Source of the DNA: Klebsiella phage iPHaGe-KPN-11i
Reading direction: 5' to 3' (one strand)
DNA length: 64,000 nt
Sequence record: OR637327.1
Of this stretch, positions 1-64,000 are shown one piece after another (position 1 is the first letter of the stretch; each line of letters starts with the position of its first letter). The position numbers and the translations under genes were made by a program. The notes below the pieces were generated by a model. The model was given only the letters and a program-made list of their open reading frames with translations. It had not been told where the DNA came from and did not search any database.

Positions 1-909
1 GATGATCATATCCAGACATGCACCGTCTTCATCTTCCAGCATAGTACCTTTCAGACGTTCAGCAGGTTTGAATTTGTTCACAGTTGGGTCAACAACATAC
101 TGGAACACATACGCGCCTTTACGCATGAATACGTGACGGTAGAAGTGAACTTTATAGTGTCCAACATCAACAATAACATCGTTACCGCTAACCTTCGCAC
201 CCAGGATACGGGCAAAGGATGTCATGTAGTCCGCGCGTTTGAACTTGAGATCCTTCTTAGTCGGGCTAAAGATGGATTCCAGTTTCTTAGTAGGGAACAG
301 GCTTTCCGGCGTGATTTTGTCTGGGTTCTTGCCCCATTGGTAATCACGGCTTGCCATTTTGTGTTTCTTCGTACCAACCAGAACCAGAGTATTAACTGAT
401 ACGTTACCCAGTGCGGACGCGTCCGGCGCTGCTAAACCTTGACCGTTCGGCGGTTGACAAGAGAAAGAGAAGTCAAAGAACGCATCACCAGAGGTGAAAC
501 GATATGTCGCGTGAACAGTATGACCGCGAACTTCGCTGATTGACTGAGTATAGGTTGTTGGTTGTCCGGTGAATTTCGTGAAGTATTCCGCGAACTCTTG
601 CGCGTTGAATTTCGTGCTGAAATAGTTTTTCGCAACCACGAAATACGCTGCAAATTTTTCTTCCCATGCTTTTTTGTTTGCTGCGTGTTCTGCGCGAACA
701 TCACTGTAAGTTTTACCAGCGCTGTTTGTTTTGGTTACAACGTCATACGCCTGGTTGATTTTCTGCATGAGTTCAGTGCTACCACCACGGTCGGGGTGAT
801 TGCGCAGAGAAGCACGTTTAAAGAGCTTTGACAGTTCAGCTTTAGATTCGTCGCCAGTAGCGCCCAAAATCTTCAATGCTTCGCTGTGTGACATTTGTTC
901 GTTAATCAT
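1..909 (-). CDS. J-domain (DnaJ-like) protein, N-terminal 303 aa; ORF continues past window start
   Basis: Own reverse-strand translation from ATG at 909: MINEQMSHSEALKILG...KLFKRASLRNHPDRGGSTELMQKINQAYDVV, i.e. helix II, HPD tripeptide and helix III of a J-domain. No stop codon down to position 1. Absent from the ORF track because no stop lies inside the window. Confidence 0.6.
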   Translation of the reverse strand, partial: MINEQMSHSEALKILGATGDESKAELSKLFKRASLRNHPDRGGSTELMQKINQAYDVVTKTNSAGKTYSDVRAEHAANKKAWEEKFAAYFVVAKNYFSTKFNAQEFAEYFTKFTGQPTTYTQSISEVRGHTVHATYRFTSGDAFFDFSFSCQPPNGQGLAAPDASALGNVSVNTLVLVGTKKHKMASRDYQWGKNPDKITPESLFPTKKLESIFSPTKKDLKFKRADYMTSFARILGAKVSGNDVIVDVGHYKVHFYRHVFMRKGAYVFQYVVDPTVNKFKPAERLKGTMLEDEDGACLDMII

Positions 910-1007
910 TTTCCGTTCCTCAAAATAAAAGCCCATGTAACTCAGTACACGGGCAACTTTAAGGTATTTATGTTTTGCTGTCAATAGATTTTTTCGAAAG
1001 ATAAGAA

Positions 1008-1027
1008 AAAGCCCCCGAAGGGGCTTT
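1008..1027 (-). terminator. intrinsic terminator after the Cys-rich gene
   Basis: Minus-strand AAAGCCCCTTCGGGGGCTTT followed by TTCTT. Confidence 0.55.
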
Positions 1028-1063
1028 AGTTATGAATTTTCTTCCACTGATTCTGTTGCGCAA

Positions 1064-1870
1064 CTACTTTTTGAAAGTTTTTGTGATGAACATGATGGTG
1101 CTTAAATGTTCAGGTGCTACGGTTTCAGTGTATCCATCTTTCATCTGGGTTTTGGATACATAACCAGTTTTACCAGATAATTGTTTCTTGATCTCTTTCT
1201 CGATCTCTAAAGGAATATTACCATCTTCGAAATGAAATTCTTCAAACAATTCATGAGTAAAACGAGATTTATTAATCTGTCGTTTCATTCGAAATTCTAC
1301 AGTGTTATTAGTGATCCCGAACTTGATCGCGTAAAGAGCACTATTTTTAAATAATTTCTGAACATAGAAATTACCTGGTTTATTTGGACGATAGCCATAC
1401 ACACAACAATCACAACAACGAGTTCCACTATTAACAAAATTATTATATGACATAGAATTGTTATGTCCTTTTGGACAAGTAAAACTAAATTTAGATTCAA
1501 TTCCATTATAACCATCATCAAATTTTATATTGGTATAGTCAGGTGCAACTTTTTTGATATTATCAACTGCTTGTTTTTCTGTATGTCTGCGATTTGCTAC
1601 ACATTTTTTACACCGCTGACCATAGTTAAAAAACTTAAAATAACTCATGAAATGGCTATGTCCTTTTGGACAAATGAAGTTAAATTTAGTGTGATTGCCT
1701 TTCCAGGGTAATATCCATCCATTAAATATAAACCCTTCTTTTTTACATAAATACAACAAATTTTCTTCAAAGAAAGAAGGATGTTTTGCTGCCCCGCGTT
1801 TTACGAAAGGAATATCTTTAGCCATTACCAGTTTTACAGAATCTTCACAATTACCGCACATCACATTCAT
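1064..1870 (-). CDS. Cys-rich zinc-ribbon repeat protein with a C-terminal GIY-YIG-superfamily (T5orf172-like) nuclease domain
   Basis: Two repeats of CPKGH..MSY..F.N.G.RC..C plus an N-terminal CGNC. C-terminal GNFYVQKLFKNSALYAIKFGITNNTVEFRMKRQIN fits the GIY...YIG/Arg pattern. The ORF track starts at a TTG (1882); the ATG at 1870 or 1861 is the likelier start. A PeSL promoter lies immediately upstream. Confidence 0.5.
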   Translation of the reverse strand: MNVMCGNCEDSVKLVMAKDIPFVKRGAAKHPSFFEENLLYLCKKEGFIFNGWILPWKGNHTKFNFICPKGHSHFMSYFKFFNYGQRCKKCVANRRHTEKQAVDNIKKVAPDYTNIKFDDGYNGIESKFSFTCPKGHNNSMSYNNFVNSGTRCCDCCVYGYRPNKPGNFYVQKLFKNSALYAIKFGITNNTVEFRMKRQINKSRFTHELFEEFHFEDGNIPLEIEKEIKKQLSGKTGYVSKTQMKDGYTETVAPEHLSTIMFITKTFKK

Positions 1871-1899
1871 CCTTTTGTCCAATTCGTTTCGATGTGTGT

Positions 1900-1928
1900 A
1901 ATATACAAAAACCCCTCACATAATGCAA
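1900..1928 (-). promoter_or_regulatory. PeSL-like element (minus strand) TTGCAT-N17-TATATT in a hairpin, followed by the TCGAAACGAA leader
   Basis: Minus strand: AAAAACCCCTTGCATTATGTGAGGGGTTTTTGTATATTACACACATCGAAACGAA. Confidence 0.55.
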
Positions 1929-1948
1929 GGGGTTTTTGAAAAATTTAA

Positions 1949-2146
1949 TCAACTGGCGAAAATTTCTTCGAGAAACCAGACAGTAGATTTGTTGTTTTTT
2001 ACTCGCGTAAGCTCTAACTGATTGTCTTTAAAGGCTTCTTCGACATCAACCATAGTAACAACGTGCTTTTCGTTGGTGATGTGATTATGAAGATAGTAAC
2101 GCCGGATTTCCGGCGTTGTCAGTAAGGTAAATTCGCGTTCTAGCAT
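1949..2146 (-). CDS. hypothetical protein (65 aa)
   Basis: ORF directly downstream of gp46 on the same strand, overlapping it by 7 nt. Confidence 0.4.
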   Translation of the reverse strand: MLEREFTLLTTPEIRRYYLHNHITNEKHVVTMVDVEEAFKDNQLELTRVKNNKSTVWFLEEIFAS

Positions 2147-3831
2147 TTTCGGATCTCCATCTTCGAGAAGCGCCCCAATTTAGCCATGACGATATGACGA
2201 TCGAAATCACCAGGGTCTAAATCGTTGTGGCTAATCACCATGATATTACCATCAATACCATTCAGAACAGCCCCTACAGCAAACGCACCTTCCTTATCGA
2301 GAGCGTTATCAAAAACTTCGTCCAGAATCAGCAGAGACAGATCCACGCCTGATACTTTACTTGTCACGTCACGCCATGTGAACAGAATAGACAAGTTGAT
2401 GCGAGCGCGTTCGCCTTGACTGAATGACGCATAACTGAAATCATCGCGCCCCAGTGATTTGATCGATTCGTTGAACTCGTCATCTAAAGTGAACTGATAA
2501 TCCGCACCCAACAGATCCAGATAATATGCTATCTGTTTGTTGAAGTACGGAATATAGCGCTTAACAATGCTGGCCTTAACGCCGGAATCTTTCAACATAT
2601 CAGTAACAATACCACGAATGTATTTTTCCTTGACGTAGCCTTGTCGTTTTTCGTTCAGTTCTGCTTCCTGCTGTTGCAACTGCTTCACGGGTTCTTCATC
2701 AATGACTACTTCCGCGCTTGCCTGTTCCATGATCGCCTGTGCTCGTTTAGCGTTGGCAACTTCGTTTTGCAGTGTACCTTTCAGGGCTTCATATTTGGTT
2801 TTCAGGGCATTGAGTGCGCGTTGCTGTTGAAGCAAGTCATTCATGATCCCTTGTAACTCGTCTTGTTTGGTTTTGATCAGGGTTAAACGCTGTGTACCCG
2901 CTTTGATGTTCTCTGCGATCTCCGCCATACGCTCAGGAGTGGGTTTAATCGCTTGCTTACAGGCCGGACACTCACCGCCTTTCTGATACATCACCTCCAG
3001 CTTTTTAAACTGTTCTACAGTCATTGAAAGCCGCGAATAACCATCACGGAGTTTGTTGATATCTTCCGTCCGGTCTTCTCCAGCGATCACCGATTCCGCA
3101 ATCTCCGCTTGCAACTGCATAAGCTGTGCTTTGATGTTCTTTGCGGTTTCTACGTGACTATCGTAGATCTCTTTGTATCGGGCGTTGTTCTGGTTCGCTT
3201 TCGCTCGCTGTTCGTCAATGAAGCGCTGATGTGTTGCGATCTGCTGCTGGATGTGATTACCCTGCATTGAGAGCGTATCCAACTGCTGATTAACACCGCG
3301 AATGTATGACTTGTTCAGCTTATCCATTTCACTGATGACGGACAGAGACAGCAAATCTTCAACCAGTTTCCGGCGTTCTGGGGTTTTCAGTTCCATGAAT
3401 GGGGTGTAACCCGCTGTACCCAGAACGATAACCTGTTTGAAGCCCACAAGGTTGATGTTCAGCATAGATTCAAGCTGTGCCTGATAATCACCTGCTGCGG
3501 AGTCTTCCGGCAACTTCTCACCGTTCTTCCAGATCTCGAACACCTTCGGCTTTTGTCCGCGCACCACTTTGTACGAGTCTTTCCCGTATTCGATTTCCAG
3601 TTCAACCAGGCATTTCTTTTTGTTGACGCTGTTCACCAACTGCCCGACTTTTAGATCGCGGAATGACTTACCGAACAGGGCATAGGTTAACGCCTCGATC
3701 AGTGTCGATTTACCGCCACCGTTTTTCCCCGTGATCAGGGTTTTCTTTGCTGTATCAAATTCCAGTTCGATCGGGGTATTCCCGACCGACAGAATATTTT
3801 GATACTTAATTTTTTTGAAGTTTAGTTTCAT
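2140..3831 (-). CDS. 46: recombination endonuclease subunit gp46 (Rad50/SbcC-like ATPase)
   Basis: N-terminal Walker A GKNGGGKST, long coiled-coil middle, CxxC zinc hook (GGECPACKQ), C-terminal LLILDEVFDNALD. Length of 563 aa matches T4 gp46. Confidence 0.93.
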   Translation of the reverse strand: MKLNFKKIKYQNILSVGNTPIELEFDTAKKTLITGKNGGGKSTLIEALTYALFGKSFRDLKVGQLVNSVNKKKCLVELEIEYGKDSYKVVRGQKPKVFEIWKNGEKLPEDSAAGDYQAQLESMLNINLVGFKQVIVLGTAGYTPFMELKTPERRKLVEDLLSLSVISEMDKLNKSYIRGVNQQLDTLSMQGNHIQQQIATHQRFIDEQRAKANQNNARYKEIYDSHVETAKNIKAQLMQLQAEIAESVIAGEDRTEDINKLRDGYSRLSMTVEQFKKLEVMYQKGGECPACKQAIKPTPERMAEIAENIKAGTQRLTLIKTKQDELQGIMNDLLQQQRALNALKTKYEALKGTLQNEVANAKRAQAIMEQASAEVVIDEEPVKQLQQQEAELNEKRQGYVKEKYIRGIVTDMLKDSGVKASIVKRYIPYFNKQIAYYLDLLGADYQFTLDDEFNESIKSLGRDDFSYASFSQGERARINLSILFTWRDVTSKVSGVDLSLLILDEVFDNALDKEGAFAVGAVLNGIDGNIMVISHNDLDPGDFDRHIVMAKLGRFSKMEIRKC

Positions 3832-4096
3832 TTAAAATCCGTTCACATAATTCAGTGATCATTTGAACAACTGATGAATCAATACTATATGATAGCGTAT
3901 CATCTTCCAGTGTATCAAGCATGAAGATTGACCATGTTCTTGATGAATGCCATGCACCCTTCATGATGGTCAAACAAACTGCGCTGGTTTCCCCTGCTTC
4001 GTCGGATGTGGAAATGATGTGCTTCATTCCCAACATACGCAACAGGTGAGAATATCGGGGGTTCGCCCCGAAATATTCATCATAACGGCTATGCAC
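3806..4096 (-). CDS. hypothetical protein (96 aa) between 47 and 46
   Basis: ORF overlapping the gp47 stop and the gp46 start on the same strand. No recognisable motif. Confidence 0.35.
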   Translation of the reverse strand: MHSRYDEYFGANPRYSHLLRMLGMKHIISTSDEAGETSAVCLTIMKGAWHSSRTWSIFMLDTLEDDTLSYSIDSSVVQMITELCERILNETKLQKN

Positions 4097-5108
4097 TTGA
4101 CACCTCCGCGTATAGTTCGCTAATCAGCTTATTCACTTCCTCTTTTTCATCGTCGGTGATCTGCATGTTGGCGATATACTCAGTGATAAGCCCACGAACG
4201 GTTTTGATTTCAAAGTCGGTATCGACATCTGAATCTGTTTTAACTTTGTCTATGATGTTGATTTCATAGGCAATTTCTTCGATTTTGGTTTGGAACTTTG
4301 CAAGCCCCTGATCAATTTCACTAACAATCAGACGCACCGCGCAGTTGCGGAACTGTTCAAGATCAACATCTTTCTGTGCTGGATACATGATCCGGCGATG
4401 GTGGCACACAGGGTTAGCGATGAAAGTCAATTCAGGCTTGCCCGTAAACACATAGAAACCGCGTGTTTCGTCTTCGTCGTTCGCGCTCATAGTCAGAGGC
4501 GTACCGATGTAAAACACGTTGTCACCTTCGTTAGCGTGGTGATAGTGTCCAGAGTAAACACGATCGTACTTCTTCAAGAAATCAGGTTCCAGCCCATGAT
4601 CGGCTTTGCTGTTCTTGTAGAAATAGTAACCAGACAGTTCGAAGTGTCCCAAACAAAAGTTAGCTTTCGATTGTTTGATGTAGTCAAAAATACGCTGGCT
4701 GTTTTCCTGACAAATCCACGGGATTAGGTCAATCGAATTTCCGCCACCTAAATCAACCGTGGTCGGTTCGTCGATGACATTAAAGCATTCGTATTGACTT
4801 AGTATCTCGCGTGGCGCGTTGGGGCGTATTTTGTCCTTAAATTGGCAATCGTGGTTGCCGACAAGAACATCCAGAGTGATCCCCGCCTCAATCAGAAGAG
4901 GAACCAGCTTTTCACGAACAAAATTCATTGTCGTTTGTGTGGTTGCTTTTCGAACGTCGAAGAAGTCGCCAGCATGGAAGCCGCGCGTGATCCCGTGTTC
5001 TTTGCAATACTCGACGATCTGTTTGAATACCGCATACAGGTTTTCTTCGTTCCAGGGGTTATCCTGGCGAAGTCCGGCATGGGTATCCCCAATTAAAACA
5101 TAGTTCAT
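4089..5108 (-). CDS. 47: recombination nuclease subunit gp47 (Mre11/SbcD-like phosphoesterase)
   Basis: MNYVLIGDTHAG, GDFFD, GNHDC and GHxH phosphoesterase motifs. 339 aa, identical in length to T4 gp47, with clear colinear similarity. Confidence 0.93.
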   Translation of the reverse strand: MNYVLIGDTHAGLRQDNPWNEENLYAVFKQIVEYCKEHGITRGFHAGDFFDVRKATTQTTMNFVREKLVPLLIEAGITLDVLVGNHDCQFKDKIRPNAPREILSQYECFNVIDEPTTVDLGGGNSIDLIPWICQENSQRIFDYIKQSKANFCLGHFELSGYYFYKNSKADHGLEPDFLKKYDRVYSGHYHHANEGDNVFYIGTPLTMSANDEDETRGFYVFTGKPELTFIANPVCHHRRIMYPAQKDVDLEQFRNCAVRLIVSEIDQGLAKFQTKIEEIAYEINIIDKVKTDSDVDTDFEIKTVRGLITEYIANMQITDDEKEEVNKLISELYAEVSSA

Positions 5109-5133
5109 ATAAACCTCAAACCCCCGAAGGGGT

Positions 5134-5478
5134 TTATTTGCCGTATTTTTCAGAAGCCATGATGAACAGGTCTTTCAACTGCTGGTTCGAAGTGATCCAC
5201 ATCGTTTCAATCAGTTCATCGTTGTATGGTTGCTTGAGCATATCACGCATCTTTTTGATCGCGTATACGTACTGCTCTTTGTTACCTTCGAAGAGTGCGT
5301 TCTCTGCGTGTTTATGCAGTCGCTTCCATTCCGCCTTGTTCTTCCGCATGAACTTTTGCGCTTTGCGTAGGGCTTCCTGTTCAATGCGTGTACCCTTGAT
5401 GGAGTCCAGTTCTTCTTCACGAAGATCCAGCGCTGATTTTTGGTGTACTTCGTCGATTACTTCATGCTGCACGTTCAT
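5134..5478 (-). CDS. hypothetical protein (114 aa)
   Basis: ORF between 55 and 47, where T4 carries alpha-gt and small ORFs. Charged, helical composition. Confidence 0.45.
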   Translation of the reverse strand: MNVQHEVIDEVHQKSALDLREEELDSIKGTRIEQEALRKAQKFMRKNKAEWKRLHKHAENALFEGNKEQYVYAIKKMRDMLKQPYNDELIETMWITSNQQLKDLFIMASEKYGK

Positions 5479-5689
5479 AGTAAGTGATCTCCATGATCAT
5501 TGTTTCGGCGTTTATTACATAGTCCAGACGACCTTCTGTTATCTGGAAGTCTGGATCTCGTACATCTGTAGGGTCGATGATAATCGGAACCCCGACGTTC
5601 TGCAACTCTAATTTCACAAGGTAAGGAAGCAGATCAATTTCGTCGTTAGCATCTGCTAAAATTTTGTTCAGATCAATTTTAATTTTCAT
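5462..5689 (-). CDS. hypothetical protein (75 aa)
   Basis: ORF overlapping the gp55 stop by 4 nt (ATGA). Confidence 0.4.
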   Translation of the reverse strand: MKIKIDLNKILADANDEIDLLPYLVKLELQNVGVPIIIDPTDVRDPDFQITEGRLDYVINAETMIMEITYYERAA

Positions 5690-6201
5690 AGAAACATTTC
5701 CAATGTTGGCGATTCGTCCACAACCTCGATTTTATCTTTGGGTTTTTTCGCGGACTCTTCATACTGATTAAGTTTGTCATGGATATCCTGAATGAAAGTT
5801 TCATCGGCTATCGTGGTCATATCAGTATCATCGCTGTCATAGACATGTTCCAGGAAGTATTTGTATTTCTTCGCGTTCTCTTTCTTCTCGTAGAGAATAC
5901 GAGTTACAAACGCTTGCCAGCAAGCCTTGTTGATGTAACCGTAGACGTTTGTATATTTGGTTTCGTCAAAGTTATGAAGGCCGGAAATCGTTGCCGAAAT
6001 TCCATCGTCGATCATATCCATTTTCCAGTCTTCGGAATAACGGTTGAAGTTGTATCGACGTGCCAAACCGTGAGCAATGTTCATAATCGCAATACCGAGT
6101 TCATCCGGCATCTTACGATCACCAGTTTCACGGATTTGCTGTTTCCACTTACACATAACTGGATACAGCTTATCATTATCTGCATAAATCTTTGTAGTCA
6201 T
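5686..6201 (-). CDS. 55: late-transcription sigma factor gp55
   Basis: Start MTTKIYADN at 6201. [64 protein letters not shown] is near-colinear with T4 gp55 ([48 protein letters not shown]). Confidence 0.9.
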   Translation of the reverse strand: [171 protein letters not shown]

Positions 6202-6463
6202 TATATTCTCCAAATTGAATACATTCATTATAGCCGATTGAATCAGGTGTTTCAAACCTACTTCCAATCTATATTATTTAATAAAATCAGCGAGAAGCGC
6301 TTCCGTGAGCGAAGCGAAACGGATAGTTAAACTGGTTAAAAAGTAAACGAAAAACTACATTTTTCTCTATATATAAAATATAAAAATTTAAAAGTGTAGT
6401 TATGTAGTTAGACACTCACTTCGTTCGTGTCCTTCGCTTCGCTCAGATTTTTGAAATGATCTA

Positions 6464-6491
6464 TTGACTTTGAAAAAGTGATCACTATAAT
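6464..6491 (+). promoter_or_regulatory. sigma70-type early promoter TTGACT-N16-TATAAT driving the rnh to 32 operon
   Basis: TTGACT at 6464-6469 and TATAAT at 6486-6491, about 30 nt upstream of the rnh SD/ATG. Confidence 0.6.
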
Positions 6492-6522
6492 CAGTTTCAT
6501 TCAACAACAACGAGGTATTGAA

Positions 6523-7458
6523 ATGTCTTCATTTGCAAGTATGTTCAACCTGAACAGCTTAATGAGCAATGACGATGATCCTGTTGATGTGATGTGTATA
6601 GATATTTCAAACCTTTCGGTAGCAACGTTGATGAACAACTTCAAGCCGAAAGACCAGAATGACATCAACCAACAAATTGTTCGTCACATAGTGCTTGACA
6701 CCATTCGTCACAATGTGGTTAAATTCAAAGGCGAGTACCCTGAAATTGTTCTAGCCTTTGATGATAACAAGTATTGGCGCAGAAGTAAAGCCTGGTACTA
6801 CAAAAAGAAACGAAAAATGGAACAAGAAGCATCGGATTGGGACTGGGATCGTCTGAATGGTTTCCTTCACCCGACATACGATGAAATCCGTGCTAATCTA
6901 CCGTACAAAGGTATCCGCGTTGACTTCGCAGAAGCCGATGACGTGATCGGTGTAGTGACGCGTAAAGCGGTATCCGAAGGTAAACGTGTCCTGATCGTTT
7001 CTGCTGATGGTGACTTTGCAGCCCTTCAAAAATATCAGGGTGTGCGTCAGTGGTCGCCAACCCAAAAGAAATGGGTTACACCGAAATATGGTTCACCGCG
7101 TAACGATTTGCGCATGAAGATCATTAAGGGCGATAAAAAAGATAGTATCGCTTGCATTAAAATGCGAAATGACTATATTGTTACGAAGGTTGAAGGAGAA
7201 CGCGCCCCACAAATCAGGGCTGCTGAACTCGAAGCCTGGCTGGAAGCGGACGATCCGACCGTTGGTATGCCCGAAGAGTGGGCGATCCGTTACAGAGAAA
7301 ACGAAGAACTTCGCGACTTTGATTTTATTCCGAAAGATGTTGCAACGGCAATCGAAGAAGCGTATAATGCTCCAAAAATCGGGAACAAAGCAAAAATGGA
7401 GAAATACTTCATGGAATGCAAACTTACCCGTATGTATGAAAAACTAAGTGACTTTTGA
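6523..7458 (+). CDS. rnh: RNase H / FEN-1-like 5'-3' exonuclease
   Basis: DPVDVMCIDISNLSVATLMNNF...YWRRSKAWYYKKKR...WDWDR...LIVSADGDFAALQKYQGVRQWSP...IKGDKKDSIA is colinear with T4 RNase H. ATG at 6523 is preferred (SD GAGGT); the ORF track's GTG at 6478 sits in the promoter -10 box. Confidence 0.9.
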   Translation: MSSFASMFNLNSLMSNDDDPVDVMCIDISNLSVATLMNNFKPKDQNDINQQIVRHIVLDTIRHNVVKFKGEYPEIVLAFDDNKYWRRSKAWYYKKKRKMEQEASDWDWDRLNGFLHPTYDEIRANLPYKGIRVDFAEADDVIGVVTRKAVSEGKRVLIVSADGDFAALQKYQGVRQWSPTQKKWVTPKYGSPRNDLRMKIIKGDKKDSIACIKMRNDYIVTKVEGERAPQIRAAELEAWLEADDPTVGMPEEWAIRYRENEELRDFDFIPKDVATAIEEAYNAPKIGNKAKMEKYFMECKLTRMYEKLSDF

Positions 7459-7467
7459 GGTAACAAA

Positions 7468-7731
7468 ATGAGTGTAGAATTACTGCAAGAAAACCCAGAC
7501 ATCGCTAAAGCGGTTAAAGAACTGATCAAAGAAGCGTCGAACGTGAAAACTCAGATCGAACATTTCCAGGGTTCTTTCAAAGACATCAAATCCAAAGCAA
7601 AAACGGATTATGGTATCGACGGTAAAACCTTCGGCAAGCTGTTCAAACTGTATCACGAACAGGCACGTACCGCGTTCGAAGAACAGAACAACGAACTTAT
7701 CGAACTGTACGATGTGATCGATAAGGCGTAA
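7468..7731 (+). CDS. dsbA: dsDNA-binding late transcription enhancer DsbA-like protein
   Basis: 87 aa, lysine-rich helical, at the T4 dsbA position between rnh and 33. Confidence 0.6.
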   Translation: MSVELLQENPDIAKAVKELIKEASNVKTQIEHFQGSFKDIKSKAKTDYGIDGKTFGKLFKLYHEQARTAFEEQNNELIELYDVIDKA

Positions 7732-7732
7732 T

Positions 7733-7984
7733 ATGAGCGAAATCGGAAACAAAACCGAAGTCGGCTTGTATATCGAAAATCTGGTTGCCTCTGAGGGGGC
7801 AACCTACATGGAAGCTACGTTACAATGGATGGACGAAAACAGCATTGATTATGCTATGCTGTCCAAAACCGTACCGAAAGCGATCATCGACAAGATTAGC
7901 GACGAAGCCATTAAAAACAATCTGCTGCGTCCTTCTGTGGCTAAAGACCACGCGACGACGCAAACACTGGATGATTTCATGTGA
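7733..7984 (+). CDS. 33: late transcription co-activator gp33
   Basis: C-terminus IIDKISDEAIKNNLLRPSVAKDHATTQTLDDFM matches the T4 gp33 C-terminus (IIEKIQSEAIDENLLRPSVVRCEKTNTLDFLL). Confidence 0.85.
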   Translation: MSEIGNKTEVGLYIENLVASEGATYMEATLQWMDENSIDYAMLSKTVPKAIIDKISDEAIKNNLLRPSVAKDHATTQTLDDFM

Positions 7985-8646
7985 AATTTAAAACCCCGTT
8001 TGACAGTTCAGACGCTAATTCCCGTTTGAAACCGATCGCGGTATACAAACTGTATCTGGTGATGAAAAATCACTTTGCTGGGAAGTATGACGCGATCAAG
8101 TACAAATGGGAAATAAAGATCACTGAAAAAGCGTTCGAAAAGAGAAGAGATAAGTATTTTTTCAAAAAGTTAGCCGAAAGGTTTACATTTAAAGAAATAT
8201 ATCTTATACTTCTCTCCAACATGGTAGCTAACCCCGACTTCTGGGTCGGGGATGTAGACGAAGATACGATCGTGTTTTATCGTCAATACATAGGCAAGTT
8301 GAGGCGAATTGATAATATTTTCGTGGACGATGTAAAAAACCTGTATGAATTTTCCCGCATGAAAGGTATTCCCCTCTCAACGGTGTTTCAGTATAGCGTC
8401 AAATCATCAACCTCGTATATCAGCAAACTCGTACAGTCTGGGGTGATTTCTTATGAATCATTCTTGATCCTCGACTCGTTTTTAGACATCATAAATAAAC
8501 ACGATGAAATCGCAACGGATTTCGTCTGGAATGAATTTAGTAAAAAACTAAACGCATACAGAAAATTAGTTGAAATCAGTAACGAAGAAATCGTAAAATA
8601 CCGAAACTTAATGAAACAAACTTTAATTAACTTAAACGAGAAATAA
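7981..8646 (+). CDS. 59: helicase-loading protein gp59
   Basis: VYKLYLVMKNHFAGKYDAIKYKWEIKITEKAFEKRRDKYFFKKLAE...LILDSFLDIINKHDE is colinear with T4 gp59. GTG start overlapping the gp33 stop (ATGTGA). Confidence 0.88.
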   Translation: MKFKTPFDSSDANSRLKPIAVYKLYLVMKNHFAGKYDAIKYKWEIKITEKAFEKRRDKYFFKKLAERFTFKEIYLILLSNMVANPDFWVGDVDEDTIVFYRQYIGKLRRIDNIFVDDVKNLYEFSRMKGIPLSTVFQYSVKSSTSYISKLVQSGVISYESFLILDSFLDIINKHDEIATDFVWNEFSKKLNAYRKLVEISNEEIVKYRNLMKQTLINLNEK

Positions 8647-8649
8647 CAT

Positions 8650-9630
8650 ATGTCATTCTTTAAACGTCAAGATCCAACCAAACTGCAAGAACAAGTCGCC
8701 GCTCTGAAAGGTTCATCCGGCTTCCAGAAAGATGAAAAAGAGTGGAAACTCGGTGTCGATGCACAGAAAAACGGTTCTGCGGTGATCCGCTTCCTGCCTA
8801 ACCGATCTGATGATGAACTGGCGTTCGTGCGTATCGTCAACCATTCATTCAAAAAGAATAACCAGTGGTTCATCGAAAACTGCCCGTCTACCCACGGCGA
8901 TTACGATGCTTGCCCTGTGTGTCAGTATATCTCTGAAAACGATCTGTTCGAAAAAGCGAAAGTGAAAGGCAGCGAAGCCGAAAAAACACTGGGTATGATC
9001 GGACGTAAACAATCGTTCTGGGCGAACATTCTGGTGGTTAAAGATCCAATGCACCCGGAAAACGAAGGTAAGGTGTTTAAGTTCCGCTTCGGTAAAAAGA
9101 TCATGGATAAAATCACTGCGGCTATCGCGGGGAACCCAGATCTGGATGAACCAGGTGTTGCTGTGACCTGTCCGTTTGGTGGCGCTAACTTCACCCTGAC
9201 CGCGAAGAAAGTAGGCGACTGGCCTAACTACGACGACAGCAAATTTGGTGTTCCTGGCCCAATCAAAGGCATCGAAGACGAAGCGCGTCAGAAAGAAATC
9301 TTCGAAGGTATGAGCGATCTGCGTCCAATCACTGCTCCAGACCAGTTCAAACCAACTGCGGAACTGACCGCGAAGTTCACCAAAGTATTCGGTGGTGCTG
9401 CAATGGGTGCTGGCGCAAGCGCTGGTGCGGATCTGGATTCAGAACTGAACTCATTTGACAACGAACTGAAAAACTTCGATAATGGCAACCAGTCCAAAGG
9501 TGCTAAAGAATCTGGTGGCGTAAGTCAACTGAACGTAGGCGGAAGCGTACCGGAAGATGATAATACCCCTCCGTTTGATCTGGAAGGTGGTTCCGGTGAT
9601 GACGACCTGGATAAACTGCTGGATCTGTAA
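8650..9630 (+). CDS. 32: ssDNA-binding protein gp32
   Basis: EWKLGVDAQKNGSAVIRFLP...VNHSFKKNNQWFIENCPSTHGDYDACPVCQYISENDLF...WANILVVKDPMHPENEGKVFKFRFGKKI nearly matches T4 gp32, including the zinc-binding CxxxHxxxxxCxxC and an acidic C-terminal tail. Confidence 0.95.
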   Translation: MSFFKRQDPTKLQEQVAALKGSSGFQKDEKEWKLGVDAQKNGSAVIRFLPNRSDDELAFVRIVNHSFKKNNQWFIENCPSTHGDYDACPVCQYISENDLFEKAKVKGSEAEKTLGMIGRKQSFWANILVVKDPMHPENEGKVFKFRFGKKIMDKITAAIAGNPDLDEPGVAVTCPFGGANFTLTAKKVGDWPNYDDSKFGVPGPIKGIEDEARQKEIFEGMSDLRPITAPDQFKPTAELTAKFTKVFGGAAMGAGASAGADLDSELNSFDNELKNFDNGNQSKGAKESGGVSQLNVGGSVPEDDNTPPFDLEGGSGDDDLDKLLDL

Positions 9631-9675
9631 TGCTTACGGGGGCGAAAGCCCCCAATTTGAAAGTTTGAGGTAGAT

Positions 9676-9960
9676 ATGAATTTAGAACAAAACGTATATG
9701 TAGCGCATCTGAACAACGTTCGCAAATCCTGGGTAGGTAAAGTGCCGGAAAACATCAAAGAGATTTTCCGTGCGATGCCTCAAGCTGAACGCTTTGAGCA
9801 TTACAAACGGATCGACGAAGCAGTAAGCGCAGTACATACCGGATTGATTCACGACGCTCGCGAAGCGGGTACGAAAATCACAGAATCCAAAAGCAAAGAA
9901 TTCCTTGACAATGCGGCGGATCGCGTTGTAGAATCCCTGATTAACGGCACTTTTGCCTAA
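9676..9960 (+). CDS. hypothetical protein (94 aa) between 32 and 45
   Basis: ORF with good spacing, preceded by a hairpin at 9638-9653. Confidence 0.45.
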   Translation: MNLEQNVYVAHLNNVRKSWVGKVPENIKEIFRAMPQAERFEHYKRIDEAVSAVHTGLIHDAREAGTKITESKSKEFLDNAADRVVESLINGTFA

Positions 9961-9980
9961 TTGAAAACTATAGGTTGAAT

Positions 9981-10646
9981 ATGAAATTCTCTAAACAAAC
10001 GATCGACATCCTGAAAAACTTCTCCCAGATCAACCCGTCTGTAATGCTGAAAAAGGGTTCGTTCATTATGACGAAATCCATCAACAGCGTAGTTTACGCA
10101 GAAGCAACGATTTCTGACGTAATTGACGAAGATGTAGGTATCTACGATCTGAACTCATTCCTGAACATGCTGAACGTTGTAGGCACTGATGCCGAAGTAA
10201 CTCACGATCTGTCCACTGGCGAAATCGTCATTCGTGGTGAGAAAATGAAAATCGTTGAGCGTTCAAGCGATCCAACCACAATCGTACAGCCTAAGAAGCG
10301 TCTGGAAATGCCAGTTGCGGATCTGATTTTCCAGATTAGCGCGAACGATTTCGAAAAACTGATCAAAGCGTCACGCATGATGAAACTGACCGACCTGTCT
10401 GTTGAGCCAATCAACGGCAAGCTGGTAATCACCGCGAAAAGTAAAGAAAGCCAGTCAACCTTCTCTGTGGAAGTGGGCGATTACGAAGGTGATAACATGT
10501 TCAACTTCGATATGAAGATTGACAACATGCAGTTCATCAACAGCGATTACAAAGTTGAAATCTCTTCTCGCGGCGCTGCGAAATTCTCGTCCGAAAACGG
10601 CGTTGCGTATGTAGTGGTACTTGAAGCAACCAGCCAGTTCAAGTAA
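9981..10646 (+). CDS. 45: sliding clamp gp45
   Basis: ILKNFSQINPSVMLKKGSFIMTKSINSVVYAEATISDVIDEDVGIYDLNSFL... is colinear with T4 gp45 (LLKNFATINSGIMLKSGQFIMTRAVNGTTYAEANISDVIDFDVAIYDLNGFL). ATG at 9981 preferred; the ORF track's 9975 is a TTG. Confidence 0.93.
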   Translation: MKFSKQTIDILKNFSQINPSVMLKKGSFIMTKSINSVVYAEATISDVIDEDVGIYDLNSFLNMLNVVGTDAEVTHDLSTGEIVIRGEKMKIVERSSDPTTIVQPKKRLEMPVADLIFQISANDFEKLIKASRMMKLTDLSVEPINGKLVITAKSKESQSTFSVEVGDYEGDNMFNFDMKIDNMQFINSDYKVEISSRGAAKFSSENGVAYVVVLEATSQFK

Positions 10647-10666
10647 GATAAACAAAGTAGTACACA

Positions 10667-10688
10667 AGGGGCGTTAAGCCCCTTTTTG
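10667..10688 (+). terminator. intrinsic terminator after gene 45
   Basis: AGGGGCGTTAAGCCCCT hairpin followed by TTTTT. Confidence 0.6.
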
Positions 10689-10710
10689 ATAATCAATTGA
10701 AGGTAATATT

Positions 10711-11709
10711 ATGGAACTTAGTGAAAACGTACAGTTAATCGAAACCAAATACGGCAAAATCTCCCAGTCTCCCGAAGAATTCGCATGGGATCAGCGCTAT
10801 CGCCCGACGACGATCGATGAATGCATTCTCCCTGCTGCTGATAAAGCGACGATGCGCGGCTTCATCAAGTCTGGACGAATCGACAACATGACTCTGGTTT
10901 CTGATTCCCCAGGTACGGGTAAAACAACGCTGGCGCTGGTTCTGGCTAACGAAGTTGATGCGGAAGTGATGTTTGTCAACGGTTCCGATTGTGGTGTGAA
11001 CTTCATCCGTAACGAACTGGATCGTTACGCGTCCTCTATGACGCAGAAGAAAGGCGGTAAAATCATTCTGATTGACGAATTCGATCGCCCAGGCATGGCA
11101 GAAGCACAGAAGCACATGCGTAGCTTTATCGAAGCGTACAGCAAGAACGTTACTGTTATGATCACCGCGAACAACATCAACGGGATTCACCCTGCGCTGA
11201 TCTCCCGCTGTCCGGTAGTCAAGTTCGGTTCCCCGTCGAAGGAAGAACGCGTTGAACTGATGAAGCAAATGATCAAACGCTGTTTCGGTATCCTCGAAAT
11301 CGAGAAAATCGAATATGACCAGCAGGTGATCGCCGGATTCGTTAAGAAGCACTACCCAGACGCGCGATCCATCGTTAAAGCTCTTGGGTTCTATTCTAAG
11401 CGCGGCAAAATTGATGCTGGTATTCTGTCTGAGATTGTTGGTTCGGATATCACACCAGTAATTGAGGGGCTTAAAGCGAAGAACTTCAAAGCACTGCGAG
11501 CCGAAGCAATCAAGTACGCGCCTGAGTATGAAACTTTCCTGGCTAAACTTCTGGATGCGGTATACCCGATCGTCACCAACGAATCTAAGGTTGCACTCAT
11601 TCAGGCAGTAGGCGAAAACAACGCACAGTACGGGCTGGCAGTGAACAAAGAGATTCACCTGCAATACCTGTTCATGGGCTTAATGCTTACCCTCGCGTGG
11701 GAGGCTTAA
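10711..11709 (+). CDS. 44: clamp-loader large subunit gp44 (AAA+)
   Basis: QRYRPTTIDECILPA...SDSPGTGKTTLA...MFVNGSDC...ILIDEFDR...SRC, colinear with T4 gp44. Confidence 0.93.
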   Translation: MELSENVQLIETKYGKISQSPEEFAWDQRYRPTTIDECILPAADKATMRGFIKSGRIDNMTLVSDSPGTGKTTLALVLANEVDAEVMFVNGSDCGVNFIRNELDRYASSMTQKKGGKIILIDEFDRPGMAEAQKHMRSFIEAYSKNVTVMITANNINGIHPALISRCPVVKFGSPSKEERVELMKQMIKRCFGILEIEKIEYDQQVIAGFVKKHYPDARSIVKALGFYSKRGKIDAGILSEIVGSDITPVIEGLKAKNFKALRAEAIKYAPEYETFLAKLLDAVYPIVTNESKVALIQAVGENNAQYGLAVNKEIHLQYLFMGLMLTLAWEA

Positions 11710-11711
11710 AA

Positions 11712-12284
11712 ATGTCACTGGCTGCTTTTCTCGATGAAGAAGAACTGAACGAACATGAAGCGGCCTGGCGTTCTAAAGACTGGGACAAGATCGAAGAACT
11801 TGTGAAAGAGTACACCAAAGACAAGGAAAACACCTTGTTTATGGTGCTCGAAGAACTGAACAACGGGAAGACACCATTACGGATCTCTGCCCTTGATTCA
11901 TACGATAAGTTTTTCATCGACAATGCAATGAGCCAGCATATCGAAACGCTGATTCCTGCATACACGATGAATATGATCGGTTCCGGTTTACCAGACCAGG
12001 CGCACTTTGATTATTACCTGCATACGGTGCGCAAAGGTAAGCGGTTCGGGGCGTGGGCTAAACTCACCGAAGATAACGAAATGAAAGTTATCCTTCATGT
12101 TCTCCAAAAACGATACGGTGTAAATACATGTATAGCAATGGAATATTACGAAGAACTCAAACAGCTTGAAAAACTGGACGAGTGGAAGCGGAAAAATATG
12201 AAAGTTGCTTTATCTGTGTTGGCTGATGTTGTGAAAAATAAAACCGACCAGAAAAAGGTTGAACAACTAATAAAGAAATGGTGA
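11712..12284 (+). CDS. 62: clamp-loader small subunit gp62
   Basis: MSLAAFLDEEELNEHEAAWRSKDW versus T4 MSLFKDDIQLNEHQVAWYSKDW. Start lies 2 nt after the gp44 stop. Confidence 0.88.
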   Translation: MSLAAFLDEEELNEHEAAWRSKDWDKIEELVKEYTKDKENTLFMVLEELNNGKTPLRISALDSYDKFFIDNAMSQHIETLIPAYTMNMIGSGLPDQAHFDYYLHTVRKGKRFGAWAKLTEDNEMKVILHVLQKRYGVNTCIAMEYYEELKQLEKLDEWKRKNMKVALSVLADVVKNKTDQKKVEQLIKKW

Positions 12285-12287
12285 TGT

Positions 12288-12656
12288 ATGAACATGCTCG
12301 AAATTAAACTGTCCAGCGATGACAGTTTCCTGAAAATTCGCGAAACGCTGACCCGCATCGGGATCGCAAATAACAAAAAGAAAATGTTGTGGCAGTCTTG
12401 CCACATCCTACAGAAACAAGGGCGTTATTTTATCGTACACTTCAAAGAACTGTTGAAGCTGGACGGTCGCCAGGTTGACATGACCGAAGATGACGAACTG
12501 CGCCGCAATAACATTGCGCGACTTCTGGAAGAGTGGGGTATGGTTTCCATCCTTACGCCGGATCTGAAATTCTCCGAAGAGAACAACTTCCGCGTACTGA
12601 CTCACGCACAAAAAGCTGAATGGACTTTGAAATACAAGTACCGGATCGGTCATTAA
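12288..12656 (+). CDS. regA: translational repressor RegA
   Basis: 122 aa. LKIRETLTRIGIANNKKKMLWQSCHILQKQGRYFIVHFKELLKLDGRQVDMTEDDELRRNNIARLLEEWG is near-identical in pattern to T4 RegA. Confidence 0.93.
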   Translation: MNMLEIKLSSDDSFLKIRETLTRIGIANNKKKMLWQSCHILQKQGRYFIVHFKELLKLDGRQVDMTEDDELRRNNIARLLEEWGMVSILTPDLKFSEENNFRVLTHAQKAEWTLKYKYRIGH

Positions 12657-12666
12657 TCAAAAGCCC

Positions 12667-12695
12667 TTGCAGAAATGCAGGGGCTTTGTTATATT
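12667..12695 (+). promoter_or_regulatory. PeSL-like element: promoter TTGCAG-N17-TATATT embedded in a terminator-like hairpin
   Basis: AAAGCCCTTGCAGAAATGCAGGGGCTTTGTTATATTGG; the -35 hexamer lies in the 5' arm of the stem. Confidence 0.55.
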
Positions 12696-12724
12696 GGTTG
12701 TACACCACTTGTGAGGACTAAATT

Positions 12725-13042
12725 ATGAAAATTCGTATTGAAGAAATCATCAAAGCTATTGAATCCGGCGATCACTTGATCAACCGTCTGCATAGCGAAG
12801 ACATCAAACTGTCTCTTACTTGCAATCTCTCTGATCTGCGCACCTACGCATACGCGCGGGATCACTTCCCTAAGTTCTATACTCGCATCATGGAAGAATA
12901 TACCGTGCTAGTTGAACAACTAAATCGGCCTGACACCCAACGCTATCACAAATTAGCGCAACGCTCGCTTGATCTGACCAAGCTGGCTGGGGTATCATTC
13001 CTGTCACGATTAAACACGGAGAAAGAAAACCGTAATGAATGA
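12725..13042 (+). CDS. hypothetical protein (105 aa) inserted between regA and 43
   Basis: ORF with SD, directly downstream of the PeSL; overlaps the gp43 start by 8 nt. T4 has no gene at this position. Confidence 0.5.
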   Translation: MKIRIEEIIKAIESGDHLINRLHSEDIKLSLTCNLSDLRTYAYARDHFPKFYTRIMEEYTVLVEQLNRPDTQRYHKLAQRSLDLTKLAGVSFLSRLNTEKENRNE

Positions 13043-15740
13043 ATTTTATCTATCCGTTGAGCAAATGGGCGATCACATCTACGAGCGCTTCATTGACTCT
13101 GAGGGACGCGAACAGGTTCGCAAAACAAAATATGCGCCTACAATGTTTCAACACGCTATGGCGGGTGTAGACTCGCCATATCGCGACATTTACGGCAAGA
13201 CCTGCATCAAAAAGAACTTCGAAAGCATCAAAGAAGCAAAAAACTGGATGCAGCGAATGAAAGATGTAGGCATGGAAGCGCTAGGCATGGATGATTTCAG
13301 GCTGGCGTATATATCCGATGCCTACAGAAAGGAAATCGAATACGACCGAGACAAGATCCGCATTGCTTCACTTGATATCGAAGTTACCGCGCCTGAATTC
13401 CCTGATCCCCGCGAAGCAAAATATGCTATCGACGCAATCACACACTATGACAGCGTTGAAGATAAATTCTTTGTGTACGATCTGGTCGAGGGCGGGTTAG
13501 ATGAATGGGTAGCGTCGAAAGTTGATACCGAAAACGAGATCAGCGAAGAAGACTTGAAGAAAATTGTTTACCGTTCATTCCAGACCGAAAAGTCGCTGTT
13601 GTCGGCTTATATCAAAGACTGGAAAGAGCGGACACCTGTTATTGTTACGGGCTGGAACTCAAACAAGTTCGATATTGCGTATATCATCACCCGTTACCTG
13701 AACATCTTCGGGCAAAACGTTGTTCGTCATTTCAGCCCGTTCGGGAAAGTGACTGCGAAGACAACAACCGACCATTACGGGAACGAACAACTGGGCTATG
13801 AGATTTACGGCGTTGCTCAAATGGATGGAATGGATCTCTATAAGAAATTCAGTTTCACCCCGCAACCGTCTTACTCTCTGGGTGCGATCGCTGAGTTCGA
13901 AACAGGTAAAAACAAAGTTGATTATGAAGGTTCGCTGTCTGAACTGCGTCAAGCGGATCACCAGAAATACATCACGTATAACATCGTTGACGTTATCCGC
14001 GTGTTGGATATCGACGGTAAACGCAACTTTATCGAACTGGTTCTGTCTGTAGCATACTACGCGAAAATCAACTTCCCTGGGGTTATGTCGCCGCTTAAAA
14101 CGTGGGACGCAATCATTTACAACTCTCTGCGTGAAGAGAAGAAAGTAATCCCAGAAAACAAACGCCATACTAAAACGCCGTATGATGGTGCATACGTTAA
14201 AGATCCGGTTGTCGCTCCATACCGTTACATTGTATCGTTCGACTTGACCAGCCTGTATCCATCTATCATCCGACAGGTGAATATAAGCCCTGAGACAATC
14301 GCTAACAGCTTTGCAGTGCGTCCGATGCATGAATACATCAATAAGACTGCGCCGCGTCCTAGCGACGAATTTAGCTGCTCTCCTAACGGGTGGATGTTCC
14401 GACGCGATGTTAAAGGCGTGATTCCGGTCGAGATCAAGAAAGTATTTGATCAGCGTAAGGCGTGGAAAAAACGAATGATGGCGGGTGAGCGAAATCTCGA
14501 ACTGATTAAGCACGAACTCGAACACCTGACAGACGCGCACAACCAAATGATCAACCCTGATTTCGAGTTCTACGAAGATTTCGGTGATGAATCAAAAGCT
14601 GTACTGAAAACGCTGTCTAAGCAAATGCTTAAAGCCGTGAAGAAAGTGTGTGAGAAGAAAATCGCACAGGCGAACACCGCACAGCTTAACCGTAAAATCA
14701 GTATCAACTCCCTTTATGGTGCGTTGGGTAACGAACATTTCCGTTACTTCGATATTCGAAACGCCAGTGCGATCACCATGTTCGGGCAGTTGGCTATTCA
14801 GTGGATTGAGCGTAAGGTTAACGAATACCTTAACGAACTGTGCAACACCACGGATTACGCATACGTGCGTTACTGTGACACCGACTCCATTTATGTTTGT
14901 ATGGACAACGTGATCGCGAAAGTCGGCGGTGAAAATAAGTTCAGGGATAACAACCATTGGGTTGACTTCCTGGATAAGTTCAGTAAAGAACGCATGGAAC
15001 CTATCATTGATAAGGGCTACCGAGAACTGTGCGAGTACATGAACAACGTCGAACACCTGATGTTTATGGATCGCGAAATCATTTCTGGACCACCTCTGGG
15101 ATCGAAAGGTCTGGGTAGTTTCTGGACGGCTAAGAAACGATATGCGGCTAACGTATGGGACTCCGAAGGAACCCGCTACGAGAAGCCTAAATTAAAGATC
15201 ATGGGAATGGAAACCCAGCGAAGCAGTACACCGACAGCGGTTAAAAAGTTCTTGAAAGAAGCGATCCGTCGCATCCTGCAAGAAGGTGAAGAATCCTTAC
15301 ACGAACACTTCAAAGTATTTGAAGAAGAGTATAAGGCGCTTGACTACCGAGAAATAGCTGGTGTATCATCTGCTAACAATATCTCAAAATATAATGATGG
15401 TGCTGGCTTCCCAATCAAAGGGACACCAAACCACATCAAAGGCGTTCTGTTCTTTAACCGCCATACGAAGGGTATTCAAGGAATCACCCCGATCATGGAA
15501 GGTGAAAAGGTGATGGTTCTGCCGTTGCGAGATAAAAACCCGTGGCAAGCTGATTGCATCGCATGGCAATCCGGTACGCGTTTACCAACTGAGATCGAAG
15601 AAGATATTTTGAAGTGGGTAGACTATGGCGGATTATTTGAAAAACATGTGGTTAGCCCGTTGCAAAACATCACGGAAGCCTGTAAAATTGATTACGAAAA
15701 ACGCGCATCCCTGAACACTCTGTTCGGTGATGACTGGTAA
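13035..15740 (+). CDS. 43: DNA polymerase gp43 (family B)
   Basis: MNEFYLSVEQMGDHIYERFIDSEG versus T4 MKEFYISIETVGNNIVERYIDENG. Exo motifs (FDIEV, YNIVDV), SLYPSII and YCDTDS polymerase motifs. 901 aa versus 898 in T4. Confidence 0.97.
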   Translation: MNEFYLSVEQMGDHIYERFIDSEGREQVRKTKYAPTMFQHAMAGVDSPYRDIYGKTCIKKNFESIKEAKNWMQRMKDVGMEALGMDDFRLAYISDAYRKEIEYDRDKIRIASLDIEVTAPEFPDPREAKYAIDAITHYDSVEDKFFVYDLVEGGLDEWVASKVDTENEISEEDLKKIVYRSFQTEKSLLSAYIKDWKERTPVIVTGWNSNKFDIAYIITRYLNIFGQNVVRHFSPFGKVTAKTTTDHYGNEQLGYEIYGVAQMDGMDLYKKFSFTPQPSYSLGAIAEFETGKNKVDYEGSLSELRQADHQKYITYNIVDVIRVLDIDGKRNFIELVLSVAYYAKINFPGVMSPLKTWDAIIYNSLREEKKVIPENKRHTKTPYDGAYVKDPVVAPYRYIVSFDLTSLYPSIIRQVNISPETIANSFAVRPMHEYINKTAPRPSDEFSCSPNGWMFRRDVKGVIPVEIKKVFDQRKAWKKRMMAGERNLELIKHELEHLTDAHNQMINPDFEFYEDFGDESKAVLKTLSKQMLKAVKKVCEKKIAQANTAQLNRKISINSLYGALGNEHFRYFDIRNASAITMFGQLAIQWIERKVNEYLNELCNTTDYAYVRYCDTDSIYVCMDNVIAKVGGENKFRDNNHWVDFLDKFSKERMEPIIDKGYRELCEYMNNVEHLMFMDREIISGPPLGSKGLGSFWTAKKRYAANVWDSEGTRYEKPKLKIMGMETQRSSTPTAVKKFLKEAIRRILQEGEESLHEHFKVFEEEYKALDYREIAGVSSANNISKYNDGAGFPIKGTPNHIKGVLFFNRHTKGIQGITPIMEGEKVMVLPLRDKNPWQADCIAWQSGTRLPTEIEEDILKWVDYGGLFEKHVVSPLQNITEACKIDYEKRASLNTLFGDDW

Positions 15741-15792
15741 GACCTGACGGGGCAGAAATGCCCCATTTATATAAATTTGTGAGGAATATATT

Positions 15793-15819
15793 ATGCGTGT
15801 ATATAAACCGGAAAAATAA
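15793..15819 (+). CDS. 8-codon leader mini-ORF (MRVYKPEK) ending 1 nt before the uvsX start
   Basis: SD GAGGA at 15781-15785, ATG at 15793, TAA at 15817-15819, then the uvsX ATG at 15820. Confidence 0.3.
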   Translation: MRVYKPEK

Positions 15820-16968
15820 ATGTCTAATAAAGCACTCCTGAAAAAACTGATCAAAAACTCGAATAGTCAATCTGCGTCAATTCTGTCTGAAAGCGATGTT
15901 TTCAATAACATCACCAAAACTCGAACCCGTGTACCGATCCTGAACCTGGCGCTGTCCGGCGCTTTCGATGGTGGTCTGACTTCCGGCTTAACTCTGTTTG
16001 CTGGCCCGTCAAAACACTTTAAATCGAATCTGGGGCTGGTGACGGTTGCGGCGTACCTCAAAGCGAATGAGGATGCTGTGTGTCTGTTCTACGATTCGGA
16101 GAAAGGCGTAACTAAGTCTTACCTGAAATCAATGGGCGTTGACCCCGATCGTGTGGTGTATACTCGTATCACGACAGTTGAGCAACTTCGAAATGACGTT
16201 GTGAGCCAGCTTAACGCGCTGGAACGTGGCGACAAAGTGATCATTTTCGTGGACTCTGTAGGCAACACCGCGAGTAAAAAAGAACTGGCTGATGCCCTGT
16301 CTGACAACGACAAACAGGACATGACCCGTGCTAAAGCACTTAAAGGTATGTTCCGTATGGTTACGCCTTACCTGGCGGATCTGGATATTCCGATGGTGTG
16401 TATCTGTCACACATACGACACACAAGAAATGTACAGTAAGAAAGTCATTTCCGGTGGTACTGGTCTGATGTATTCCGCAGATACCGCGATCATCCTGGGC
16501 AAACAACAGGTGAAAGAAGGTACGGAAGTTGTCGGTTATGACTTCATCATGAACATCGAGAAATCTCGCTTCGTGAAAGAGAAATCCAAATTCCCGCTTC
16601 ATGTTACCTATGAGGGCGGTATCAGTATGTTCTCTGGTCTTCTGGATCTGGCTATGGAAATGAACTTCGTTCAGACCGTAACGAAAGGCTGGCGCAACCG
16701 TGCTTTCCTGAATACCGAGACTGGCGAACTCGAAGTTGAAGATAAGAAATGGCGTGAAACGGAAACCAACTCGATCGAGTTCTGGAAACCTCTGTTCACT
16801 CACCAGCCATTCCTTGATGCGATTCAGGAAAAATACCGTATTCCTGATAAAGAGATCACTGACGGGGCAGCACTCGAAGATCTTTATTCCGACGATGTAG
16901 TAGAACCGTCAAATAAATTTGATCTCGATGACGATATCCCTGATGATGTGGATATGTCAGAAGAGTAA
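15820..16968 (+). CDS. uvsX: RecA-like recombinase UvsX
   Basis: PILNLALSGAFDGGLTSGLTLFAGPSKHFKSN...LFYDSEKGVT...VFVDSVGNTASKKE... is colinear with T4 UvsX. Confidence 0.95.
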   Translation: MSNKALLKKLIKNSNSQSASILSESDVFNNITKTRTRVPILNLALSGAFDGGLTSGLTLFAGPSKHFKSNLGLVTVAAYLKANEDAVCLFYDSEKGVTKSYLKSMGVDPDRVVYTRITTVEQLRNDVVSQLNALERGDKVIIFVDSVGNTASKKELADALSDNDKQDMTRAKALKGMFRMVTPYLADLDIPMVCICHTYDTQEMYSKKVISGGTGLMYSADTAIILGKQQVKEGTEVVGYDFIMNIEKSRFVKEKSKFPLHVTYEGGISMFSGLLDLAMEMNFVQTVTKGWRNRAFLNTETGELEVEDKKWRETETNSIEFWKPLFTHQPFLDAIQEKYRIPDKEITDGAALEDLYSDDVVEPSNKFDLDDDIPDDVDMSEE

Positions 16969-16977
16969 TAAACAACT

Positions 16978-16996
16978 GGGGGCTTTGCCCCCTTTT
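16978..16996 (+). terminator. hairpin terminator after uvsX
   Basis: GGGGGCTTTGCCCCC followed by TTTTAA. Confidence 0.5.
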
Positions 16997-17008
16997 AATA
17001 GGTGAATC

Positions 17009-17314
17009 ATGGACATTGAACAAAAAACAAAGAACATTCTTGATGAAGCAATGCAGGACGTTATTCAAGAACTGTTGATCAACGATGAAAACGATGTTGC
17101 ACACTTAGTGTACATCCATAAGGTGTATTGGGATAACGGCTTGAAAGTCGAATTCAGTACGCCGGACGAAGATAAAGAAAAACTGATTCCGCTGGTTCAC
17201 GATGCAATCTACGCGCAGATCAAGCCTAATCTCCCAAAGCCTGAAAAGACCTTATGGGCGGCGTTGAAAGTAAAGCTGTATAATTTCTTTCAGATGTTCG
17301 CTAATCTGGTTTAA
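17009..17314 (+). CDS. hypothetical protein (101 aa) at the gene 40 position
   Basis: ORF between uvsX and 41. No TM segment and no recognisable similarity to T4 gp40. Confidence 0.45.
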   Translation: MDIEQKTKNILDEAMQDVIQELLINDENDVAHLVYIHKVYWDNGLKVEFSTPDEDKEKLIPLVHDAIYAQIKPNLPKPEKTLWAALKVKLYNFFQMFANLV

Positions 17315-17323
17315 GAGGTAATA

Positions 17324-18763
17324 ATGATCGTCGAAACAATATTTTCAAATCTGGTTTTTAATGGTACGTATTTTGTTCAGGCGTGGCCCCATTTACGCCG
17401 TGAATATTTCGAAGGGAACGCGCAGATTCTCTTTGATTTGATGGATAAGCACGTACAGGAATTCAACAGCATTCCTTCACAAACTGCTTTAGAAGTAGCT
17501 CTGGACAAAAAGAGCCTGAGTGATGTAGTCTACGAAGATACCAAAAAGATGATCCGCAGCATGAAAAATGCGCCGGAAGATCTGGAATGGTTGATGAAAG
17601 AAACGGAAACCTATTGTCGTGACAAGGCAATGTATCGCGCTCTGTCCCGTGCAATTGAGATCCAGGCGAATGCTGAAAAACCTGCTGGCGAACGCAACAA
17701 CAAAATCCCTGATGTTGGGGCAATCCCTGACATCATGGCGGAAGCGTTAGCGATTAGCTTCGATAGTTCGGTCGGTCATGATTACTTCGAAGACTATGAA
17801 AAACGCTGGATGCTTTACCAGTCCAAAGCGATGAAGATTCCGTTCAATATCCCGATCCTGAACGCCATTACCAAAGGCGGGGCGGAACGCGGTACACTGA
17901 ACATCTTAATGGCTGGTGTTAACGTTGGTAAATCTCTGGGGCTTTGTTCTCTCGCTGCTGATTACCTGCAATCAGGTAAAAACGTCCTGTATATCAGTAT
18001 GGAAATGGCTGAACACGTTTGTTCTAAACGTATTGACGCTAACCTGCTTGATGTTGCGATGGACGATATCGACAACGGGAACATTACCTATGCGGACTAT
18101 AAGAACCGTATGGAGCGCCTCAAACAGACGAAGGTCGGGCGTTTAATCGTTAAGCAATACCCAACAGCAGGGGCGAACGCGAACCACTTCAAAGCGCTGA
18201 TTAAAGAGCTTAAATTGAAGAAAAACTTCGTGCCTGATGTGATTATTGTTGACTACCTGGGGATCTGTGCTTCTACCCGTGTACGCGGGGCGGAAAATAC
18301 ATACATCCTGGTTAAAGCGATTGCCGAAGAACTTCGTGGTTTGGCTGTTGAAACAAATACCGTAATGTGGACTGGTGCGCAGACTACCCGCGCCGCGTGG
18401 GATGCTTCTGATATCAGCATGGGCGACGTTGCCGAATCTGCTGGTCTTCCGGCTACCGCTGACTTTATGTTAGCTGTGATCGAGACCGACGAGTTAGCTG
18501 ATCAGGGCTTGCAGTTGTTCAAGCAGATCAAATCCCGTTACGGCGATAAGAACCACTTTAACCACTTTAAACTCGAAGTGCGCAAGGGTAATCAACGCTG
18601 GATGGATACCGACAACAGCGATATCGGGTTCAAATCTGATTATAAAGGTCGTCAGATGCCGAAAACGCTTGAAGAAGCACAAGGTGCTATGGTAAAACAA
18701 GCTGAGACTAACCGAAGCAGTAAGTTAGCCGAAGTAGCAAACAGTACAGACATTCAATTTTAA
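17324..18763 (+). CDS. 41: replicative DNA helicase gp41 (DnaB-like)
   Basis: MIVETIFSNLVFNGTYF...LNILMAGVNVGKSLGLCSLAADYLQSGKNVLYISMEMAE...IIVDYLGIC is near-colinear with T4 gp41. Confidence 0.95.
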   Translation: MIVETIFSNLVFNGTYFVQAWPHLRREYFEGNAQILFDLMDKHVQEFNSIPSQTALEVALDKKSLSDVVYEDTKKMIRSMKNAPEDLEWLMKETETYCRDKAMYRALSRAIEIQANAEKPAGERNNKIPDVGAIPDIMAEALAISFDSSVGHDYFEDYEKRWMLYQSKAMKIPFNIPILNAITKGGAERGTLNILMAGVNVGKSLGLCSLAADYLQSGKNVLYISMEMAEHVCSKRIDANLLDVAMDDIDNGNITYADYKNRMERLKQTKVGRLIVKQYPTAGANANHFKALIKELKLKKNFVPDVIIVDYLGICASTRVRGAENTYILVKAIAEELRGLAVETNTVMWTGAQTTRAAWDASDISMGDVAESAGLPATADFMLAVIETDELADQGLQLFKQIKSRYGDKNHFNHFKLEVRKGNQRWMDTDNSDIGFKSDYKGRQMPKTLEEAQGAMVKQAETNRSSKLAEVANSTDIQF

Positions 18764-18796
18764 CGGGGCTTCGGCCCCAATCAAAGGTATAGTGAA

Positions 18797-19006
18797 ATGA
18801 AAAAGATTCTCGTTATTGTGTTCCTGATCCTCCTGTCTCTGAAACTGGCAGCAATCGGGGTTATGGCAAATGCTTCCTGGTGGCTTGTGTTTGCACCACT
18901 GATCGTGATCGGTGTGGTTAAACTGGCGGTGTGGGTGTTCATCATCGTAGCAATGGCAAATGTATTCCCTAAACTGTCTCTCTGGGTTGCAAAAAACCTA
19001 AAATAA
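18797..19006 (+). CDS. small membrane protein (69 aa, 2 TM)
   Basis: Hydrophobic MKKILVIVFLILLSLKLAAIGV...; SD present. Confidence 0.5.
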   Translation: MKKILVIVFLILLSLKLAAIGVMANASWWLVFAPLIVIGVVKLAVWVFIIVAMANVFPKLSLWVAKNLK

Positions 19007-19019
19007 TTCGAAAAACTTG

Positions 19020-19047
19020 TTGACGGGAGTTCTGGTTGTGATAATAT
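19020..19047 (+). promoter_or_regulatory. putative early promoter TTGACG-N16-TAATAT with the -10 enclosed in a 7-bp-stem hairpin (CGGGAGT...ACTCCCG)
   Basis: TTGACG at 19020-19025, TAATAT at 19042-19047. Inverted repeat at 19024-19030 / 19049-19055. Followed by the ACGAAACGG...AGGAGAT leader. Confidence 0.4.
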
Positions 19048-19085
19048 GACTCCCGTAGACAACGAAACGGATTAGGAGATACCAA

Positions 19086-19340
19086 ATGAACTTACTGAAC
19101 AACCCATACGACGAAGTGATGAACCCAGAACTGGATTTCAGCGCGGGTTATTTCGATGCAGTAGTGAACAGCGTAGTAAACAGAGGTTTGCTGGTTGAAA
19201 TGCTGAAAAGTGGGAAAGCAGATGTTGAAGGTAGCGTTGATTTCCTCTGGGGCTTCCTCCCAATCGACCCAGAATTCAAACTCTGCTGTAACGAAGTTCA
19301 GGCAAAAAACGTTCTTCGGTATCTTATCAACAAAGCATAA
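19086..19340 (+). CDS. hypothetical protein (84 aa)
   Basis: ORF with SD AGGAGAT. A strong terminator follows at 19346-19369. Confidence 0.5.
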   Translation: MNLLNNPYDEVMNPELDFSAGYFDAVVNSVVNRGLLVEMLKSGKADVEGSVDFLWGFLPIDPEFKLCCNEVQAKNVLRYLINKA

Positions 19341-19345
19341 AAATT

Positions 19346-19369
19346 AAGCCCCGAAAGGGGCTTTTTTGT
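19346..19369 (+). terminator. intrinsic terminator
   Basis: AAGCCCCGAAAGGGGCTT followed by TTTTTT. Confidence 0.65.
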
Positions 19370-19435
19370 ATCTATAGGTATTGCAATCCTTCTCGAAAGG
19401 TGATACCTTATTCTAAACAAACAAAGGAGGACATC

Positions 19436-19666
19436 ATGAAACTTGCAATCGCTTTTATCTTACTGGTTCTAAACGCACTTATGGGCTTTCCGTTCCCGTG
19501 GTTGGTGCTTCTGGCTATCCCGTTTGCCTGGAACCTGTTCAGAATCGGTTTAGCGGGTTGTGTTGGTGTCCTAATGCTTATCATCGGCGCTATCGGTGGC
19601 AAAGACGCTTTTATCGGTGTTTTGAAAGCCATGAAAGAGGGCGTTAAAGAAGGTTTAGTGAAATGA
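19436..19666 (+). CDS. small membrane protein (76 aa, 3 TM)
   Basis: SD AAGGAGG then ATG at 19436 (MKLAIAFILLVLNALMGFPFPWLVLLAIPFAW...). The ORF track's 19400 start is a GTG upstream of the SD. Confidence 0.5.
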   Translation: MKLAIAFILLVLNALMGFPFPWLVLLAIPFAWNLFRIGLAGCVGVLMLIIGAIGGKDAFIGVLKAMKEGVKEGLVK

Positions 19667-20049
19667 GTGATTTATTAGATATGATACTTCCAGACGAAGA
19701 AGAACCGAAGTTCGAAAGTCCGTATCGTTCAGAATGGATCGTATCGGTTGACGACAAAGGCTATGTTGATATCATGCGCTGGCCTAATATTCATCCTGGC
19801 TATCTGGATGAAGGTATCAATGCGGAAATGCTGGGTATGCCTGAACAGGTTGAAGATCCTGCTGGGGTGTATAAGTGGATTTGCAGCCCGTGGGAAACCC
19901 GCGACTGGGAAAGCAATATTGTTGATGATTGGGGCTTTGATGTGGTAGAATCTACCCCTCTGTTCTTATTACCGGAAAAAGCCAATGGCGAAGTTAACGA
20001 AAGCGGAAACCAAACAGCACAACAAGATAATGGATCTGGTGGAGTCTGA
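19663..20049 (+). CDS. hypothetical acidic protein (128 aa)
   Basis: ORF overlapping neighbouring genes. C-terminus is low-complexity and overlaps the MTase start. Confidence 0.4.
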   Translation: MSDLLDMILPDEEEPKFESPYRSEWIVSVDDKGYVDIMRWPNIHPGYLDEGINAEMLGMPEQVEDPAGVYKWICSPWETRDWESNIVDDWGFDVVESTPLFLLPEKANGEVNESGNQTAQQDNGSGGV

Positions 20050-20770
20050 CAAGGCGCTAACCTACGACGAAAAGTTATTCATTATCGAAAACTTCCATGA
20101 AGGTGCATTTACGAATAACTCTGAACTGGGCGCATTCTTTACCCCGATCGGACTTGCTCGCGATTTCACTATTGATGCTTGTACCAGTGGAAGCGTTGTT
20201 GACCTGTGCGCGGGTATTGGTGGGCTATCCTTCGCGATGCTTCACATGATGATGTACGCCAAACCGCGTGAAATCGTCTGTGTTGAGTTAAACCATACAT
20301 ACTATAAGTTGGGTAAGCGTATCGTACCGGAAGCGACCTGGATTAACGCAGACGCGTTAACGACGGAGTTTGATACTCTGTTTGATATGGCGATCAGCAA
20401 TCCACCTTTCGGTAAGATAAAGACATCCGATTTTAAGGGTAAGTATACGGGCGCGGAATTTGAATATAAAGTGATTGAACGTGCTTCACAGATTGCCCGT
20501 GCGGGTACGTTCATTCTCCCGCAGATGTCCGCGAATTTCCGTTACTCTGGACGGCGTTATTTCCAACAGGACGAATCAACGACAACATCGAAATGCAAAA
20601 AGTTTCTTGATGAAACTGGCCTTGAAATGCAACCTGGTTGCGGCATTGATACCGGATACTATCTGGAGGAATGGAAAGGCGTGAAGCCGATGTGTGAAGT
20701 TGTCTGTATGGAATTCCCTGAACCGGAGCCAGAACCCGCGCAAAACCTTTTCACTTTCACAATAGAGTAA
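19985..20770 (+). CDS. SAM-dependent N6-adenine (or N4-cytosine) methyltransferase, NPPF type
   Basis: Motif I VDLCAGIGGLS (about aa 73) and motif IV ISNPPFGK (about aa 139), in gamma-class order. Distinct from the DPPY Dam found at the window's end. The start could instead be MDLVESD at 20030. Confidence 0.6.
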   Translation: MAKLTKAETKQHNKIMDLVESDKALTYDEKLFIIENFHEGAFTNNSELGAFFTPIGLARDFTIDACTSGSVVDLCAGIGGLSFAMLHMMMYAKPREIVCVELNHTYYKLGKRIVPEATWINADALTTEFDTLFDMAISNPPFGKIKTSDFKGKYTGAEFEYKVIERASQIARAGTFILPQMSANFRYSGRRYFQQDESTTTSKCKKFLDETGLEMQPGCGIDTGYYLEEWKGVKPMCEVVCMEFPEPEPEPAQNLFTFTIE

Positions 20771-20775
20771 AGACT

Positions 20776-21270
20776 ATGAGCGATCAATTAATCAAAAACA
20801 TGGATTTAACCTACAGTGTGCGAATGATTCGCCTACTGAAAAAACCCTGGACTGAATGGACGGCTTACAAGCTGGGGATCATCGACGGTCAAGGCGAAGT
20901 AATCAAGAACCCGAAGACGAAGGAAGAACTGGAAGCATATTCCCCGTTCCATCGCTCTGTAAGGCACATCAAGCGCCGTTTAAACGCGGTTCCTTATATG
21001 TCTGGGTTCATGAACCTTACGAGCGCGTATGACTCGCTACGGAACCGCTGGAACCTGACCGAGCAAGAGCACGAAGAAATCATGATGAACCTCCCAGAAC
21101 TTCGCGAAAGACTCAACGAAGAAATGGTTGCAGGTGATTCAGGCGGAAGTGTAGATAACATTGCTTCGGGTGTGACTACAGGCGCGATCACGAACAAAGG
21201 GCCGAAGGTTCTGGGTTCTACGCGTCCATATAAACGCAAACGGAAGATCATGAAAAATGATACGGAATGA
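20776..21270 (+). CDS. hypothetical protein (164 aa)
   Basis: ORF with a basic C-terminus (RPYKRKRKIMK). Confidence 0.45.
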   Translation: MSDQLIKNMDLTYSVRMIRLLKKPWTEWTAYKLGIIDGQGEVIKNPKTKEELEAYSPFHRSVRHIKRRLNAVPYMSGFMNLTSAYDSLRNRWNLTEQEHEEIMMNLPELRERLNEEMVAGDSGGSVDNIASGVTTGAITNKGPKVLGSTRPYKRKRKIMKNDTE

Positions 21271-21418
21271 CCTTGAGCGGTTGCCTATTCGCGAAATCGA
21301 AAAGCGGATCGAGAACATGAAAGGCATTTTAGAAAAATATCCGTATATGCAGGGCATTGTCGTTTATATTGAACGGCTACGCGCTGCAAGGGCATCCAAG
21401 ATAGGAAGGAAGAAATGA
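21257..21418 (+). CDS. possible small protein (53 aa)
   Basis: Own translation MIRNDLERLPIREIEKRIENMKGILEKYPYMQGIVVYIERLRAARASKIGRKK. Fills the 21271-21414 gap, and its stop overlaps the next start (ATGA). Below the ORF-track size cut-off. Confidence 0.3.
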   Translation: MIRNDLERLPIREIEKRIENMKGILEKYPYMQGIVVYIERLRAARASKIGRKK

Positions 21419-21636
21419 AACCATTACCGCCATTGAATTATCGGATCTGGGTTACTGCGAACAATTACACCTGGTTTCCGATCCGTATCAAGTACATGAG
21501 CGACACAGCGATCGTGTACACGAACGAAAGAAAATTTGCGCCGCGTGTCGATATTCCTAGACCTTATCCGTTTGATAAGATATTCTGTGAATGGAAAATC
21601 ACTTTAGACGGCACAGAGAAAGAAGTTAGCCGATAG
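21415..21636 (+). CDS. hypothetical protein (73 aa)
   Basis: ORF immediately upstream of the primase gene. Confidence 0.4.
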   Translation: MKPLPPLNYRIWVTANNYTWFPIRIKYMSDTAIVYTNERKFAPRVDIPRPYPFDKIFCEWKITLDGTEKEVSR

Positions 21637-21644
21637 AGGTAAAC

Positions 21645-22670
21645 ATGTATCTTGATATAGAGTTCGCAACTCGTATCATGGGATCATTACCACAAAGCGA
21701 AATCGTTCGACGGGGTGGGGAATTCAGTATCCATTCCCGTTGTCCGATTTGTGGCGACTCCATGAAGGATAAGCACAAAAAACGTTTTTGGATCTTTCCA
21801 TCAAAACGAGGCACACACATGATGTGTGGTTGTTTTAACTGCAACTACAGCAAGCCGTTTTCTGTGTTTCTGAAAGATTATTACCCGGATGATTACACGG
21901 CGTATTTGATGGAATCTTTCAAGGATCGTAAAGATTTAAAACAGACGCACGAAGAACCGCCGAAGGAAGAAAAGAAATATATTCCTGAATTGCAGTTCTG
22001 CGAACGTCTGGACACGTTGCCAGAAAATCACCCTATCGTTAAGTATGTTGCAGGTCGTCACATACCTAAAGACAAATATGATCGCCTCTGGTTTACGCGT
22101 CAATGGCAACACCTGGTTAACTCTGTGAATGCGGACGCATACCCTTTACCGAAGGATGAACCGCGTTTGGTGATCCCTATCTTTGATGCTAAGGGCAAAA
22201 TCGAATCATTCCAGGGACGCGCCTTGCGTGACAATGCCGCAGCCAAATACATGACAATCAAAGCGTGTGAGCACTCAACGAAAGTATATGGTCAAGATAC
22301 CATCGATCCGTTGAAACCTGTCTACCTGCTTGAAGGGCCGCTGGATAGCCTGTTTGTAGATAATGCTGGGGCGATTACGGGCGGACAAATGGCGTTGTCT
22401 GACGTTCCGTATAAAAATATGCGTGTCTGGGTTCTTGACAATGAACGACATCATCCAGATACTACTCACCGCCTTTTAAAATTGATTGAGGCTGGCGAAA
22501 AGGTTGTGTTGTGGGACAAATGCCCGTGGCCGTCAAAAGATATCAACGAAATGATAAAAACTGACGGCGCAACTAAACTTGAAATCATGCAGTATTTGAA
22601 AGAGAATACTGTTTCTGGACTCACGGCGAAACTTCGGTTTAAGTCGTGGGACAAATCACCGAAAAAATGA
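21645..22670 (+). CDS. 61: DNA primase gp61
   Basis: N-terminal zinc ribbon CPICGDS...CGCFNC and a TOPRIM-like core (LLEGPLDSLF...VLDNE). 341 aa versus 342 in T4 gp61. Confidence 0.85.
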   Translation: MYLDIEFATRIMGSLPQSEIVRRGGEFSIHSRCPICGDSMKDKHKKRFWIFPSKRGTHMMCGCFNCNYSKPFSVFLKDYYPDDYTAYLMESFKDRKDLKQTHEEPPKEEKKYIPELQFCERLDTLPENHPIVKYVAGRHIPKDKYDRLWFTRQWQHLVNSVNADAYPLPKDEPRLVIPIFDAKGKIESFQGRALRDNAAAKYMTIKACEHSTKVYGQDTIDPLKPVYLLEGPLDSLFVDNAGAITGGQMALSDVPYKNMRVWVLDNERHHPDTTHRLLKLIEAGEKVVLWDKCPWPSKDINEMIKTDGATKLEIMQYLKENTVSGLTAKLRFKSWDKSPKK

Positions 22671-22677
22671 GATTGAT

Positions 22678-23211
22678 ATGACTGATAAAACTCCTGTTTT
22701 TAATAGCTGTGCGCACTTGGTTAAAGCCGATGATCTGGAAATGGTAGAAGGTTTCTACCGCAATGCATTACAGAACGGAATCGACCCGCTGCAAAAGATG
22801 CTTGACTTGCAAGATCATGCACAGCAAAGCCTGTCTGATACCCTGAATTGGGTTCCACGTCCGAACGAACTGCAAACGTGCGGTGATATCCTGGACTGGC
22901 TGAAACTGCAAGATGATGCGATCGCAGACGAAACCCGCGAACTTTACACCGCTCTGGGTGGTATGTCTCGCGGTGCAAAAGCGGCTTCCGGTGTATGGAA
23001 ACCGTGGAAAGCAAATCATCAAGAACTGCGTAGCCAGGTATTCGCAGAAATGAAAGAAGAAGACAAACTGGAAATCTTGTTTGAACTGATTGACCAGTGG
23101 CACTTCTTCATGTGTAAGTTCCTCGCGTTGGGACTGGATGCGGAAACCATCTACAAGCTGTATGCTCTGAAACAGGCGGAAAACCTGCGTCGTTGGGCGA
23201 ACAACTACTAA
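22678..23211 (+). CDS. 56: dCTP/dUTP pyrophosphatase gp56 (MazG-like)
   Basis: CAHLVKADDLEM...LDLQDHAQQSL...GDILDWLKLQDDAIADETRELYTALGGMSRGAKAASGVWKPWKANHQEL...LEILFELIDQWHFFMCKFLALGLDAETIYKLYALKQAENLRRW is colinear with T4 gp56. Confidence 0.9.
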   Translation: MTDKTPVFNSCAHLVKADDLEMVEGFYRNALQNGIDPLQKMLDLQDHAQQSLSDTLNWVPRPNELQTCGDILDWLKLQDDAIADETRELYTALGGMSRGAKAASGVWKPWKANHQELRSQVFAEMKEEDKLEILFELIDQWHFFMCKFLALGLDAETIYKLYALKQAENLRRWANNY

Positions 23212-23393
23212 TGGAAATCGCCGCGCTTTATGCTGTATTCGTTTTGTCTTACATCTTATGCGCGGTGATAACGTATCTCTTCGGATGGTGCGTTTTCCAC
23301 GTTAACGGTGTTGACAGAAAAGCCGCTTTGATAGTAATATCATTGCTATGGGTTATAGGTTTTTTCTACGTCATCTATGAGGGGCGAAAATGA
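23193..23393 (+). CDS. small membrane protein (66 aa)
   Basis: Two hydrophobic segments. Confidence 0.45.
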   Translation: MGEQLLMEIAALYAVFVLSYILCAVITYLFGWCVFHVNGVDRKAALIVISLLWVIGFFYVIYEGRK

Positions 23394-23677
23394 TTGACAA
23401 ATACTATATCATTGTTACGAAAGACAAAGACGGCTTTACTATTCCATACGTTGAAAACGGGAAAACGCCGGAACTGTTTGCATCACCGCAACTTGCAAAA
23501 GATAAATTAGATTTTATCCGCAAGTGCTACGAAACCAAACTGAACTACACGCCGGATGAACCGCGTTTCAGTTTCTTCCGCAAAACCGAGCAACTACCAG
23601 CAACCGAAGAACAGAAAAAAGAGATGCGTTGGTTTATTGAGAATTCGAAAATTCAAGGGGTATTACTCAAATTATGA
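23390..23677 (+). CDS. hypothetical protein (95 aa)
   Basis: ORF with ATGA overlaps on both sides. Confidence 0.45.
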   Translation: MIDKYYIIVTKDKDGFTIPYVENGKTPELFASPQLAKDKLDFIRKCYETKLNYTPDEPRFSFFRKTEQLPATEEQKKEMRWFIENSKIQGVLLKL

Positions 23678-25005
23678 GCGAGTTAACATTTGATGATCTG
23701 AGTGACGATCAGAAGTCCGCGCATGATCGCGTTATCCACAACATCCAGAACGCCATTCATACAACTATTACGGGTGGCCCTGGTGTTGGTAAAACAACAC
23801 TGGTTAAGTTTGTCTTTAACACTCTGAAAGGGTTGGGGATTAGCGGTATTTGGTTAACTGCCCCAACACACCAGGCTAAAAACGTGTTAGCAGCGGCTAC
23901 CGGAATGGACGCAACAACGATTCATTCTGCATTGAAGATTAGCCCTGTGACTAACGAAGAACTGCGTGTGTTCGAACAGCAGAAAGGCAAGAAAGCGCCT
24001 GATCTGTCTACCTGTCGCGTGTTCGTTGTTGAAGAAGTCTCGATGGTTGATATGGATCTGTTCCGAATCATCCGGCGCAGTATTCCAAGCAACGCTGTTA
24101 TTCTGGGACTGGGTGATAAAGATCAGATCCGTCCGGTAAACGCCGATGGACGTGTTGAACTCTCCCCGTTCTTTGATGAAGAAATCTTTGATGTTATCCG
24201 TATGGATAAAATCATGCGTCAGGCAGAAGGGAACCCGATTATTCAGGTTTCACGGGCTGTACGTGATGGTAAGATGCTGAAACCGATGTCTGTCGGTGAT
24301 CTGGGTGTGTTCCAACATGCTAACGCTGTTGACTTCCTCCGTCAGTATTTCCGCCGTGTTAAAACGCCGGATGACTTGATCGAGAACCGCATGTTCGCGT
24401 ACACTAACGACAACGTGGACAAGCTGAACGCAACGATCCGCAAACACCTGTACAAAACAACAGAACCTTTCATTCTCGATGAAGTGATCGTGATGCAGGA
24501 ACCGTTAGTTCAGGAAATGCGGTTGAACGGGCAAATCTTCACCGAGATTGTTTATAACAACAACGAAAAAATCCGAGTCTTAGAAATCATCCCGCGTCGG
24601 GAAGTTATCAAGGCGGAGAAGTGCGACGAGAAGATCGAAATTGAATTCTATCTCCTGAAAACGGTATCGCTCGAAGAGGAAACCGAAGCACAGATTCAGG
24701 TTGTTGTTGATCCGGTGATGAAAGACCGTTTGGGTAACTATCTGGCTTACGTTGCGAGCACTTATAAGCGCATCAAGCAACAAACAGGCTATAAAGCCCC
24801 GTGGCATTCGTTCTGGGCGATTAAAAACAAGTTCCAGGATGTTAAGCCTCTTCCGGTTTGTACTTACCACAAATCACAGGGGAGCACGTATGACCATGCG
24901 TACATGTACACGCGCGATGCGTATGCGTTCGCAGATTACGATCTGTGTAAGCAGTTAATCTATGTGGGCGTAACCCGCGCACGTTACACCGTTGATTATG
25001 TATAA
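23674..25005 (+). CDS. dda: SF1B DNA helicase Dda
   Basis: ITGGPGVGKTT, LTAPTHQAKN, VFVVEEVSMVD, LGDKDQIRPV, YHKSQGSTYD, YVGVTRARYTVDYV; colinear with T4 Dda and the same length (443 versus 439 aa). Confidence 0.95.
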   Translation: MSELTFDDLSDDQKSAHDRVIHNIQNAIHTTITGGPGVGKTTLVKFVFNTLKGLGISGIWLTAPTHQAKNVLAAATGMDATTIHSALKISPVTNEELRVFEQQKGKKAPDLSTCRVFVVEEVSMVDMDLFRIIRRSIPSNAVILGLGDKDQIRPVNADGRVELSPFFDEEIFDVIRMDKIMRQAEGNPIIQVSRAVRDGKMLKPMSVGDLGVFQHANAVDFLRQYFRRVKTPDDLIENRMFAYTNDNVDKLNATIRKHLYKTTEPFILDEVIVMQEPLVQEMRLNGQIFTEIVYNNNEKIRVLEIIPRREVIKAEKCDEKIEIEFYLLKTVSLEEETEAQIQVVVDPVMKDRLGNYLAYVASTYKRIKQQTGYKAPWHSFWAIKNKFQDVKPLPVCTYHKSQGSTYDHAYMYTRDAYAFADYDLCKQLIYVGVTRARYTVDYV

Positions 25006-25024
25006 GGGGCGTTGCCCCTTTTGA
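25006..25024 (+). terminator. hairpin terminator after dda
   Basis: AGGGGCGTTGCCCCT followed by TTTT. Confidence 0.55.
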
Positions 25025-25031
25025 GGTTATT

Positions 25032-25346
25032 ATGAAATTGACTATCCTTGTAAAAGACATTCCCCGAATTCTGGAAGCTCTCGATAAAATTCGAGAAAAA
25101 GACCCACACGCGATCACCATGTTCGGGATGTATAGCGCAGCAGATCCAAGCGAAGTTATTCACCGTTTGCGCTTCATTGAAAAGTCTAACGATGTTCTTT
25201 ATTCTCCGAACGGGCCAAGTTATTCATGGTCTCCTATTGCAAAAGAAGTTGAACTGACTTATGATGAATATGGCGTTATCGTGCTGATCCTTAGAATGGC
25301 ACGAAACATTCGTGAAGATAAAGACATATGGACACTAATATCATGA
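25032..25346 (+). CDS. hypothetical protein (104 aa)
   Basis: ORF with SD. Confidence 0.45.
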   Translation: MKLTILVKDIPRILEALDKIREKDPHAITMFGMYSAADPSEVIHRLRFIEKSNDVLYSPNGPSYSWSPIAKEVELTYDEYGVIVLILRMARNIREDKDIWTLIS

Positions 25347-25639
25347 AAAAAGATGTATCTATCCAGATCCCACGCCTCCACGCGGAAGCAATTGCAGACC
25401 TGATTTTCAAAACTCCACGCACAGACCTTCCGGTGAATATTGATATTGATTTGCTCTATGAATTCATGGAAGCTGTTGAAAATGCAAGCCGCCTGGAAAA
25501 AGCGATCTATCATTGCGGTTTGCGTCAGTTCGGAATGATGTCAATGGCTAGCGAAGAGATCCGAACATTCGACATCAACCCAGAAGTTGCGCTTACGCTG
25601 GCATACTTCATGGAAGAGTACAAGCGGAGAAGTTCATGA
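25328..25639 (+). CDS. hypothetical protein (103 aa)
   Basis: ORF overlapping its neighbours by a few nt. Confidence 0.45.
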   Translation: MDTNIMKKDVSIQIPRLHAEAIADLIFKTPRTDLPVNIDIDLLYEFMEAVENASRLEKAIYHCGLRQFGMMSMASEEIRTFDINPEVALTLAYFMEEYKRRSS

Positions 25640-26307
25640 GTCATTTACCCGTAGATTACGTATGGGATTATGAAACGGTTGGTCCTTCCCCGAACGGGAA
25701 GGTGATCGAACTCTCATACGTTCCGTTTGTTGATGATCCACACAACCCGCCAACGTTCGCGGAACTGGTTGCAAGGGGACGCAAATACAAATTCGATTTG
25801 CGTAATCAGCCCGATCGTATTGCCGATCAGGGAACAATCGCCTGGTGGAAACAACAAAGCGAAGAAGCCCGCACAATCCTGAAACCGTCGCCGGAGGATT
25901 TGGAACTGTATGCAGGACACAGACAATTCTTCGAAGACCTGAAAGCGGACGGTGTGAGCCGTTGGCAATCACTCGATTACGTTCGCGGCCCTGAATTCGA
26001 TCGCGGTATCCTGGTTGATATCGTGCGTAAGATGGTTGGTAAGATCGACATCTTCGAAGATATGCCGACCGTGTTCTGGAATAGTCGCGATGTGCGTACA
26101 TGTATCGAAAACCGCCTGTTAACGCGTGATGCTTCGACCTGTCCTCTTCGGAAAGGGTTACTTGATGGTTTTGTGATGCATAATTCAATTCACGATTGCG
26201 CGAAAGATGTTTTGATGATAGTCTATTCATTGAGATATGCGCTGGGGCTGGAAGAACCCCCAAGTGAAGAAGAAACCGATCCATTGAGTCTGCCGAGGAA
26301 AAGATGA
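25636..26307 (+). CDS. dexA: exonuclease A (DnaQ-like 3'-5' exonuclease)
   Basis: 223 aa versus 227 in T4 DexA. Exo I motif VWDYETVG. Same position relative to dda as in T4. Confidence 0.75.
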   Translation: MSHLPVDYVWDYETVGPSPNGKVIELSYVPFVDDPHNPPTFAELVARGRKYKFDLRNQPDRIADQGTIAWWKQQSEEARTILKPSPEDLELYAGHRQFFEDLKADGVSRWQSLDYVRGPEFDRGILVDIVRKMVGKIDIFEDMPTVFWNSRDVRTCIENRLLTRDASTCPLRKGLLDGFVMHNSIHDCAKDVLMIVYSLRYALGLEEPPSEEETDPLSLPRKR

Positions 26308-26585
26308 TTAAATTATCATTTGTAGGTAAAACTGTACATGCAAAAACACTGAACGAAGCAAAAGCGCAGATGTTTGACATTCTCATGAACCCCGCGTTCG
26401 TTAAAGTCGAATACGATGAATATGTTGTTCAGCCTGGCGATAGCATGTATTCAATCGCTGAAAAATTATACGGTCGTGGTGAGCGCTGGCAGTCCATCGC
26501 TAAGTTGAACCGTAAAACCGTTAGCAATGCAAGCTATATCCTTCCGGGGATGGTTCTGAAATTGCCTCAGTTAGTCGAATTATGA
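26304..26585 (+). CDS. LysM-domain protein (93 aa)
   Basis: C-terminus YVVQPGDSMYSIAEKLYGRGERWQSIAKLNRKTVSNASYILPGMVLKLP is a LysM peptidoglycan-binding motif. Confidence 0.6.
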   Translation: MIKLSFVGKTVHAKTLNEAKAQMFDILMNPAFVKVEYDEYVVQPGDSMYSIAEKLYGRGERWQSIAKLNRKTVSNASYILPGMVLKLPQLVEL

Positions 26586-26595
26586 TAAAAAGCCC

Positions 26596-26624
26596 TTGCA
26601 TTCGTGCAGGGGCTTTGTTATTTT
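26596..26624 (+). promoter_or_regulatory. PeSL-like element TTGCAT-N17-TATTTT in a hairpin
   Basis: AAAAGCCCTTGCATTCGTGCAGGGGCTTTGTTATTTTG. Confidence 0.5.
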
Positions 26625-26653
26625 GTAGGGACTGAAACAAAAGAGGATAAAAC

Positions 26654-26797
26654 ATGTTTGGTGATTTGAAAGAAGGTTTGAACATTTTAATTGGATTCGC
26701 GATCATTGGTGTGATTGCTTGTGTGTCCGGCGCGGTGTGGTTGTCTTATCAGGCGATCGTGTGGTTGGGCGAATGGCTTCACATTCTGGCACAGTAA
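26654..26797 (+). CDS. small membrane protein (47 aa)
   Basis: Own translation MFGDLKEGLNILIGFAIIGVIACVSGAVWLSYQAIVWLGEWLHILAQ. SD AAGAGGA 6 nt upstream. Below the ORF-track cut-off. Confidence 0.45.
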   Translation: MFGDLKEGLNILIGFAIIGVIACVSGAVWLSYQAIVWLGEWLHILAQ

Positions 26798-26806
26798 GGG
26801 GATATT

Positions 26807-27016
26807 ATGCGTTTATGTTTAGTTGGTGTAGGTTTCGGTCGTGCGTTAACTCAAGGGTTAATCGACTCAATCCGCTGGATTCAACCAAGCGTTGAACTGT
26901 ACGCAATGCCGAACCGGATCGAATACTCTGATCCGACACCGTACAAAATGAAACCGTATCAAGCGCCACGCGTTAACCGTGTGCTACACCGTCAATCTGT
27001 AAACAGGGGTAAGTGA
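26807..27016 (+). CDS. hypothetical protein (69 aa)
   Basis: ORF with SD. Confidence 0.4.
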   Translation: MRLCLVGVGFGRALTQGLIDSIRWIQPSVELYAMPNRIEYSDPTPYKMKPYQAPRVNRVLHRQSVNRGK

Positions 27017-27321
27017 TGAAAGAGCTTACGATCGTCGCAGCAGTTCTGATTTTCATCATAGTTTCAATGATTATCGTCAGACTGTACCAGCACGGGGAAG
27101 CGTTTGAATGGTTCCTGGATCACGACAAAGCGTTTCGAAAGCATTTCGCTGGTGAGTTCATCTTTACTCATGTAAGCGTAGCAAGCGGTACGGTAACGTT
27201 TGATTTTGACGGGAAATGGAAATCATACCATGTTGAACTCTCCCTTATGGATGCTAAACGCGTGTATGATGCCACACAAAACGGCGGTATGCGAAAGATG
27301 CTTATACCACTGGCAAAATAA
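27013..27321 (+). CDS. membrane-anchored protein (102 aa)
   Basis: N-terminal TM segment LTIVAAVLIFIIVSMIIV. Confidence 0.45.
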   Translation: MMKELTIVAAVLIFIIVSMIIVRLYQHGEAFEWFLDHDKAFRKHFAGEFIFTHVSVASGTVTFDFDGKWKSYHVELSLMDAKRVYDATQNGGMRKMLIPLAK

Positions 27322-27335
27322 TTTTAATAGCCTCT

Positions 27336-27364
27336 TGCAATGCAAGAGGCTTTTTTGTATATTG
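27336..27364 (+). promoter_or_regulatory. PeSL-like element TTGCAA-N17-TATATT in a hairpin
   Basis: AATAGCCTCTTGCAATGCAAGAGGCTTTTTTGTATATTG. Confidence 0.55.
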
Positions 27365-27388
27365 CGCACATACCAAAAGGAGGCAACT

Positions 27389-27874
27389 ATGACACGTATT
27401 AACACAATCGATCCTTCTCTTCTGCTGAACGAACACCTGATCGCAGAACTGCGCGAACTCCCTCGCATCCCCAATGCCGTTTTATCCGGTAAGGCAAAAA
27501 TCAACCTGTCAAAAATCCCTGCTGTGTATACGCTGGGAACCGGACACGTAACCTTCTTTTACAATAAGCTGGGATACCTTCGCGATCGTCATGTTGCATT
27601 ACGTGCTGAATACCTCACGCGTAACGGTAAAGAATACATGGACGGTGCATACGAAGATTTCGATCTTAGTCCGCTGTCAAACTCCCTGTTTCATCGTCAT
27701 TTGTGCGCGGACTGGCAACCAACGCCGGAATCAGTGAAAATCAATGTTGAGCGTATCCGTGAACGTTTCGAACTGCGCAAACGTGCTTATCGGTTCGGTA
27801 CTGAGATCATCAACGACGAAGCGGCATGGGATACGTATTACGAAAAATTAAAAGAAAAATACGATTTTCTTTGA
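27389..27874 (+). CDS. denV: endonuclease V (pyrimidine-dimer DNA glycosylase)
   Basis: MTRINTIDPSLLLNEHLIAELRELPRIPNAV...LGTGHVTFFYNKLGYLRDRHVAL versus T4 DenV [31 protein letters not shown]...[23 protein letters not shown]. Confidence 0.93.
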   Translation: MTRINTIDPSLLLNEHLIAELRELPRIPNAVLSGKAKINLSKIPAVYTLGTGHVTFFYNKLGYLRDRHVALRAEYLTRNGKEYMDGAYEDFDLSPLSNSLFHRHLCADWQPTPESVKINVERIRERFELRKRAYRFGTEIINDEAAWDTYYEKLKEKYDFL

Positions 27875-27883
27875 TTTGGGTAT

Positions 27884-27911
27884 TGACCCAAATTTCGATA
27901 TGCAGTATATT
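27884..27911 (+). promoter_or_regulatory. early promoter TTGACC-N16-TATATT followed by the TCGAAACGAAAC leader
   Basis: TTGACC at 27884-27889, TATATT at 27906-27911, leader motif at 27919-27930. Confidence 0.5.
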
Positions 27912-27948
27912 ACACACATCGAAACGAAACAGACAAAAGGAACGCATC

Positions 27949-28110
27949 ATGAAAAACTTAGAAGCCAAAGTAGTTAAAGTCCTGGTTAAGAACGGTTTCA
28001 ACGAAAACGACGCGGTAGCAATGGTTGAAAAGAATCTGAATGATGCGTTGAAAGTTAGACCAGAAGCAAAACCTGCTAAACTCGCAGAGGTGATTGTATG
28101 CATCATGTAA
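27949..28110 (+). CDS. hypothetical protein (53 aa)
   Basis: MKNLEAKVVKVLVKNGFNENDAVAMVEKNLNDALKVRPEAKPAKLAEVIVCIM. AAAAGGA SD. The ORF track's 27826 start lies upstream of the promoter. Confidence 0.45.
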   Translation: MKNLEAKVVKVLVKNGFNENDAVAMVEKNLNDALKVRPEAKPAKLAEVIVCIM

Positions 28111-28301
28111 AAGTAAGCATCAAGGATATCACGGTGGGTGACACCGTGATCCACGAAGGGAAAATGAAGACTGTCGGGAAAAACGATATCAAGCACGACC
28201 CTTTGTTTGGTGTTCTCCTGTTCGGTGATAGTTTCAACTTGGGGAGAACTTTTATTGACCGGGTTATTTTCCCGAAATGGTATCAAGGGAAACGGGTTTA
28301 A
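28098..28301 (+). CDS. hypothetical protein (67 aa)
   Basis: Overlaps the preceding gene by 13 nt. Confidence 0.4.
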   Translation: MHHVKVSIKDITVGDTVIHEGKMKTVGKNDIKHDPLFGVLLFGDSFNLGRTFIDRVIFPKWYQGKRV

Positions 28302-28386
28302 CAAATAGCACTTTTTGCTAAAGACTTCACGGGATAGCTTTGATATAGTTATCCCATCGAAACGAAACAGACTTTAGGAGATTGCC

Positions 28387-28719
28387 ATGTATACTTTTGA
28401 CGAACTGAAAGCCGCAGCACAGCCTTTACTGGATGCGATGTTCAAAGCCCGTAACGGTGGCGCATTCGAAAACGAATTCTTTGAAACTGTTTTCGTTCTG
28501 GAAAAAGGCCGTAAGTATCATCGTATTGTGCAGGATACTCGCAACAAACAGACTGGTGAAATGTTCGATCAGCGTTCAGTTGCTGGTTTCCTGGACAATG
28601 ACGGCAATATCCTGAAAGCCGCAGGATGGAAAGCACCTGCTAAGGGTATTCGCGGTAATATCTTCAACAACCCAGAGAACGCGATCGACCGTAGCGGTTA
28701 CGTTCGCTATCTTCGCTAA
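28387..28719 (+). CDS. hypothetical protein (110 aa)
   Basis: Preceded by TATAGT inside a GGGATA/TATCCC hairpin and by the TCGAAACGAAAC leader. SD AGGAG. Confidence 0.5.
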   Translation: MYTFDELKAAAQPLLDAMFKARNGGAFENEFFETVFVLEKGRKYHRIVQDTRNKQTGEMFDQRSVAGFLDNDGNILKAAGWKAPAKGIRGNIFNNPENAIDRSGYVRYLR

Positions 28720-28751
28720 AATCGGGGCTTCGGCCCCTTTGGAATATTAAA

Positions 28752-29342
28752 ATGAAACTATCAGCGACCGCAAGTTGGTCAATCTTCGGACTGATAGCCG
28801 CAGGGGTTTTATTCTTCGCATGGCAATCAAGAGATCCGAACAAAGCGGCGTATGAAGCCGCACAACGAGTAGTAGAACAGGATGCAGAAGCGCAACACGA
28901 AGCAATGTTAAAACAACGTCGTGATATGGGCTTTGTGGAGACTGTGAGTTACACAAACGCTTTTGGTGATGTCACCACGCGCTCTGTAAACGTCTTAGGG
29001 CGCACGAAAGGGACAATGCTCACCATCAGACGGGAAGGAACCGGAAAGCTCGTAGACGTGTGTTTCAGCGCGATTACGGACGATTCCAAACGCGAACTAT
29101 TCGCCCCGTATTTTTCTACGCCAGTCTATGCTAAATTTGACGGCGGAGAAACAAAAGAGTTTAGCGCAAGCAGAGGAAGTACCGAAGATTTCCTGTGTAT
29201 TACTTCCCCGCAACGTTTCCTTTTCAATATGGATCGTGCTAATGTTATGCAAGTCCAGTTAGTATTCCTGGATCATTACTCCAAAGTGCCGGAAGTGCAT
29301 GAATGGAACCTGTCAACATATAATGAGGTTGTGAAGAAATGA
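28752..29342 (+). CDS. signal-anchored exported protein (196 aa)
   Basis: N-terminal hydrophobic segment SWSIFGLIAAGVLFFAW followed by a soluble domain. Confidence 0.5.
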   Translation: MKLSATASWSIFGLIAAGVLFFAWQSRDPNKAAYEAAQRVVEQDAEAQHEAMLKQRRDMGFVETVSYTNAFGDVTTRSVNVLGRTKGTMLTIRREGTGKLVDVCFSAITDDSKRELFAPYFSTPVYAKFDGGETKEFSASRGSTEDFLCITSPQRFLFNMDRANVMQVQLVFLDHYSKVPEVHEWNLSTYNEVVKK

Positions 29343-29638
29343 GCAGACGCCCAAAGAACAGCAAAACCGAAATGTTTGCAACGTTTGATGTAAACGGAAA
29401 GAACATTGAGGGTAAACCATGCACGAACTCAAAGTTTATGCATATCGCCGGATTGCCTGGCATGAGTGTTAAGACTTCGTATGATTGTCATTACAACGAA
29501 GAAACCACCTCTGTTTATTTGGGCGAAGAACTCATGGCTGAACGCGTCATGCAGTGTGTGCATTTCCCTGGTGAACGTCCAGAAGTGAACTGTTTTATTG
29601 TTGGTTATCATAAAGGTATTGTAAATGAGCAAGTATAA
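29339..29638 (+). CDS. hypothetical protein (99 aa)
   Basis: ATGA overlap with the upstream gene. Confidence 0.45.
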   Translation: MSRRPKNSKTEMFATFDVNGKNIEGKPCTNSKFMHIAGLPGMSVKTSYDCHYNEETTSVYLGEELMAERVMQCVHFPGERPEVNCFIVGYHKGIVNEQV

Positions 29639-30224
29639 AGTTGGCGATATGTACGCCCCGAAATCTATTTTAATGGCTGTGTGTCAAATGGCATCAGAAG
29701 CCGATCCGATTCGTCGTATGTATGACGCGTTGCGTAAGAATCCGATGGACTTCAATTCACCACGCCGGATCAGTATGGTGTATGAAGAAACAGGGATTCT
29801 TTATCTTGAAGGTATTCCCGTTCCTGTAAAGTTCAACGATATGAAAGGGCTTTTCAATCCGGTATGGGTTGCACCAGAACCGGAAACTGAAATTACGATC
29901 CACGTCAATAAAGGTGAGGAAGTACCGCGCGAAAATTCCGCTGTAGTTCTGGATAAGTTTTTCAAGACCGCTCATAGCGTCAAAAAACGAACCGTTAGCG
30001 ACGTGGTTCACCACCTGTCCGCAGAGGTTGGGGAGATCTCCGAATGTCTCGTTCAGCCTCAACGCGGCGGTGATATCGTCGAAGAAAGCGTTGATGCGAT
30101 CGTGTGCGCACTGGATGTGATTTACCTGAAACTGAGTACAACCCACGGGACGACAGAAATCGCGCAAGTGATCAATAAACTGCTTGATAAGAAATTAGAT
30201 AAGTGGTACTCTACTTGTAGTTAA
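29625..30224 (+). CDS. protein with a C-terminal MazG-like NTP pyrophosphohydrolase domain (199 aa)
   Basis: C-terminal HHLSAEVGEISECL...EESVDAIVCALDVIY resembles the MazG EExGE / EExxD metal-binding helices. Distinct from gp56. Confidence 0.4.
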   Translation: MSKYKVGDMYAPKSILMAVCQMASEADPIRRMYDALRKNPMDFNSPRRISMVYEETGILYLEGIPVPVKFNDMKGLFNPVWVAPEPETEITIHVNKGEEVPRENSAVVLDKFFKTAHSVKKRTVSDVVHHLSAEVGEISECLVQPQRGGDIVEESVDAIVCALDVIYLKLSTTHGTTEIAQVINKLLDKKLDKWYSTCS

Positions 30225-30244
30225 TCAATTACGAGGATCGGATC

Positions 30245-30676
30245 ATGTTGGTTTATCGCGTTGAATTGAAAGCGTCTATATTATCCAAATATGATGGATG
30301 GTGTAAGCAATTAGGCCCGTATACGGGTTGTGTCGGTGATGAAGACGATCTCTATGAGTATCTCGATATTCATGGAATCGAGTTCGGTTTAAACTTCGGT
30401 ATCTCCGAGACTCGTCACCCCGCACCATGCGAAGACCTTCGTTTAATGCGTAACCTCAAAAAACATGGTAAAAATTATCGTAGCTATATTTTCGGCTTCT
30501 CTTCATTGCAGAAGTTGTCTAAATGGTTCGATAGCTGGGAGCGGCAAATTTTGGAGAATCAGGGATATATTTGTATGGTGTACGAAACTGATCTCATGTT
30601 TGCAGGGAACAAACAATGTGTTTTCAGCAAAGCCGCAACCCCGATCCGTTTTATTCCATTGTCAGAGATTTATTAA
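30245..30676 (+). CDS. hypothetical protein (143 aa)
   Basis: ORF with SD. Confidence 0.45.
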   Translation: MLVYRVELKASILSKYDGWCKQLGPYTGCVGDEDDLYEYLDIHGIEFGLNFGISETRHPAPCEDLRLMRNLKKHGKNYRSYIFGFSSLQKLSKWFDSWERQILENQGYICMVYETDLMFAGNKQCVFSKAATPIRFIPLSEIY

Positions 30677-30840
30677 TGCCAACATATACCTATAAATGCA
30701 CCAAGTGCGAAAAAGAATTCCCGAAAATGTCCAGCATCGCAAGCCGCGACGAACCGAAAGATTGTGATTGCGGGGGCGAGGCGAAACGAACGGTTGATAA
30801 GCCGCAGATGGTGAAAGACGGATTCCCGTACAACAAGTAA
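30676..30840 (+). CDS. FmdB-family zinc-ribbon protein (54 aa)
   Basis: MPTYTYKCTKCEKEF...CDCGG matches the FmdB pattern MPxYxYxCxxC...CxxCG. ATG at 30676. Confidence 0.5.
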   Translation: MPTYTYKCTKCEKEFPKMSSIASRDEPKDCDCGGEAKRTVDKPQMVKDGFPYNK

Positions 30841-30907
30841 ACCCCGAAAGGGGTTTTCTTTTTCATAGAACCCTATATAATGCCTGAGAACTAATAAAGA
30901 GGTGAAT

Positions 30908-32797
30908 ATGAGTTTAGATTTCTTAATGGACGATAACGAGCCGCAGAAAGCACCAGAAGCCCCAGCAAAGGGCGCTAAGGTGGATGAATCATTCTGCTTG
31001 AGCGACCGCGATCATATTCGCAAACGTCCGAATATGTACGTGGGTTCAGTGAACAAAGAAGCCCATGAACGTTTTATCATGGGGCAATTCCGCAAAGTGG
31101 AATACGTGGAAGGGTTGGTGAAAATCATCAACGAAATCCTGGATAACTCCATCGACGAAGCGATCCGAACTGATTTCAAATATGCGAACAAAATCGAAGT
31201 GAAGATTGATCACAATCTGGTCACTATTTCGGACAACGGACGCGGTATTCCACAAGATGACGTGAGAACGCCAGAAGGGAAGATTGTTCCTAAACCTGTT
31301 GCAGCATGGACAATGGCTAAATCCGGTTCTAACTTCGATGACGAAAACCGCGTAACAATGGGGATGAACGGTGTAGGTTCTTTCCTGACAAACTGTTACA
31401 GCGCGATCTTTATCGGTGAGACATCCAACGGTAAACGCAAAGTCACGATCAACTGTACGGACGGGGCGCAGAACATGGATTACCGCACCAGCCCGACGAA
31501 GGAGCAAGGGACAACCGTTAAGTTTACCCCTGACTTCTCTATCTTCGGCGTGGACGGTATCGACGAAGAGACAAAGGAAGTCATCAAAGATCGCCTTATG
31601 GCGCTTGCAGTGGCTTTCCCTGCCGTTAAATTCACATATAACGGTGATATCCTCCCGAACAAATTCGCGATGTATGGCGCGATGTACGGTGATAAAACGA
31701 TTACCCAGACAAACAACAAAATCAGTTTCATCCTGGCGAGCACAGAAGACGGTTTCAAACAGAAATCCTTCGTTAACGGATTGGATACGAAAAACGGCGG
31801 TGTTCATGTTGACACCATGATCGACGGTATCTATTCCGAACTCGAACCGATGATCAAGAAAACACACGCTATCGAGATCCCAAAAGCCCGTGTAAAAGAA
31901 TGCTTGACTTTGGTTGTGTTTTTGCATAACTTCAATGCACCAGCTTTTGATAGTCAGACGAAAGAAAAACTGACTAACACCGCTGGGGAGTTCAACAACC
32001 ACGCCGGACTGAACTATAAAAAGATCGCGAAACAGATTATGGATACTTCTGAAATAATCACTCCGATCATTGAGTCCGCTCTGATTCGCAAACAGGCCGC
32101 AGAAGCCGCAGCCATTACCAAAGCGAAGAAGAAAGCTAAAAAGGCGAAGGTTGCAAAACATGTTCCGGCATCAGGGATCGACACTGACGGGGTAGAAACC
32201 ACTTTGTTTCTGACCGAGGGCGATTCCGCCGTGGGGCAGTTTATCGAGTGCAGAAACGAAGAGACACAAGGCGCATTTCCGCTACGTGGTAAACCGTTGA
32301 ACACCTGGGGAATGAGTAACTTAGAAGTGCTCAAAAACAAAGAATTGTCTGAACTCATGGCGATCCTGAATCTCCATCCAGGCGACTCTTCCGAAATGAC
32401 TTACGACAACATCGGGATCATGGTCGATGCTGACGTTGACGGGGGAGATATTCTCACCCTACTGATTGCGTTCTTTAGCCGCTGGCCTGAGTTGTTCGAG
32501 AAGAAAAAGATCCGTTATATCCGCACACCGATTATCATTGCGAAAGTCGGTAAAGATGAAAAATGGTTCTACTCCCTTGAAGATTTCGCACCGTTCCGCG
32601 ATAAGGCGAAAGAGGTACGATATATCAAAGGTCTGGGTTCTTTACGTAAAGAAGATTACGATCGGGTGTTGGGCGACCAGTTAAAATACGATACAATCGT
32701 ACTGGGCGACGAATACAAAGACGTTCTGGAACTGTGTTTCGGTGATGAATCCGATCCGCGTAAAGACTGGGTGAACGGAAACATAAATTTTCGGTGA
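30908..32797 (+). CDS. 39: DNA topoisomerase II large subunit (GyrB-like ATPase + TOPRIM); gp39 and gp60 equivalents fused
   Basis: GHKL motifs ILDNSIDEA, ISDNGRGIP, GMNGVGS. TOPRIM LFLTEGDSA...DADVDGGDI. 630 aa equals T4 gp39 + gp60 without the gene-60 split. ATG at 30908 after SD AGAGG. Confidence 0.9.
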   Translation: MSLDFLMDDNEPQKAPEAPAKGAKVDESFCLSDRDHIRKRPNMYVGSVNKEAHERFIMGQFRKVEYVEGLVKIINEILDNSIDEAIRTDFKYANKIEVKIDHNLVTISDNGRGIPQDDVRTPEGKIVPKPVAAWTMAKSGSNFDDENRVTMGMNGVGSFLTNCYSAIFIGETSNGKRKVTINCTDGAQNMDYRTSPTKEQGTTVKFTPDFSIFGVDGIDEETKEVIKDRLMALAVAFPAVKFTYNGDILPNKFAMYGAMYGDKTITQTNNKISFILASTEDGFKQKSFVNGLDTKNGGVHVDTMIDGIYSELEPMIKKTHAIEIPKARVKECLTLVVFLHNFNAPAFDSQTKEKLTNTAGEFNNHAGLNYKKIAKQIMDTSEIITPIIESALIRKQAAEAAAITKAKKKAKKAKVAKHVPASGIDTDGVETTLFLTEGDSAVGQFIECRNEETQGAFPLRGKPLNTWGMSNLEVLKNKELSELMAILNLHPGDSSEMTYDNIGIMVDADVDGGDILTLLIAFFSRWPELFEKKKIRYIRTPIIIAKVGKDEKWFYSLEDFAPFRDKAKEVRYIKGLGSLRKEDYDRVLGDQLKYDTIVLGDEYKDVLELCFGDESDPRKDWVNGNINFR

Positions 32798-32801
32798 AAT
32801 A

Positions 32802-34088
32802 ATGGAAAGAAGTATTAAAGACGTTGTGCAGGTAGAAGGGCTTACGTTTGCCCTTTACACAATTTATTCTCGTGCGATCCCGCACCTGGTAGACGGGTTC
32901 AAACCCGTTCACCGTTTCTTCGTGCATTCCGCAGCGAAAGGCGGTACAGGCTTCCAGAAAGTAGCCTCTATCGCTGGCGGTGTTGCAATGTATGGTTATC
33001 ACCACGGGGAAACATCCGTTGAAGAGGCATTGTCTCTTATGGCGGCGCACTGGTGCAATAACATCCCGCTTTTTGACCGCGATGGGTTCTTTGGTTCCCG
33101 TTTGGTTAAAAAGCCAGGCGCACCGCGCTACATTAAATGTAAGCTGTCTCCGCTGTTCAAGGCTATCTACATGGATGAAGATTTAACAATCCCGCATGAA
33201 GATCCTGAACACGTACCGCCAGCCTATTACCTACCAATCATTCCGATGGTACTAGTTAACGGGTTCAGCGGGATCGCGAAAGCATACGCTACCAACATTC
33301 CACCACACGATCCGATTTCGGTTCTGAATGGATGTGTTAGTTACCTGAACGGGAAAGATTTCACACTGGATCTGAAATACCCGCATTTCAAAGGTGACAT
33401 TGAAAACGGTACGATTTACGGCAAGTATGAACTCCAGGGTAAAACCAAACTGGTGATCACAGAGATTCCGGTCAAGTACGATCGCGTGAAATATATCTCT
33501 ATCCTGGATAAGCTGGAAGAGAAAGGGTATATCGTAAGCTACAAGGATCTATCGAAAGAAGATTTTCGCTACGAAATCACCCTTAAACGCGAGTACGCAA
33601 ACGGGCTTACCCGCGAGAAGATCCTGAAAGATTTCGGATTGATTGAGAACTCAAACCCAAACATCAACGTTATCTTCAATGGGAAACTGCATTCGTATGA
33701 ACGCCCTGAAACGCTGTTGAAAGACTTCGTTGATATCCGTATCGGTGTTTATCAACAACGCATTGATAAACGCATCCAGGAGACTAAGGAAGCGTTAGAT
33801 AAAGCGCTGGCGAAGGTTGACTTCATTGATCAGATGATCGCACAACCTGACGCGTTGAAGGGGCTTAGTCGCAGCGAAGCGGTTAAACTTGTCTCTACGT
33901 GGACGGGTTGCGAGAACCACGCCGAAATCCTGGTTGCGATGAATATCTATCATCTAACCACGGATGAACGTCAAAAGCTGGAAGACGAAGCGAACGAACT
34001 GCGTAAGCAACTGAAATACTGGGAAGAAACGACCCCGAAAACTGAATATCTCAATGATTTGAAAGAACTTTCGAAGAAATTGAAATAA
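32802..34088 (+). CDS. 52: DNA topoisomerase II medium subunit gp52 (GyrA-like)
   Basis: IYSRAIPHLVDGFKPVHRF...; active-site Tyr region; 428 aa versus 442 in T4 gp52. Confidence 0.88.
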   Translation: MERSIKDVVQVEGLTFALYTIYSRAIPHLVDGFKPVHRFFVHSAAKGGTGFQKVASIAGGVAMYGYHHGETSVEEALSLMAAHWCNNIPLFDRDGFFGSRLVKKPGAPRYIKCKLSPLFKAIYMDEDLTIPHEDPEHVPPAYYLPIIPMVLVNGFSGIAKAYATNIPPHDPISVLNGCVSYLNGKDFTLDLKYPHFKGDIENGTIYGKYELQGKTKLVITEIPVKYDRVKYISILDKLEEKGYIVSYKDLSKEDFRYEITLKREYANGLTREKILKDFGLIENSNPNINVIFNGKLHSYERPETLLKDFVDIRIGVYQQRIDKRIQETKEALDKALAKVDFIDQMIAQPDALKGLSRSEAVKLVSTWTGCENHAEILVAMNIYHLTTDERQKLEDEANELRKQLKYWEETTPKTEYLNDLKELSKKLK

Positions 34089-34103
34089 TTTACAAAAAGC
34101 CTC

Positions 34104-34133
34104 TTGCATCGCGGGAGGCTTTTTTGCTATATT
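34104..34133 (+). promoter_or_regulatory. PeSL-like element TTGCAT-N18-TATATT in a hairpin
   Basis: AAAAGCCTCTTGCATCGCGGGAGGCTTTTTTGCTATATTG. Confidence 0.55.
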
Positions 34134-34160
34134 GTCCTCACTGATTGGGGAGGATATAAA

Positions 34161-34700
34161 ATGTTCAAAACTCGTAGCGATATGGAAATAACCATTTGGG
34201 CCAAAAGCATCATGGCGAAACATGGCTTATCCCACTGGTCTTTCAAAATCAACGGACGTTTCAAAAGGACTTTAGGTCAGTGTTCATACACTCGTAAGTT
34301 GATTGAGTTACGTCGCGATCATGTTAAGGAAGACACATACGAGAACGTTTTAGATACTCTCATGCACGAAATTGCTCATGCTCTGACCGAAGGGGCTGGA
34401 CACGGGATCGTATGGCAGCGTAAAGCTATCGAGTTGGGCGCACAGCCTACGCCAACCAAAAGCCGTGTTCGCGAGCAATCAGTGATTCGGGAAAGCAAAA
34501 AGGATATGTATGCTTTGTTCCTGAAAACTCCGAACGGCGAAGTTTATCAGTGCAATATGCCTGAAAAGATGTACAATGAGATCCAGGAAGGTAAACGCAA
34601 CCTTGCGAACATCTACATTTCAGGAAACAAAAGAGCAACCAAAGGGCGCTTAGTAGCGCGTAAATTGACACCAGAACAATATGCAGAGGCTATTCAATGA
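34161..34700 (+). CDS. putative Zn-metalloprotease, HExxH (SprT/WLM-like), 179 aa
   Basis: LDTLMHEIAHAL with a downstream acidic/His region. Start at 34161 after SD GGGGAGGA. Confidence 0.4.
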   Translation: MFKTRSDMEITIWAKSIMAKHGLSHWSFKINGRFKRTLGQCSYTRKLIELRRDHVKEDTYENVLDTLMHEIAHALTEGAGHGIVWQRKAIELGAQPTPTKSRVREQSVIRESKKDMYALFLKTPNGEVYQCNMPEKMYNEIQEGKRNLANIYISGNKRATKGRLVARKLTPEQYAEAIQ

Positions 34701-34933
34701 AACCATATGATGCACCAAAAACGGGAAAATATATTACAATAGCTGTGCTGTGTACTATTGCAATATGTTTTGTAACTGCTATCGTGGTCGGTATCATGGA
34801 TATGAAAGACCGCGAACGTCAGAAGCAACAGGTTTACGAATACCTTGACCGGATGTGTACACCTGTTGAATATGGGCTTGATCAAAAGCCTGTGAAATAT
34901 TCATGCGATAACATCATCTTTAACACCAAGTGA
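34697..34933 (+). CDS. small membrane protein (78 aa) upstream of rIIA
   Basis: TM segment YITIAVLCTIAICFVTAIVVGIM. ATGA overlap with the previous gene. Confidence 0.5.
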   Translation: MKPYDAPKTGKYITIAVLCTIAICFVTAIVVGIMDMKDRERQKQQVYEYLDRMCTPVEYGLDQKPVKYSCDNIIFNTK

Positions 34934-34943
34934 GATATAAACA

Positions 34944-37193
34944 ATGAAATTACGTCAGTTAGCACCACAAACCATTCACACAACGGGCTTCGATAAAGGC
35001 GAACGCACGAAGTTTAAAATGGCTACCAGTGCGAAAACGTTCAAAATCCTGTCATCAACCATCTACAAATACAAGATCCGTGCAATCATTCGCGAGATCT
35101 CCTGTAACGCCATTGATGGACATCTGGTAGCGGGTAACATGAACCCGTTCGATGTTCAGTTGCCAACTGTTCTCGACCCGCGTTTCATCGTCCGTGATTA
35201 CGGCACAGGGTTAAGTGACTGGATGGTTAAAGAGGTGTTTACAACCTATTTCGAATCCACCAAAACCGACACCGACGAACTGATCGGGGCGCTGGGACTG
35301 GGTAGCAAATCCCCGTTCTGCTACACCGAAACATTCACTATCGAATCCATCCAGGACGGCGTTAAACGTGCGTACACGGCTTACATGGATAACGGTGAAC
35401 CTTTCGTTGACCAAATCTACGAAATCGAAACAGACGAACCTAACGGCGTTCAAATCACCGTTCCGGTTAAAGTCGAAGATATTGCAGAATGGGAACGTGA
35501 AGCGGCGCGTGTTTACGAACCGTTTACGGGCATCCGTCCTCGCTTTATCGGTGTTCAGGTTGATGTAAACTGGCAACCAAAAGAAGCAGACGATCGCGGG
35601 ATCATCCGTTATAAGTCTATCAACTATTCAGGCGTATACGCGCGTATGGGTAACATTTGCTATCCAATCGACATGGACATGTTCGAAAACTCGCTGTTCT
35701 ACTGCTACCGTAACAGCAGTTATGCGTATATTCTGGATTTCCCTCTGGGATCGCTGGACTTCATGCCGTCGCGTGAAGAGTTGAGCCTTGATAAAGTCAC
35801 CAAAAAAGTAATCATGGATCGACTGGAAAAGATCAACAAACGCTATGACGAAGAGTTAGTTGCGGAGTTCGGCAAGCAGAAAACGACCCGTGATAAAATC
35901 GTATGGTTCAACAACCTGCCTGGTTTGTTGCAGGGGTTCGTAACCCGTGATAATCGTTTCCGTGTGGGTAAAGATTCACTGGCTGAAATTCTGACGCATC
36001 TTAAAAGCTCTGAGACTGCAACCGGAAAATATGTCTGGGGATTCTGGGCGAACCCATATGACGGGAAAGATTGCGTATATGAGCGCGTTGGATCTGGTCG
36101 CCGTCATGAGAAATACAAAGCAGAAACCACCAAACGCCAGGACGTTATGCGTATTATTCAACCGTGGCGACAGAAGAAACTGTTCATCGTTGAAAATGAC
36201 AATGAAGCGCGTTCACTCCGCCCGTATCTGATCGGTTACTGCATGTTGCATGGTTCGGATCGTATCAGTTTCGTAACCAAAGAGATTAATAGCGATCCGG
36301 TTCAGGACTTGATCAGAACTGGGTACTTCGATGAATCCGAAATCGTTACACTGAAAACCAGTGAATTGACCAAAGAATTCGAAGTATACACCGAAGATCG
36401 CAAACGCTGGAAATCAACGCGTGAATCATCTTCTGGTGATTATGAATCGCGTCCGAAAACGCCTACTGCATATCATTACTTCCTGGATGATCAGGGCAAC
36501 TTACAGAAAAACGATCTGTACCTGACCAAAGCACAGTTCGTGAATCTGGATGAAATGTACGCAATGCGCCTGTACGGGATTGATGAATATAGCCGACTGG
36601 ACGGCGAAGCACCGAACTATTCGTTGGGTAGCATCGCAACCAGTATGATGACCATGTTAAAGGTCACAGGGCTGGAAGGTGTGATGGTTCTGCGAAACTC
36701 TCTGTGGAGTCGCATTCCAGATAGCAACATGAAATGCCTTGATGATTATCTGGTAAAACGTTTTGCGGACGCAGCGAAGAAGATAAAACCTAACTGGTTC
36801 CCTGCATGGATTTCATCAAACCACGGAAGCGAGATCCGAACCCTGCGCGATTCTATGGGCGTAACCCTTGATCGCATGGTTAAAAACCGCTATAATCCAG
36901 AATTGTATCTGTTGCTCGATTATCTTGATGGTAAGTTTACCTACGATACTATCGAGGGCAAAAACAAATCAAAAACTGTGGTGCGTAACCTGTTACTTCG
37001 TGAAATGTCAACGAAGTATTACAAAATGCGGAAAGATATGAAAGAACGCGTTGATACTGCTTACGATTTATTTGCAGAACGCAACCCATCAATTCATTAC
37101 ATGTTGTTGCATTCATCTTATTCTACATTCCGCAGTATGTTTAATGATGATAAAATTGTGATGGATTTGGTCAACCTTATACGGTGGAAATAA
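34944..37193 (+). CDS. rIIA: rIIA membrane-integrity protector (GHKL-ATPase-like N-terminus)
   Basis: KTFKILSSTIYKYKIRAIIREISCNAIDGH...DPRFIVRDYGTGLSD...GLGSKSPFCYTETFTIESI is colinear with T4 rIIA. 749 aa versus 725. Confidence 0.9.
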   Translation: MKLRQLAPQTIHTTGFDKGERTKFKMATSAKTFKILSSTIYKYKIRAIIREISCNAIDGHLVAGNMNPFDVQLPTVLDPRFIVRDYGTGLSDWMVKEVFTTYFESTKTDTDELIGALGLGSKSPFCYTETFTIESIQDGVKRAYTAYMDNGEPFVDQIYEIETDEPNGVQITVPVKVEDIAEWEREAARVYEPFTGIRPRFIGVQVDVNWQPKEADDRGIIRYKSINYSGVYARMGNICYPIDMDMFENSLFYCYRNSSYAYILDFPLGSLDFMPSREELSLDKVTKKVIMDRLEKINKRYDEELVAEFGKQKTTRDKIVWFNNLPGLLQGFVTRDNRFRVGKDSLAEILTHLKSSETATGKYVWGFWANPYDGKDCVYERVGSGRRHEKYKAETTKRQDVMRIIQPWRQKKLFIVENDNEARSLRPYLIGYCMLHGSDRISFVTKEINSDPVQDLIRTGYFDESEIVTLKTSELTKEFEVYTEDRKRWKSTRESSSGDYESRPKTPTAYHYFLDDQGNLQKNDLYLTKAQFVNLDEMYAMRLYGIDEYSRLDGEAPNYSLGSIATSMMTMLKVTGLEGVMVLRNSLWSRIPDSNMKCLDDYLVKRFADAAKKIKPNWFPAWISSNHGSEIRTLRDSMGVTLDRMVKNRYNPELYLLLDYLDGKFTYDTIEGKNKSKTVVRNLLLREMSTKYYKMRKDMKERVDTAYDLFAERNPSIHYMLLHSSYSTFRSMFNDDKIVMDLVNLIRWK

Positions 37194-38092
37194 TGAGAAA
37201 CGTTAAGATCCTTGACGATGTACAGAAGAAAGCAGTCTATGAGGGCTTTCTGACCAGCGCAAACAAAACCGCACTGGCTAAACAATTTGGTGTAAGCGTC
37301 CGAACCATCGGGCGCGTTATTACCGAGCAACACGCTAAGTATAATGTGGAAGCATCTAAACCACTTCCGCAAACAGATGTCAAATCTAAAATGATTGGTT
37401 CTGAATCGTTCATTACTCTGGTACTGGACGGCAAGATCATCACAGCGGATTCGTCACACCCTAACTTCGAAAAAGCACACGCTTTGATGGTTAAGGGCGA
37501 CATCGAGGGAGTTGCTACCCTGTTGGACACAACGCAAGCGTTGAAGATTTACAGCAAAGGCAACATTAAAATCATCGGGCATAAAGTCCTGTACAAAGAT
37601 ATCGTGTTTGACAGCGGTATCACGCAACGTATCGTTCGTGAAATGTACAATGATCGCCCTTACGAGCACCTGGTGAACTTCTTCGAGAAGTTGATGGAAA
37701 ACCCTTCACGCGATGCTGTGTATCAGCTTTACGGGTTCATGGTGCATAACGATATCGAACTGGCAGATGATGGAGATTTCTACGCGTGGAAACGTGTTCG
37801 TGAAGACTTCCGCGATCTGGCTTCTGGTAAGTTCGATAACTCCCCTGGTGTTGTGGTTGAAATGCCACGTAACCAGGTAGACGAGAATAAAAACCGAACC
37901 TGTTCATGCGGTTTGCATGTTGCCGCAAAATCGTACCTTCCTCACTATGGCGGAGGACGTGGGCGAGTCATTCAGGTTAAGGTTAATCCTCGTGATGTTG
38001 TAGCAATCCCGACAGATTACGATAACGCTAAGATGCGCGTATGTCGTTATCAGGTGATGCGTGATGTAACTGTGGGATTCAGTCACTACTAA
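37193..38092 (+). CDS. rIIB: rIIB
   Basis: FGVSVRTIGRVI..., LMENPSRDAVYQLYGFMVHNDIELADDGDFYAWKRV, FDNSPGVVVEMPRNQVDENKNRTCSCGLHVAAKSYL, RVIQVKVNPRDVVAIPTDYDNAKMRVCRYQV are colinear with T4 rIIB. ATG at 37193 overlaps the rIIA stop (TAATG). Confidence 0.9.
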   Translation: MRNVKILDDVQKKAVYEGFLTSANKTALAKQFGVSVRTIGRVITEQHAKYNVEASKPLPQTDVKSKMIGSESFITLVLDGKIITADSSHPNFEKAHALMVKGDIEGVATLLDTTQALKIYSKGNIKIIGHKVLYKDIVFDSGITQRIVREMYNDRPYEHLVNFFEKLMENPSRDAVYQLYGFMVHNDIELADDGDFYAWKRVREDFRDLASGKFDNSPGVVVEMPRNQVDENKNRTCSCGLHVAAKSYLPHYGGGRGRVIQVKVNPRDVVAIPTDYDNAKMRVCRYQVMRDVTVGFSHY

Positions 38093-38137
38093 CCCCAAAA
38101 CAGCGCCTGGAGCGATTCAGGCGCAGAGGATTCGATT

Positions 38138-38551
38138 ATGAAATTCCTACGAAGCATTCCTGACTACTGGCAGAACTTGAGCGGGGCAGAAACAGCCATT
38201 AAAACCGCTAAAGAACTCTGGAACGGCGGTAAAGTTACCGCTGGACGTACAGAAGACGGCGAACAGACATACTTCAAAAAACCTTACGGTATTATTGCAG
38301 CAGCCCTTGCATTTAATCTGGGTTATGTTATGCTGGTACTCGCAACGGTTCAGAAGTGGGTAGAGATACCGATGAAATGGATCGGGACGTTAACGATTCG
38401 CTTAGTTCGTTTACTGTTCGGATCGACGATCTTGATTTTGTCATGCCCTATCTTCTTGCTGGCACTGACTATGAATATGAAAACTGGTGTAAACACCAAA
38501 TTCGGAAATTTACTGGTAACGAAAAATGAAAAGAATTCTGACAAGGCTTGA
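38138..38551 (+). CDS. membrane protein (137 aa, about 3 TM)
   Basis: Hydrophobic segments IIAAALAFNLGYVMLVLATV and LLFGSTILILSCPIFLLALT. Confidence 0.5.
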   Translation: MKFLRSIPDYWQNLSGAETAIKTAKELWNGGKVTAGRTEDGEQTYFKKPYGIIAAALAFNLGYVMLVLATVQKWVEIPMKWIGTLTIRLVRLLFGSTILILSCPIFLLALTMNMKTGVNTKFGNLLVTKNEKNSDKA

Positions 38552-38963
38552 CATCCACAAATATGCTGTTAAGATAGGTGACATGAAGCGCGGTGACTTC
38601 ACCAAGTTCGAAGGGGTTGACCTGAAAGAACACGGCTTCTACCTGGTAGTTGATGATAAAACGGGTAAGGTAGTATTCCGATTCTACGTAGCCCCAAATC
38701 AACGCCGTAAGACTGGCGCAAACCGTACTCTGTTACGTATCAAACGCCGCGAACATGAACCATCAGCGATGGTTGCTTTACTGGATAGTGCTTCTCTATA
38801 CTTCGTTGCACACGATAAGATTAAAAACCTCTTTGGTTTCTCAAATCTTACTGGTACAATAGCGGAAAGCGCGATTCAGATGCGGTTCGGGGATGGTGAG
38901 AACTACACTGAATACAACCGCGCACTGAATGATCTGTTTGACTTTGAATTCCAACCATACTAA
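38526..38963 (+). CDS. hypothetical protein (145 aa)
   Basis: ORF overlapping the previous gene by 26 nt. Confidence 0.45.
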   Translation: MKRILTRLDIHKYAVKIGDMKRGDFTKFEGVDLKEHGFYLVVDDKTGKVVFRFYVAPNQRRKTGANRTLLRIKRREHEPSAMVALLDSASLYFVAHDKIKNLFGFSNLTGTIAESAIQMRFGDGENYTEYNRALNDLFDFEFQPY

Positions 38964-38971
38964 TTGAGATA

Positions 38972-39226
38972 ATGAATATGAAACTGTTTTCCAAAATCCG
39001 TTCTGTAGACGAAATCGTAGCAACTTTTGACAAAACCCTGACCGAACTCGAAGCGCGTATTGCTCACGATAACGAACAGGTCGCACAGGTAGCAGCAGAC
39101 CGCAAAGCAGCGGAAGAAGAACATCAGCGTAAGCTGGCTGAACTGGCTACCAAAGAAAGCGATCATACCGCAAGCGCAACACGCGCCGGACGTATCGCGG
39201 ATAAAATCCGCAAACTGCTGGATTAA
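38972..39226 (+). CDS. coiled-coil protein (84 aa)
   Basis: Heptad-rich LTELEARIAHDNEQVAQVAADRKAAEEEHQRKLAELA. Confidence 0.45.
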   Translation: MNMKLFSKIRSVDEIVATFDKTLTELEARIAHDNEQVAQVAADRKAAEEEHQRKLAELATKESDHTASATRAGRIADKIRKLLD

Positions 39227-39270
39227 TTATCTAAAATGGGGCTGAAAAGCCCCAATAAGGAAAATAATAT

Positions 39271-39501
39271 ATGTTTGTAATTTCTTCGTACTATGATTCA
39301 CGTCAACGAGTATCGTTGTCTTCTATTTCCAAAGCACCAAAAGATATAGATGACTTCGGATTGCTTAACTTTGTCAAAAAAGAAATCGACCGCGTTGTTC
39401 CAGAAAAATACAGAATTGTTAAAGGATCTGATAGCTTAACTATCGTAAAACTGTATGGCGAAGTCAGTATTCAACATCATGTGCCATTATATCCTCGATG
39501 A
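39271..39501 (+). CDS. hypothetical protein (76 aa)
   Basis: ORF with SD AAGGAAA. Confidence 0.45.
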   Translation: MFVISSYYDSRQRVSLSSISKAPKDIDDFGLLNFVKKEIDRVVPEKYRIVKGSDSLTIVKLYGEVSIQHHVPLYPR

Positions 39502-39519
39502 ACAACCTGGTAGCGAAAC

Positions 39520-39939
39520 ATGCCTGGATTAACCGCGCTTCTACTCACCGCGATCGCAAGCGAGCACTTAAAGAAGCAAAACGTAAACAGAAACATAAAG
39601 GTAAGTGTGATGAAAACCGCTTTGATTATTCTTGAGGAAATCCCAGAAAACACGGGGTTGTATCTCGTTGAAGCCGACGAAGATATCATTGAAATCCTCA
39701 AAACCGCTCACGGGCATTATGTGAACGGATGCAACAACACCCCAGAACAGGAACATGCTGTCAATATCGTTAACCTCATGTTAGGGCCGCGTACAGATGA
39801 CAACCTGGCATGGGCGAGTGAATCCAACATTCCTCATGAGTATGTCGGGATGTATTATCAGTGCAACGTTGACGATAAAGCGCCACTGATACCGGAAAAA
39901 CAGATCGATTTAGTAGTTCGAACAGGTTTCTTCTTATGA
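39520..39939 (+). CDS. hypothetical protein (139 aa; alternative start at 39610 gives 109 aa)
   Basis: No SD at 39520. The ATG at 39610 has an AAGG 9 nt upstream. Confidence 0.4.
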   Translation: MPGLTALLLTAIASEHLKKQNVNRNIKVSVMKTALIILEEIPENTGLYLVEADEDIIEILKTAHGHYVNGCNNTPEQEHAVNIVNLMLGPRTDDNLAWASESNIPHEYVGMYYQCNVDDKAPLIPEKQIDLVVRTGFFL

Positions 39940-40163
39940 GTTCACAAATTCTGTTCAGCAAAGAAGATCCATTAGGCACAGATTCATCGGTGCAGCGCTT
40001 ATTCTGGCACATGGATTATACAAAAAATCGTTGTCGTAACCCAAACAATACATGGGGAAGCAACGAAGACATTGATAAAGCAAAAATTTATCCTCGCGGA
40101 AAAGCATACTGGAAAATTTTTGATATCCATCTTCATAAAGTTATGAAAGATTCGAACGCATGA
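39936..40163 (+). CDS. hypothetical protein (75 aa)
   Basis: ATGA overlap with the previous gene. Confidence 0.4.
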   Translation: MSSQILFSKEDPLGTDSSVQRLFWHMDYTKNRCRNPNNTWGSNEDIDKAKIYPRGKAYWKIFDIHLHKVMKDSNA

Positions 40164-40173
40164 TAAAAAGCCC

Positions 40174-40203
40174 TTGACTTCGGTTGAGGGCTTTTGTTAT
40201 ATT
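40174..40203 (+). promoter_or_regulatory. PeSL-like element TTGACT-N18-TATATT in a hairpin, followed by the TCGAAACGAAAC leader
   Basis: AAAAGCCCTTGACTTCGGTTGAGGGCTTTTGTTATATTGG; leader at 40211-40222. Confidence 0.55.
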
Positions 40204-40239
40204 GGCTTTGTCGAAACGAAACCACTAAGGAGATTCACC

Positions 40240-41040
40240 ATGACTAACCTGACTAAAGTTACCGCGACATACTTCATTTCTTCTGGCGCTAAAAATGCTA
40301 TGTACACCCTGCGTGTAGAGCGTCGTGGAGGTGAATTTACTTCTGATAACTATATCTGCAACCTGTCTACTGACCCAGATAAAGCGGAAGCGAAAGCGCG
40401 TGAATACTTCGATCGCATGGTGGATCGTCTTAACCAGACCGATACTTTCCAGATGGTGTTCCAGGGCTTCGCAGATTTCGATCTGTTCGAACGTCGCGGT
40501 AAACTGTCTGTACAGGATACCGAAAATCTGGAACTGTTGGAGAATGGCATCATGCCAATCGGCAAGCGTAAAGGTGAAGTGATTGCTGATATGCCGATGT
40601 ATACTATTCTGTGGTGGGCTGATCAGTGCAAAGAAAACGGCAACGATAGCCCAGTATTTCAGGCTATTTGCTCTTACTGCATGGGCGTAGCGCTGGAGAA
40701 GGATTACATCGCTAAACGTGAAGAGATCCGCGCAGAATGGGAAGCAGAGCGCCAGGCGAAGATCGCAGCAGCGCAGCACATCGGGGAAATCGGTAAGCGT
40801 ATGGAAATGAGCGGGGTTGTTGAGAAAGTGATTTCTCTCGGATATACCCAAGTTTCTTATTACACCGAAGTGGAACGTTTCATGACCAAAATCAACGTAG
40901 ATGGTAACGTGGTTATCTACTACGGTAACAAAATTGTTGAAGAGGGTGATGTGATTCGCTTCAAAGCGACACCTAAACTTCACAACGAATACAAAGAAGT
41001 TAAACAAACAATCGTTCAGCGAGTAAAGGTATTAGAATGA
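40240..41040 (+). CDS. hypothetical protein (266 aa)
   Basis: ATG at 40240 after SD AAGGAG (MTNLTKVTATYF...). The ORF track's 40174 start lies inside the PeSL. Confidence 0.5.
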   Translation: MTNLTKVTATYFISSGAKNAMYTLRVERRGGEFTSDNYICNLSTDPDKAEAKAREYFDRMVDRLNQTDTFQMVFQGFADFDLFERRGKLSVQDTENLELLENGIMPIGKRKGEVIADMPMYTILWWADQCKENGNDSPVFQAICSYCMGVALEKDYIAKREEIRAEWEAERQAKIAAAQHIGEIGKRMEMSGVVEKVISLGYTQVSYYTEVERFMTKINVDGNVVIYYGNKIVEEGDVIRFKATPKLHNEYKEVKQTIVQRVKVLE

Positions 41041-41318
41041 CTTACGAAGAAATGTTAAACGAAGTGTGCGCGGGTAAAACCGCGTACCGTCCAATTAACC
41101 CAGATATGATCGTGTTCCGCGAAGGGGATACGATCATTCGACGTTCTCACCGTAAGGTTGAGATTAACCAGGTATTCATTGCCAGTGTTGAAGAACAGAA
41201 AGCAACCGACTGGGATATAGTTGCAGAAGATGATAACCACGACGAACTTGACCTGATCTTAGTCATACGTCCGTACATTTACCACAATCAATTCAGAGGC
41301 GAAGTGATTCTATCATGA
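41037..41318 (+). CDS. hypothetical protein (93 aa)
   Basis: ATGA overlap. Confidence 0.4.
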   Translation: MTYEEMLNEVCAGKTAYRPINPDMIVFREGDTIIRRSHRKVEINQVFIASVEEQKATDWDIVAEDDNHDELDLILVIRPYIYHNQFRGEVILS

Positions 41319-41590
41319 CACACGACGAAGCCATGAAAGCCGCTACACGCGGTTTTAAAGTCGCCCCTGTGGGTAAGGCTGGGTTCTTTGTATATCACAG
41401 CGTAGAGGCTGGTTTCCGGCGAATTACGATAGGGAACGTTGGATACTGGAACGATGAATATGTTCCGACACCTTACGAACTTATGCGCGTATGGGACATA
41501 TACGATAAAAGCCCGATGACGAAAGTAAAAGATTTCATCAATCGGGCTTTGAGTAGTTTGAAACTGAAATTATCATCGAATCCTGCCTAA
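41315..41590 (+). CDS. hypothetical protein (91 aa)
   Basis: ATGA overlap. Last plus-strand gene; convergent with holin t. Confidence 0.4.
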   Translation: MTHDEAMKAATRGFKVAPVGKAGFFVYHSVEAGFRRITIGNVGYWNDEYVPTPYELMRVWDIYDKSPMTKVKDFINRALSSLKLKLSSNPA

Positions 41591-42217
41591 AATTCTTGCG
41601 GCCTGATTGCACACGATCATTAACTTCGTATCGACGACTTCGGGCTTCTGTATATACCATTCCATTAGAATCGATCCAGAATAATAGTTTTCGAGATTGA
41701 AATAAGGACAACTAAAGGTATATGCTACCGGAACAAGGTTTTTTGTTGGAAGATACGGGCTTGCAATATCTGAGATATAGTACAGCCCGTTTATATGTCT
41801 ATTATACTCTTCCGATGTCTTGTCTATAGGATAGCCACCCAGATTTTTCGGGTTAATCTGTTGCGGTAACTTCCCTTCATACGCAATTATATCAACAAAA
41901 TAATTGACATTCTTAGGTCTGAACCCAAAGATTGCCGAAAAATCCGCACCCGTAGTTAAATGCACTATGTTTAACTGTTCGATGGATGCGGATTCAAACT
42001 TTTTTGCCTTTTCAATATCCATCGTCGGCACGTCTATAACGCTTGAAGATGTTTTCCAGACTGAAAATAAGTCATCCCACTTGTACCATGTTACAAACAT
42101 AATGAAAATAGTGACGATAAGAACCAATTTAATGAATAACTGTTTCCATGTTTTGACCGCCATGATGAACGATATTACCCGTTCAAGCACCGCCAATTTA
42201 TCTTGTAATAGCGACAT
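41573..42217 (-). CDS. t: holin T
   Basis: N-terminal TM segment, then LEQLNIVHLTTGADFSAIFGFRPKNVNYFVDIIAYEGKLP...GGYPIDKT...FSCPYFNLENYYSGSILMEWY...CNQAARILGRIR, colinear with T4 gpt (LEQLQIVHISSEADFSAVYSFRPKNLNYFVDIIAYEGKLP...CAQAARILGRAK). Confidence 0.93.
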   Translation of the reverse strand: MSLLQDKLAVLERVISFIMAVKTWKQLFIKLVLIVTIFIMFVTWYKWDDLFSVWKTSSSVIDVPTMDIEKAKKFESASIEQLNIVHLTTGADFSAIFGFRPKNVNYFVDIIAYEGKLPQQINPKNLGGYPIDKTSEEYNRHINGLYYISDIASPYLPTKNLVPVAYTFSCPYFNLENYYSGSILMEWYIQKPEVVDTKLMIVCNQAARILGRIR

Positions 42218-42270
42218 GTTTAATCCTCAAGTTCGGGGATGCCGACCCCCGAACATATTTAGGAATTTAC

Positions 42271-42789
42271 TTAACGTTGAGTAACCAAACCAGAACGGTT
42301 TTGGCCTACACGGGCGTTTAGATAGTCATACCATGCGGTTGTTTGACCAGAAGAGATCTGATATTGACGATATCCGTCATGAACACGACCGTTATTATTG
42401 AAATCAAATACGCCTCCGTCATCCATAGTAAGCCGTAAGTTAACAGCAGGGCCGTTTTGGATGGTGATTACGCTAATATCCGGGCCTGATTGCGCAGAAA
42501 CTACAGTACCGAACGCATTACCATTAAAACTACCACCGACCGCAGGATAACCAGAAGGTTTTGAATATGGCGAGTACCAACCAACCCCCCACTGACCACG
42601 ATAACGGGCGTTGTTATAGTAACGCTCATACACTGTAAAGTTGATGTTATAAACGGACTGACCCGCCATTCTGGACATCCAGAAGGGTAAACCGATTCGA
42701 ACGGCATTACCAGCAGCAGACATCCACCGTTGTCCTGTTTCACCGACCGCAGACGATCCGATCCACCCAGGAACTCCTACAATAGCCAT
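42271..42789 (-). CDS. 38: gp38-type distal-fibre adhesin (short, 172 aa) with a T2-type N-terminal attachment domain
   Basis: N-terminus MAIVGVPGWIGSSAVGETGQRWMSAAG matches the conserved T2/T6-type gp38 N-terminus (MAVVGVPGWIGSSAVNETGQRWMS). Gly/Trp/Tyr-rich remainder. Confidence 0.7.
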   Translation of the reverse strand: MAIVGVPGWIGSSAVGETGQRWMSAAGNAVRIGLPFWMSRMAGQSVYNINFTVYERYYNNARYRGQWGVGWYSPYSKPSGYPAVGGSFNGNAFGTVVSAQSGPDISVITIQNGPAVNLRLTMDDGGVFDFNNNGRVHDGYRQYQISSGQTTAWYDYLNARVGQNRSGLVTQR

Positions 42790-42806
42790 AAAAATACCTC
42801 ATGAAA

Positions 42807-42824
42807 GAGGGGCAATTAAGCCCC
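42807..42824 (-). terminator. hairpin overlapping the fibre-gene stop codon
   Basis: AGGGGCAATTAAGCCCCT; the TAA of the 737-aa fibre gene lies in the loop. No strong T-run. Confidence 0.35.
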
Positions 42825-45029
42825 TAATTTGTTTTCGATTACTTCCAGACGTTCGCGGATTTCATTGATTGCGTTCACCAGAAGCGCGTTAATTGCAGAC
42901 GGGGAGATCGTCAACATACCAGTATCGCGGTCTTCGCGTACTGCTTCCGGTAATACCTTTTCGACATCCTGAGCAATAAGACCGGATTCACGATGATATA
43001 CGATATCGTCTGCATCCTTAGATTGTTTATCGTAGATATAACCTTTAAGCTGTTCGACTTTTCTTAATGAATCTTTCAATTCAACAAGATTAGATTTCAG
43101 TCGAATATCGGAACGGATATAAACATCGTTAAAGTTAGCGTTACCTTCGATATACAGACCACGGTTCATGTATGTATCACCAGCACGTAATACTATAGCA
43201 GTATTCAACCGATAGTTATGCATAGTTACTTCTTCATCAGCGCCACCAAATCCTATATACATGCCGTTGTTACCTGCTTTTTGAATAAGCATGTAACACG
43301 ACGAGTTTATTGCTGGCCCATTCAATACCAACGCTGGCCCATCGGTATTTTGAACATAGAAACGCTTATATGATTGCGCAGAACCACCATCATTTGCTGT
43401 CCAACGCATGATACGCTGGCTGTTAGAATAAGCATCAAGATAACCGTCACCTTCCTGTCGGAATCCGGTATCGTCATCACCCAAACAAATAGCGTTTCCG
43501 CCTAAACCGTTCCGAGTACCACAACCAAGACCACTGTTAAACCTTGCGGAACCAGGAACAACAAGACCTTGAGAGCCGACCGTTACCTGTCCGTTACTGT
43601 TGTCGACCTGGAAAGGTCGATGCCCATTCCAACCACCATACGGATCTCCCGAATTAGTCAACAGGAAATATGTGTTCGCGCCATCGTTTCGAATAAAGAA
43701 CCCATAGTTTCCAGCAACCGCGCGGAATTGACCACCGCCACCAGGAGATGCACTTTGAATCTCCGCACGGGCGCGAACATAACCATCGGTTGAAACCTGT
43801 AATTCCTCTTCTTGGTCAGCAGAACCTGTTGCCAGTCTCCACAAACCACCCTGAACAGTTTCATGCCAGATAATGTCTCCGTTACCGCCACGGAACTGAC
43901 GCAAATAGTTTTTAGCACCAGTTGTTCCGCCAGATAAGAAATATTGCGCTGGGATATTCTGAGGAACATCATTATAATATGATTGAACGTTGATGCTAAT
44001 ACCGCCTTTAGTGTTGATAAACAAACCACCAGTACCACGAATATAATGATTATATAGTCCATTGCTATCTTTATAACCAAAGTGAGTAGCACCATCACCA
44101 ACCGCGTTTCCATCACCGCTTGTATCAACACGAAGAATTGATGTGTTCGCCCCTTGTGTAGCGTAATCAGCCCCAACATTCATTCTGCCATTAAACGTCG
44201 CCTGGCCTGTAAATGTTGAAAGACCAGGAACGGTTAGATGGTTTGCGAGAAGCAAAGTTCCATCAGAAGCAAAACGACTTGCATAAGCACCACCACCAGA
44301 TCGAACATACACGTTCTTCCCTGTATCTGCATAAATCAAACCAAGTTCGTTACCCGCAGAATCCTGGAAAAACAGGTTTCGGTTTCCGTCGCCTTTTGTG
44401 ATCAGTTGGGTTCCTGTTAAGTCACCAATGACCTTTGTACTCATACCAACGTTTAACGAAGCACCGGAAAGGTTAATTGAACCATCCCAGCCATTAAGCC
44501 CAATCTGAGCGCGTAGAATGCCCGTAGCGCCTGTTGTCTTGTTTGGTGCATCATATGCTTGCAGTTCGATAGAACCCGCCCCAGTAGTTGCCTGGTGCGA
44601 TAATAGAGCAGCAAGGTTAGCACCGCCAGCAGGATCGGAAGTATTCGATTTTGTGTTGACAAACAAAGTAAACGTGCGCGTATGCTGTGACGGGAACGGA
44701 TTTGTAACCGCGTTGTTATCTGAACGAGTAGTTAACAGATAAGGAGCATTCCCCGCAGTATCAGCAACCAGGTTAATACGACGAGGAACCGTTAACTGGG
44801 TGTTGTTCTTTAATGTCAGATTACCCGTCATTTCGTCGCCAGCTTTCTTCACCTGTGCATCATTCGTTACGTTGCCTAATCCGATTTCTGCCTTTGTTGG
44901 CTTATCGTTTTCGGTGTATACTTTATAGCCTTTGTATGTGATTGTGTTTCCAGAAGGGAGCAAAGGCAAGTTAGCCTGACTCCAGATAGTATTACCGCCA
45001 ACGGTAGTACCTGCTTTTAAATCTGCCAT
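42816..45029 (-). CDS. distal long-tail-fibre protein: gp36-like N-terminus fused to a gp37-like shaft, with a C-terminal S74-type intramolecular chaperone domain (737 aa)
   Basis: N-terminus MADLKAGTTVGGNTIWSQANLPLLPSGNTITYKGYKVYTENDKPT matches T4 gp36 (MADLKVGSTTGGSVIWHQGNFPLNPAGDDVLYKSFKIYSEYNKPQ). Shaft blocks THFGYKDSNGLYNHYIRGTGG and GNYGFFIRNDGANTYFLLTNSGD resemble T4 gp37/gp34. C-terminus DVYIRSDIRLKSN...GLIAQDVEKVLPEAV...ISPSAINALLVNAINEIRERL fits the auto-cleaving chaperone domain. Confidence 0.8.
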   Translation of the reverse strand: MADLKAGTTVGGNTIWSQANLPLLPSGNTITYKGYKVYTENDKPTKAEIGLGNVTNDAQVKKAGDEMTGNLTLKNNTQLTVPRRINLVADTAGNAPYLLTTRSDNNAVTNPFPSQHTRTFTLFVNTKSNTSDPAGGANLAALLSHQATTGAGSIELQAYDAPNKTTGATGILRAQIGLNGWDGSINLSGASLNVGMSTKVIGDLTGTQLITKGDGNRNLFFQDSAGNELGLIYADTGKNVYVRSGGGAYASRFASDGTLLLANHLTVPGLSTFTGQATFNGRMNVGADYATQGANTSILRVDTSGDGNAVGDGATHFGYKDSNGLYNHYIRGTGGLFINTKGGISINVQSYYNDVPQNIPAQYFLSGGTTGAKNYLRQFRGGNGDIIWHETVQGGLWRLATGSADQEEELQVSTDGYVRARAEIQSASPGGGGQFRAVAGNYGFFIRNDGANTYFLLTNSGDPYGGWNGHRPFQVDNSNGQVTVGSQGLVVPGSARFNSGLGCGTRNGLGGNAICLGDDDTGFRQEGDGYLDAYSNSQRIMRWTANDGGSAQSYKRFYVQNTDGPALVLNGPAINSSCYMLIQKAGNNGMYIGFGGADEEVTMHNYRLNTAIVLRAGDTYMNRGLYIEGNANFNDVYIRSDIRLKSNLVELKDSLRKVEQLKGYIYDKQSKDADDIVYHRESGLIAQDVEKVLPEAVREDRDTGMLTISPSAINALLVNAINEIRERLEVIENKLGA

Positions 45030-45055
45030 TATTAGATCCTCAAATGCTTTTATGA

Positions 45056-45063
45056 TATTTATA
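45056..45063 (-). promoter_or_regulatory. T4-type late promoter TATAAATA about 26 nt upstream of the 737-aa fibre gene
   Basis: Minus-strand TATAAATA (plus-strand TATTTATA at 45056-45063), between the terminator at 45071-45088 and the ATG at 45029. Confidence 0.6.
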
Positions 45064-45070
45064 AAAAGAA

Positions 45071-45088
45071 AAAGCCCCGAAGGGCTTT
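45071..45088 (-). terminator. intrinsic terminator between the two fibre paralogues
   Basis: On the minus strand AAAGCCCTTCGGGGCTTT followed by a TTTCTTTTT run. Confidence 0.6.
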
Positions 45089-45091
45089 TAA

Positions 45092-47239
45092 TTAGCGGGA
45101 TTTAAGTTCCCTGATTTCCTCACGAAGTTCTTTAATTGCGTTGACAAGCAAGGCAATAACCGCAGTCGGAGAAACCGTTAAGATTTCATTCCTTTCGGTG
45201 TCTTCACCAGTTTTAACCGCTTCCGGTAATACTTCGCGCAGTTGTTGTGCAATCAAACCAGCTTCGCGGGACGTAGGTTCACCGCCGACATGATCCGCTT
45301 TATCATAGATCACACCATCCAACAAATCAACTTTATCCAGCGCAGTTTCGATCTTACTGAAATTACTTTTCAGTCTTTCATCAGAACGAATATAAACATC
45401 GTTGAAGTTGCCATTACCAGATGCAGTAAATTGACCGTTACCATCAAAGAGATAATATGCACCGCTTTCGAGAATCAATCGGATGCGAGCTTGTGCGCCA
45501 TCATTATTTGGAATATGCGCATCCATAGCAGCAACATGAGTTGCTCCCCATACGCTAGCTTTCCAGATGTTATATGCTGAGGTAGCACCGTTAGGCATAT
45601 CGATCTGTAAACCAGAGGAACGGTCACGCCACTGATCCCAGCCACCACCATCAGGAGTACCACGAATCAACGCAAAATCAGTACCCGTACAAGGACCACC
45701 GCTATAGATCATACCACCTCGGAAATCCCAAGTGGTCTGACGAACGTTATTTGTTCGAATGTGGTATTGTCCGTTAGCCTCAGCCCATGTAACCGCCTTT
45801 TCAACGCCATTAAGCAAACGATACCAAACGACACTGATATCGTTTGCATCAAGGAATATGTTTGATGAACCACCCTGAGCACCGCTCAGTGTTAAACCAC
45901 CAGCGCTAGTAAGGGTGAACAATTCAGCAGAGTCTGTATCACCTGTTGCTAAACGATACGTGCCGCCCTGAACAGTTTCATGCCAGATCTGGTCTCCATT
46001 ACCACCACGGAAACGACGAAGATAATTCTTCGAACCTGTTGCGGTTGTGCTTAATGCAGAGGAACAATAAACGTTCTGGTTCAAGCCGTCCTGGTTGATT
46101 GTCCCTGTTACAACACCTCCTGTATTTTTAAAGAACAAATCATCAATCCATCCAGAAAATCCTACTTTATTGATATACACGTTTCCGTCATACGCAAAAA
46201 CACCACCGCCTTGCGTTTTAAGCGGTTGAGAAATAGGTGCCAGTGTTAAAACACCACTCATGGTATCTCCAGCTTTGTTTACTGCCCCTACTTCTGCCGG
46301 AGTTGGCGGAGTAGCAGTATCATAAATCCGTCGCCAACCATTAGCGTCGCCAGCAGACCAAGACCAAGCACCAGGAGAACCAGAACCGCTTCGAATCCAT
46401 GATGAATTTGTGTCATAGTAAGTTTGAACCAGTGATACACCACTATTCAACGTGCGTCGATATGTCGAAACCTGACCAGAATATGTAGTGTTACCATAAG
46501 GTCCATCGATCACGTTACCACCAACTGACAGAACATCGTTCTTTTCGGTTACAACAGCAGCACCAAAACTGTTTCCCTGCATACTGCGAGGAATACCCGT
46601 GATATAACGGTTATCGTGGTTTGTCCAATTAGTAGGAGTTACCGTATTAGCAGTAATTGCCCCGCTTACGTTTAACGCGGTTGCACTCACCGCAGCGAAG
46701 GTCGATGATCCGGCTACACGGAAAGAACCTAGTTCAACGGATACCTGCTGATTCGCAGAGTCAACAACAATGGAAGTATTTGATGTTCCGTTTTTGTATG
46801 CGTTCAGATAGATCCTATTACCACCATCAGCACGGGCGTTAATATTCAGAGTTGCCAACGTAACACCGGAAGCATTAACCCCAGTGATTTGCATAATGCC
46901 CTGTTCGGTTGAAGGTGTTCCCGTCACATCAGAACGTTTAAACAATATACCCGGAGCAGCCCCGCCCGTGGTGATATCGACATAACTTTTTGAATACAGC
47001 GTGTTCGCTGTTAAGTTAATACCTACGGTCACGCTTTGGTTGAACGTGGTGTTCTTCGCAACAGTACCGCCGTTGATCGTCGAGAGGGCGTTTATATCCT
47101 CCGCTGTTGGACGATCGTTTTCGGTGTATACTCTCCACCCTTTATACGTCAATCTGTCGCCAGAGGGCAGCAGAGGGAGGTTTGACGCACTCCAGATACC
47201 CGCACCACCCAGCGTTGTACCTAATTTCAAATCAGCCAT
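45092..47239 (-). CDS. second distal-fibre paralogue (715 aa): same gp36-like N-terminus and C-terminal chaperone domain, divergent receptor-binding middle
   Basis: N-terminus MADLKLGTTLGGAGIWSASNLPLLPSGDRLTYKGWRVYTENDRPT. Shared block KNYLRRFRGGNGDQIWHETVQGGTYRLATG, also present in gp34 and the 737-aa fibre. C-terminus NDVYIRSDERLKSNF...GLIAQQLREVLPEAV...VSPTAVIALLVNAIKELREEIRELK. Confidence 0.8.
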   Translation of the reverse strand: MADLKLGTTLGGAGIWSASNLPLLPSGDRLTYKGWRVYTENDRPTAEDINALSTINGGTVAKNTTFNQSVTVGINLTANTLYSKSYVDITTGGAAPGILFKRSDVTGTPSTEQGIMQITGVNASGVTLATLNINARADGGNRIYLNAYKNGTSNTSIVVDSANQQVSVELGSFRVAGSSTFAAVSATALNVSGAITANTVTPTNWTNHDNRYITGIPRSMQGNSFGAAVVTEKNDVLSVGGNVIDGPYGNTTYSGQVSTYRRTLNSGVSLVQTYYDTNSSWIRSGSGSPGAWSWSAGDANGWRRIYDTATPPTPAEVGAVNKAGDTMSGVLTLAPISQPLKTQGGGVFAYDGNVYINKVGFSGWIDDLFFKNTGGVVTGTINQDGLNQNVYCSSALSTTATGSKNYLRRFRGGNGDQIWHETVQGGTYRLATGDTDSAELFTLTSAGGLTLSGAQGGSSNIFLDANDISVVWYRLLNGVEKAVTWAEANGQYHIRTNNVRQTTWDFRGGMIYSGGPCTGTDFALIRGTPDGGGWDQWRDRSSGLQIDMPNGATSAYNIWKASVWGATHVAAMDAHIPNNDGAQARIRLILESGAYYLFDGNGQFTASGNGNFNDVYIRSDERLKSNFSKIETALDKVDLLDGVIYDKADHVGGEPTSREAGLIAQQLREVLPEAVKTGEDTERNEILTVSPTAVIALLVNAIKELREEIRELKSR

Positions 47240-47262
47240 AAAAATTTCTCCTATAATGACTG

Positions 47263-47270
47263 TATTTATG
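47263..47270 (-). promoter_or_regulatory. variant late-promoter-like box CATAAATA upstream of the 715-aa fibre gene
   Basis: Minus-strand CATAAATAC about 24 nt upstream of the ATG at 47239, just downstream of the terminator hairpin. Confidence 0.3.
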
Positions 47271-47274
47271 AAAA

Positions 47275-47290
47275 AGGGGCTTTCGCCCCT
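47275..47290 (-). terminator. intrinsic terminator after gene 35
   Basis: Minus-strand AGGGGCGAAAGCCCCT followed by TTTTT. Confidence 0.55.
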
Positions 47291-48883
47291 TTATCTCACG
47301 ATTGACAGTTTAACGTCTTTAGCCGATACCGTACCGATGTTTGTGTTGTTTGGATAACGGTATAAACCGAAATCAAACGTAACAGCACCAGCAGGAATAA
47401 CCCCTTCGTTTTTATAGAATGAATATACGTTAGGAATCGTACCAACATCACGCATGTTGATCCCTGAAATATACGTATTATTCGCGTCCCAGAACTGCAT
47501 TAAGATATATGCGCCTTTATTGTTGGCGATTGCGTTTGCATCGCGTTTCATTTGGCATTGCATACGGATCGTATCACCAGCTTTTAAGCCATAACTGCTT
47601 AGTGATGCTTTTGTTACCGCCTCTTGCTGGGTAGCAGTCCATTCTTTGAACTGGTACTCCGCTGTATTTGTCGAAGTGTATTCAACCGGATCAGAAACAA
47701 TATAATCAAGTTCAGCAAAGTTATGCGAAATGATTTTCTTATCACTTGCAACACCAGTAGGCGAAACGGGTAGAGAAAGCAATTTATCAATCGGGTTCTC
47801 ATTTCCGCTTGCGTCCACTTCGGAAAGTGTCTGCATTCGAACACCGTTCACACCAAGCGCAGCACCATTCCGGTTTATTTCTTCGCGAGGTACTTTTGCG
47901 ATCTGGACGTTGCGACATTGCGCCAGCCCCACTTTAACGGTAGACGGATAATGATATACCTGCGAACCCATTTTGGTGTTTACCGGATCTGACGGAACAG
48001 TGAAATATCCTGATAATGAATGCCACTGATCGGGGGCTAATCCAGTTGTTCGAAGAATGGTTGATGTGATCCATTGTCCGGTACTGTTTTCAGTCCACAT
48101 ATACAGGTGAACTTCCCCCCCTGCATCACGAAGTTCTTGCGAACAATATAGTTCACCCGTGAATTTGAAGATATCACCCAGAAAAACATCACTACCAACA
48201 ATCCACGTCCCGTAAGAGTGGAAGCCATAAAGATCCCCGCTATTCTGGTATGTCTGGACATCATCGACCATTCTTTCTGGAATACCAGTTACCCCGATAT
48301 CACTGAATTCATCAAACACAACTTCAACAAAACTCGTCGTATTGTCTTTCAGGCTACCAGCACCACCGACAAAGTTTTCCATGCAAATCTTTTTCATCGT
48401 AGATGAATAGATAGCTGAATAGGATGAACGGTGAGAATAATTGGTTGTGGTGATCGGGATATTAAAGAACCGAGTTTCAGGCCACGCAACAGAACCTATT
48501 TTCCTCATTGTTGCTAAAAAGTCATCGTCACTTTTGATAGCATCGAAAGTATAAAAACACACAATTCTGTTCGCTGGAAGTGAATTCAGGTAGTCTTTAA
48601 TCGCATTCCCGTTCGTAGCAGGATCACCATACATATCGAATGCCTTGTAATCCAATAATGCTAAAGTTGTTCCATCAATGACAGCCAGGTTAATTCCGCG
48701 AGCAGCTTGTGTTCGTCTGTTTATAATATCAGCCCCGTTAATAGATACCTCAACCGAGTTGACCGCAGAATCGTTATTCGTTCCACGGACAACAAGGCGA
48801 TATTTCACGGCGTTTGCTTCTGAAAACACATTCGCCGTGAAACTATCAGGGCCGAATAACGCCATAAATTCGTTATTCGCCAT
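47291..48883 (-). CDS. 35: long-tail-fibre hinge protein gp35-like (530 aa)
   Basis: N-terminus MANNEFMALFGPDSFTANVFSEANAVKYRLVVRG versus T4 gp35 MEKFMAEFGQGYVQTPFLSESNSVRYKISIAG; NRIVCFYTF versus NRIVAILTS. Sits between the gp34 and gp36-like genes. Confidence 0.75.
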   Translation of the reverse strand: MANNEFMALFGPDSFTANVFSEANAVKYRLVVRGTNNDSAVNSVEVSINGADIINRRTQAARGINLAVIDGTTLALLDYKAFDMYGDPATNGNAIKDYLNSLPANRIVCFYTFDAIKSDDDFLATMRKIGSVAWPETRFFNIPITTTNYSHRSSYSAIYSSTMKKICMENFVGGAGSLKDNTTSFVEVVFDEFSDIGVTGIPERMVDDVQTYQNSGDLYGFHSYGTWIVGSDVFLGDIFKFTGELYCSQELRDAGGEVHLYMWTENSTGQWITSTILRTTGLAPDQWHSLSGYFTVPSDPVNTKMGSQVYHYPSTVKVGLAQCRNVQIAKVPREEINRNGAALGVNGVRMQTLSEVDASGNENPIDKLLSLPVSPTGVASDKKIISHNFAELDYIVSDPVEYTSTNTAEYQFKEWTATQQEAVTKASLSSYGLKAGDTIRMQCQMKRDANAIANNKGAYILMQFWDANNTYISGINMRDVGTIPNVYSFYKNEGVIPAGAVTFDFGLYRYPNNTNIGTVSAKDVKLSIVR

Positions 48884-48888
48884 TTAAA

Positions 48889-51800
48889 TTATTCCTCCCA
48901 CACAAATTCACAAGTCTTAGTTGTTGGATTTGCGAAGATTTTTACGTTTCCGATTTTGATGTAATCACGAACAACCAGAGTATCTACAGTTGAACCCGCA
49001 ACCGCAACCGCCCCAATTTCTGCCGGAGTTGGTTTACGACCTGCATGATAGATCAGGTTTCCGTTGATCATCGCTTTGTTGTAATCGGTGATATTGATAT
49101 TGAATTCAGTCAATACCTTATCGTCAATGCCAGTTAAGCGCATCTTCTGGACGTTACCAGAGAAATCACCCGCCTGAACATGTGCCGTACCGCTCACACT
49201 GGTAAAGCGTCCACCCGTGCCGTTTACGCTAACTGACAGCGCACCAGTCATAGTATCACCCGCTGTATTGACATAGGTACTGTCAAGATGCTGGGTAAAG
49301 TTTCTGGTGTTGATTACGGTTGCAGTAGTCACGCCGTTATCATTACTGATTGTTACGCCGTTCCAACCGTTAGTTGCATCGGTTCGTAATTGTACCGTAG
49401 GACTTGCATCACTTGCAATAGTCACATCACCTGTTGCGTTCGTGTTAGCCAGTGCTTTACCATTCAGGCGCAGAGTAGTACCGGAGTACGCCATTGTACC
49501 GTTAGATACATCACCAACAGTCAGAACGTCGGTCGTGTCGGTTGTGCCAGTTGCCAAGCGATACGTAGTTCCCTGAACAGTTTCATGCCATGTAGTATCC
49601 GTCACACCGCCACGGAAAGTACGAAGCAAGTTTTTAGTTCCAGCGGTTGCTGTACTCAAAACAGTATTAGCATAAACCGTGTTTGCTTTCGCAGACTGGC
49701 TAATGTTATTGTTCGTGGTTACGGTGTTGTTAACAGTTACCGCAGCGTTAGCCGTCAGAGTCCCGTTAGTGGTTACTTTACCAACGAAGTTGCTTGTACC
49801 GTTGAACGTGTTGTTGCCCGTTACGGTTTGATCTGCATCACGACGCATCCAGCTTGCAGCTACCACACCGCCCAGTTTCAGGCTATTCTGTGCTGTTGCG
49901 TTCAACGGTAAGAAGTTTTGCAGAGCAAAGTTCAGACCGCGAGGCGATACAGCGTAGAAATCTTCCAGATAGCTATCTACAGGCTGAGTAGAACCAACCA
50001 GATTATCACCGATGAACGTGTTCGATTTGGTAGTGATAAACACCGCACCACGGCGCAATGTTGTAGCACCCCATGCCGGATCAGTACCGTTCAAGAACTG
50101 CATGGTAGCCGGAGTAATTGCCAGGTTAGTAGCAGTACCCGCAGCAGCTTCGCTGTTGGTTGCACAACGAATGATACCTTCGGCGGTATCCGTCGCTTTC
50201 TTCGCTTGCAGTTTCTTAGGCGTGATGACCACGTTATCCAGAGTACCCGCATCAGTTTCGCCCTGAGTCGCTACGCGCAGAGTACCACGCTGTGTTTCAG
50301 TAGCAGACGCAATCCCCAGGTTAACCGTTGTCCAGATAGTACCGGACTGAGTTAAACCATCAGTGGTAGCAACCGCAACATGACTCGTAACGTTGAAGAA
50401 CTCTTTCAGCTTAACCGGAACAACTGCCTTATTCGTTGCCGTACCTGCTGCAACTTCCGCAGTGGTAGCGAGGGCAATAATACCATCAAGCGATTCAGTA
50501 GCCTTGCGATCGTTCAGCTTCTTAGGCGTCACCGCACGGAGATCATCGGTTCCTGTGTTCGTTTCGTCCTGAGTTGCGATCTCAATCAAACCGATACGCG
50601 ATTCAGTAGACGTTTTACGATGGAGCATTTCAGGAGTTACTACGATCGGCATTGAAGCAGATCCAGCAGCAGCACCAGTTACCACTTCGTTTTCGGTCGC
50701 CAGAACAACCAGACCTTTTGACTTTTCGGTCGCCGTCTTCTCGTTCAATGATTTCGGAGTCAGTAAGTCAACACCGTTATTGAAGTTGTAGACGTTAGTA
50801 CCAGCATCCCCACGTAAAGCCCCCTCCGCTGTCGTAGCGCCCGTTGTAACGAGTTTCCCGATACCTGCTAGGGTTTCGGTCGCGCGGCGCGTGTCGAGCT
50901 TCTTAGGCGTGATTGCGGTAGTGTCATCAGTACCAGCGTTTGTTTCTGCCTGAGTTGCAATTTCCAGAACACCACGGCGATCTTCTGTTGCTGTACGTTC
51001 GTTAAACTTTTTAGGCGTAACAATTACGTCATCCAAAAAAGTAGCCGTAGTGTTCTGGTTAACTTCCGCAGTTGTTGCCAGACGAGCGATACCACGGCGT
51101 GTTTCCGTAGCAGTTTTATTCGCCAGTGTACGCGGGGTTACTGCCAGTTCATCAGAAGGCAAATCTTCCCAGTTTTTGTTTACTTCTGCCTGTGTAGCCA
51201 GCGCGATCACACCCAGACGAGAACGGTTTGTTGGATCAACACGTTCAATGATCGGGCGATATTGTGCAACTACCCATTCTTTCGTAGCTTTCAGATACGA
51301 CAATTCTATATATGGAAGATAGTCAGTATCGGCGTTGAAAGTCAGAGTGTCAACACTGAACCAGTCATCAGGTGGATAATCCTTACGCTGTGGGAACTGC
51401 ATCATGTTTTTGTTGGTGCGGATCTTTTCACCGGAATCATCTTTAACTTTGATTGTGCAGTTCTGCGTTTTCCCCATCATATACATACTGATATACACGC
51501 GATCACCTTCGGCAACATCTTGCGGAAGAGTCAGCGTTACGTTACGCACAGTTGGAGGACTACCAGCGATCGGGGTGATAAACACGTAATCGTTCGGCAA
51601 CATGTTCAGGTCATCACTGATACGACGCAGACGAACGCGCTGATCACCATCATAAACGACCCAGCGGCTATTAGCCTGATCGAACATGAAGATACCATAA
51701 CCGGAACGCTGTGAAGTCACAGAAGTTACGTTGTTGATACCGTCATAGCTGATCGTGTGTCCGCTACCAGGATAAACTTGCAGAGTCGCAACGTTCACCG

Positions 51801-52548
51801 AAGCAAGGCGATCCAGATCGTAAGTTGTGATTGAGTCACCATCGTTTGCGTATCTAGGCAATTGCAGAGTAATCTTGCCTGTACCGCTATTACGGAATGT
51901 TACCATACCCGCTTGCAGTTGGAAAGAACCCGCACCTGTTGCGTTCACAAACTGCGAATCGCGGTTATCGCGCATTTCAGAAACACGCCATAAGTTGCCG
52001 TTAAAAATAAACGCAACAGTCATATATGGGTGAGTCAGTCGATAAGAGCTTGACTGAATATCACGCAAACGGATCTGTCTGGTGTTTGAACGAACCAAAA
52101 GGTTGTTGAGACCTGCAAGACCGCCACCGTCTTTAATGGTGATAATATCACCCTCAACAGGGGAATCTGGTAGAATATATGTCAGTTCAGAGAAACGACC
52201 ATCAGCCAGTAAGTACGTACCGGATTCAACAGGGAGACCGTCAGTGCTCGTTACGTTGTTATATACCCATTTTGGATCGTTACGGGTTGAGATCCATTTT
52301 GTTTCATCGAAAGCACCCGCTGGTGATGGAATATCTGCGCGAGCGTACCAAATACGACGCGCGTACATGATAGCCATAAACGCAGCATAGCCACGGGTAG
52401 AATCGTATTGTTGGATCGTGTTAAATTCGTTAAAAAAGTCAACGTTCACGCCGTCGCTCAACACAGAGCGGGATGCTTTACCAACGTTGATAACTTTTTC
52501 GCCAGCAGCATCAAGGCCACTTGTGGCGCGGAATGATTTAGCTACCAT
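48889..52548 (-). CDS. 34: long-tail-fibre proximal subunit gp34
   Basis: N-terminus GLDAAGEKVINVGKASRSVLSDGVNVDF...QQYDSTRGY, repeats RLGVIALATQAEVN / TETRRGIARLATTAEVNQNTT / RRGVLEIATQAETNAGTDDTTAITPKKL and C-terminus GNVKIFANPTTKTCEFVWEE are colinear with T4 gp34 (...GNVRIVPDPVNKTVKFEWVE). Confidence 0.95.
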   Translation of the reverse strand: MVAKSFRATSGLDAAGEKVINVGKASRSVLSDGVNVDFFNEFNTIQQYDSTRGYAAFMAIMYARRIWYARADIPSPAGAFDETKWISTRNDPKWVYNNVTSTDGLPVESGTYLLADGRFSELTYILPDSPVEGDIITIKDGGGLAGLNNLLVRSNTRQIRLRDIQSSSYRLTHPYMTVAFIFNGNLWRVSEMRDNRDSQFVNATGAGSFQLQAGMVTFRNSGTGKITLQLPRYANDGDSITTYDLDRLASVNVATLQVYPGSGHTISYDGINNVTSVTSQRSGYGIFMFDQANSRWVVYDGDQRVRLRRISDDLNMLPNDYVFITPIAGSPPTVRNVTLTLPQDVAEGDRVYISMYMMGKTQNCTIKVKDDSGEKIRTNKNMMQFPQRKDYPPDDWFSVDTLTFNADTDYLPYIELSYLKATKEWVVAQYRPIIERVDPTNRSRLGVIALATQAEVNKNWEDLPSDELAVTPRTLANKTATETRRGIARLATTAEVNQNTTATFLDDVIVTPKKFNERTATEDRRGVLEIATQAETNAGTDDTTAITPKKLDTRRATETLAGIGKLVTTGATTAEGALRGDAGTNVYNFNNGVDLLTPKSLNEKTATEKSKGLVVLATENEVVTGAAAGSASMPIVVTPEMLHRKTSTESRIGLIEIATQDETNTGTDDLRAVTPKKLNDRKATESLDGIIALATTAEVAAGTATNKAVVPVKLKEFFNVTSHVAVATTDGLTQSGTIWTTVNLGIASATETQRGTLRVATQGETDAGTLDNVVITPKKLQAKKATDTAEGIIRCATNSEAAAGTATNLAITPATMQFLNGTDPAWGATTLRRGAVFITTKSNTFIGDNLVGSTQPVDSYLEDFYAVSPRGLNFALQNFLPLNATAQNSLKLGGVVAASWMRRDADQTVTGNNTFNGTSNFVGKVTTNGTLTANAAVTVNNTVTTNNNISQSAKANTVYANTVLSTATAGTKNLLRTFRGGVTDTTWHETVQGTTYRLATGTTDTTDVLTVGDVSNGTMAYSGTTLRLNGKALANTNATGDVTIASDASPTVQLRTDATNGWNGVTISNDNGVTTATVINTRNFTQHLDSTYVNTAGDTMTGALSVSVNGTGGRFTSVSGTAHVQAGDFSGNVQKMRLTGIDDKVLTEFNINITDYNKAMINGNLIYHAGRKPTPAEIGAVAVAGSTVDTLVVRDYIKIGNVKIFANPTTKTCEFVWEE

Positions 52549-52579
52549 TATCGTTTTCCTTTATCTTATTCAATACTGA

Positions 52580-52587
52580 TATTTATA
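52580..52587 (-). promoter_or_regulatory. T4-type late promoter TATAAATA for gene 34
   Basis: Minus-strand TATAAATA about 32 nt upstream of the gp34 ATG, downstream of the terminator at 52591-52619. Confidence 0.6.
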
Positions 52588-52590
52588 AAC

Positions 52591-52619
52591 AAAAAGGCGA
52601 CCATCAAGTCGCCTTTTTC
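52591..52619 (-). terminator. intrinsic terminator
   Basis: Minus-strand AAAAAGGCGACTTGATGGTCGCCTTTTT. Confidence 0.6.
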
Positions 52620-54031
52620 TCACGGTAATTGTTCAGCCAATCTTTAACAATCGCGTGATGAAGAGGATCTGCAAAATCAAGTTTGTGTTTCTTCTTATAC
52701 CAGTTGAAAGCGTTTATTTCCGGCGCTGTCATTTGGAAAAGAGATTGAAACGATTTGCGTTGCCTTTTCGTTTGAACTGCTTCTGTGGTTTCGATAATGG
52801 CATCAGGAAAATATTTTTCCTTCATGTATTTCGCTAACCGCATATCAGGCACAAATAAATTAATCTTTCGTTTGCTGTTGTTGTGTCGGATATCAGAACG
52901 AGCACATAACTGAAAGGCTGGTTCGTAATATTTACTGACAACATAAGCATCAACTAATTCTTCCTCTTCAAGTCCAGAGGACACCGCAACCGCTCGCAAC
53001 ATTTGACGAAGCCAGGGTAACGGGTTGTAACTGAATAATGCCACCACGTTAGTATAACTTGAATAGAAGTTCAATCCATGCGAGTTATACGGGATTTCCT
53101 GCCCCTCGCTAAACTTCGATCTGTATGTGTTGGTGCAATAGATGAACTGTTCGCCCCCTAAAAGCGCCTCCACGCGTTTTTTAATCTGAGTGTATACTGT
53201 CGTCCCAGATTGAGAGAGATCGCCCGTATAACGCGAATAATCCCCCTCTGCGAGCACATGTATATGTATGCGCCCAGTGTTTTTGTATTGCTTAAAGTCA
53301 ACCAGCTTTTGAAGCGGTGAATCTTTGAACTCCACATCATGAAACGTTTGCAGGATCTTCCCTGTAATTGTGTCTTTGATGTTGGATGAAGCAATGGTTA
53401 CATTTTTGAACTTCCACTGGCTTACGTCATGATCCTCTACGAAGTAACAGACATATCCCGAATCGCTACATTGCATCTTCACCGGAATAGCCCCTAACAG
53501 AGCACGGTAAAGCGGGAACATCTTCATTGCGATATCATCACGTTTACGAAGACCATCATAGGCTAATCGTGTAACCAGTTCTCGTTTTTCTTCGTCAAGT
53601 TTTAAATCAACGATATCATCGGCATTGCAACTAAACGGCAAGCAAATCTCGCGTATGTGCTTGATATTGCTATTAAATCGCAGACTTTCGAACGCAACCA
53701 AATCAGGAACTTCGTCAATGTACAGGGAAAAATCCTTATACAAATCAAAGTCATCAATGTTTTTGAGTGCTGCATGAGTGATAAAGATCACATCATAATC
53801 TTTGACAACCTCACGCAGCGAGTCATTGTTGGTTCTTTTGGTTCGGTGATCCGTGTCCACAATCACCGCTCGTTTCCCTTTTACCTGGTTGATGTAGTAG
53901 TCATAAGACTGTTTTGATAACATCATGGAAATCGATGCGATGATTGCTTTTTCGCCCGTTTGATTGATATGGTTCAGAATCGCCTTTGTTTTACCACTTG
54001 ACGGAACACATTCAATCGTATTAAAGATCAT
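52604..54031 (-). CDS. P-loop NTPase, possibly an SF1-type helicase (475 aa)
   Basis: Walker A VPSSGKTKA at aa 9-17; motif-Ia-like VIFITHAAL at about aa 85; Walker B / DExx LYIDEVPD at about aa 105. No T4 counterpart recognised at this position. Confidence 0.45.
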   Translation of the reverse strand: MIFNTIECVPSSGKTKAILNHINQTGEKAIIASISMMLSKQSYDYYINQVKGKRAVIVDTDHRTKRTNNDSLREVVKDYDVIFITHAALKNIDDFDLYKDFSLYIDEVPDLVAFESLRFNSNIKHIREICLPFSCNADDIVDLKLDEEKRELVTRLAYDGLRKRDDIAMKMFPLYRALLGAIPVKMQCSDSGYVCYFVEDHDVSQWKFKNVTIASSNIKDTITGKILQTFHDVEFKDSPLQKLVDFKQYKNTGRIHIHVLAEGDYSRYTGDLSQSGTTVYTQIKKRVEALLGGEQFIYCTNTYRSKFSEGQEIPYNSHGLNFYSSYTNVVALFSYNPLPWLRQMLRAVAVSSGLEEEELVDAYVVSKYYEPAFQLCARSDIRHNNSKRKINLFVPDMRLAKYMKEKYFPDAIIETTEAVQTKRQRKSFQSLFQMTAPEINAFNWYKKKHKLDFADPLHHAIVKDWLNNYREKKAT

Positions 54032-54366
54032 TTATTCTTAGCGTATTTCTTCTGGTATTTCTTGATTGCTTCGTCGGTAATCTGTTTAGGCATTTGACGC
54101 GGTTTCTTCGGTTTCAGTGGTTCGACACCGAAGATTTCAACGCCGTAATGTTTCAGCATCATTGCAACGATTTCCTGACGAATGAAGTTGCGGCTAACCT
54201 TTTCAGGGAATTGATCTTTAATCTGCTTATGAAGACGATCTTCGAGCGCGTCCAGGTGAGTAGGAGTGATGATCGCGGTGTTATCGCGTTCAACGAATTT
54301 CTCCATGTATTCCATCGTTTCAGCATGAACAGCATTTGCAGCAGGGAGTAAAATTTCACGGCTCAT
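54028..54366 (-). CDS. hypothetical protein (112 aa), translationally coupled to the NTPase
   Basis: ATGA overlap with the downstream 475-aa gene. Lysine-rich C-terminus. Confidence 0.45.
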   Translation of the reverse strand: MSREILLPAANAVHAETMEYMEKFVERDNTAIITPTHLDALEDRLHKQIKDQFPEKVSRNFIRQEIVAMMLKHYGVEIFGVEPLKPKKPRQMPKQITDEAIKKYQKKYAKNK

Positions 54367-54645
54367 TTAATCACCAATAAGTTGTTTCAGTTGCAGATAA
54401 CCGCCGATAAGTTTGTTATCGACAAAAATACGCGGGTATTGAAACGCTAAACTACGTTGCCTTACCCGTTTTGCTAACTCTTCGATACGTGGGCGATCGT
54501 ATTCAAAGCCCAGATCGTTTTTTGCTTCTTTCAGAACGGGATAAAATGTATATTCTATCCCTTTTTCTGTCAACAGCTTTTGTGCTTGTATGCACCCGTA
54601 GCAGTTATGAAGACTTTCTGGAATGCCGTAGATTTCGACTTTCAT
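54367..54645 (-). CDS. glutaredoxin-like redoxin (NrdH-like), 92 aa
   Basis: MKVEIYGIPESLHNCYGCIQAQKLL; CxxC near the N-terminus of a Trx-fold-sized protein. Confidence 0.6.
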   Translation of the reverse strand: MKVEIYGIPESLHNCYGCIQAQKLLTEKGIEYTFYPVLKEAKNDLGFEYDRPRIEELAKRVRQRSLAFQYPRIFVDNKLIGGYLQLKQLIGD

Positions 54646-55339
54646 TCTTCTTTCCGTATGGTTTGAGATCCTGCAAAATACGCTTTTTCTCTTTGCCTAA
54701 CAGTTTTTCGATATTCTCAACAGCGGTTAACTGAGTGTGCAGATCGAACAGGTTCGCAATCTGGTCTTCCTGCATTTTCAGTTCTGATTCCATGTTGATT
54801 TGATAGATGCTACCACCACTAAACACATGTTGCAAGGCGAAACGAAGCATTGCATCAGATTTACGTACAGGCATCGGTGCGATGCTCAACGTTTCCAGGT
54901 TAGCCCCGAATGATGGATCGATGCGGAGATCGCGCAGAGGATTTTCCTGTACAGGGCGATACGTGAATTTAGGGATATCCATCAGACACAGATCCGAACC
55001 AGTGACACCAGCGGAAACCTCTTCGGGCGTTGCAATACGCATAACGTTTTCAGCCTCTACACCTTTACCCAGATTAACTTCTTCTGGTTCTTCTGAGGTG
55101 AATTCACCATCTTCCTGCGTTACTTCCTTGAACCATTTCCATAGTGATGCAGGGAGTTCATATTCGTAACCACCGTCCATGATAAACGCGCGGTCTTCGA
55201 ACTCACCGATCGAGGTGCGATCAATCGTCACGTAACCTTTTTCACGAATGATGTTTGCGATACCTGTTTTCCAGGTTTTCTCTGCAAAGATTTCAGGGGA
55301 TACGGTTAAACCGTAAGTTTTTCCAGCGAATAATTCCAT
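54605..55339 (-). CDS. hypothetical protein (244 aa)
   Basis: ATG at 55339 (MELFAGKTYGL...) after SD GAGGT. The ORF track's 55456 start lies upstream of a terminator-like hairpin. Confidence 0.45.
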   Translation of the reverse strand: MELFAGKTYGLTVSPEIFAEKTWKTGIANIIREKGYVTIDRTSIGEFEDRAFIMDGGYEYELPASLWKWFKEVTQEDGEFTSEEPEEVNLGKGVEAENVMRIATPEEVSAGVTGSDLCLMDIPKFTYRPVQENPLRDLRIDPSFGANLETLSIAPMPVRKSDAMLRFALQHVFSGGSIYQINMESELKMQEDQIANLFDLHTQLTAVENIEKLLGKEKKRILQDLKPYGKKNESRNLRHSRKSS

Positions 55340-55388
55340 GATTACCTCAAATAAAAAAGGGGATGCCCGTAAGCACCCCCGAATTATA

Positions 55389-56342
55389 TTACTTACGTGC
55401 AAGTTTTGCAAGTTTTGCAGCGGCTTCGCGAACTGCGCGAGCTTTCTGTGTGACAACTTCGATCGCTTTCTGGTGTTCTGCCAGTGCGTCTTCTACTGCC
55501 TGTGCAGCAGCGATGACCAGTTGATCGTGTTGCTGTTTGGAAATATCAACCGCCTGAACTGCTGGAGTGTTTGCCGGATTACCAGTACCCAGTTCACGGA
55601 AGAATTTACGCTCACGGTGCATCACAAACGGGAGGCTACGTTCTTGCGTGATTGTCGCGTCACCGTCGCCGTCAACATTCGAAAACACCAGAACACCGTT
55701 GTTGTTTTTGATGTGTTGCACAATGCGTTTGTTCGCAGTGTGAGAGCGCAGGAAACCTGGTTCATCTAACAGAACATACGGACGGTCGGCAACAAAACAA
55801 CCAGGCATCGCTTCTACGAGCGCTGGCTGTGGTGCAGCAGGTTTAGCAACAGACGGTTCGGTTACTGCCGGAGCGAGGTTAACACCACCATCCAGTTCAG
55901 AATCCAGATCCGGTTTCGCTGGTGCAGGTGCAACAGACGGTTTGCCTACTGGTTTTGGCTTTTTAGCGCGTTTTGGCGCTGGGGCTTTAGCCGGAGCAAC
56001 TTCTGTGAAGTATTTCGCTTCCCATGCACGAAGGGTGTTCATAGCGACACCTGCTGGAGCATTGAAGGTGTAACGATCACCATCACGCATTGTGATGCTT
56101 ACAACACCGTTCATGAATTTGTTGATCTGTTGCGCCTGGATGCGGTTAGCAACGTTTTTGCCGTTATCGGTGAAACCTTCGACATCAACCAGCTTGTAAT
56201 CTTTACCAGTTTCGAAGCGGGTTTCTTTGGTTCTCACCGTCCACGGATGTGAACCGCTTCCTTTGGTGATGTTTTTCAGTGGGATCGACCACTTCCAGCA
56301 ATAGTCACGGGCTTCTTTACGGGTTTTGAAATTCAGAATCAT
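55389..56342 (-). CDS. hypothetical protein with an Ala/Pro/Lys-rich linker (317 aa)
   Basis: MILNFKTRKEARDYCWKW...; central APAKAPAPKRAKKPKPVGKPSVAPAPAKP; C-terminal Ala-rich helix. Confidence 0.45.
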   Translation of the reverse strand: MILNFKTRKEARDYCWKWSIPLKNITKGSGSHPWTVRTKETRFETGKDYKLVDVEGFTDNGKNVANRIQAQQINKFMNGVVSITMRDGDRYTFNAPAGVAMNTLRAWEAKYFTEVAPAKAPAPKRAKKPKPVGKPSVAPAPAKPDLDSELDGGVNLAPAVTEPSVAKPAAPQPALVEAMPGCFVADRPYVLLDEPGFLRSHTANKRIVQHIKNNNGVLVFSNVDGDGDATITQERSLPFVMHRERKFFRELGTGNPANTPAVQAVDISKQQHDQLVIAAAQAVEDALAEHQKAIEVVTQKARAVREAAAKLAKLARK

Positions 56343-56346
56343 GGTA

Positions 56347-56508
56347 TTATCTCTCATAGAGGGCTTGCAATTTAGTAACAAATTCATCTTTGCTACGGGC
56401 TTTGATTACAACTTCCAGACGAGATTTGGCTTCTGCTTTTGCAGCGCCCAAACTCCAACCATACACATCAACCAGTTCACAGATTTCTTTGATGATTGCG
56501 TTTTTCAT
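56347..56508 (-). CDS. small hypothetical protein (about 53 aa)
   Basis: MKNAIIKEICELVDVYGW... between nrdG and the 317-aa gene. Confidence 0.35.
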   Translation of the reverse strand: MKNAIIKEICELVDVYGWSLGAAKAEAKSRLEVVIKARSKDEFVTKLQALYER

Positions 56509-56564
56509 TTTCTCGTCCTCAAGTTTGTTTCGATGTGGATATCTTAACAGAACTACCAACCAGG

Positions 56565-57056
56565 TCAAGCGATATTTTTAATTTCGATGGAATTCTTTTT
56601 GAACTCAATCATTCGCTGATTATCCGAACCGCGAAACGGTTTCTTAGTCGGTAGATCCTTTTCGTACCGTCCATCGATCAGAACATCAATGAATGGTAGC
56701 AGCTTAGAGCGTTCTGTATCGCCCTGTAAGGCTTCGAGGGTGTAACCCGTCCAAATCCACACATCTTTATCAGGGAACGTCGCACGGACGCGCTGGAGCA
56801 GTTTTAAGAGCGTTGGATGATTGGTGCGGTAAAACGGATCGCCGCCTGTAAGCGTCAACCCGTCCACATGGGGATTTGAAAGGAGTTTAATCAACTCGTT
56901 TTCAGTCTCTTCGGTATATGGTGTACCGTTGCGGGGATTCCATGTACTACGGTTATAGCAACCTTCGCATTTATGATTGCAGCCAGTGACAAACAACACT
57001 ACACGGATTCCTTTACCGTTAACCACATCCATGTTATAGATGCGGTCAAAGTTCAT
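56565..57056 (-). CDS. nrdG: anaerobic ribonucleotide reductase activating protein NrdG (radical SAM)
   Basis: CNHKCEGCYN radical-SAM cysteine cluster and GGDP; 163 aa. Confidence 0.85.
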   Translation of the reverse strand: MNFDRIYNMDVVNGKGIRVVLFVTGCNHKCEGCYNRSTWNPRNGTPYTEETENELIKLLSNPHVDGLTLTGGDPFYRTNHPTLLKLLQRVRATFPDKDVWIWTGYTLEALQGDTERSKLLPFIDVLIDGRYEKDLPTKKPFRGSDNQRMIEFKKNSIEIKNIA

Positions 57057-57114
57057 CAGCCTTTCTCCCCTGGGAACAGATTGTTCAGCGCTTGGGTATC
57101 TAATTTCATTTGAA

Positions 57115-57309
57115 TCATTTTATAGTGCCTTTCTTCTCAAGGACCAGTTCTTTGATCCTTTCCACGATTACGGCGTATTCCCAGTTGGCTAACTTCTGGG
57201 TATCACACCACTGTTGAAAATCCTTCATTGCTTTTACGTGACCTTCTTTCCAGTAAGTCACCGCGATTTCGTTGCAAAGATTTTCAGTAGCAGTATTTTT
57301 GATTTTCAT
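57115..57309 (-). CDS. hypothetical protein (64 aa)
   Basis: ORF only. Confidence 0.35.
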   Translation of the reverse strand: MKIKNTATENLCNEIAVTYWKEGHVKAMKDFQQWCDTQKLANWEYAVIVERIKELVLEKKGTIK

Positions 57310-57368
57310 GATTTAGCCCCTATAGTTTGTTGTCTACAGGGGCATATTATAACATCATGCGTCGTCCG

Positions 57369-57638
57369 TCAACTCTTTTTGAATCCGACATAATACGCAT
57401 CAGATCCATTCCATGTGGAGGCGTTAACGCTACCCAACAGAACACGACAAGGCATATTATTATGCGCAGACTCTACAACCTGGGAGACTGAATCCAGCGG
57501 ATTGCTACCAGACACCCAGCGGAGCAGATGACGATCATCACCGTTAATCGGATCAACGAATTCAAAGCTGATACCGTTTTCAATCAGTTCGTGCAGAAGA
57601 AAGTTTATCGCTTTGCATTGCGCTTTGTTGATCAGCAT
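57369..57638 (-). CDS. hypothetical protein (89 aa)
   Basis: ORF overlapping the upstream gene by 7 nt. Confidence 0.4.
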   Translation of the reverse strand: MLINKAQCKAINFLLHELIENGISFEFVDPINGDDRHLLRWVSGSNPLDSVSQVVESAHNNMPCRVLLGSVNASTWNGSDAYYVGFKKS

Positions 57639-58579
57639 AAATCACCTACCAGATCTTTATCAATTTTGGTGTATGTGAGCGCCGGATCATACTTCTCCAG
57701 CACGTTCTTTTTGCACGAATGGATGAATTTTTCCATTGCGCGGGCTTTCATCAACACTTTGAAATCTTCACCAAAGCATTGTTTGACTGTGGGAATTGCA
57801 CGAGCCGCTTTGTCACAATCAATGATCAGCTTGTATTCGCCTTGTGTTGTGGCGACTACCATTGAAATCAGAACACAACCATCAAATCCTTTTTCATTGA
57901 TTTTATGGAAGTTCAGCTTATCCGTAGTGCTTGCCAGGTTCGCATAACGATCCCCGCGAATGTTACCCGGAGAACTATACCGAGAAACGTTGATTGAAGG
58001 AATACGAATATCTTCAACGATATCACATGACGCAACAGCTTCAACGAAATCAAGAATTCTGGTCGCTTTGATGACATGCGCCTTAAACGAACCGACTTCT
58101 AACTCATATTCATCTTTCCAGCCTGAATAGTAGTCAACAGCAGGGCTAATCGCTTTCATGAGCGCTTCGGGAATGTCAATGTGCCATAACTGTTCTGCGT
58201 ACTGTTTGCGCCAGTCTGGATACGTTTTACGTGCTGGTTTGAATGCACTACCGCCGTCTTCGAACATCATTTCTTTCCTCTCTTTTTCGTAAATGTCGTA
58301 CACACTTCTTCGTTCGTAAGCGTCTTTTAGGTTGCTGTTTACTATACTATCATGCGTCAGTTCTTCGCAATACTTTTTATCCCATTCAGAACACGCATGA
58401 TCAACCATTTCCTGAAAAACGCGCTGTGGAACATTCCCATCCACAAGAATCCTCAATAAGCGATCAGTATCATCATTCGGTAAAGTATGAAAGTTTTTAG
58501 GAAGTTTAACATAGAAGTTTCTCGCACGAGAAATCAACCATTCTTCACCGCGATCACGTTCAATAGTGTAATCGTACAT
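57632..58579 (-). CDS. hypothetical protein (315 aa)
   Basis: ATG immediately after the terminator T-run at 58584-58604. Confidence 0.45.
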   Translation of the reverse strand: MYDYTIERDRGEEWLISRARNFYVKLPKNFHTLPNDDTDRLLRILVDGNVPQRVFQEMVDHACSEWDKKYCEELTHDSIVNSNLKDAYERRSVYDIYEKERKEMMFEDGGSAFKPARKTYPDWRKQYAEQLWHIDIPEALMKAISPAVDYYSGWKDEYELEVGSFKAHVIKATRILDFVEAVASCDIVEDIRIPSINVSRYSSPGNIRGDRYANLASTTDKLNFHKINEKGFDGCVLISMVVATTQGEYKLIIDCDKAARAIPTVKQCFGEDFKVLMKARAMEKFIHSCKKNVLEKYDPALTYTKIDKDLVGDLC

Positions 58580-58583
58580 AGCA

Positions 58584-58604
58584 AAAAAGGGGCTTTCGCC
58601 CCTT
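58584..58604 (-). terminator. intrinsic terminator after the PspA-like gene
   Basis: Minus-strand AAGGGGCGAAAGCCCCTT followed by TTTTTT. Confidence 0.55.
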
Positions 58605-58608
58605 CCTC

Positions 58609-59205
58609 TTATTTCGCGTTCAGGGAGTCGATGTAAGCGCTAACGTCAGCGGAGGTTACAGAAGCGGCATTTTTGCCACCCAGCAACACATCAATCTTCG
58701 TCACGATGGTATCGACGCTTACGGAGGTGTGGCCTACAGCGGCGATCACGTCTTCCGGTACAGTCAGACCCAGACTTTCGGTTTGCTTGTTCAGTTCGAT
58801 GATCTCCAGGTTGATTTTGACATCAGCCAGTTTGCGATCCAGTTCGACGACAGAGAGATCAATCTCTTTGTTCATCCCTTCCAGTTCTTCGATCTTCGTC
58901 TGCAAGCCCTGCCAGATGTTACGATGTTGCAGCGCCAGCACATAATGACTGTTGGACACTTCCTGCCCCGCCGCCAGCAGTTTTTTGATCTCCGACTCTT
59001 TACCAGTGTGAAGGTCTTTGTGTTCTTTGACTTTCTTTTTCAACTTCACGATTTCCTGAACAGCAGAAACGCGAGTATGTTGCAGACGGTCGATCTCTTT
59101 GATCAGGATACGTGCAGCACTGCGCCAGGCTTCTTCTGGGGAAGTGTTTTGTTCAATTGCAGTTTCAACTTTACCAGTCACGAATGCTACGATTTTCTTG
59201 AACAT
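58609..59205 (-). CDS. PspA/IM30 (Vipp1/ESCRT-III-like) family coiled-coil protein (198 aa)
   Basis: MFKKIVAFVTGKVETAIEQNTSPEEAWRSAARILIKEI... followed by long heptad coiled coil; same N-terminal architecture as PspA ([28 protein letters not shown]...). Confidence 0.55.
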   Translation of the reverse strand: MFKKIVAFVTGKVETAIEQNTSPEEAWRSAARILIKEIDRLQHTRVSAVQEIVKLKKKVKEHKDLHTGKESEIKKLLAAGQEVSNSHYVLALQHRNIWQGLQTKIEELEGMNKEIDLSVVELDRKLADVKINLEIIELNKQTESLGLTVPEDVIAAVGHTSVSVDTIVTKIDVLLGGKNAASVTSADVSAYIDSLNAK

Positions 59206-59214
59206 AATTTTACC

Positions 59215-59715
59215 TTATTTTATTTCAAATTGATTGGTGAACCATTCAGGGGCTTTAACAACTTTCCCCTCTCTGATATAACCGATTTTACATAGTTCGT
59301 TGGTCAAGTCAAGTCTTTTTCCACCCACCATGTAAAATTTTAATCTGCTTACTGGGATCACCGGACGGATAACGTCACGATAGCCAAAATTCGAGCTACG
59401 CACCACTATAGAGAGCATACGCAAACGGTTGATACATCCGGTATACGAACGCCCAGTAGCGCGGGAGAAGTCCTCCAGCGTAACGCCAGGGGCAATAGCA
59501 CCTATCAGATCAAGATAATCCTTTTCAACCCAGAACCGCCCGACAGAACATTTCGATACACCCTCAGCCATTTTTGCGTTTGGGTGTTTCTCGTCTTCGC
59601 GCTTCTTCTTGTCCTCAAGGAACTTATTGAACCGGATTTCTTCGAGTCGGTTTTCTCTTTCTACCCGTGCGCGTACACGGGAGGGAAACAGAGTATCAAG
59701 GATTTTCCCGATCAT
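59215..59715 (-). CDS. hypothetical protein (166 aa)
   Basis: ORF with a basic N-terminus. Confidence 0.45.
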   Translation of the reverse strand: MIGKILDTLFPSRVRARVERENRLEEIRFNKFLEDKKKREDEKHPNAKMAEGVSKCSVGRFWVEKDYLDLIGAIAPGVTLEDFSRATGRSYTGCINRLRMLSIVVRSSNFGYRDVIRPVIPVSRLKFYMVGGKRLDLTNELCKIGYIREGKVVKAPEWFTNQFEIK

Positions 59716-59954
59716 ATCGTTGGCTTTCCGTTTGGTAGTTTCAGATCGAAAGGAACGTTCACAGGTCGGACGGTTTCTAATTGGAGATATTGTTCCATCC
59801 CCACACGCTTACCACCTACTTTGTTATAACGAATGTTCTTTCCGTCATAGCCTACAGCCTGTGAAATGTAGTAGTGTTTAGTTTCGCGTAAACACTCCAT
59901 CCATTCTTGTGTTCCGGTTTTGTTGCGTACCCGCGCCTTTAATGGAAACATCAT
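59712..59954 (-). CDS. hypothetical protein (80 aa)
   Basis: ATGA overlaps on both sides. Confidence 0.4.
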   Translation of the reverse strand: MMFPLKARVRNKTGTQEWMECLRETKHYYISQAVGYDGKNIRYNKVGGKRVGMEQYLQLETVRPVNVPFDLKLPNGKPTI

Positions 59955-60439
59955 TCACCCCGTAGAACTTTCAGTTCACCAGACAAACGCTGTAGATTGG
60001 CGGTTGCAGTATCGTAACGTTTTTCGGTGTCTTTCAGGGTAGTTTCCCGCGCCTTACGCAAGAATTTTTCCAGATCACCTGGTTTCGTCACCAGCTTACC
60101 ATCTACGTAAATTCGTCCCAGCAGGTGAGAACAATCCAGCAGTTGTTGCGCGTCGGCTTTTTCAACAGCAGGTTTAAGCGCGACAAACTTTTTAAAGAAT
60201 CCGCGATCCTCGTTATCAAACAGATACGAATCTTCGGAATACCATGTTGTGCCATTGGCATCAACGATCCCATTAACACCTTTCCGATCGCAGTGCGTTA
60301 CCTTAATCGGAAACACAACAGATGAAAGTTGATTAGGCGATAGAGGACTACCACGCAAAGCTAAATTGCGATACACAGTCCCAAAACTTTCTTCATCGCG
60401 AAATTCAAAATAGTCTTTTGTCCAGTACATCATTTTCAA
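59951..60439 (-). CDS. hypothetical protein (162 aa)
   Basis: First gene downstream of the minus-strand PeSL at 60453-60481. Confidence 0.45.
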   Translation of the reverse strand: MKMMYWTKDYFEFRDEESFGTVYRNLALRGSPLSPNQLSSVVFPIKVTHCDRKGVNGIVDANGTTWYSEDSYLFDNEDRGFFKKFVALKPAVEKADAQQLLDCSHLLGRIYVDGKLVTKPGDLEKFLRKARETTLKDTEKRYDTATANLQRLSGELKVLRGE

Positions 60440-60452
60440 TACCTCATAGTTT

Positions 60453-60481
60453 CGTTATGTGCAATATAACAAAAGCCCCTC
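60453..60481 (-). promoter_or_regulatory. PeSL-like element (minus strand) TTGCGA-N17-TATATT in a terminator hairpin after nrdD
   Basis: Minus strand: AAAAAGCCCCTTGCGAAAGTGAGGGGCTTTTGTTATATTGC. Confidence 0.5.
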
Positions 60482-60503
60482 ACTTTCGCAAGGGGCTTTT
60501 TGA

Positions 60504-62627
60504 TTAATTTTGATGCTTAGTTCGGTGCATCATTTCTTTGTTCTTACCTTCGTTGAAACCACGAACCGCAGGAGCACCCAGATAACCGCATGTACGGCGC
60601 GTGACGCTCATTTTAGCCGGATCGTGATTGCCGCAGTGCTTACAGTGGAAACCTTCTTCTGTAGGCGTGAACTCGTCATCAGAGCCACATACAAAGCACT
60701 TATCGACCGGAAGGTTAGTTCCGAAGTAATCCAGTTTATCCATCGCATAATCCCAGACTTTTTCCAGGGCTTGCAGATTGTTTTTCATATCAGGAAATTC
60801 AACATAACTGATATGACCAGCAGTAGCGATGTAATGATAATCGGCTTCATAGTCGATTTTCTCGAACGGTGTTACCTTGCGGTCAACGTCCAGATGGAAA
60901 CTGTTTGTGTACCAGCCTTTATCCGTGACACCTTTGACGCTTCCGAACTTCTCAAAGTCCAGCTTACAGAAGCGATGGCAGAGAGATTCCGCAGGGGTTG
61001 AATACAGGCTGAAACCATATCCTGTTTTCTTCTTCCATGCTTCGGTTGCAGCGCGGAGATATTCAATGATCAATCGACCTAATTTCTGGGAGCCGATACG
61101 ATCGAATGGATGCTGGCCTGAGCCAAACATCAACAGCGTTTCATGCAGTCCAATATAACCCAGACTGATAGAGCTACGCCCATTTTTGAACAGTTCCAGA
61201 ATTTCATCATCCGGTTTCAGTCGGACACCAAAAGCACCTTCTGTGTACAGGATCGGCGCAACACTGGCTTTAACACCGCGTAGGCTTTCGATACGAGTCA
61301 TCAGGGCTTCAAAACACAGTTCCAGACGTTCATCAAGGATGCGCCAGAATGCGTCGTGCGCGTCTTCTTCTTCCTGTGCTTCTGCTTCAATAGCGATGCG
61401 TGGGAGGTTGATTGTCACCACACCCAGGTTATTACGTCCATCAAGAATTTCATTACCGTTATCATCATGCCACACGCTAAGGAAACTGCGACAACCCATA
61501 GGAGATACAGGAACGCTAGAACCAGTAATAGCACGGTTGTTAGCTGAACTAATGATATCTGGGTACATGCGTTTAGAAGCACATTCCAGGGCAAGTTGTT
61601 TGATGTCATAGTTGCGATCCTCTGGATCAAGGTTGATTCCTTTTTCCATGAACATAACCAGTTTCGGGAATACCGGAGTGATACCCTCTTTACCCAGGCC
61701 GCGAATACGGTTTTTCAGAATCGCTTTCTGGATCATGCGTTCACATCGGGATTGACCAGTACCGAACGTAATTGTAACAAACGGGGTTTGACCGTTCGCA
61801 GTATGCAGGGTGTTTACTTCGTATTCATATGACTGAAACGCGTCGAAAACATCCTTTTCAGTTTTATCTATTGCATACTGAACATCACGAGGGATTTGAT
61901 ACTTTTTGGCATCTTTAAAGTGCTTATCATATGTCATTTGAACATATGGAGCCAGCACTTTATCCACGTTCGCAAAGGTTGTCCCGCCGTACTGGTGAGA
62001 GGCAATCTGTGCGGTGATCTGCGCCATAAGAGCGGTAGCAACACCGATCGATTTAGGCGGTTCAATATCCGCGTTACCCATCTTGAAACCTTTCTCCAGC
62101 ATACCTTTCAGGTCAACCAGACAGCAGTTAGTGTAAGGGGTGAACGGGCTATAGTCCAGATCGTGATAGTGGATATCGCCGGAATCATGTGCTTCTACGA
62201 TGTGTTTCGGAAGGATATGATTACGGGCGAAATGCTTCGCTACGATACCAGCCAGCAAATCGCGCTGTGTCGGAAATACCCTTGCGTCTTTGTTCGCGTT
62301 CTCGTTGGTGATCTCTTTGTTGGTCAGATTCACCATGCCGGAGATATCTTTGAACAGCTTGCTTTTCTGTTCACGGGCAATATCGCGTTCGTGGCGATAT
62401 TCGATGTATGCACGGGCGACCGCTGGGTTCGTTTTCATCAGGGATTCTTCAACGAGTTCCTGGATACGGGCGATCTTCATTGCGCTACCATCACGGATCT
62501 GATTGTACTGAACCAGCATGATTGCGGCATCAGCATCCGTCATAGTCCCGCCAGCTTTTTCTACAGCAATACGGATTTTTTCTTTATCGAAATCGACGTT
62601 TTTACCGTCGCGTTTTTCTACTTTCAT
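60504..62627 (-). CDS. nrdD: anaerobic ribonucleotide reductase NrdD (class III, with N-terminal ATP-cone)
   Basis: N-terminal ATP-cone (KVEKRDGKNVDFDKEKIRIAV). C-terminal Zn site CFVCG...CKHCG and glycyl-radical motif RRTCGYLG. 707 aa, no intron or intein. Confidence 0.9.
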   Translation of the reverse strand: MKVEKRDGKNVDFDKEKIRIAVEKAGGTMTDADAAIMLVQYNQIRDGSAMKIARIQELVEESLMKTNPAVARAYIEYRHERDIAREQKSKLFKDISGMVNLTNKEITNENANKDARVFPTQRDLLAGIVAKHFARNHILPKHIVEAHDSGDIHYHDLDYSPFTPYTNCCLVDLKGMLEKGFKMGNADIEPPKSIGVATALMAQITAQIASHQYGGTTFANVDKVLAPYVQMTYDKHFKDAKKYQIPRDVQYAIDKTEKDVFDAFQSYEYEVNTLHTANGQTPFVTITFGTGQSRCERMIQKAILKNRIRGLGKEGITPVFPKLVMFMEKGINLDPEDRNYDIKQLALECASKRMYPDIISSANNRAITGSSVPVSPMGCRSFLSVWHDDNGNEILDGRNNLGVVTINLPRIAIEAEAQEEEDAHDAFWRILDERLELCFEALMTRIESLRGVKASVAPILYTEGAFGVRLKPDDEILELFKNGRSSISLGYIGLHETLLMFGSGQHPFDRIGSQKLGRLIIEYLRAATEAWKKKTGYGFSLYSTPAESLCHRFCKLDFEKFGSVKGVTDKGWYTNSFHLDVDRKVTPFEKIDYEADYHYIATAGHISYVEFPDMKNNLQALEKVWDYAMDKLDYFGTNLPVDKCFVCGSDDEFTPTEEGFHCKHCGNHDPAKMSVTRRTCGYLGAPAVRGFNEGKNKEMMHRTKHQN

Positions 62628-63106
62628 TTCGTTGCCTTCATTAATTGCTTTCTATATTTTGCGGTTAAGGCTTTGCGTTCGTCTTTGTCGGCGTACTCGA
62701 AGCCCATAGAAACCATTTCGGCAATCATATCAGGTTTGGTAAGTCTTGAAAACCATTTTACCTTATCTGGTATGAATTTGTCATGAATACGGTTTTCGGA
62801 ATAGTCTTGTTTCAGATATGCAAGCAAGTTCTCTAACCACTGGATGTAATCAACATCACGGGACACCAGACCGGATCTGTTGAATTTGTGCTTCACAATA
62901 CCTTCTGTACCGTTGCATAGGTTACACAGTAGGCCGCGCACACGTCCGGCGTTTTCGCCGTCTAAAGCATGGTCATGGTCAAGGTGATGTTTCTCGATCT
63001 CGCCCTCCAGGGGACGTTTACAGATAGCACAACAGCCCCCTTGTTTTTCAAAGAGAGCTTGCTTGATAGTTGGGTAGTCTTTTTTGGTAATTCGTTTCGT
63101 CAGCAT
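62624..63106 (-). CDS. 49: endonuclease VII (Holliday-junction resolvase) gp49
   Basis: HLDHDHALDGENAGRVRGLLCNLCNGTEGIVKHKFNRSGLVSRDVDYIQWLENLLAYLK matches T4 gp49 HLDHDHELNGPKAGKVRGLLCNLCNAAEGQMKHKFNRSGLKGQGVDYLEWLENLLTYLK. Confidence 0.95.
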   Translation of the reverse strand: MLTKRITKKDYPTIKQALFEKQGGCCAICKRPLEGEIEKHHLDHDHALDGENAGRVRGLLCNLCNGTEGIVKHKFNRSGLVSRDVDYIQWLENLLAYLKQDYSENRIHDKFIPDKVKWFSRLTKPDMIAEMVSMGFEYADKDERKALTAKYRKQLMKATK

Positions 63107-63138
63107 AATAACACCATTCAGTAAGGTGTCATTATTTA

Positions 63139-63408
63139 TTACAGGGTGCGGACGTACTCACGAAGTTGGTCGAACCCGCCTACGTGTTTCCCGTCATGGA
63201 AAATCTGAGGCATGGTCATCCGGCGCGTACCAACAAGCGCTTCGAGTTCATCGATCACCGCTTCGTTCAGTACAGGTTTACCGTCTTCCACGGAATCCGC
63301 AACAGACACGAACTCATACGGATGTTTTTTCGCGTCCAGCAAGCGCTTTGAGTTCAGGCACGGAGCGCAGTTATACACAGAAGGGATATAGCCATAAATT
63401 TTAAACAT
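63139..63408 (-). CDS. nrdC: thioredoxin/glutaredoxin NrdC
   Basis: MFKIYGYIPSVYNCAPCLNSKRLL...MPQIFHDGKHVGGFDQLREYV versus T4 NrdC MFKVYGYDSNIHKCVYCDNAKRLL...MPQVFAPDGSHIGGFDQLREYF. Confidence 0.93.
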   Translation of the reverse strand: MFKIYGYIPSVYNCAPCLNSKRLLDAKKHPYEFVSVADSVEDGKPVLNEAVIDELEALVGTRRMTMPQIFHDGKHVGGFDQLREYVRTL

Positions 63409-63414
63409 GTTAAC

Positions 63415-64000
63415 CTACATTAAATCGTTCAGTGTTAAAGGGAATGTATTTACGTCGCGTTTCTGGTAGTTGCACACGTAGACTTCTTGCGTTTTGTTTT
63501 GCTCGTAAGAGTCGGTATGCTGGCCTAACAGATACTTTTTATCCAGATTATGAACGCGGTATTTCTGCATCCATTCAATCAGGATATCATTTTGTTTTCC
63601 GGCATGGTGAGTCACGTTGGACAAACCAAACCAAATACCCCGCTCATGCAGGGAGTCAAGGAAAGCATATAACTCGCGTTCGTGATCTGCGTTCCAGAAT
63701 TTGTTATACACCGCATCAGTGATCAGATACGGAGGATCGCAATAAACAAAATCGTTATCGTTGATTTCAATATCAGAGTATGAACCAGAACGAAATTCAA
63801 TTCCTGTCACATTCTTTTTGAAATGTTCGAAACGTTTTTCTGTCATAAAGTTGAGGGTTCGTTTTCCTACAGCAGCGTTAAAATCGCCTTTGTCGTTTGT
63901 CCGGTTAACGTTGCTGAATGAATGCAGGATCAGGACATAGAGCCATAAAGGATCTTTATTCTGGTTGTATTCATCACGGAATTTCAGATACTCTTCTTTC
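63415..64000 (-). CDS. dam: DNA adenine methyltransferase Dam (DPPY type), C-terminal part; the N-terminus lies beyond the window end
   Basis: DFVYCDPPYLITDAVYNKFW...ELYAFLDSLHERGIWFGLSNV...EVYVCNY matches T4 Dam ([20 protein letters not shown]...LLDSLNDRGIKFGQSNV...EVYIFN). The reading frame stays open upstream to position 64000 (...KDPLWLYVLILHSFSNVNRTNDKGDFNAAVGKRTLNF-MTEK). Confidence 0.9.
   Translation of the reverse strand, partial: KEEYLKFRDEYNQNKDPLWLYVLILHSFSNVNRTNDKGDFNAAVGKRTLNFMTEKRFEHFKKNVTGIEFRSGSYSDIEINDNDFVYCDPPYLITDAVYNKFWNADHERELYAFLDSLHERGIWFGLSNVTHHAGKQNDILIEWMQKYRVHNLDKKYLLGQHTDSYEQNKTQEVYVCNYQKRDVNTFPLTLNDLM

Follow-up and report, generated by a model that had tools for sequence, protein, structure and literature searches.

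The PeSL cassettes of phages RB49 and phi1 are multi-copy intergenic units of ~70-100 nt that precede small genes of unknown function. Each unit combines a strong sigma-70-type promoter with a G/C stem-loop, which coincides in part with the -35 or -10 and also serves as a terminator; the 3' end of the unit holds a Shine-Dalgarno sequence (SD) and ATG (Arbiol et al., 2010; PMC2839356). That paper describes the promoter, the stem-loop, an AT-rich region and the SD, and no conserved sequence at the transcript start. The initial transcribed sequence (ITS) is known to modulate the output of escape-limited promoters (PMC5961368, PMC12464699), and changes in it can shift output >10-fold (PMC5961368). 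Productive yield correlates with purine content; YG at +5/+6 slows escape and GA or GG favor it, and YG steps including CG slow escape in certain promoter contexts (PMC5961368). The model promoter for escape under ITS control is T5 N25. For T7 A1 and A3, the annotated starts are ccA-UCGAGAGGG and cA-UGAAACGACAG, respectively.

Promoter cassettes of the window

The window, 64,000 nt of Klebsiella phage iPHaGe-KPN-11i (OR637327.1), derives from a T4-like phage of the RB43 group (Pseudotevenvirus). Judged by its sequence, the repeat found here is a non-coding, modular sigma-70 promoter cassette of the PeSL type, with the position, copy number, size, promoter, stem-loop and downstream genes described for PeSL (Table 1). 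The upstream module is a terminator hairpin containing the -35, a plain -35 or a marbox-like box. It is followed by an often extended -10 TATATT, five bases that vary among copies, CAT, CGAAAC(GAAAC), a short unstructured spacer rich in A and poor in U, and the SD and ATG. CAT is missing in two cassettes, which start gtCGAAAC (E) and aaCGAAAC (G). Genomes of the RB49 group, home of PeSL, have the identical acacaCAT-CGAAACGAAAC leader. Unlike in PeSL, the motif here also occurs in cassettes free of a stem-loop (27906, 28344, 56546) and outside T4-like phages.

Table 1. Cassettes and related elements in the window, with positions of their parts.
Feature	Position	Strand	Upstream element	-10	Start and motif	Leader and start codon	Downstream ORF
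Cassette A	1859..1937	(-)	terminator-like hairpin aaaaaCCCCttgcattatgtgaGGGGtttttg containing -35 TTGCAT (1928-1923)	TATATT (1905-1900)	acacaCAT; predicted start A 1893; CGAAACGAATT 1881..1891, +3 to +13 of predicted transcript	leader; ATG 1870 or 1861	extends to 1064; CapR and HNH-endonuclease-like matches
Hairpin-promoter family, no motif	12653..12732	(+)	-35 TTGCAG	TATATT (12690-12695)	ggttgtacACCACTtgtgagg		
Cassette B (separate family)	19020..19088	(+)	-35 TTGACG (19020-19025)	TAATAT (19042-19047) within inverted repeat gggagt...actccc, then GTAGACAA	CGAAAC 19063-19068, 15 nt past -10; ACGAAACGG 19062-19070	GGAG 19075-19078; ATG 19086	
Sister hairpin cassette, one-base motif variant	26596..26655	(+)	-35 TTGCAT (26596-26601)	TATTTT (26619-26624)	gtagggac; TGAAAC 26633-26638	SD; ATG	
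Hairpin-promoter family, no motif	27322..27386	(+)	-35 TTGCAA	TATATT (27358-27363)	gcgcaCAT, then ACCAAAAGGAGG		
Cassette C	27883..27951	(+)	-35 TTGACC (27883-27888)	TATATT (27906-27911)	acacaCAT; predicted start A 27918; CGAAACGAAAC 27920..27930	leader; ATG 27949	53 aa
Upstream box of cassette D	28305..28322	(+), forward	ATAGCACTTTTTGCTAAA, matching marbox consensus GCAHWWWWTGYYAAA				
Cassette D	28341..28389	(+)		extended, TGaTATAGT (-10 at 28344-28349)	tatccCAT; predicted start A 28356; CGAAACGAAAC 28358..28368	GGAG 28377-28380; ATG 28387	110 aa, DUF7717
Hairpin-promoter family, no motif	34090..34162	(+)	-35 TTGCAT	TATATT (34128-34133)	gtcctcacTGATTGGGGAGG		
Cassette E	40165..40242	(+)	hairpin aaaaaGCCCttgacttcggttgaGGGCttttgt containing -35 TTGACT (40174-40179)	TATATT (40198-40203)	ggctttGT; CGAAACGAAAC 40212..40222	leader with GGAG; ATG 40240	266 aa
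Cassette F	56506..56568	(-)	-35 TTGACC (56568-56563)	TAAGAT (56546-56541)	atccaCAT; predicted start A 56534; CGAAAC 56532-56527	GAGG; ATG 56508	53 aa
Cassette G	60431..60500	(-)	hairpin aaaaaGCCCCttgcgaaagtgaGGGGCttttgt containing -35 TTGCGA (60491-60486)	TATATT (60468-60463)	gcacatAA; CGAAAC 60454-60449	GAGG; ATG 60433	160 aa

An earlier note on this DNA had described nearly the same 5' UTR, ending in AGGAGAT, at five unrelated genes. All five sites are present (cassettes A to E), and cassettes F and G, both on the minus strand, as well as the TGAAAC variant, add to that list. One of the five, at 19063, lies in a different cassette family and register and is therefore not the same 5' UTR. In paralogues of cassette B in a relative, GTAGACAA is present with or without CGAAAC. 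AGGAGAT is simply the Shine-Dalgarno sequence, found at only three of seven sites. Conservation does lie, as proposed, in non-coding sequence just after the -10, at the transcript starts of unrelated genes: all-against-all blastp of the downstream proteins found no homology (best E 0.17), and their Pfam/PHROG families all differ. Of the larger duplicated block with homologous coding sequence that the note had set against its own proposal, the block exists (~70-90 nt, comprising hairpin or box, -10, leader and SD) and the homologous coding sequence does not.

Register of the motif and its occurrence among phages

The motif combines a fixed register and modular context with unstructured RNA and conservation amid diverging flanks. 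The window contains 58 copies of CGAAAC versus 55.8 +/- 7.7 in shuffles, and the word itself is thus not enriched; position, not abundance, stands out. Six of the 58 copies lie exactly 8 nt past a -10 hexamer (TAnnnT, at least four of six positions matching TATAAT), versus 0.54 in shuffles with a maximum of 2 in 100, and the remaining spacings are represented by 0-3 copies each. The exact 11-mer CGAAACGAAAC occurs three times (27920, 28358, 40212) versus 0.15 expected from Markov shuffles. Scans with an exact pattern impose that pattern and cannot demonstrate its invariance. The transcription start is predicted at the A of CAT from this spacing and from T7 A1/A3, so that the RNA would begin pppAUCGAAACGAAAC, with CGAAAC at +3 to +8.

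Whole genomes of Cronobacter phage SemperBestia and Slopekvirus p4515 contain 13 and 10 sites with the 8-nt spacing, respectively, and in a relative with 61% protein identity the equivalent place is occupied by CAAAACGAATC. In orthologous promoters of Pseudotevenvirus and Slopekvirus, CAT-CGAAAC is kept, save for one-base changes that give AGAAAC or TGAAAC. The five bases ahead of CAT and those following CGAAAC are replaced, and whole upstream modules are swapped between the hairpin/-35 and marbox types. The motif is found across phage families whose only common ground is the host transcription machinery, and the module is present in 481 phage records in total. These include Krischvirus of the RB49/phi1 group (TTGACA-17-cATAAT-acacaCAT-CGAAACGAAAC), T1-like Sd1, and a Vibrio phage promoter (TATATTacacaCAT-CAAAACGAAC). 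In an IMG/VR sample, the 14-mer CATCGAAACGAAAC has a -10 exactly 5 nt upstream in 75 of 115 cases (other offsets, 0-6). In lambdoid prophages, the motif start precedes a structured non-coding leader of ~260 nt or a boxA-like nut site. The start codon is thus ~260 nt away there versus 23-31 nt in the window, and the motif is independent of this distance.

The box upstream of cassette D is a putative marbox for MarA/SoxS/Rob, placed as in class II promoters: 21 nt separate it from the -10, its center is at about -41 and there is no -35 hexamer. It closely resembles the E. coli marO marbox ATGCCACGTTTTGCTAAATC, and its forward orientation, 20-21 nt before the -10, with a center at ~-40 and no -35, is that of class II MarA/SoxS/Rob promoters (PMC6900184, PMC12052159). 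T1-like phages have the same box as a 21-nt intergenic repeat, aaATAGCACnnnTTGnTAAAA, the function of which was left open in the TLS paper, where marboxes and the downstream motif are unmentioned (PMC11447400). Many marbox-type promoters have CAT-CGAAAC after the box; unlike these, most motif-bearing promoters of the window lack the box. Among 55 non-redundant promoters selected solely by the upstream box, 10 (18%) have CGAAAC at +3 and 41 have A at +1, and positions +3 to +16 are 43% A and 14% U. The exact hexamer is present in ~1/3 of the genome's strong promoters; with the 18% of box-selected promoters, this makes it a favored variant and not a requirement.

Leader RNA and competing explanations

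RNA structure prediction, one of the checks proposed in the earlier note, gave minimum free energies of 0 to -3.6 kcal/mol for the seven leaders, all with z > 0; they fold less well than their own shuffles, which gives no support to a structural RNA signal. The leaders match no Rfam family. Their 23-31 nt contain little U and no structure, and 5-15 nt separate the end of the motif from the SD in T4-like and T1-like phages, as would suit a translational enhancer in which an A/C-rich stretch just 5' of the SD improves 30S binding. We regard this as very unlikely, since the -10, and neither the SD nor the ATG, sets the register, the motif-to-ATG distance varies among sites (21 to 29 nt in the window), and lambdoid prophages place the same start before non-coding sequence. 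Complementarity to 16S rRNA is also no better than chance (duplex energy -5.9 kcal/mol for the motif versus -9.55 for shuffled motifs), and an enhancer acting through 16S pairing is likewise unsupported. Control by the phage itself appears more doubtful still, and we judge it highly improbable. T4 RegB cleaves GGAG in early leaders, with the consensus GGAGRAYARAA (PMC3014915); here the leaders are likewise short and early, three of seven have a GGAG Shine-Dalgarno after the motif, and the phage is a T4 relative. However, GGAG is absent from the other four, the bases after it (ATTGCC, ATTCAC, ATACCA) fit the consensus poorly, and the conserved element lies upstream of GGAG and is independent of it. 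A repressor binding DNA at +3 to +13 for early shut-off would occupy the classical position just downstream of the start, but the tandem GAAAC GAAAC has a 5-nt spacing and no dyad symmetry. Against either regulator, T1-like, lambdoid, Krischvirus and Vibrio phages bear the motif despite very different gene sets, some without T4-type early regulation. As for RegB, the sole annotated "endoribonuclease" of the relative is an SLT-domain protein. The evidence gives no support to RegB recognition as raised in the earlier note.

Phages bearing the motif have only host factors in common, and the motif invariably sits at the very 5' end and is always unpaired, even in the long, otherwise strongly folded lambdoid leader. 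A host RNA-binding factor common to enterobacteria might then recognize single-stranded 5'-terminal AUCGAAACGAAAC and set mRNA lifetime or ribosome loading; candidates are RppH or RNase E (5'-end-dependent decay), ribosomal protein S1, Hfq or another RNA-binding protein. We find this clearly unlikely: the motif matches no known recognition sequence of these candidates, by inspection it lacks the regular ARN repeat frame for Hfq, and searches of the literature and Rfam for it found nothing. An unpaired 5' end, moreover, would expose RNA to 5'-end-dependent decay and give no protection. Rather unlikely, in our estimation, is that the motif is a functionless passenger or homology patch of mobile PeSL-type cassettes, conserved through recent common descent, gene conversion and recombination of cassettes, in one phage or among co-infecting ones, at junctions that fall between the -10 and the SD. 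The repeated unit does exceed the motif, with the hairpin, TATATT, acacacat, agacaaaaggaac and atcATG common to several copies, and a 25-nt block, TATATTacacacatCGAAACGAAAC, is identical in the RB43, RB49, T1-like and Vibrio phage groups. The acacaCAT flank, also common to very different phages, looks more like block descent or transfer than selection on 11 bases. Orthologous sites that swap the upstream module and keep the leader are expected with junctions inside the cassette, and Arbiol et al. (2010; PMC2839356) located the crossovers of PeSL mini-circles in the stretch from the -10 to the ATG/SD. Block inheritance, however, would preserve the five bases before CAT together with CGAAAC, and only the latter is constant among copies and orthologues. 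A patch of 11-25 nt is short for homologous recombination, T7 A3 has its similar start in an otherwise unrelated promoter, and the fixed -10 register despite differing upstream halves argues for a constraint tied to initiation.

A possible initial transcribed sequence signal for host RNA polymerase

We tentatively favor, as quite possible if short of probable, the explanation that the motif is an ITS that helps host RNA polymerase to initiate and to escape the promoter, with cassette recombination spreading its copies. Among the four options in the earlier note, the observation of which is confirmed and the interpretation partly supported, an initial-transcribed-sequence signal best agrees with the fixed spacing of 8, independence from the start codon, breadth of occurrence and likeness to T7 A1/A3. 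Those promoters likewise have their start 7-8 nt past the -10, at the A of CAT, with a purine-rich early transcribed region. A1 begins AUCGAGAGGG and A3 AUGAAACGACAG, sharing AUCGA or GAAACGA with AUCGAAACGAAAC, and the A3 start cAUGAAACGA resembles the motif. Unlike T7 A1/A3 and T5 N25, for which no ITS consensus is described, a specific word of 6-11 nt is found here in one register across many promoters and families. At +5 to +7 the motif reads AAA; its CG steps at +3/+4 and +8/+9 could run counter to a role in favoring escape. Its location within the first ~12 transcribed bases recalls the sigma-70-dependent promoter-proximal pause element of lambda PR', the sequence of which, AACGAT, is similar to AACGAA at +6 to +11. 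Unlike that element, the motif has no T at the last position of the -10-like hexamer and no Q-type antiterminator context.

Under the favored ITS explanation, host RNA polymerase would start at the A of CAT, and the purine-rich, YG-poor +5 to +7 may have been retained for efficient initiation and escape at very strong promoters. A single-stranded 5' end ahead of the ribosome-binding site would be a by-product, and recombination between cassettes would spread and homogenize the copies. Given its recurrence across T1-like, RB49-like, lambdoid and Vibrio phages and its likeness to the T7 A3 start, the motif looks like a part of the promoter read by host RNA polymerase, and not like a phage-specific RNA signal.

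Motif register at the predicted transcript start

Over 4 kb of the window, identity is 99.6% to Enterobacter phage ENT3 and 99.5% to Cronobacter phage vB_CsaM_SemperBestia, which is classified in the Straboviridae, genus Pseudotevenvirus, the RB43/RB16 group of T4 relatives. The annotated SemperBestia genome and that of Klebsiella phage p4515 (Slopekvirus, ~82% identical) served for counts over whole genomes and for comparing orthologues. A literature search found no transcriptome for RB43-group or Slopekvirus phages.

All five sites of a shared leader reported in an earlier note are present in the window. That list was incomplete: inspection of all CGAAAC contexts together with a -35/-10 scan revealed promoter-linked copies also at 56532 and 60454, both on the minus strand. 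The 11-mer CGAAACGAAAC occurs in three exact copies, compared with 0.15 expected. As a word, CGAAAC is not enriched in the window (58 copies versus 55.8 in shuffled sequences); its special feature is position alone, not overall frequency. Six copies stand 8 nt after a TATAAT-like TAnnnT, against 0.54 in shuffles (maximum 2) and 0-3 copies at each of the other spacings in the real sequence, and the same spike is found at 13 sites in SemperBestia and 10 in p4515. The description of the leaders as nearly the same 5' UTR fails for the copy at 19063, which lies 15 nt after its -10 and belongs to another cassette family. AGGAGAT, which had been listed as part of the conserved leader, is the Shine-Dalgarno (SD) sequence and is found in only three of the leaders.

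With the start placed at the usual 7 nt after the -10, the transcript is predicted to begin at the A of the conserved CAT, by analogy with annotated starts in T7, which puts CGAAAC at +3 to +8. The register is fixed to the -10 and the predicted start and is independent of the start codon, the distance to the ORF being 23-31 nt in the window versus ~260 nt in a prophage. In the T7 record (NC_001604, 400-800), the annotated E. coli promoter starts are the A of ccA-TCGAGAGGG (A1) and the A of cA-TGAAACGACAG (A3). These two T7 early promoters, which rank among the strongest known in coliphages, begin at the A of cAT, with AUCGAGAGGG and AUGAAACGACAG, and have the CAT start, AUCGA and GAAACGA in common with the motif.

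Within one genome, the 5-nt stretch separating the -10 from CAT is variable (acaca, tatcc, atcca, ggctt, gcaca, agggg and others), and CGAAAC is invariant. Comparison of orthologous promoters between Pseudotevenvirus and Slopekvirus showed a change from ggctttgt-CGAAAC-GAAAC-cacta to agccatat-CGAAAC-GAGAT-acctt before the gene for a 266-aa protein. Before the gene for a 110-aa protein, the upstream half is wholly exchanged (box versus hairpin/-35 type) and tatcc is replaced by actta, with CAT-CGAAACGAAAC kept. Two other orthologues carry single changes, AGAAAC and TGAAAC, and a relative with 61% protein identity has CAAAACGAATC at the corresponding place; an IMG/VR search with the 266-aa protein gave so few close relatives that no orthologue series could be built. 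Because CGAAAC is kept while flanks and upstream module differ among copies and orthologues, the pattern argues for constraint on what would be the first 6-8 transcribed bases, and part of it could come from recombination inside the cassette.

Architecture of the promoter cassettes

The seven downstream products are dissimilar, as the earlier note had held for its sites (best all-against-all blastp E 0.17), and their Pfam/PHROG families differ and are mostly of unknown function. These comparisons rule out a homologous coding block as the cause of the repeat, and the repeated unit is a non-coding cassette. In the hairpin form, the stem-loop is a predicted terminator for the upstream gene.

Positions of promoter cassettes, leader and repeats
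Feature	Position	Characteristics
Hairpin form (cassettes A, E, G)	-10 at 1905 (-), 40198, 60468 (-)	G/C stem-loop with T run encloses -35 and runs into extended -10 TGT-TATATT
Plain -35 form (C, F)	-10 at 27906, 56546 (-)	TTGACC
Box form (D)	-10 at 28344	upstream box, without -35
Four more promoters of the hairpin family	-10 at 12690, 27358, 34128, 26619	motif absent or TGAAAC; stem-loops enclosing -35 at 12653, 26582, 27322, 34090
Second family (B)	19020-19088 (+)	TTGACG, hairpin around TAATAT, then GTAGACAA; CGAAAC at 19063
Paralogues of B	SemperBestia 18010, 86909, 96773, 146985	GTAGACAA with or without CGAAAC
Prophage leader, ~260 nt	5412-5695 of IMGVR_UViG_2671180982_000002 (prophage-like contig)	about 60 related loci
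77-nt direct repeat	1431-1507 and 1626-1702 (+ coordinates)	73% identity; TGTCCTTTTGGACAA palindromic cores
~50-nt repeat	50174-51018	five copies ending in CTTCTTAGGCGT

This architecture corresponds to the promoter-early stem-loop (PeSL) cassette of phages RB49 and phi1 (PMC2839356). A strong intergenic sigma-70-like promoter with a 16-18 nt spacer is represented by -35/-10 pairs in cassettes A, B, C, E, F and G, and cassette D has an extended -10. A G/C stem-loop capable of termination is formed at the promoter by CCCC/GGGG-type inverted repeats with a T run around the -35 in A, E and G and in the four further hairpin promoters; C, D and F are without one. The SD and start codon of a small gene follow in multiple copies, with the ATG at those 23-31 nt from the predicted start, and the products match PHROGs of unknown function. 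About 11 hairpin cassettes occur in a related genome.

The orthologous genes of Slopekvirus keep the leader but have another upstream module in front of it, which is compatible with exchange inside the cassette. For RB49 and phi1, the crossovers that give rise to mini-circles have been located in the interval from the -10 to the SD/ATG (PMC2839356). Genomes of Krischvirus (RB49 group) share an identical leader, TTGACA-17-cATAAT-acacaCAT-CGAAACGAAAC-acacttAGGAG, 5' of a phi1p125 homologue. The conserved transcript-start sequence is not mentioned in the consulted passages of the PeSL paper (PMC2839356) or where Nolan et al. treat promoters (PMC1524935), and a full-text literature search for the 11-mer returned irrelevant matches only. 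We conclude that the unit is a sigma-70 early-promoter/PeSL cassette whose conserved transcript start is, as far as we found, apparently undescribed.

Cassette B represents a family with TTGAC(G/A), a gggagt...actccc inverted repeat enclosing the -10, and GTAGACAA conserved at the predicted start. A hairpin spanning the -10, as in this cassette, is unusual.

Other repeats were also observed in the window. The 77-nt repeat lies within the region of a minus-strand CapR/HNH-endonuclease-like ORF (1064-1870), and the ~50-nt repeat lies inside a 1219-aa ORF (48889-52548, minus strand). As the homologue of the latter ORF in the annotated relative is a long tail fibre proximal subunit, the ~50-nt repeat is probably an internal protein repeat.

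Distribution of the motif and the upstream box

An IMG/VR scan with the pattern TATATT-N8-CGAAACGAAAC returned 97 stretches, nearly all of them with an N8 ending in CAT, which was not part of the search pattern. They comprise RB43-group and Slopekvirus phages as well as prophage-like contigs, lambdoid promoters and T1-like phages (Drexlerviridae, e.g., Shigella phage Sd1 and the JLBYU16 group). A large family of prophage-like contigs (~45-50 kb) has a promoter flanked by operator-like palindromes of several specificities, the motif at the transcript start, a 260-nt leader and then a Bro-N antirepressor-like ORF. This leader is strongly folded (z -2.1), yet the first 13 nt at its 5' end are unpaired. 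In some lambdoid promoters, a nutL-like site composed of a boxA-like CGCTCTTTGAACAA and a small hairpin comes after the motif. Among 115 sampled IMG/VR occurrences of the bare 14-mer CATCGAAACGAAAC, a -10 lies exactly 5 nt upstream in 75, compared with 0-6 at other offsets. A BLASTn search with the 38-nt module matched 481 of 50,697 phage records, Vibrio phages among them, one of which carries TATATTacacaCAT-CAAAACGAAC. Bacterial genomes (one per species) gave only 20 matches, which fall in prophages, in phage DNA contaminating assemblies, or at a few isolated sites resembling promoters; in this one-per-species set the exact module is unused by host chromosomes.

Several side observations accompany these searches. 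The ~260-nt leader between a repressor-controlled promoter and the Bro-N antirepressor-like gene occurs in lambdoid prophages of Enterobacter and Escherichia, is joined to different operators (ATAC-N5-GTAT, TTAGC-N5-GCTAA, TGCG...CGCA), has no Rfam match, and may be an undescribed regulatory RNA. Metagenome-assembled genomes of Hoeflea, Clostridiales, Cellvibrionaceae and Acetatifactor contain a TTGAC-type -35, a 17-18 nt spacer, TATA(A/T)T, N5, CAT-CGAAACGAAAC, SD and ATG; these are isolated sites in unrelated bacteria, too few to tell convergence from mobile elements. The promoter cassettes of this phage group are also found, identical or nearly so at three loci, in NZ_JBHSCL010000010.1 (178,077 bp, labelled Flagellimonas marina) and in a 244-bp contig of Streptomyces sp. 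P17. In length the 178-kb contig matches a complete Pseudotevenvirus genome, and both contigs are almost certainly phage DNA contaminating the assemblies.

The upstream box of cassette D lies at 28305-28322 (+) and reads ATAGCACTTTTTGCTAAA. Copies number 4 in SemperBestia, 6 in p4515 and 13 in Sd1 (48 kb, T1-like), and more than 120 stretches carry it in IMG/VR. Marboxes, the sites of MarA, SoxS and Rob, follow a consensus written alternatively as AYnGCACnnWnnRYYAAAYn. The published consensus GCAHWWWWTGYYAAA (PMC6900184) is fitted at every position by GCACTTTTTGCTAAA, the sole zero-mismatch match in the window, and the box shares 15 of 20 positions with ATGCCACGTTTTGCTAAATC, the marO marbox in the E. 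coli K-12 genome. Class II marboxes are in forward orientation, centred between -36 and -55, and overlap the -35 (PMC12052159); the box in the window is forward, 21 nt from the -10 and centred at about -41, with no -35 hexamer. Across 97 phage promoters selected by the box, the distance from box to -10 peaks at 20 nt (52/97), which corresponds to a 15-nt marbox spanning about -47 to -33, forward and without a -35 hexamer. This is the arrangement of a class II marbox promoter (PMC6900184; criteria in PMC12052159).

The box is also the 21-nt intergenic repeat aaATAGCACnnnTTGnTAAAA of T1-like phages, in the form ATAGCAC-nnn-TTGCTAAA, reported in a 2024 paper on phage TLS (PMC11447400). Its authors name the function of the repeat as an explicitly unanswered question, and they detected just three ordinary sigma-70 promoters in TLS (PMC11447400). 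A tblastn search of four phage genomes (the window and three related or T1-like) found no MarA homologue, so a host factor (Rob, MarA, SoxS or RamA) would read the box; the match to the consensus suggests that these promoters may depend on one of them. No paper linking marboxes to phage promoters was found in a literature search. Other readings of the box were rejected on inspection: for sigma-54, TAGCAC-N3-TTGC has the wrong spacing and stands too far from the start, and for a MotA box the distance to the -10 is 21 nt, not about 12. A dimeric palindromic operator (TAGCA-N5-TGCTA) was set aside, as the asymmetric marbox consensus fits every position.

Readings of the conserved transcript start

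The earlier interpretation is supported in part: among the functions it offered, that of an initial transcribed sequence (ITS) signal is plausible, and we hold it tentatively, at a little short of an even chance. The ITS can alter promoter output by a factor of more than 10; productive yield correlates with purine content, and escape is slower with YG at +5/+6 and favoured by GA or GG (PMC5961368). At very strong promoters the motif would favour productive initiation and promoter escape by host RNA polymerase. The element is tied to the -10 and predicted start, is single-stranded at the extreme 5' end of the predicted RNA, is retained while its neighbours diverge, and occurs in phages sharing solely the host transcription apparatus. 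The motif is A-rich and U-poor, with AAA at bases +5 to +7, and promoters chosen without reference to it have 43% A and 14% U from +3 to +16. Against an ITS role stand the CG steps at +3/+4 and +8/+9 and the presence of the exact hexamer in only about a third of the strong promoters of the genome and 10 of 55 box-selected promoters. In addition, the adjacent acaca is shared by distant phages; this suggests block transfer and speaks for a somewhat unlikely alternative, that the motif is a passenger or homology patch in a mobile cassette. A broader proposal, which we consider unlikely, is that CAT-CGAAAC(GAAAC) would be the dedicated downstream element of a portable promoter module exchanged among unrelated phages of Enterobacterales and Vibrio (T1-like phages; RB43, RB49 and Slopekvirus relatives of T4; lambdoid prophages). 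Its full form would couple a class II marbox, the -10 and the transcript start, and phage genes would be switched on by host RNA polymerase with Rob, MarA, SoxS or RamA.

Functions acting through the RNA are less probable. The predicted leaders fold more weakly than shuffles (MFE 0 to -3.6 kcal/mol, z > 0 in 7/7), and Rfam at the gathering threshold matched only tRNAs in the window and six related loci; a structured RNA or known RNA family was rejected on these results. That a host factor recognises the 5' end of the RNA is quite improbable. Translational enhancement is very improbable: the motif stands at varying distances from the ATG, a measure without relevance in the lambdoid cases, and therefore a strict enhancer is unlikely to explain the fixed register. 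An epsilon or downstream-box type complementary to 16S rRNA was rejected, the best duplex with E. coli rrsB (-5.9 kcal/mol) being weaker than the shuffled mean (-9.55). The RNase RegB, also proposed earlier, has the consensus GG*AGRAYARAA; GGAG is present in 3 of 7 leaders, and the bases that follow (ATTGCC, ATTCACC, ATACCAA) miss RAYARAA (PMC3014915). Moreover, many copies of the motif occur in phages that lack T4-type regulation. SemperBestia gp146 (31802-32449, minus strand) is annotated as a putative endoribonuclease, but its Pfam match is an SLT transglycosylase domain; its annotation is therefore doubtful, and this gene is no evidence for RegB in this phage group. Action through a phage-specific regulator is extremely doubtful.

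The original observation is confirmed and extended to seven sites, a fixed register, a cassette context and a distribution across phage families. Sigma-70 promoters are usually described up to +1, and the sequence rules of initial transcription and promoter escape are still poorly defined; a word recurring at +3 to +13 in many strong phage promoters across families is a candidate natural test of ITS effects and a possible component of strong synthetic promoter/5' UTR designs. The findings suggest that mobile regulatory cassettes in the PeSL sense may reach beyond RB49-type phages, transcript start included. If true, the portable module in its full form would also account for the 21-nt repeat in T1-like phages. 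The marbox link, if confirmed, would explain the apparent lack of ordinary promoters in T1-like genomes and would tie phage gene expression to regulators through which the host controls both stress responses and antibiotic resistance.

Follow-up and report, generated by a model that had tools for sequence, protein, structure and literature searches.

Seven Composite Units and Neighboring Sites

The window, by which we mean the whole 64,000-nucleotide stretch analyzed here, comes from Klebsiella phage iPHaGe-KPN-11i (OR637327.1) and belongs to the genus Pseudotevenvirus (RB43/GAP161 group), with ~98% identity to sequenced phages. It contains exactly seven intergenic units of 64–76 nt each (P1 to P7) that follow a single plan: a hairpin of A-run, GC-stem, and T-run, a −35 hexamer (TTGNNN) within its 5′ arm and loop, and a −10 hexamer 17–18 nt downstream. 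The units are listed below together with three other sites (Px, Py, and Pz) and adjoining genes; spans run from −35 to −10.

1064–1882, minus strand: gene after P1, 268–272 aa, CapR-domain/zinc-ribbon
1883–1948, minus strand: P1; hairpin 1906–1938, −35 TTGCAT 1923–1928, −10 TATATT 1900–1905 (span 1900–1928), leader ACACACATCGAAACGAA
12657–12724, plus strand: P2, between regA and a 105-aa ORF, gene 43 next; hairpin 12660–12687, −35 TTGCAG 12667–12672, −10 12690–12695 (span 12667–12695)
26586–26653, plus strand: P3, upstream of a 47-aa membrane-like ORF; hairpin 26589–26616, −35 TTGCAT 26596–26601, −10 TATTTT 26619–26624 (span 26596–26624)
27322–27388, plus strand: P4; hairpin 27329–27351, −35 TTGCAA 27335–27340, −10 27358–27363 (span 27335–27363); then denV (27389–27874)
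27883–27948, plus strand: Px, early promoter without hairpin; TTGACC, 17 nt, TATATT 27906–27911, leader ACACACATCGAAACGAAAC; then a 53-aa ORF
28303–28386, plus strand: Py, T1-like-type unit; 21-nt repeat AAATAGCACTTTTTGCTAAAG (28303–28323), hairpin GGGATA..TATCCC (28331–28355) with an extended −10, TGATATAGT, in its loop, leader CATCGAAACGAAAC; then a 110-aa ORF
34089–34160, plus strand: P5, after topoisomerase gene 52; hairpin 34094–34124, −35 TTGCAT 34104–34109, −10 34128–34133 (span 34104–34133); then a SprT-like gene (34161–34700)
40164–40239, plus strand: P6; hairpin 40166–40195, −35 TTGACT 40174–40179, −10 40198–40203 (span 40174–40203), leader GTCGAAACGAAAC; then a 266-aa ORF
56505–56568, minus strand: Pz, early promoter; TTGACC 56563–56568, 16 nt, TAAGAT 56541–56546, leader CACATCGAAACAAAC
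60440–60503, minus strand: P7, after nrdD; hairpin 60471–60500, −35 TTGCGA 60486–60491, −10 60463–60468 (span 60463–60491); then a 160–162-aa ORF

The original prediction had put forward seven promoter-in-hairpin elements, and all seven were found. Five of its intervals stand as given, while the fourth needed correction by 1 nt (to 27335–27363) and the last by 10 nt (60463–60491, not 60453–60481). Its −35 set, TTGCA(T/G/A) or TTGACT, describes six copies but lacks the TTGCGA of P7. The −10 hexamer is TATATT in six units and TATTTT in the other, at spacers of 17, 17, 17, 17, 18, 18, and 17 nt, in agreement with the 17–18 nt that had been claimed, and five of the seven carry an extended −10 (TGn). 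The −35 hexamers match TTGACA in three of six positions (five of six in P6).

Stems of 10–15 bp, loops of 3–4 nt, and an adjoining 3′ U-rich tract give the hairpins the makeup of intrinsic terminators, although the tracts measure 3–6 U, with those of P2, P3, P6, and P7 short or broken by G (UUUGUU). In all seven units, the hairpin begins 3–10 nt past the stop codon of the preceding gene. Downstream of each promoter come a leader of 17–37 nt, a Shine-Dalgarno sequence, and the start codon, and the orientation of each unit is that of its flanking genes. A generic terminator scan listed P2 and not P1, probably because the T-run of P1 pairs with its A-run and was counted as stem; a generic promoter scan listed neither P1 nor P2, because their −35 hexamers match TTGACA in only three of six positions.

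In RB43, an early promoter (Pe) and a TransTerm terminator were both predicted at the orthologues of P2, P3, P4, P5, and P7 (Nolan et al., 2006; PMC1524935), and the two predictions overlap in each case (RB43 coordinates):

3955–4005: Pe, P5 orthologue; terminator 3977–3995
11413–11463: Pe, P4 orthologue; terminator 11434–11454
12151–12201: Pe, P3 orthologue; terminator 12170–12191
26324–26374: Pe, P2 orthologue; terminator 26343–26364
157530–157580: Pe, P7 orthologue; terminator 157540–157561

We found no discussion of this overlap in the accessible text of that paper. Placement, orientation, stem covariation (see below), and the RB43 predictions together support, in silico, the proposed reading of each unit as a terminator for the gene before it and a sigma70-type promoter for the gene after it.

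Homology Breaks and Gene Shuffling in Relatives

Comparison with seven relatives placed homology edges at or within 25 nt of five of the seven elements, which supports the mobile-cassette reading of the original prediction; the flanking-gene comparison that it had suggested makes crossovers in the −10 and leader visible in the junction sequences of relatives. Indels or replacements were found at denV, at Py (a two-ORF indel), and at the boundaries of P6, P3, P7, and Pz. Apart from denV, indels occur at hairpin 5′ edges or within the repeated leader CATCGAAACGAAAC.

At P1, RB43 homology has an edge at 1962, and the downstream gene is replaced in RB43 and Lw1. Lw1 is without the LysM ORF upstream of P3 (right edge 26582). 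RB43, IME-CF2, and Lw1 are without the 75-aa ORF (39936–40163) before P6; their homology returns at the hairpin's 5′ edge (40164/40165). RB43 has an extra ORF of 238 nt at P7, inserted at 60428–60433, the leader/start codon boundary. Five relatives carry a two-ORF insertion of 411–483 nt at Py, whose junction falls within the repeated leader sequence ATCGAAACGAAAC. Pz is predicted to drive a 53-aa ORF (56347–56508) that the window shares with its closest relative alone, and six relatives diverge directly after its −10, with edges at 56521–56541.

The denV gene downstream of P4 is a T4 gene that occupies another position in T4, and Px forms the 3′ boundary of its cassette. Edges at denV lie at 27329 in RB43, Miller, CfP1, and Xman, and at 27371 in EC-W1; in genomes without the gene, homology resumes at 27905–27911. 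Among the 60 listed of 178 records, edges recur at 27329, 27905–27911, and 28298, and denV is absent from at least seven distinct genomes of close relatives. In EC-W1, IME-CF2, and Lw1, a P4-type hairpin is joined straight to the Px leader, while in the window and RB43 denV lies between direct repeats, GTATATT(G/A)C(G/A)CACAT. EC-W1 alignments overlap here by 15 nt. Identity to RB43 is 90% across the denV block but 77–78% in its flanks. Judged from these junction sequences, the presence or absence of denV is a matter of crossover within the −10 (GTATATT) common to two promoters.

Indel boundaries occur at five of seven PeSL (promoter-early stem-loop) junctions and at 25 of 82 other junctions, a modest enrichment (~6-fold; Fisher p = 0.04, with a 25-nt tolerance chosen after the data had been seen). 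This number is small enough to suit an alternative in which the elements are conserved terminator/promoter junctions with no role of their own in shuffling, and indels pile up beside them only because operon boundaries tolerate insertions and translationally coupled runs do not. Many junctions without any element also have indels (e.g., 21260–21409 and 57070–57080), P2, P3, and P5 keep their positions in every genome examined, and the longest intergenic spacers are PeSL junctions, all of which fit mere tolerance. We nevertheless consider it unlikely. Junction overlaps of 11–17 nt fall exactly within shared −10 or leader sequence, edges sit on the first hairpin base (27329 and 40165), a relative shares a whole repeat-bounded cassette with an unrelated Yersinia phage, and recombination between PeSLs has been seen experimentally in RB49 (PMC2839356). 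We infer that recombination, rather than selection alone, places breakpoints at the elements.

Excess Over Chance and Covariation of the Stems

A motif search, another check named in the original prediction, bore out the family. The strict pattern (TTGNNN, 16–18 nt, TANNNT, and a hairpin embracing the −35) returned exactly the seven elements in the window, against means in dinucleotide shuffles of 0.19 for stems of ≥10 bp and 1.3 for stems of ≥6 bp. An nhmmer profile built from a relative's copies gave the same seven as full-length matches in the window (E 1e-13 to 2e-21), together with two further matches of partial length. The near-identical genome OR637326.1 contains 14 strict copies, each directed at a downstream start codon and all outside the structural blocks (1–32, 58–69, and 132–139 kb).

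One further candidate, 15745–15775 upstream of uvsX, had been proposed as a degenerate relative. A hairpin with GCAGAAATGC does exist there (15749–15764), but it is a plain 6-bp stem with neither A/T runs nor TTG and without an nhmmer match, and we do not count it as a family member. It is followed by TATAAATT (15770–15777), which matches the T4-type late promoter TATAAATA at seven of eight positions, 43 nt before the uvsX start codon.

The RNAs of the seven elements fold at −16.4 to −21.0 kcal/mol (z −4.7 to −5.7), and all 32 distinct cores from eight genomes at −15.5 to −21.2 kcal/mol. Across 12 distinct copies of equal geometry (144 cells), 100% of cells are paired, compared to 87.3 ± 1.9 in shuffles (0/500 reach this), and both sides changed in 18 cells, i.e., compensatory changes, compared to 7.5 (0/500); with partners slid by 1–3 columns, 24–67% pair. 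Individual units agree: P2 is kept in all relatives with changes that preserve pairs, and the P5 orthologue in RB43, IME-CF2, and Lw1 has GCCC/GGGC vs. GCCTC/GAGGC, with pairing kept.

Could these be ordinary intrinsic terminators, their promoter-like hexamers a by-product of AT-rich intergenic context and the T-run? The −35 hexamers are weak relative to the sigma70 consensus, and a generic scan finds 43 promoter-like sites vs. 34.5 ± 5.4 in shuffled sequence, as such an origin would allow. It is made very improbable by the constant position of TTG in the stem of all 14 paralogues, always 17–18 nt from the −10, whereas about a dozen other hairpin and T-run terminators in the window (GCCCC-tetraloop-GGGGC) have no embedded TTG. 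Where TTGAC replaces TTGCA, the 3′ arm is altered to match, and therefore hexamer and pairing are both kept. The extended −10 in five of seven units and the conserved leader and Shine-Dalgarno sequence downstream also speak for a promoter, as do the scores of the RB43 orthologues in Nolan's model: 24.7–25.4 bits for P2 and P3 and 29.7 for P7, close to the upper end of a list ranging from 5.8 to 31.2 (P4 and P5 score ~18 bits). Least credible of all is a main role of the palindromes at the DNA level or in RNA processing (as sites for a phage protein, endonuclease VII acting on a cruciform, or RNase III), with transcription signals secondary: Arbiol et al. speculated on the conserved GC stem as a protein target, and the outer stem AAAGCCC/GGGCTTT is invariant in aligned copies, but the inner stem varies freely with pairing kept, which indicates selection on structure and not on a sequence-specific site, Rfam gave no family match for the elements, and the T-run and position directly after stop codons are what a terminator needs.

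Proposed Mechanism

Under the combined terminator and promoter reading, the hairpin in the RNA of the upstream gene would act as intrinsic terminator and 3′-end stabilizer, probably in both directions given its A-run/T-run symmetry. At the DNA level, the same stretch would be a host sigma70 early promoter, with the −35 (TTGCA or TTGAC) supplied by the 5′ arm and loop and a −10 of TATATT, usually with the extended TGn. Since the 3′ arm and T-run form the 17–18-nt spacer, upstream transcripts would end within it. New transcripts are expected to start ~7 nt past the −10, with an unstructured A/C-rich leader (often AUCGAAACGAAAC...) and Shine-Dalgarno sequence. The 14 units per genome share −10, leader, and hairpin core, and some copies also a 21-nt upstream repeat; such short homologous stretches could be substrates for the recombination machinery of the phage. 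Genes would be inserted, deleted, or replaced between units as self-sufficient cassettes.

Relation to the T1-Like Repeat

T1-like phages have a 21-nt intergenic direct repeat, aaATAGCACnnnTTGnTAAAA, whose function the authors of the TLS study called unknown (PMC11447400). The repeat of Py, ~82 nt upstream of the start codon in the direction of transcription, matches it at 14 of 14 specified positions; the only exact match in the window (28305–28322) lies within Py, and a profile based solely on TLS also detects Py (E 4e-10). Py resembles 16 TLS units in having the repeat, then a hairpin around an extended −10, then the same leader. In the relative's genome, three or four PeSLs also have the 21-nt repeat directly before the hairpin, as does the P4 orthologue of RB43, Lw1, and IME-CF2. 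P1–P7 have no match to this repeat, which lies ~76 nt upstream of the start codon in T1-like units, and they are therefore not T1-like repeat units despite the shared leader.

Yersinia phage YP10S2 (unclassified) has the same kind of repeat unit as T1-like phages. The 22 nt that separate TTGnTA from the −10 in T1-like phages are too many for it to serve as a −35. Most TLS hairpins surround or abut the −10, while in the other T1-like phages examined (Webervirus, Braunvirinae) and in YP10S2 the hairpin is mostly a plain terminator.

A wider reading, which we put forward tentatively and with some doubt, is that the PeSL-type unit is one homologous, horizontally mobile regulatory module across unrelated virulent Enterobacterales phages, a linker for single-gene cassettes between families. 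Its parts would be the upstream 21-nt repeat (ATAGCAC..TTGnTAAA), a stem-loop, an (extended) −10, the leader AUCGAAACGAA, and a Shine-Dalgarno sequence, and its range Straboviridae (Pseudotevenvirus and Slopekvirus; Krischvirus for the leader), Drexlerviridae, and a Yersinia phage. The promoter-in-hairpin form would be derived, a plain terminator having acquired a −35 in its loop. If so, the 21-nt repeat, an open question for the TLS authors, would be the upstream part of a promoter/terminator cassette.

Comparison With Known Systems

PeSLs were defined in RB49/phi1, with reporter evidence and mini-circles (Arbiol, Comeau, Kutateladze, Adamia, and Krisch, 2010; PMC2839356), and extended to PST/T4 and nt-1/KVP40 (Comeau, 2014; PMC4122927). 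The seven elements correspond to PeSLs in the sense of Arbiol et al. (2010), who had already noted PeSLs in RB43; the accessible part of that paper mentions “PeSL-like sequences” in the gene 43 region without description. Early transcription of gene 43 in RB43 has been described (PMC3486835). All seven have promoter hexamers ~17 nt apart, a stable stem-loop in or adjoining the promoter (judged by stem, fold energy, T-run, and covariation, with terminator activity as a prediction), and limits set on one side by the preceding gene's stop codon within AT-rich sequence and on the other by the Shine-Dalgarno sequence and start codon of the next gene. In OR637326.1 they are repeated and preferentially outside conserved structural modules. 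Each of the seven is probably a compact composite regulatory cassette of PeSL type. Gene gain, loss, and swap at terminator-promoter elements is a known mechanism, already described for related phages; relative to the accessible text of Nolan et al. (2006) and Arbiol et al. (2010), our analysis adds the anatomy of the embedded −35, covariation, and junction-level evidence.

As in RB49/phi1, the units are intergenic composites of AT-rich upstream sequence, sigma70-like early promoter, stem-loop, Shine-Dalgarno sequence, and start codon, dispersed in many copies in non-structural regions, with indels or replacements between relatives and crossovers from −10 to start codon. A stem-loop overlapping the −35 is one of five published PeSL subclasses. 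The leader common to RB49 PeSLs is TATAAT-ACACACATACCGAAACGAA, compared to TATATT-ACACACATCGAAACGAA here; leader and the stretch just past the −10 are shared, but stem sequence, polarity, and position differ, and nhmmer cross-matches rest on the leader only. Unlike RB49/phi1 PeSLs, those described here have a uniform architecture, a canonical A-run/C-run...G-run/T-run terminator embracing the −35, which is TTGCA and not the near-consensus TTGACA. They number 14 strict copies per genome, vs. many more in RB49 (51 early promoters predicted with Nolan's model).

The morons of lambdoid phages are promoter-gene-terminator insertions bounded by a separate promoter and terminator. Like them, the cassettes here are self-sufficient transcription units whose insertion leaves the resident genes on either side undisturbed; morons differ in having no repeated composite element to connect them and act as the recombination site.

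Putative terminator-promoter elements in the window

By megablast, the window belongs to the genus Pseudotevenvirus (RB43/RB16/GAP161 group) of the T4-type phages, and it is 98% identical to and nearly collinear with Klebsiella, Enterobacter, and Cronobacter phages, e.g., iPHaGe-KPN-12i (OR637326.1). The gene order starts with the rki/gene 46-47 region and the replication genes 45, 44, 62, regA, 43, uvsX, 41, 61, and dda, and continues through denV, the topoisomerase genes, rIIA/B, and the tail-fibre genes to nrdG/nrdD. All seven of the promoter-in-hairpin elements in the original prediction were found in this stretch (here P1-P7). Five of the predicted intervals were exact, but the last (P7) was off by 10 nt and the fourth (P4) by 1 nt.

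Terminator-promoter hairpin elements, from -35 to -10, with the gene downstream of each.
1900-1928 (-): P1; protein with a CapR domain and zinc ribbon
12667-12695 (+): P2; 105-aa ORF, then gene 43
26596-26624 (+): P3; 47-aa membrane-like ORF
27335-27363 (+): P4; denV
34104-34133 (+): P5; SprT-like protein
40174-40203 (+): P6; 266-aa ORF
60463-60491 (-): P7; 160-aa ORF in the nrdD/nrdG interval

In each element an A-run and a GC block precede TTGCA or TTGAC, which leads into a loop of 3-4 nt; the complementary arm and a T-run come next, and then the -10, TATATT except for one TATTTT. Spacers between -35 and -10 are 17 or 18 nt, as predicted, and five of the seven elements have an extended -10 (TGn ahead of the -10). 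Hairpin stems are 10-15 bp long, with folding energies of -16.4 to -21.0 kcal/mol (z -4.7 to -5.7). In every case the hairpin starts 3-10 nt after the upstream stop codon, the orientation is that of the neighbouring genes, and a 17-37-nt leader, a Shine-Dalgarno sequence, and a start codon follow, for a full intergenic unit of 64-76 nt. We consider the predicted reading of the elements, as a putative terminator joined to a sigma70-type promoter, to be right.

A strict scan of the window returned P1-P7 exactly and no other site, against a mean of 0.19 matches in dinucleotide shuffles when a stem of at least 10 bp was required. A nucleotide profile recovered the same seven as full-length matches (E 1e-13 to 2e-21), and a search of the whole window with Rfam at gathering thresholds gave no match. 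Roughly 12 other terminators with a hairpin and T-run occur in the window, all of the plain GCCCC-tetraloop-GGGGC kind without TTG. OR637326.1, the complete genome of the nearest annotated relative, contains 14 strict copies: seven are those of the window, the remaining seven are in other early regions, and none of the 14 is in a structural block. By this genome-wide count the pattern forms a repeated subclass of its own, distinct from the generic terminator, and the possibility that it is no commoner than ordinary terminators can be set aside.

Covariation in the stem

An MAFFT alignment of the seven cores left the stems one column off register between copies; covariation was assessed instead on 12 distinct copies of equal geometry, in which 144 of 144 cells pair, compared to 87.3 +/- 1.9% when the 3' letters were shuffled (none of 500 shuffles as high). 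Two-sided changes at four pairs account for 18 cells vs. 7.5 expected by shuffling (0/500), and sliding the partner columns by 1-3 lowers pairing to 24-67%. The 3' arm is GTTGA or GTCGG with the TTGAC hexamer and TGCAG with the TTGCA hexamer; it changes along with the hexamer, and therefore both hexamer and pairing are kept. Eight genomes supplied 32 distinct cores, all with folding energies of -15.5 to -21.2 kcal/mol. Swapping arms was a weak test, with a difference of only ~3 kcal/mol, because the arms are alike among copies.

A shared leader and further early promoter units

Many copies have a conserved leader 3' of the -10, ACACACATCGAAACGAAACAGACAAAAGGAAC..ATG, which in the window follows P1 and P6 and, in the degenerate form ACGAAAC, P7. 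The same leader is found 3' of three predicted early promoters absent from the original prediction (Px, Py, and Pz). Px and Py, together with P3 and P4, place four clustered promoter units in a stretch of 1.8 kb, and Pz is predicted to drive a 53-aa ORF (56347-56508, -) that is missing from six relatives.

Further early promoter units.
27883-27948 (+): Px; TTGACC, 17 nt, TATATT, without a terminator hairpin
28303-28386 (+): Py; exact 21-nt T1-like repeat AAATAGCACTTTTTGCTAAAG, hairpin enclosing an extended -10, leader CATCGAAACGAAAC
56505-56568 (-): Pz; TTGACC, 16 nt, TAAGAT, and the leader

At many early promoters the -10 is followed by (ACACA)CATCGAAACGAAAC, a conserved leader or putative initial transcribed sequence (1881-1899 (-), 27912-27930, 28355-28368, 40209-40222, and 56523-56537 (-)), and it is common to the intergenic regions of RB49 promoter early stem-loops (PeSLs) and to T1-like phages. 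Possible roles include promoter escape and translation enhancement. Full-text literature searches for the leader and repeat strings returned chance matches only.

Other arrangements of terminator and promoter were also observed. At 956-1027 (-), 23 nt separate a plain bidirectional terminator (1008-1027) from a non-overlapping promoter that comes after it (TTGACA, 17 nt, TAAAGT), whose hexamers are those described for the early promoter of RB43 rki (J-domain protein). In the tail-fibre region and ahead of uvsX, plain terminators are followed 3-10 nt later by late-promoter-like TATAAATA, CATAAATA, or TATAAATT, at these sites:
52591-52618 (-)
45070-45089 (-)
47273-47292 (-)
15749-15777 (+)
These sites appear to be the late-promoter counterpart of the composite design. 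One of them had been proposed as a degenerate relative of P1-P7 (15745-15775); a late-promoter-like sequence does follow it, but the profile search places the hairpin at 15749 outside the family.

Cassette boundaries in related genomes

We located the edges of homology by aligning seven relatives (OR637326.1, Kp_GWPR59, EC-W1, Entb_46, IME-CF2, RB43, and Lw1) to the window.

Homology edges at promoter units.
1962: adjoins P1; downstream gene replaced in RB43 and Lw1
26582: 7 nt 5' of the P3 hairpin; upstream LysM ORF missing from Lw1
27329: first base of the P4 hairpin
27371 and 27905-27911: -10 regions of P4 and Px
28298-28371: inside Py
40164/40165: first base of the P6 hairpin; three genomes without the 75-aa ORF
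56521-56541: directly 3' of the Pz -10; six relatives diverge
60428-60433: P7 leader/start-codon boundary; extra ORF in RB43

The gain or loss of denV can be followed to the base. Genomes without denV have hairpin-TTTTTTGTATATT-ACACACATCGAAAC at the junction, and those with it have the same hairpin and GTATATT, another leader, denV, and a second promoter ending GTATATT-ACACACATCGAAAC. The denV cassette therefore has a copy of the -10 on either side, and at this junction the alignments with EC-W1 share a 15-nt overlap. Among the close relatives listed, at least seven distinct genomes are missing denV. At Py, a two-ORF indel has its junction within repeated ATCGAAACGAAAC. The edges at 27329, 27905-27911, and 28298 recur among the 60 records listed of 178 surveyed. 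The block 27329-28298, from denV to the ORFs ahead of Py, shares 90% identity with RB43, Miller, CfP1, and Xman, but its flanks only 77-78%, which suggests a more recent exchange of this block, bounded by P4 and Py.

Indel boundaries were found at five of seven PeSL junctions vs. 25 of 82 other gene junctions (odds ratio 5.7, Fisher p = 0.04), a count that used a 25-nt tolerance picked after the data had been seen. The comparison with relatives favours the predicted interpretation of the elements as mobile regulatory cassettes. That cassettes are bounded by them holds at the edges listed, but many indels are located away from any element, and the elements appear to be hot spots for indels and not the sole route.

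Three indels were observed at other sites. A 457-nt insertion at 57070-57080, present in four relatives upstream of nrdG, was considered as element-linked and rejected, as no element is involved; a short direct repeat, CTGTTCCCAG..GG.GAAAGGCTGATG, lies on either side of the insertion within coding sequence, and the mechanism is probably unrelated to the promoter units. A window-specific ORF at 21260-21409 was likewise rejected, having no PeSL or leader at its edges; this 148-nt insertion holds most of a 53-aa ORF (21257-21418), is cleanly missing from five of the seven relatives, and corresponds to a diverged stretch in RB43 and IME-CF2. At 39228-39498, a 76-aa ORF (39271-39501) is missing from Kp_GWPR59, and the left edge adjoins a small GC hairpin, GGGGCTGAAAAGCCCC (39238-39253), without promoter features.

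Possible relationship to T1-like phages

A 96-nt unit from the relatives matches 381 phage records, including Slopekvirus and unrelated siphoviruses of 44-57 kb, namely Drexlerviridae (Webervirus, Braunvirinae) and Yersinia phage YP10S2. The siphovirus units have in common with the T4-type units the 5' flank AAATAGCACTTTTTGTTAAAA, T-run, -10, leader CATCGAAACGAA, and Shine-Dalgarno sequence. Their GC hairpin, where present, lacks an internal TTGCA; it is mostly a plain terminator and encloses the -10 in a few units. The 5' flank of these units is the 21-nt T1-like intergenic repeat, aaATAGCACnnnTTGnTAAAA. In the T1-like phage TLS this repeat has 18 intergenic copies ~76 nt upstream of start codons, and its function is listed as an open question (PMC11447400).

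We found a -10, mostly extended, 22 nt after each repeat in TLS, within or beside a hairpin in most units, and a CAT(C/T)GAAAC-type leader in about half of them. A profile built from TLS only matches Py in the window (28303-28372, E 4e-10) and four sites in OR637326.1 (E below 4e-8). None of P1-P7 carries the 21-nt repeat, so the link to T1-like phages concerns the wider family. No earlier connection of T4-type phages with the T1-like repeat came up in the literature searched.

One complete cassette is shared between the two groups. YP10S2 2499-2878 is 73.5% identical over 396 nt (E 2e-59) to OR637326.1 at ~166709-167099, outside the window, in a match that runs from one 21-nt repeat to the next and holds a terminator, -10, leader, and 92-93-aa ORF (65% identity by tblastn). 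The hairpin loop of the T4-type copy contains TTGCAACCGCCA, an insert bearing the -35, against ACGT in YP10S2; the shared cassette thus points to a plain terminator as the likely origin of the promoter-in-hairpin form. We take the shared cassette as direct evidence, at the level of sequence, that repeat-bounded cassettes cross phage family boundaries. In tblastn searches with ORFs of TLS, YP10S2, PWKp17, and BEK3, all matches were outside the window. The 110-aa ORF after Py was rejected as a T1-like gene; it is a widespread T4-like gene also present in cyanophages.

If the wider point holds, T1-like siphoviruses have this regulatory module and one or more complete gene cassettes in common with this phage group; genes would then move between phage families, and not within a genus alone, by PeSL-mediated shuffling, and the role of the 21-nt repeat would become directly testable. 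For this phage group, the results give a concrete map of predicted early transcription units and trace, base by base, the gain and loss of accessory genes (denV and several small ORFs), of use in annotating and engineering the many therapeutic Klebsiella, Enterobacter, and Cronobacter phages of Pseudotevenvirus.

Comparison with known PeSLs

PeSLs were defined in RB49 and phi1 as a sigma70-like early promoter preceded by AT-rich sequence, with a stem-loop at any of five positions (-35 overlap among them) and with a Shine-Dalgarno sequence and start codon downstream; evidence of promoter and terminator function came from reporter assays, crossovers were mapped to the interval between -10 and start codon, and mini-circles were detected (PMC2839356). 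"PeSL-like sequences" were already noted there for the RB43 gene 43 region, along with an nrdD association, and the concept was later extended to PST/T4 and nt-1/KVP40 (PMC4122927). The RB43 gene 43 transcript is early (PMC3486835), and in supplements to Nolan et al. (2006; PMC1524935) predicted RB43 early promoters overlap TransTerm terminators at the orthologues of P2, P3, P4, P5, and P7. Literature searches under the names Karamvirus, GAP161, CC31, and PG7 returned no detailed account of these elements for the genus.

RB49 PeSLs, read directly from the RB49 sequence, have a related leader, TATAAT-ACACACATACCGAAACGAA. By their predicted features P1-P7 are of this known kind, with an architecture that appears especially uniform, the terminator being wrapped round the -35. 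The PeSL story would thereby gain a fourth T4-type lineage and a cleaner architecture, with a true terminator round the -35.

Follow-up and report, generated by a model that had tools for sequence, protein, structure and literature searches.

The two adjacent tail fibre genes in the 64,000-nucleotide stretch of Klebsiella phage iPHaGe-KPN-11i analysed here (record OR637327.1; hereafter the window) are likely to encode two autonomous distal half-fibres that act in parallel and share one knee anchor, and not two segments of one rod. The tandem pair itself is already known and its existence is no discovery, so that the novelty implied by the first-pass annotation of this DNA has to be withdrawn. 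In the RB43 record deposited in 2003 (GenBank AY266307) the genes are named 'gp 36-37.1' and 'gp 36-37.2' and their gp36-like N-terminus was noted by the depositors, and Trojet 2011 discussed the g37 duplication of RB43, found its function unclear, and considered that the size of the RB43 fibre suggests a single gp37 trimer (PMC3157838). The window DNA is 90-96.5% identical to that of RB16, GAP161, and iPHaGe-KPN-12i, and gene content and order are the same in the RB43 locus (gp 36-37.1/36-37.2/gp38), in RB16 and GAP161, and in some 60 further Pseudotevenvirus records. The second-fibre tip in the window is of a different type from that in RB16 and RB43 but otherwise there is no structural difference from that system. 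For virion proteomics, EM measurements, and adsorption or functional work on the duplication, the literature gave only Trojet 2011.

The genes of the fibre region all lie on the minus strand. The proximal half-fibre gene, gp34 (48889..52548, 1219 aa), is preceded by the T4-type consensus late promoter TATAAATA (52580..52587), 31 nt 5' of its ATG at 52548; the protein is 46% identical to T4 gp34 over 972 aa and its conservation across the genus is 91-100%. It is followed by the gene for the knee-cap protein gp35 (47291..48883, 530 aa), which was recognized from Pfam, from its similarity to T4 gp35 (25% identity, with a second match of residues 422-503 to T4 residues 219-296), and from an AF2 model. 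This protein has an ILEI/PANDER-like domain (Pfam ILEI, E 2e-12) and two tandem CBM-like beta-sandwiches, whereas T4 gp35, which is 372 aa long, has one; the best Foldseek match of the AF2 model (pLDDT 75) is the tandem CBM22 structure 4xup. The two open reading frames of the pair lie exactly where they had been placed before, the first distal fibre gene ('gp36', better gp36-37.1) at 45092..47239 with 715 aa and the second ('gp37', gp36-37.2) at 42816..45029 with 737 aa, and no separate small gp36 gene was found between gp35 and the fibres. Directly downstream of the 737-aa gene is the gene for a short gp38 adhesin of the RB43 type (42271..42789, 172 aa; Pfam Gp38_N, E 5e-21; phrog_1121 'tail fiber adhesin', E 3.5e-60), while none is found directly downstream of the 715-aa gene and there is no second gp38-like gene in the window. 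Short gp38 of this type is a documented host-range determinant, and host-range mutations occur at Q100 of gp38 in RB42 and RB43 (PMC3157838). The gene for Holin T (41573..42217; Pfam Phage_holin_T, E 2e-55) marks the end of the fibre locus.

When the two fibre proteins were compared by pairwise BLASTP, their similarity was far above chance in three modules, namely, the N-termini (aa 1-104/107, 47% identity, E 3e-20), the KNYLR module (368-447 against 336-416, 49% identity, E 5e-17), and the C-termini (588-715 against 612-734, 47% identity, E 2e-28), and thus the paralogy claimed in the first-pass annotation was borne out. Its claim that both proteins begin like gp36 also held: aa 1-72 of the 715-aa protein aligned with T4 gp36 residues 1-72 (47% identity, E 5e-19) and aa 1-89 of the 737-aa protein with T4 gp36 residues 1-80 (38% identity, E 5e-15). 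Within this start, aa 1-60 form a putative knee-anchor module, which reads 'GGAGIWSASN' (A13/A18) in the first fibre (47060..47239) and the ancestral 'GGNTIWSQAN' (Q18) in the second (44850..45029). T4 gp37 residues 1-110 had no counterpart in either protein by BLASTP. At the other end, the S74-type domain that had been proposed for both was recovered over the full Pfam Peptidase_S74 profile (PF13884, positions 1-58/58) with E 1.6e-14 in the 715-aa protein and E 1.9e-14 in the 737-aa protein, both above the Pfam cut-off of 22 bits. This intramolecular chaperone covers aa 619-715 of the first fibre (45095..45385) and aa 640-737 of the second (42819..43112), where the Pfam match spans 640-698. 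At profile position 1 both proteins have S-D-x-R-L-K, as SDERLK at 619-624 and SDIRLK at 640-645, and the stretch from Ser to Lys at the start of the domain is strongly conserved across all aligned relatives. A Ser-Lys dyad with a 5-residue spacing is known from the self-cleaving chaperone of endoNF. Cleavage before S619 and before S640 is predicted to leave mature chains of 618 aa and 639 aa, respectively.

Between the ends, the stretches of about 105-367 in the first protein and 105-335 in the second, and of about 450-590 and 420-610, aligned weakly or not at all, in agreement with the earlier statement that the centres are unrelated. The mid-protein KNYLR module, which that annotation had already listed, is the sole exception. 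It occupies aa 404-435 of the first fibre (45935-46030), begins at aa 373 in the second, that is, 31 aa closer to the N-terminus, and lies 215 aa from the predicted cleavage site in the first fibre compared to 267 aa in the second. The module was also said to occur in gp34, and it is found there from aa 972 at 51-56% identity in the form KNLLR.FRGG..WHETVQG..RLATG, the motif of the fibres being KNYLR..FRGG..WHETVQG..RLATG. The 737-aa protein has Pfam matches to Gp34_trimer (407-474, E 1e-20) and gp37_trimer (567-636, E 7e-5), the latter being absent from the 715-aa protein, and its residues 274-347 align with T4 gp37 336-408. Residues 459-715 of the 715-aa protein (E 4e-66) and the C-terminal 270 aa of the 737-aa protein (E 3e-80) match the profile phrog_1699 'long tail fiber distal subunit'. 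An AF2 model of the first-fibre shaft (aa 95-345, from a 7-sequence alignment) had a pLDDT of 46.5, which is too low for use.

Both window proteins are homologous to T4 gp36 (221 aa) over its first 70-80 residues but exceed it threefold in length and carry the modules of a free fibre end, whereas T4 gp36 lacks a chaperone domain and joins gp37 by its C-terminus. They resemble gp37 of T2, T6, and S16 in the S74 chaperone, in the T2-type tip before it, and in a downstream gp38 with Gp38_N (PDB 6f45); the S16 gp37 chain 6f45_A is aligned over residues 61-196 by the first fibre and 84-185 by the second. In T2 and S16, however, the link between gp35 and a gp37 of 1000-1500 aa is a small gp36 (about 220 aa), while in the window a gp36 N-terminus is fused straight onto each of two fibres of about 700 aa, the T4 gp37-type N-terminus is absent, and gp38 is of the short RB43 type. 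The combination of a chaperone-bearing fibre with gp38, which had been called unusual, is the normal T2/S16 arrangement; in most T-even-like phages gp37 has a C-terminal chaperone that cleaves itself off, after which a gp38 monomer attaches (PMC9569957). The Jiaodavirus hit H35, which was considered as another tandem pair, has instead a small gp36, a 1509-aa gp37, and gp38.

The intrinsic terminator and the late promoter reported between the two genes were both found (45056..45089). An 8-bp UUCG-tetraloop hairpin at 45089-45070 (-11.1 kcal/mol) is followed by a T-run and by TATAAATA at 45063-45056, 26 nt 5' of the ATG of the second gene; this motif occurs twice in the 64 kb window, the other copy being that 5' of gp34. 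The first gene likewise has its own signals (47263..47292), an 8-bp GAAA-tetraloop hairpin (-13.9 kcal/mol, z -4.1) with a U-run and then CATAAATA at 47270-47263, which is one base off the late-promoter consensus and 23 nt 5' of the ATG. The upstream region of the first gene is identical in 8/8 two-gene Pseudotevenvirus loci and in both deletion variants compared, and in RB43 the hairpin varies but CATAAATA is unchanged. The hairpin and promoter of the second gene have single-base differences at most across the compared Pseudotevenvirus loci, a hairpin and late-promoter boundary between the fibre genes is kept in the distant loci L017, L019, and L025, and the T4 gene 35/36 intergenic region has the same hairpin-TATAAATA layout as that 5' of the second fibre gene. 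With a hairpin and a late promoter for each gene, these motifs support the suggestion that the two genes may be expressed independently.

When related phages were examined, genomes with only one of the two paralogs were found, and of both kinds. In Klebsiella phage Fraggle_ER53 and in Enterobacter phage Taquito, gp35 is directly followed by the only distal fibre gene, a chimera in which the 5' end of the first gene (42 aa in Fraggle_ER53, 17 aa in Taquito) is joined to the body of the second. The junctions indicate that the first gene was deleted by recombination between the homologous 5' ends. The crossover islands of exact identity are 15-19 nt and 10 nt long, and since the islands as well as the backbones are different, the two deletions are independent events. 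An assembly artefact is unlikely to be behind both, considering the 10-19 nt islands, the two unrelated studies and backbones, and genome lengths that fall 2-3 kb below those of related phages. As judged from by-genus counts, only these 2/61 phage records with a long gp35 apparently lack the body of the first gene. Taquito is a productive therapeutic phage (PMC12578640). Resistance mapped to wzzB (O-antigen) when selected by the two-fibre phage Nando and to rfaQ (LPS core) when selected by the single-fibre Taquito, in a pair that is non-isogenic, gp37 being 66% and gp38 92% identical. The reverse situation is seen in contigs L021 and L023, where a single fibre gene lies between gp35 and the holin, and it is an ortholog of the first gene (44-54% identity to the first fibre over aa 1-350, E 1e-85 to 1e-107); both contigs are metagenomic or SRA assemblies in which a second fibre or gp38 may lie elsewhere in the genome. 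An IMG/VR scan with gp35 gave 5 loci, of which 4 are known isolates, and the wider survey was drawn from contigs carrying gp35 homologues. Taken at the level of gene content, these natural relatives suggest that the second paralog works without the first and the first without the second. It has to be kept in mind that the deletions necessarily keep the extreme N-terminus of the first gene and are therefore no proof that the native N-terminus of the second protein docks at the knee.

The two fibres also vary in a manner that is not expected of two faces of one joint. In the first fibre, aa 338-613 (45401..46228), which include the KNYLR module and a T2-type gp37 tip, have a mean pairwise identity of 0.16-0.59 compared to 0.7-0.9 in the flanks. 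The 270 aa before its chaperone are hypervariable and the type of tip changes within the genus and beyond; the tip in the window is homologous to the gp37 tip of RB16 and RB43 and to T2-type gp37 tips generally. The N-terminal 60 aa of the second fibre, in contrast, are the most conserved part of that protein, with a mean pairwise identity of 0.87-1.0 across the genus. Both fibres of L017 and L019 have Mu/lambda-type tips, with a separate Tfa gene (phrog_136) downstream of each. L020 combines a first fibre that has an S74 domain and a downstream gp38-type adhesin (Gp38_N) of its own with a second fibre that has a Tfa-type tip. Tips are thus exchanged like cassettes. The L017/L019 layout recalls that of Aeh1, a Schizo-T-even phage of Aeromonas, in which g37 is duplicated and a small ORF follows each copy, as described by Trojet 2011 (PMC3157838). 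Compared on that description, Aeh1 is another tandem duplication of a distal fibre gene in a T4-related phage; the window phage has S74 chaperones and one gp38 instead of Tfa genes.

Our preferred reading is that the gp36-type N-terminal module of about 60 aa would dock each trimer at the knee formed by the gp34 C-terminus and gp35. It would be followed by a shaft with the KNYLR module common to gp34 and gp37 and then by a hypervariable T2-type gp37 tip, and the S74 chaperone would fold the trimer and then cut itself off. The second fibre would be capped by monomeric gp38 from the gene just downstream, and the first would either expose its own tip or be capped by the same gp38. With separate promoters the two may be made in different amounts, and the virion would display two kinds of distal fibre, either of which may be lost without loss of viability; there are thus probably two receptor specificities. 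The first-pass annotation had left three options unranked, alternative half-fibres, a branched fibre, and a duplicated host-range cassette. Their common core, parallel and separately expressed fibres, is supported because either paralog occurs alone in relatives, because the fibres can have their own chaperone or adhesin genes, and because a T4 gp37-type N-terminus is missing, but it does not decide among the three. Our guess leans towards competition of the fibres for a single site at the knee over a branch that carries both on each knee.

A branched fibre, with both distal arms on every knee at once, is nevertheless a possibility to which we give some weight, though we think it rather unlikely. 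The A13/A18 signature is present in the first gene in 9/9 loci that have, or presumably have, two fibres, with gp35 identity as low as 43%, and is absent from the second genes, from single-fibre phages, and from T4; Q18 of the second gene is common to T4 gp36 and single-fibre phages. Since both signatures are conserved, the two anchors are, to judge from these residues, not fully equivalent, which counts against two fully autonomous parallel fibres and is a mild argument for branching. The ancestral Q18 anchor of the second fibre could then occupy the T4 site and the derived anchor of the first a second site, giving 12 distal arms per virion with two specificities; one idea is that a bare tip would bind O-antigen while the gp38 arm reads LPS core or a porin. 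A gp35 with two sockets was considered in this connection and rejected, since the extension in the AF2 model and the Foldseek match is a second CBM-like sandwich and not a tower-like docking domain. Single-fibre phages have the extension as well, namely, L021, L023, and Pectobacterium phage POP12 (one fibre of 800 aa), and as its presence does not follow that of the duplication it was dropped as evidence for branching. In the T5-like phages with LtfA and LtfB, both proteins have C-terminal chaperone domains, there are two receptor specificities, and LtfB is attached to LtfA and not via a shared anchor. Side by side LtfA and LtfB have been proposed to form one branched, L-shaped fibre apparatus in DT57C and DT571/2 (PMC4728585). 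Those are lateral fibres of siphoviruses, while in the window both fibres have the same type of anchor and either is able to stand alone.

That the two proteins are joined in series as in T4 is unlikely. The 715-aa protein would in that case be an enlarged knee-proximal gp36, the N-terminus of the 737-aa protein would dock on its cleaved C-terminus, and gp38 would cap the end. The gene order is indeed that of T4 genes 36-37-38, and the summed mature length of 618 + 639 = 1257 aa is close to the 1247 aa of T4 gp36 + gp37 and to the 1219 aa of gp34, so that a serial chain would give equal half-fibres as in T4, whereas a single fibre of 640 aa would leave a distal half with roughly half the length of that in T4. 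These lengths, and the single gp37 trimer that Trojet 2011 read from the RB43 fibre size, speak against the parallel arrangement. Binding of gp38 to a chaperone-cleaved fibre end has a precedent (PMC9569957), the paralog-specific N-terminal signatures could mean different partners, and the deletion chimeras retain the first-gene N-terminus, as a serial joint needs. However, the N-terminus that would have to bind the first protein is of the gp36 and not of the gp37 type, and has the Q18 of T4 gp36, the presumed knee binder. Its supposed partner is the hypervariable tip that can be of the Tfa type or have its own gp38, although the second N-terminus is invariant. Phages with the first paralog only exist, and between the two genes, whose products would be needed 1:1, there is a terminator-like hairpin and then a new promoter.

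It is less likely still that only one of the proteins is used in the virion and that the other is a redundant duplicate or a reservoir for recombination. In favour of this, the first gene is dispensable in viable isolates, its promoter CATAAATA deviates from the consensus, and in one RB43 record (NC_007023) the reading frame of the first gene is shifted at codon 21. RB43 was therefore considered as a natural null for this gene, but the frameshift is absent from AY266307 and RB43-GVA, where the gene is intact with 756 aa, and it is probably a sequencing error or a strain variant. The apparently near-universal presence of the first-gene body among the long-gp35 records, its strong Shine-Dalgarno sequence and invariant upstream region, its retention from a time before lineages with a gp35 of only 43% identity branched off, and its being the sole fibre in L021 and L023 all argue against disuse. 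Mixed heterotrimers, in which the paralogs co-assemble into one trimeric fibre, are very improbable, because despite the similar N-termini (47%), KNYLR modules, and chaperones (about 50%), the unrelated segments of unequal length between the modules would put a three-stranded shaft out of register, the two fibres have different or separate chaperones in L017, L019, and L020, and the fixed A13/A18 and Q18 are the pattern expected if mixing is selected against.

The published accounts of RB43 left the function of the duplication unresolved and natural single-paralog variants unreported. If the parallel arrangement is true, it would answer the question of 2011 on the role of the RB43 'g37 duplication', and Fraggle_ER53 and Taquito, beside close relatives with two fibres, make that role directly testable. 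Many Pseudotevenvirus phages have been isolated against Klebsiella, Enterobacter, Cronobacter, and Citrobacter and some are already in therapeutic cocktails. With two independent fibres, the host range of these phages would be set by two exchangeable cassettes and gp38, and one fibre could be lost unnoticed during propagation on a single host, which seems to have occurred twice already; this matters for predicting host range, designing cocktails, and engineering fibres.

The part of the window between 41.5 and 52.6 kb was found, from ORF calls and Pfam matches, to carry a complete T4-type long-tail-fibre locus on the minus strand, made up of gp34 (48889-52548, 1219 aa), gp35 (47291-48883, 530 aa, Pfam ILEI), the first fibre ORF (45092-47239, 715 aa), the second fibre ORF (42816-45029, 737 aa), gp38 (42271-42789, 172 aa, Pfam Gp38_N) and Holin T (41573-42217). 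When the two fibre proteins were aligned pairwise, three modules were found in common, as expected from the first-pass annotation, which had described them as a paralogous pair. The N-termini (aa 1-104) are 47% identical (E about 1e-19), a mid-protein block (368-447 in the first fibre and 336-416 in the second) that contains KNYLR.FRGGNGD.IWHETVQGG..RLATG is 49% identical (E 5e-17), and the C-termini (588-715 and 612-734, respectively) are 47% identical (E 2e-28); the stretches between the three modules gave no significant pairwise alignment. The gp36-like N-terminus claimed for both proteins is borne out by their matches to T4 gp36 residues 1-72/80 (E 5e-19 and 5e-15), and the S74-type chaperone claimed for both C-termini by the match of each to the whole Pfam Peptidase_S74 profile above the profile cut-off. 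Both C-termini also align with the S16 gp37 chain of PDB 6f45, and S-D-x-R-L-K is present at the expected cleavage point in both fibres, from which mature chains of 618 aa (first) and 639 aa (second) are predicted. The KNYLR module had been noted in gp34 as well, and that copy was indeed found, from residue 972. A further pair of motifs, 'PT.AE(I/V)G' and, within about 20 aa, '(K/S)(A/S)GD.M(T/S)G.L', is seen at the N-terminus of the second fibre (aa 44-69; 44823-44900, minus strand) and inside the first at aa 312-329 (46253-46306, minus strand), and going by the sequence it looks as if a second fibre 'start' were embedded in the first fibre after 300 aa. In gp34 both elements occur, but apart and in reversed order (GDTMTG 1097-1102, PTPAEIG 1173-1179).

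The tandem fibre pair is a genus-wide feature that has already been described. In the RB43 GenBank record AY266307 (2003) the genes are named 'gp 36-37.1' and 'gp 36-37.2', with a note that the N-terminus is like gp36 and that the second gene is 'organized in a similar manner', and the short RB43-type gp38 is known from Q100 mutants to be a host-range determinant (Trojet et al., PMC3157838). The same paper had noted a duplication of g37 in RB43 and called its function unclear. The combination of a chaperone fibre with gp38 had been called unusual, which is wrong, as this pairing is the rule in most T-even-like phages (PMC9569957). No paper settling the role of the fibre-gene duplication was found in the literature. 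In DNA, the 11-kb fibre locus shares 95-96.5% identity with Pseudotevenvirus phages that include Klebsiella phage iPHaGe-KPN-12i and Cronobacter phage GAP161, and 90% with RB16, likewise a Pseudotevenvirus. Across ten Pseudotevenvirus loci, identity to the window is 91-100% for gp34, 73-98% for gp35, 49-92% for the first fibre and 45-96% for the second. Both fibres have the same profile in these loci, namely a conserved anchor (aa 1-60), a hypervariable, indel-bearing pre-chaperone region (aa 338-613 in the first fibre and 417-631 in the second) and a conserved chaperone. The tip of the first fibre in the window aligns with the last 270 aa of ordinary T2-type gp37 (phrog_1699, E 4e-66) and is of the type found on the second fibre in RB16 and RB43. 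Adjoining the fibre locus, ORFs of 749 aa and 302 aa at 34944-38092 (plus strand) have no Pfam match; by analogy with genes of comparable neighbourhood in relatives, which match Phage_T4_rIIB, they may be rIIA and rIIB.

Two phages have only a single distal gene. In Klebsiella phage Fraggle_ER53 (L001 2817-5039) the gene between gp35 and gp38 encodes first-gene residues 1-42 fused to the second-gene body, and in Enterobacter phage Taquito (L011 4478-6691), a member of a characterised five-phage therapeutic cocktail (PMC12578640), first-gene residues 1-17 are followed by a second-gene body with 90% identity to its counterpart in phage YI837. In the window, the two genes share 73% identity over their 5' 135 nt, and the crossovers lie in exact-identity islands of 10-19 nt in these homologous 5' ends. 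Since the island is GTATACACCGAAAACGAT in Fraggle_ER53 and a different one, TATCTGGAGT, in Taquito, these are two independent recombinational deletions; neither record annotates the loss. Long gp35 is present in 61 phage records, and the unique body of the first gene is also matched by 61. Counted by genus, however, the second set is short of exactly one Klebsiella record (Fraggle_ER53) and one Enterobacter record (Taquito), and a fragment of the RB43 gene together with a Pantoea phage makes up the number. In the RB43 reference NC_007023 (L009 11183-11300) the frame of the first fibre gene is shifted by 1 nt near codon 21, and the annotated CDS begins at an internal start. As the 756-aa gene is intact in the RB43 records AY266307 and HE858210, the probable cause of the shift is an error of sequencing or a difference between strains.

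With long gp35 as the anchor, more distant contigs were then read for the genes that come after it. Orthologs of both genes are present in L017 and L019 (gp35 43% identical), with Mu/lambda-type tips on both fibres, a separate tail-fibre-assembly (Tfa) gene (phrog_136) after each, and a hairpin and TATAAATA between the two units. In L020 (gp35 48%) the first fibre carries S74, and behind it come a short Gp38_N adhesin of its own and then a Tfa gene, while the tip of the second fibre is of the Tfa type. The gene order here (13774-14784) is unusual in that the Tfa gene lies upstream and not downstream of the second fibre, the tip of which is presumably its target. The plan of the window recurs in L022, L024 and L025 (gp35 68-78%), the last two with a full T6-type gp38. 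The sole fibre is a first-gene ortholog followed by the holin in L021 (gp35 71%; fibre of 865 aa) and L023 (gp35 57%; fibre of 788 aa), and Pectobacterium phage POP12 (gp35 41%) has only one fibre, of 800 aa.

A terminator-like hairpin and a late promoter had been proposed between the two fibre genes, and both are there: an 8-bp UUCG hairpin with a T-run (-11.1 kcal/mol) is followed by TATAAATA, 26 nt ahead of the second gene ATG. TATAAATA occurs twice in the 64 kb, the other copy being before gp34; a separate GAAA hairpin and CATAAATA precede the first gene. ATAAATA occurs 7 times in the window, compared to about 11 expected by chance, and three of the seven precede gp34 and the two fibre genes at a distance of 23-31 nt, a pattern suggesting that spurious late promoters are avoided. 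The layout upstream of T4 gene 36 (UUCG hairpin, TTTTTCTTTTTATAAATA) is that upstream of the second gene.

The two anchors differ by a signature within aa 1-20 (47180-47239 in the first gene and 44970-45029 in the second, minus strand). In all nine loci with two fibres or presumed to have two, the first gene has A13 and A18 (GGA[GA][IL]W.ASN), whereas Q18 (..IW.Q.N) was found in all second genes, in the single-fibre phages (POP12, L021, L023) and in T4 gp36. The signature is seen in the window and in loci L017, L019, L020, L022 and L026, and it follows gene position even where, as in L020, shafts and tips have changed places. From Q18 and the upstream layout like that of T4 gene 36, we conclude that the anchor and promoter context of the second gene are ancestral and that the anchor of the first gene is derived. 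This fixed difference could mean a second docking site, that is, a branched fibre, but it could equally reflect selection against mixed trimers. The gp35 protein has 530 aa compared to 372 aa in T4, and in an AF2 model with Foldseek searches the extra 140 aa form a second CBM-like sandwich (about 392-530), preceded by an ILEI/PANDER-like domain, the first CBM-like sandwich and a low-confidence 'tower' (334-390); the best Foldseek match is a tandem CBM22 pair. The single CBM-like domain of T4 gp35 binds the fibritin whisker, and by analogy the tandem pair might have an additional ligand. The 20 gp35 homologues found are all 515-531 aa long, also in single-fibre phages, and therefore the extra domain gives no verdict on a branched fibre.

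In T4, gp36 (221 aa) is located at the knee, the gp34/gp35 joint, and its C-terminus carries gp37, whose N-terminus is distinctive. The same serial chain here, with the second fibre docked on the first, would agree with the summed mature length of 1257 aa, close to that of T4 gp36 and gp37 (1247 aa) and of gp34 (1219 aa), and with the retention of the extreme N-terminus of the first gene in both deletion chimeras, which such a chain needs. We nevertheless regard it as unlikely, because on comparison with the T4 proteins the gp37-type N-terminus was absent from both window fibres, which have the gp36 one instead, and because the C-terminus of the first fibre changes type while the N-terminus of the second is almost invariant, which is hard to reconcile with docking of one on the other. 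Two parallel fibres with a common knee anchor fit this pattern, and we consider a parallel arrangement the probable one. Judged from the relatives, either paralog can form a whole distal half-fibre and can have a free-end maturation system of its own. Most likely, then, the two proteins would be autonomous distal half-fibres that share a gp36-type anchor and may take the knee as alternatives or together as a branch. Each would be matured by an S74 chaperone of its own, gp38 would cap the second, and loss of either would be tolerated. A hint to their receptors comes from the cocktail study (PMC12578640), in which resistance to the two-fibre phage Nando was mapped to wzzB (O-antigen chain length) and that to single-fibre Taquito to rfaQ (LPS inner core), in phages that are not isogenic (gp37 66% and gp38 92% identical). 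This circumstantial evidence fits with the first fibre reading O-antigen and the gp37-gp38 fibre reading core or porins, as in RB43.
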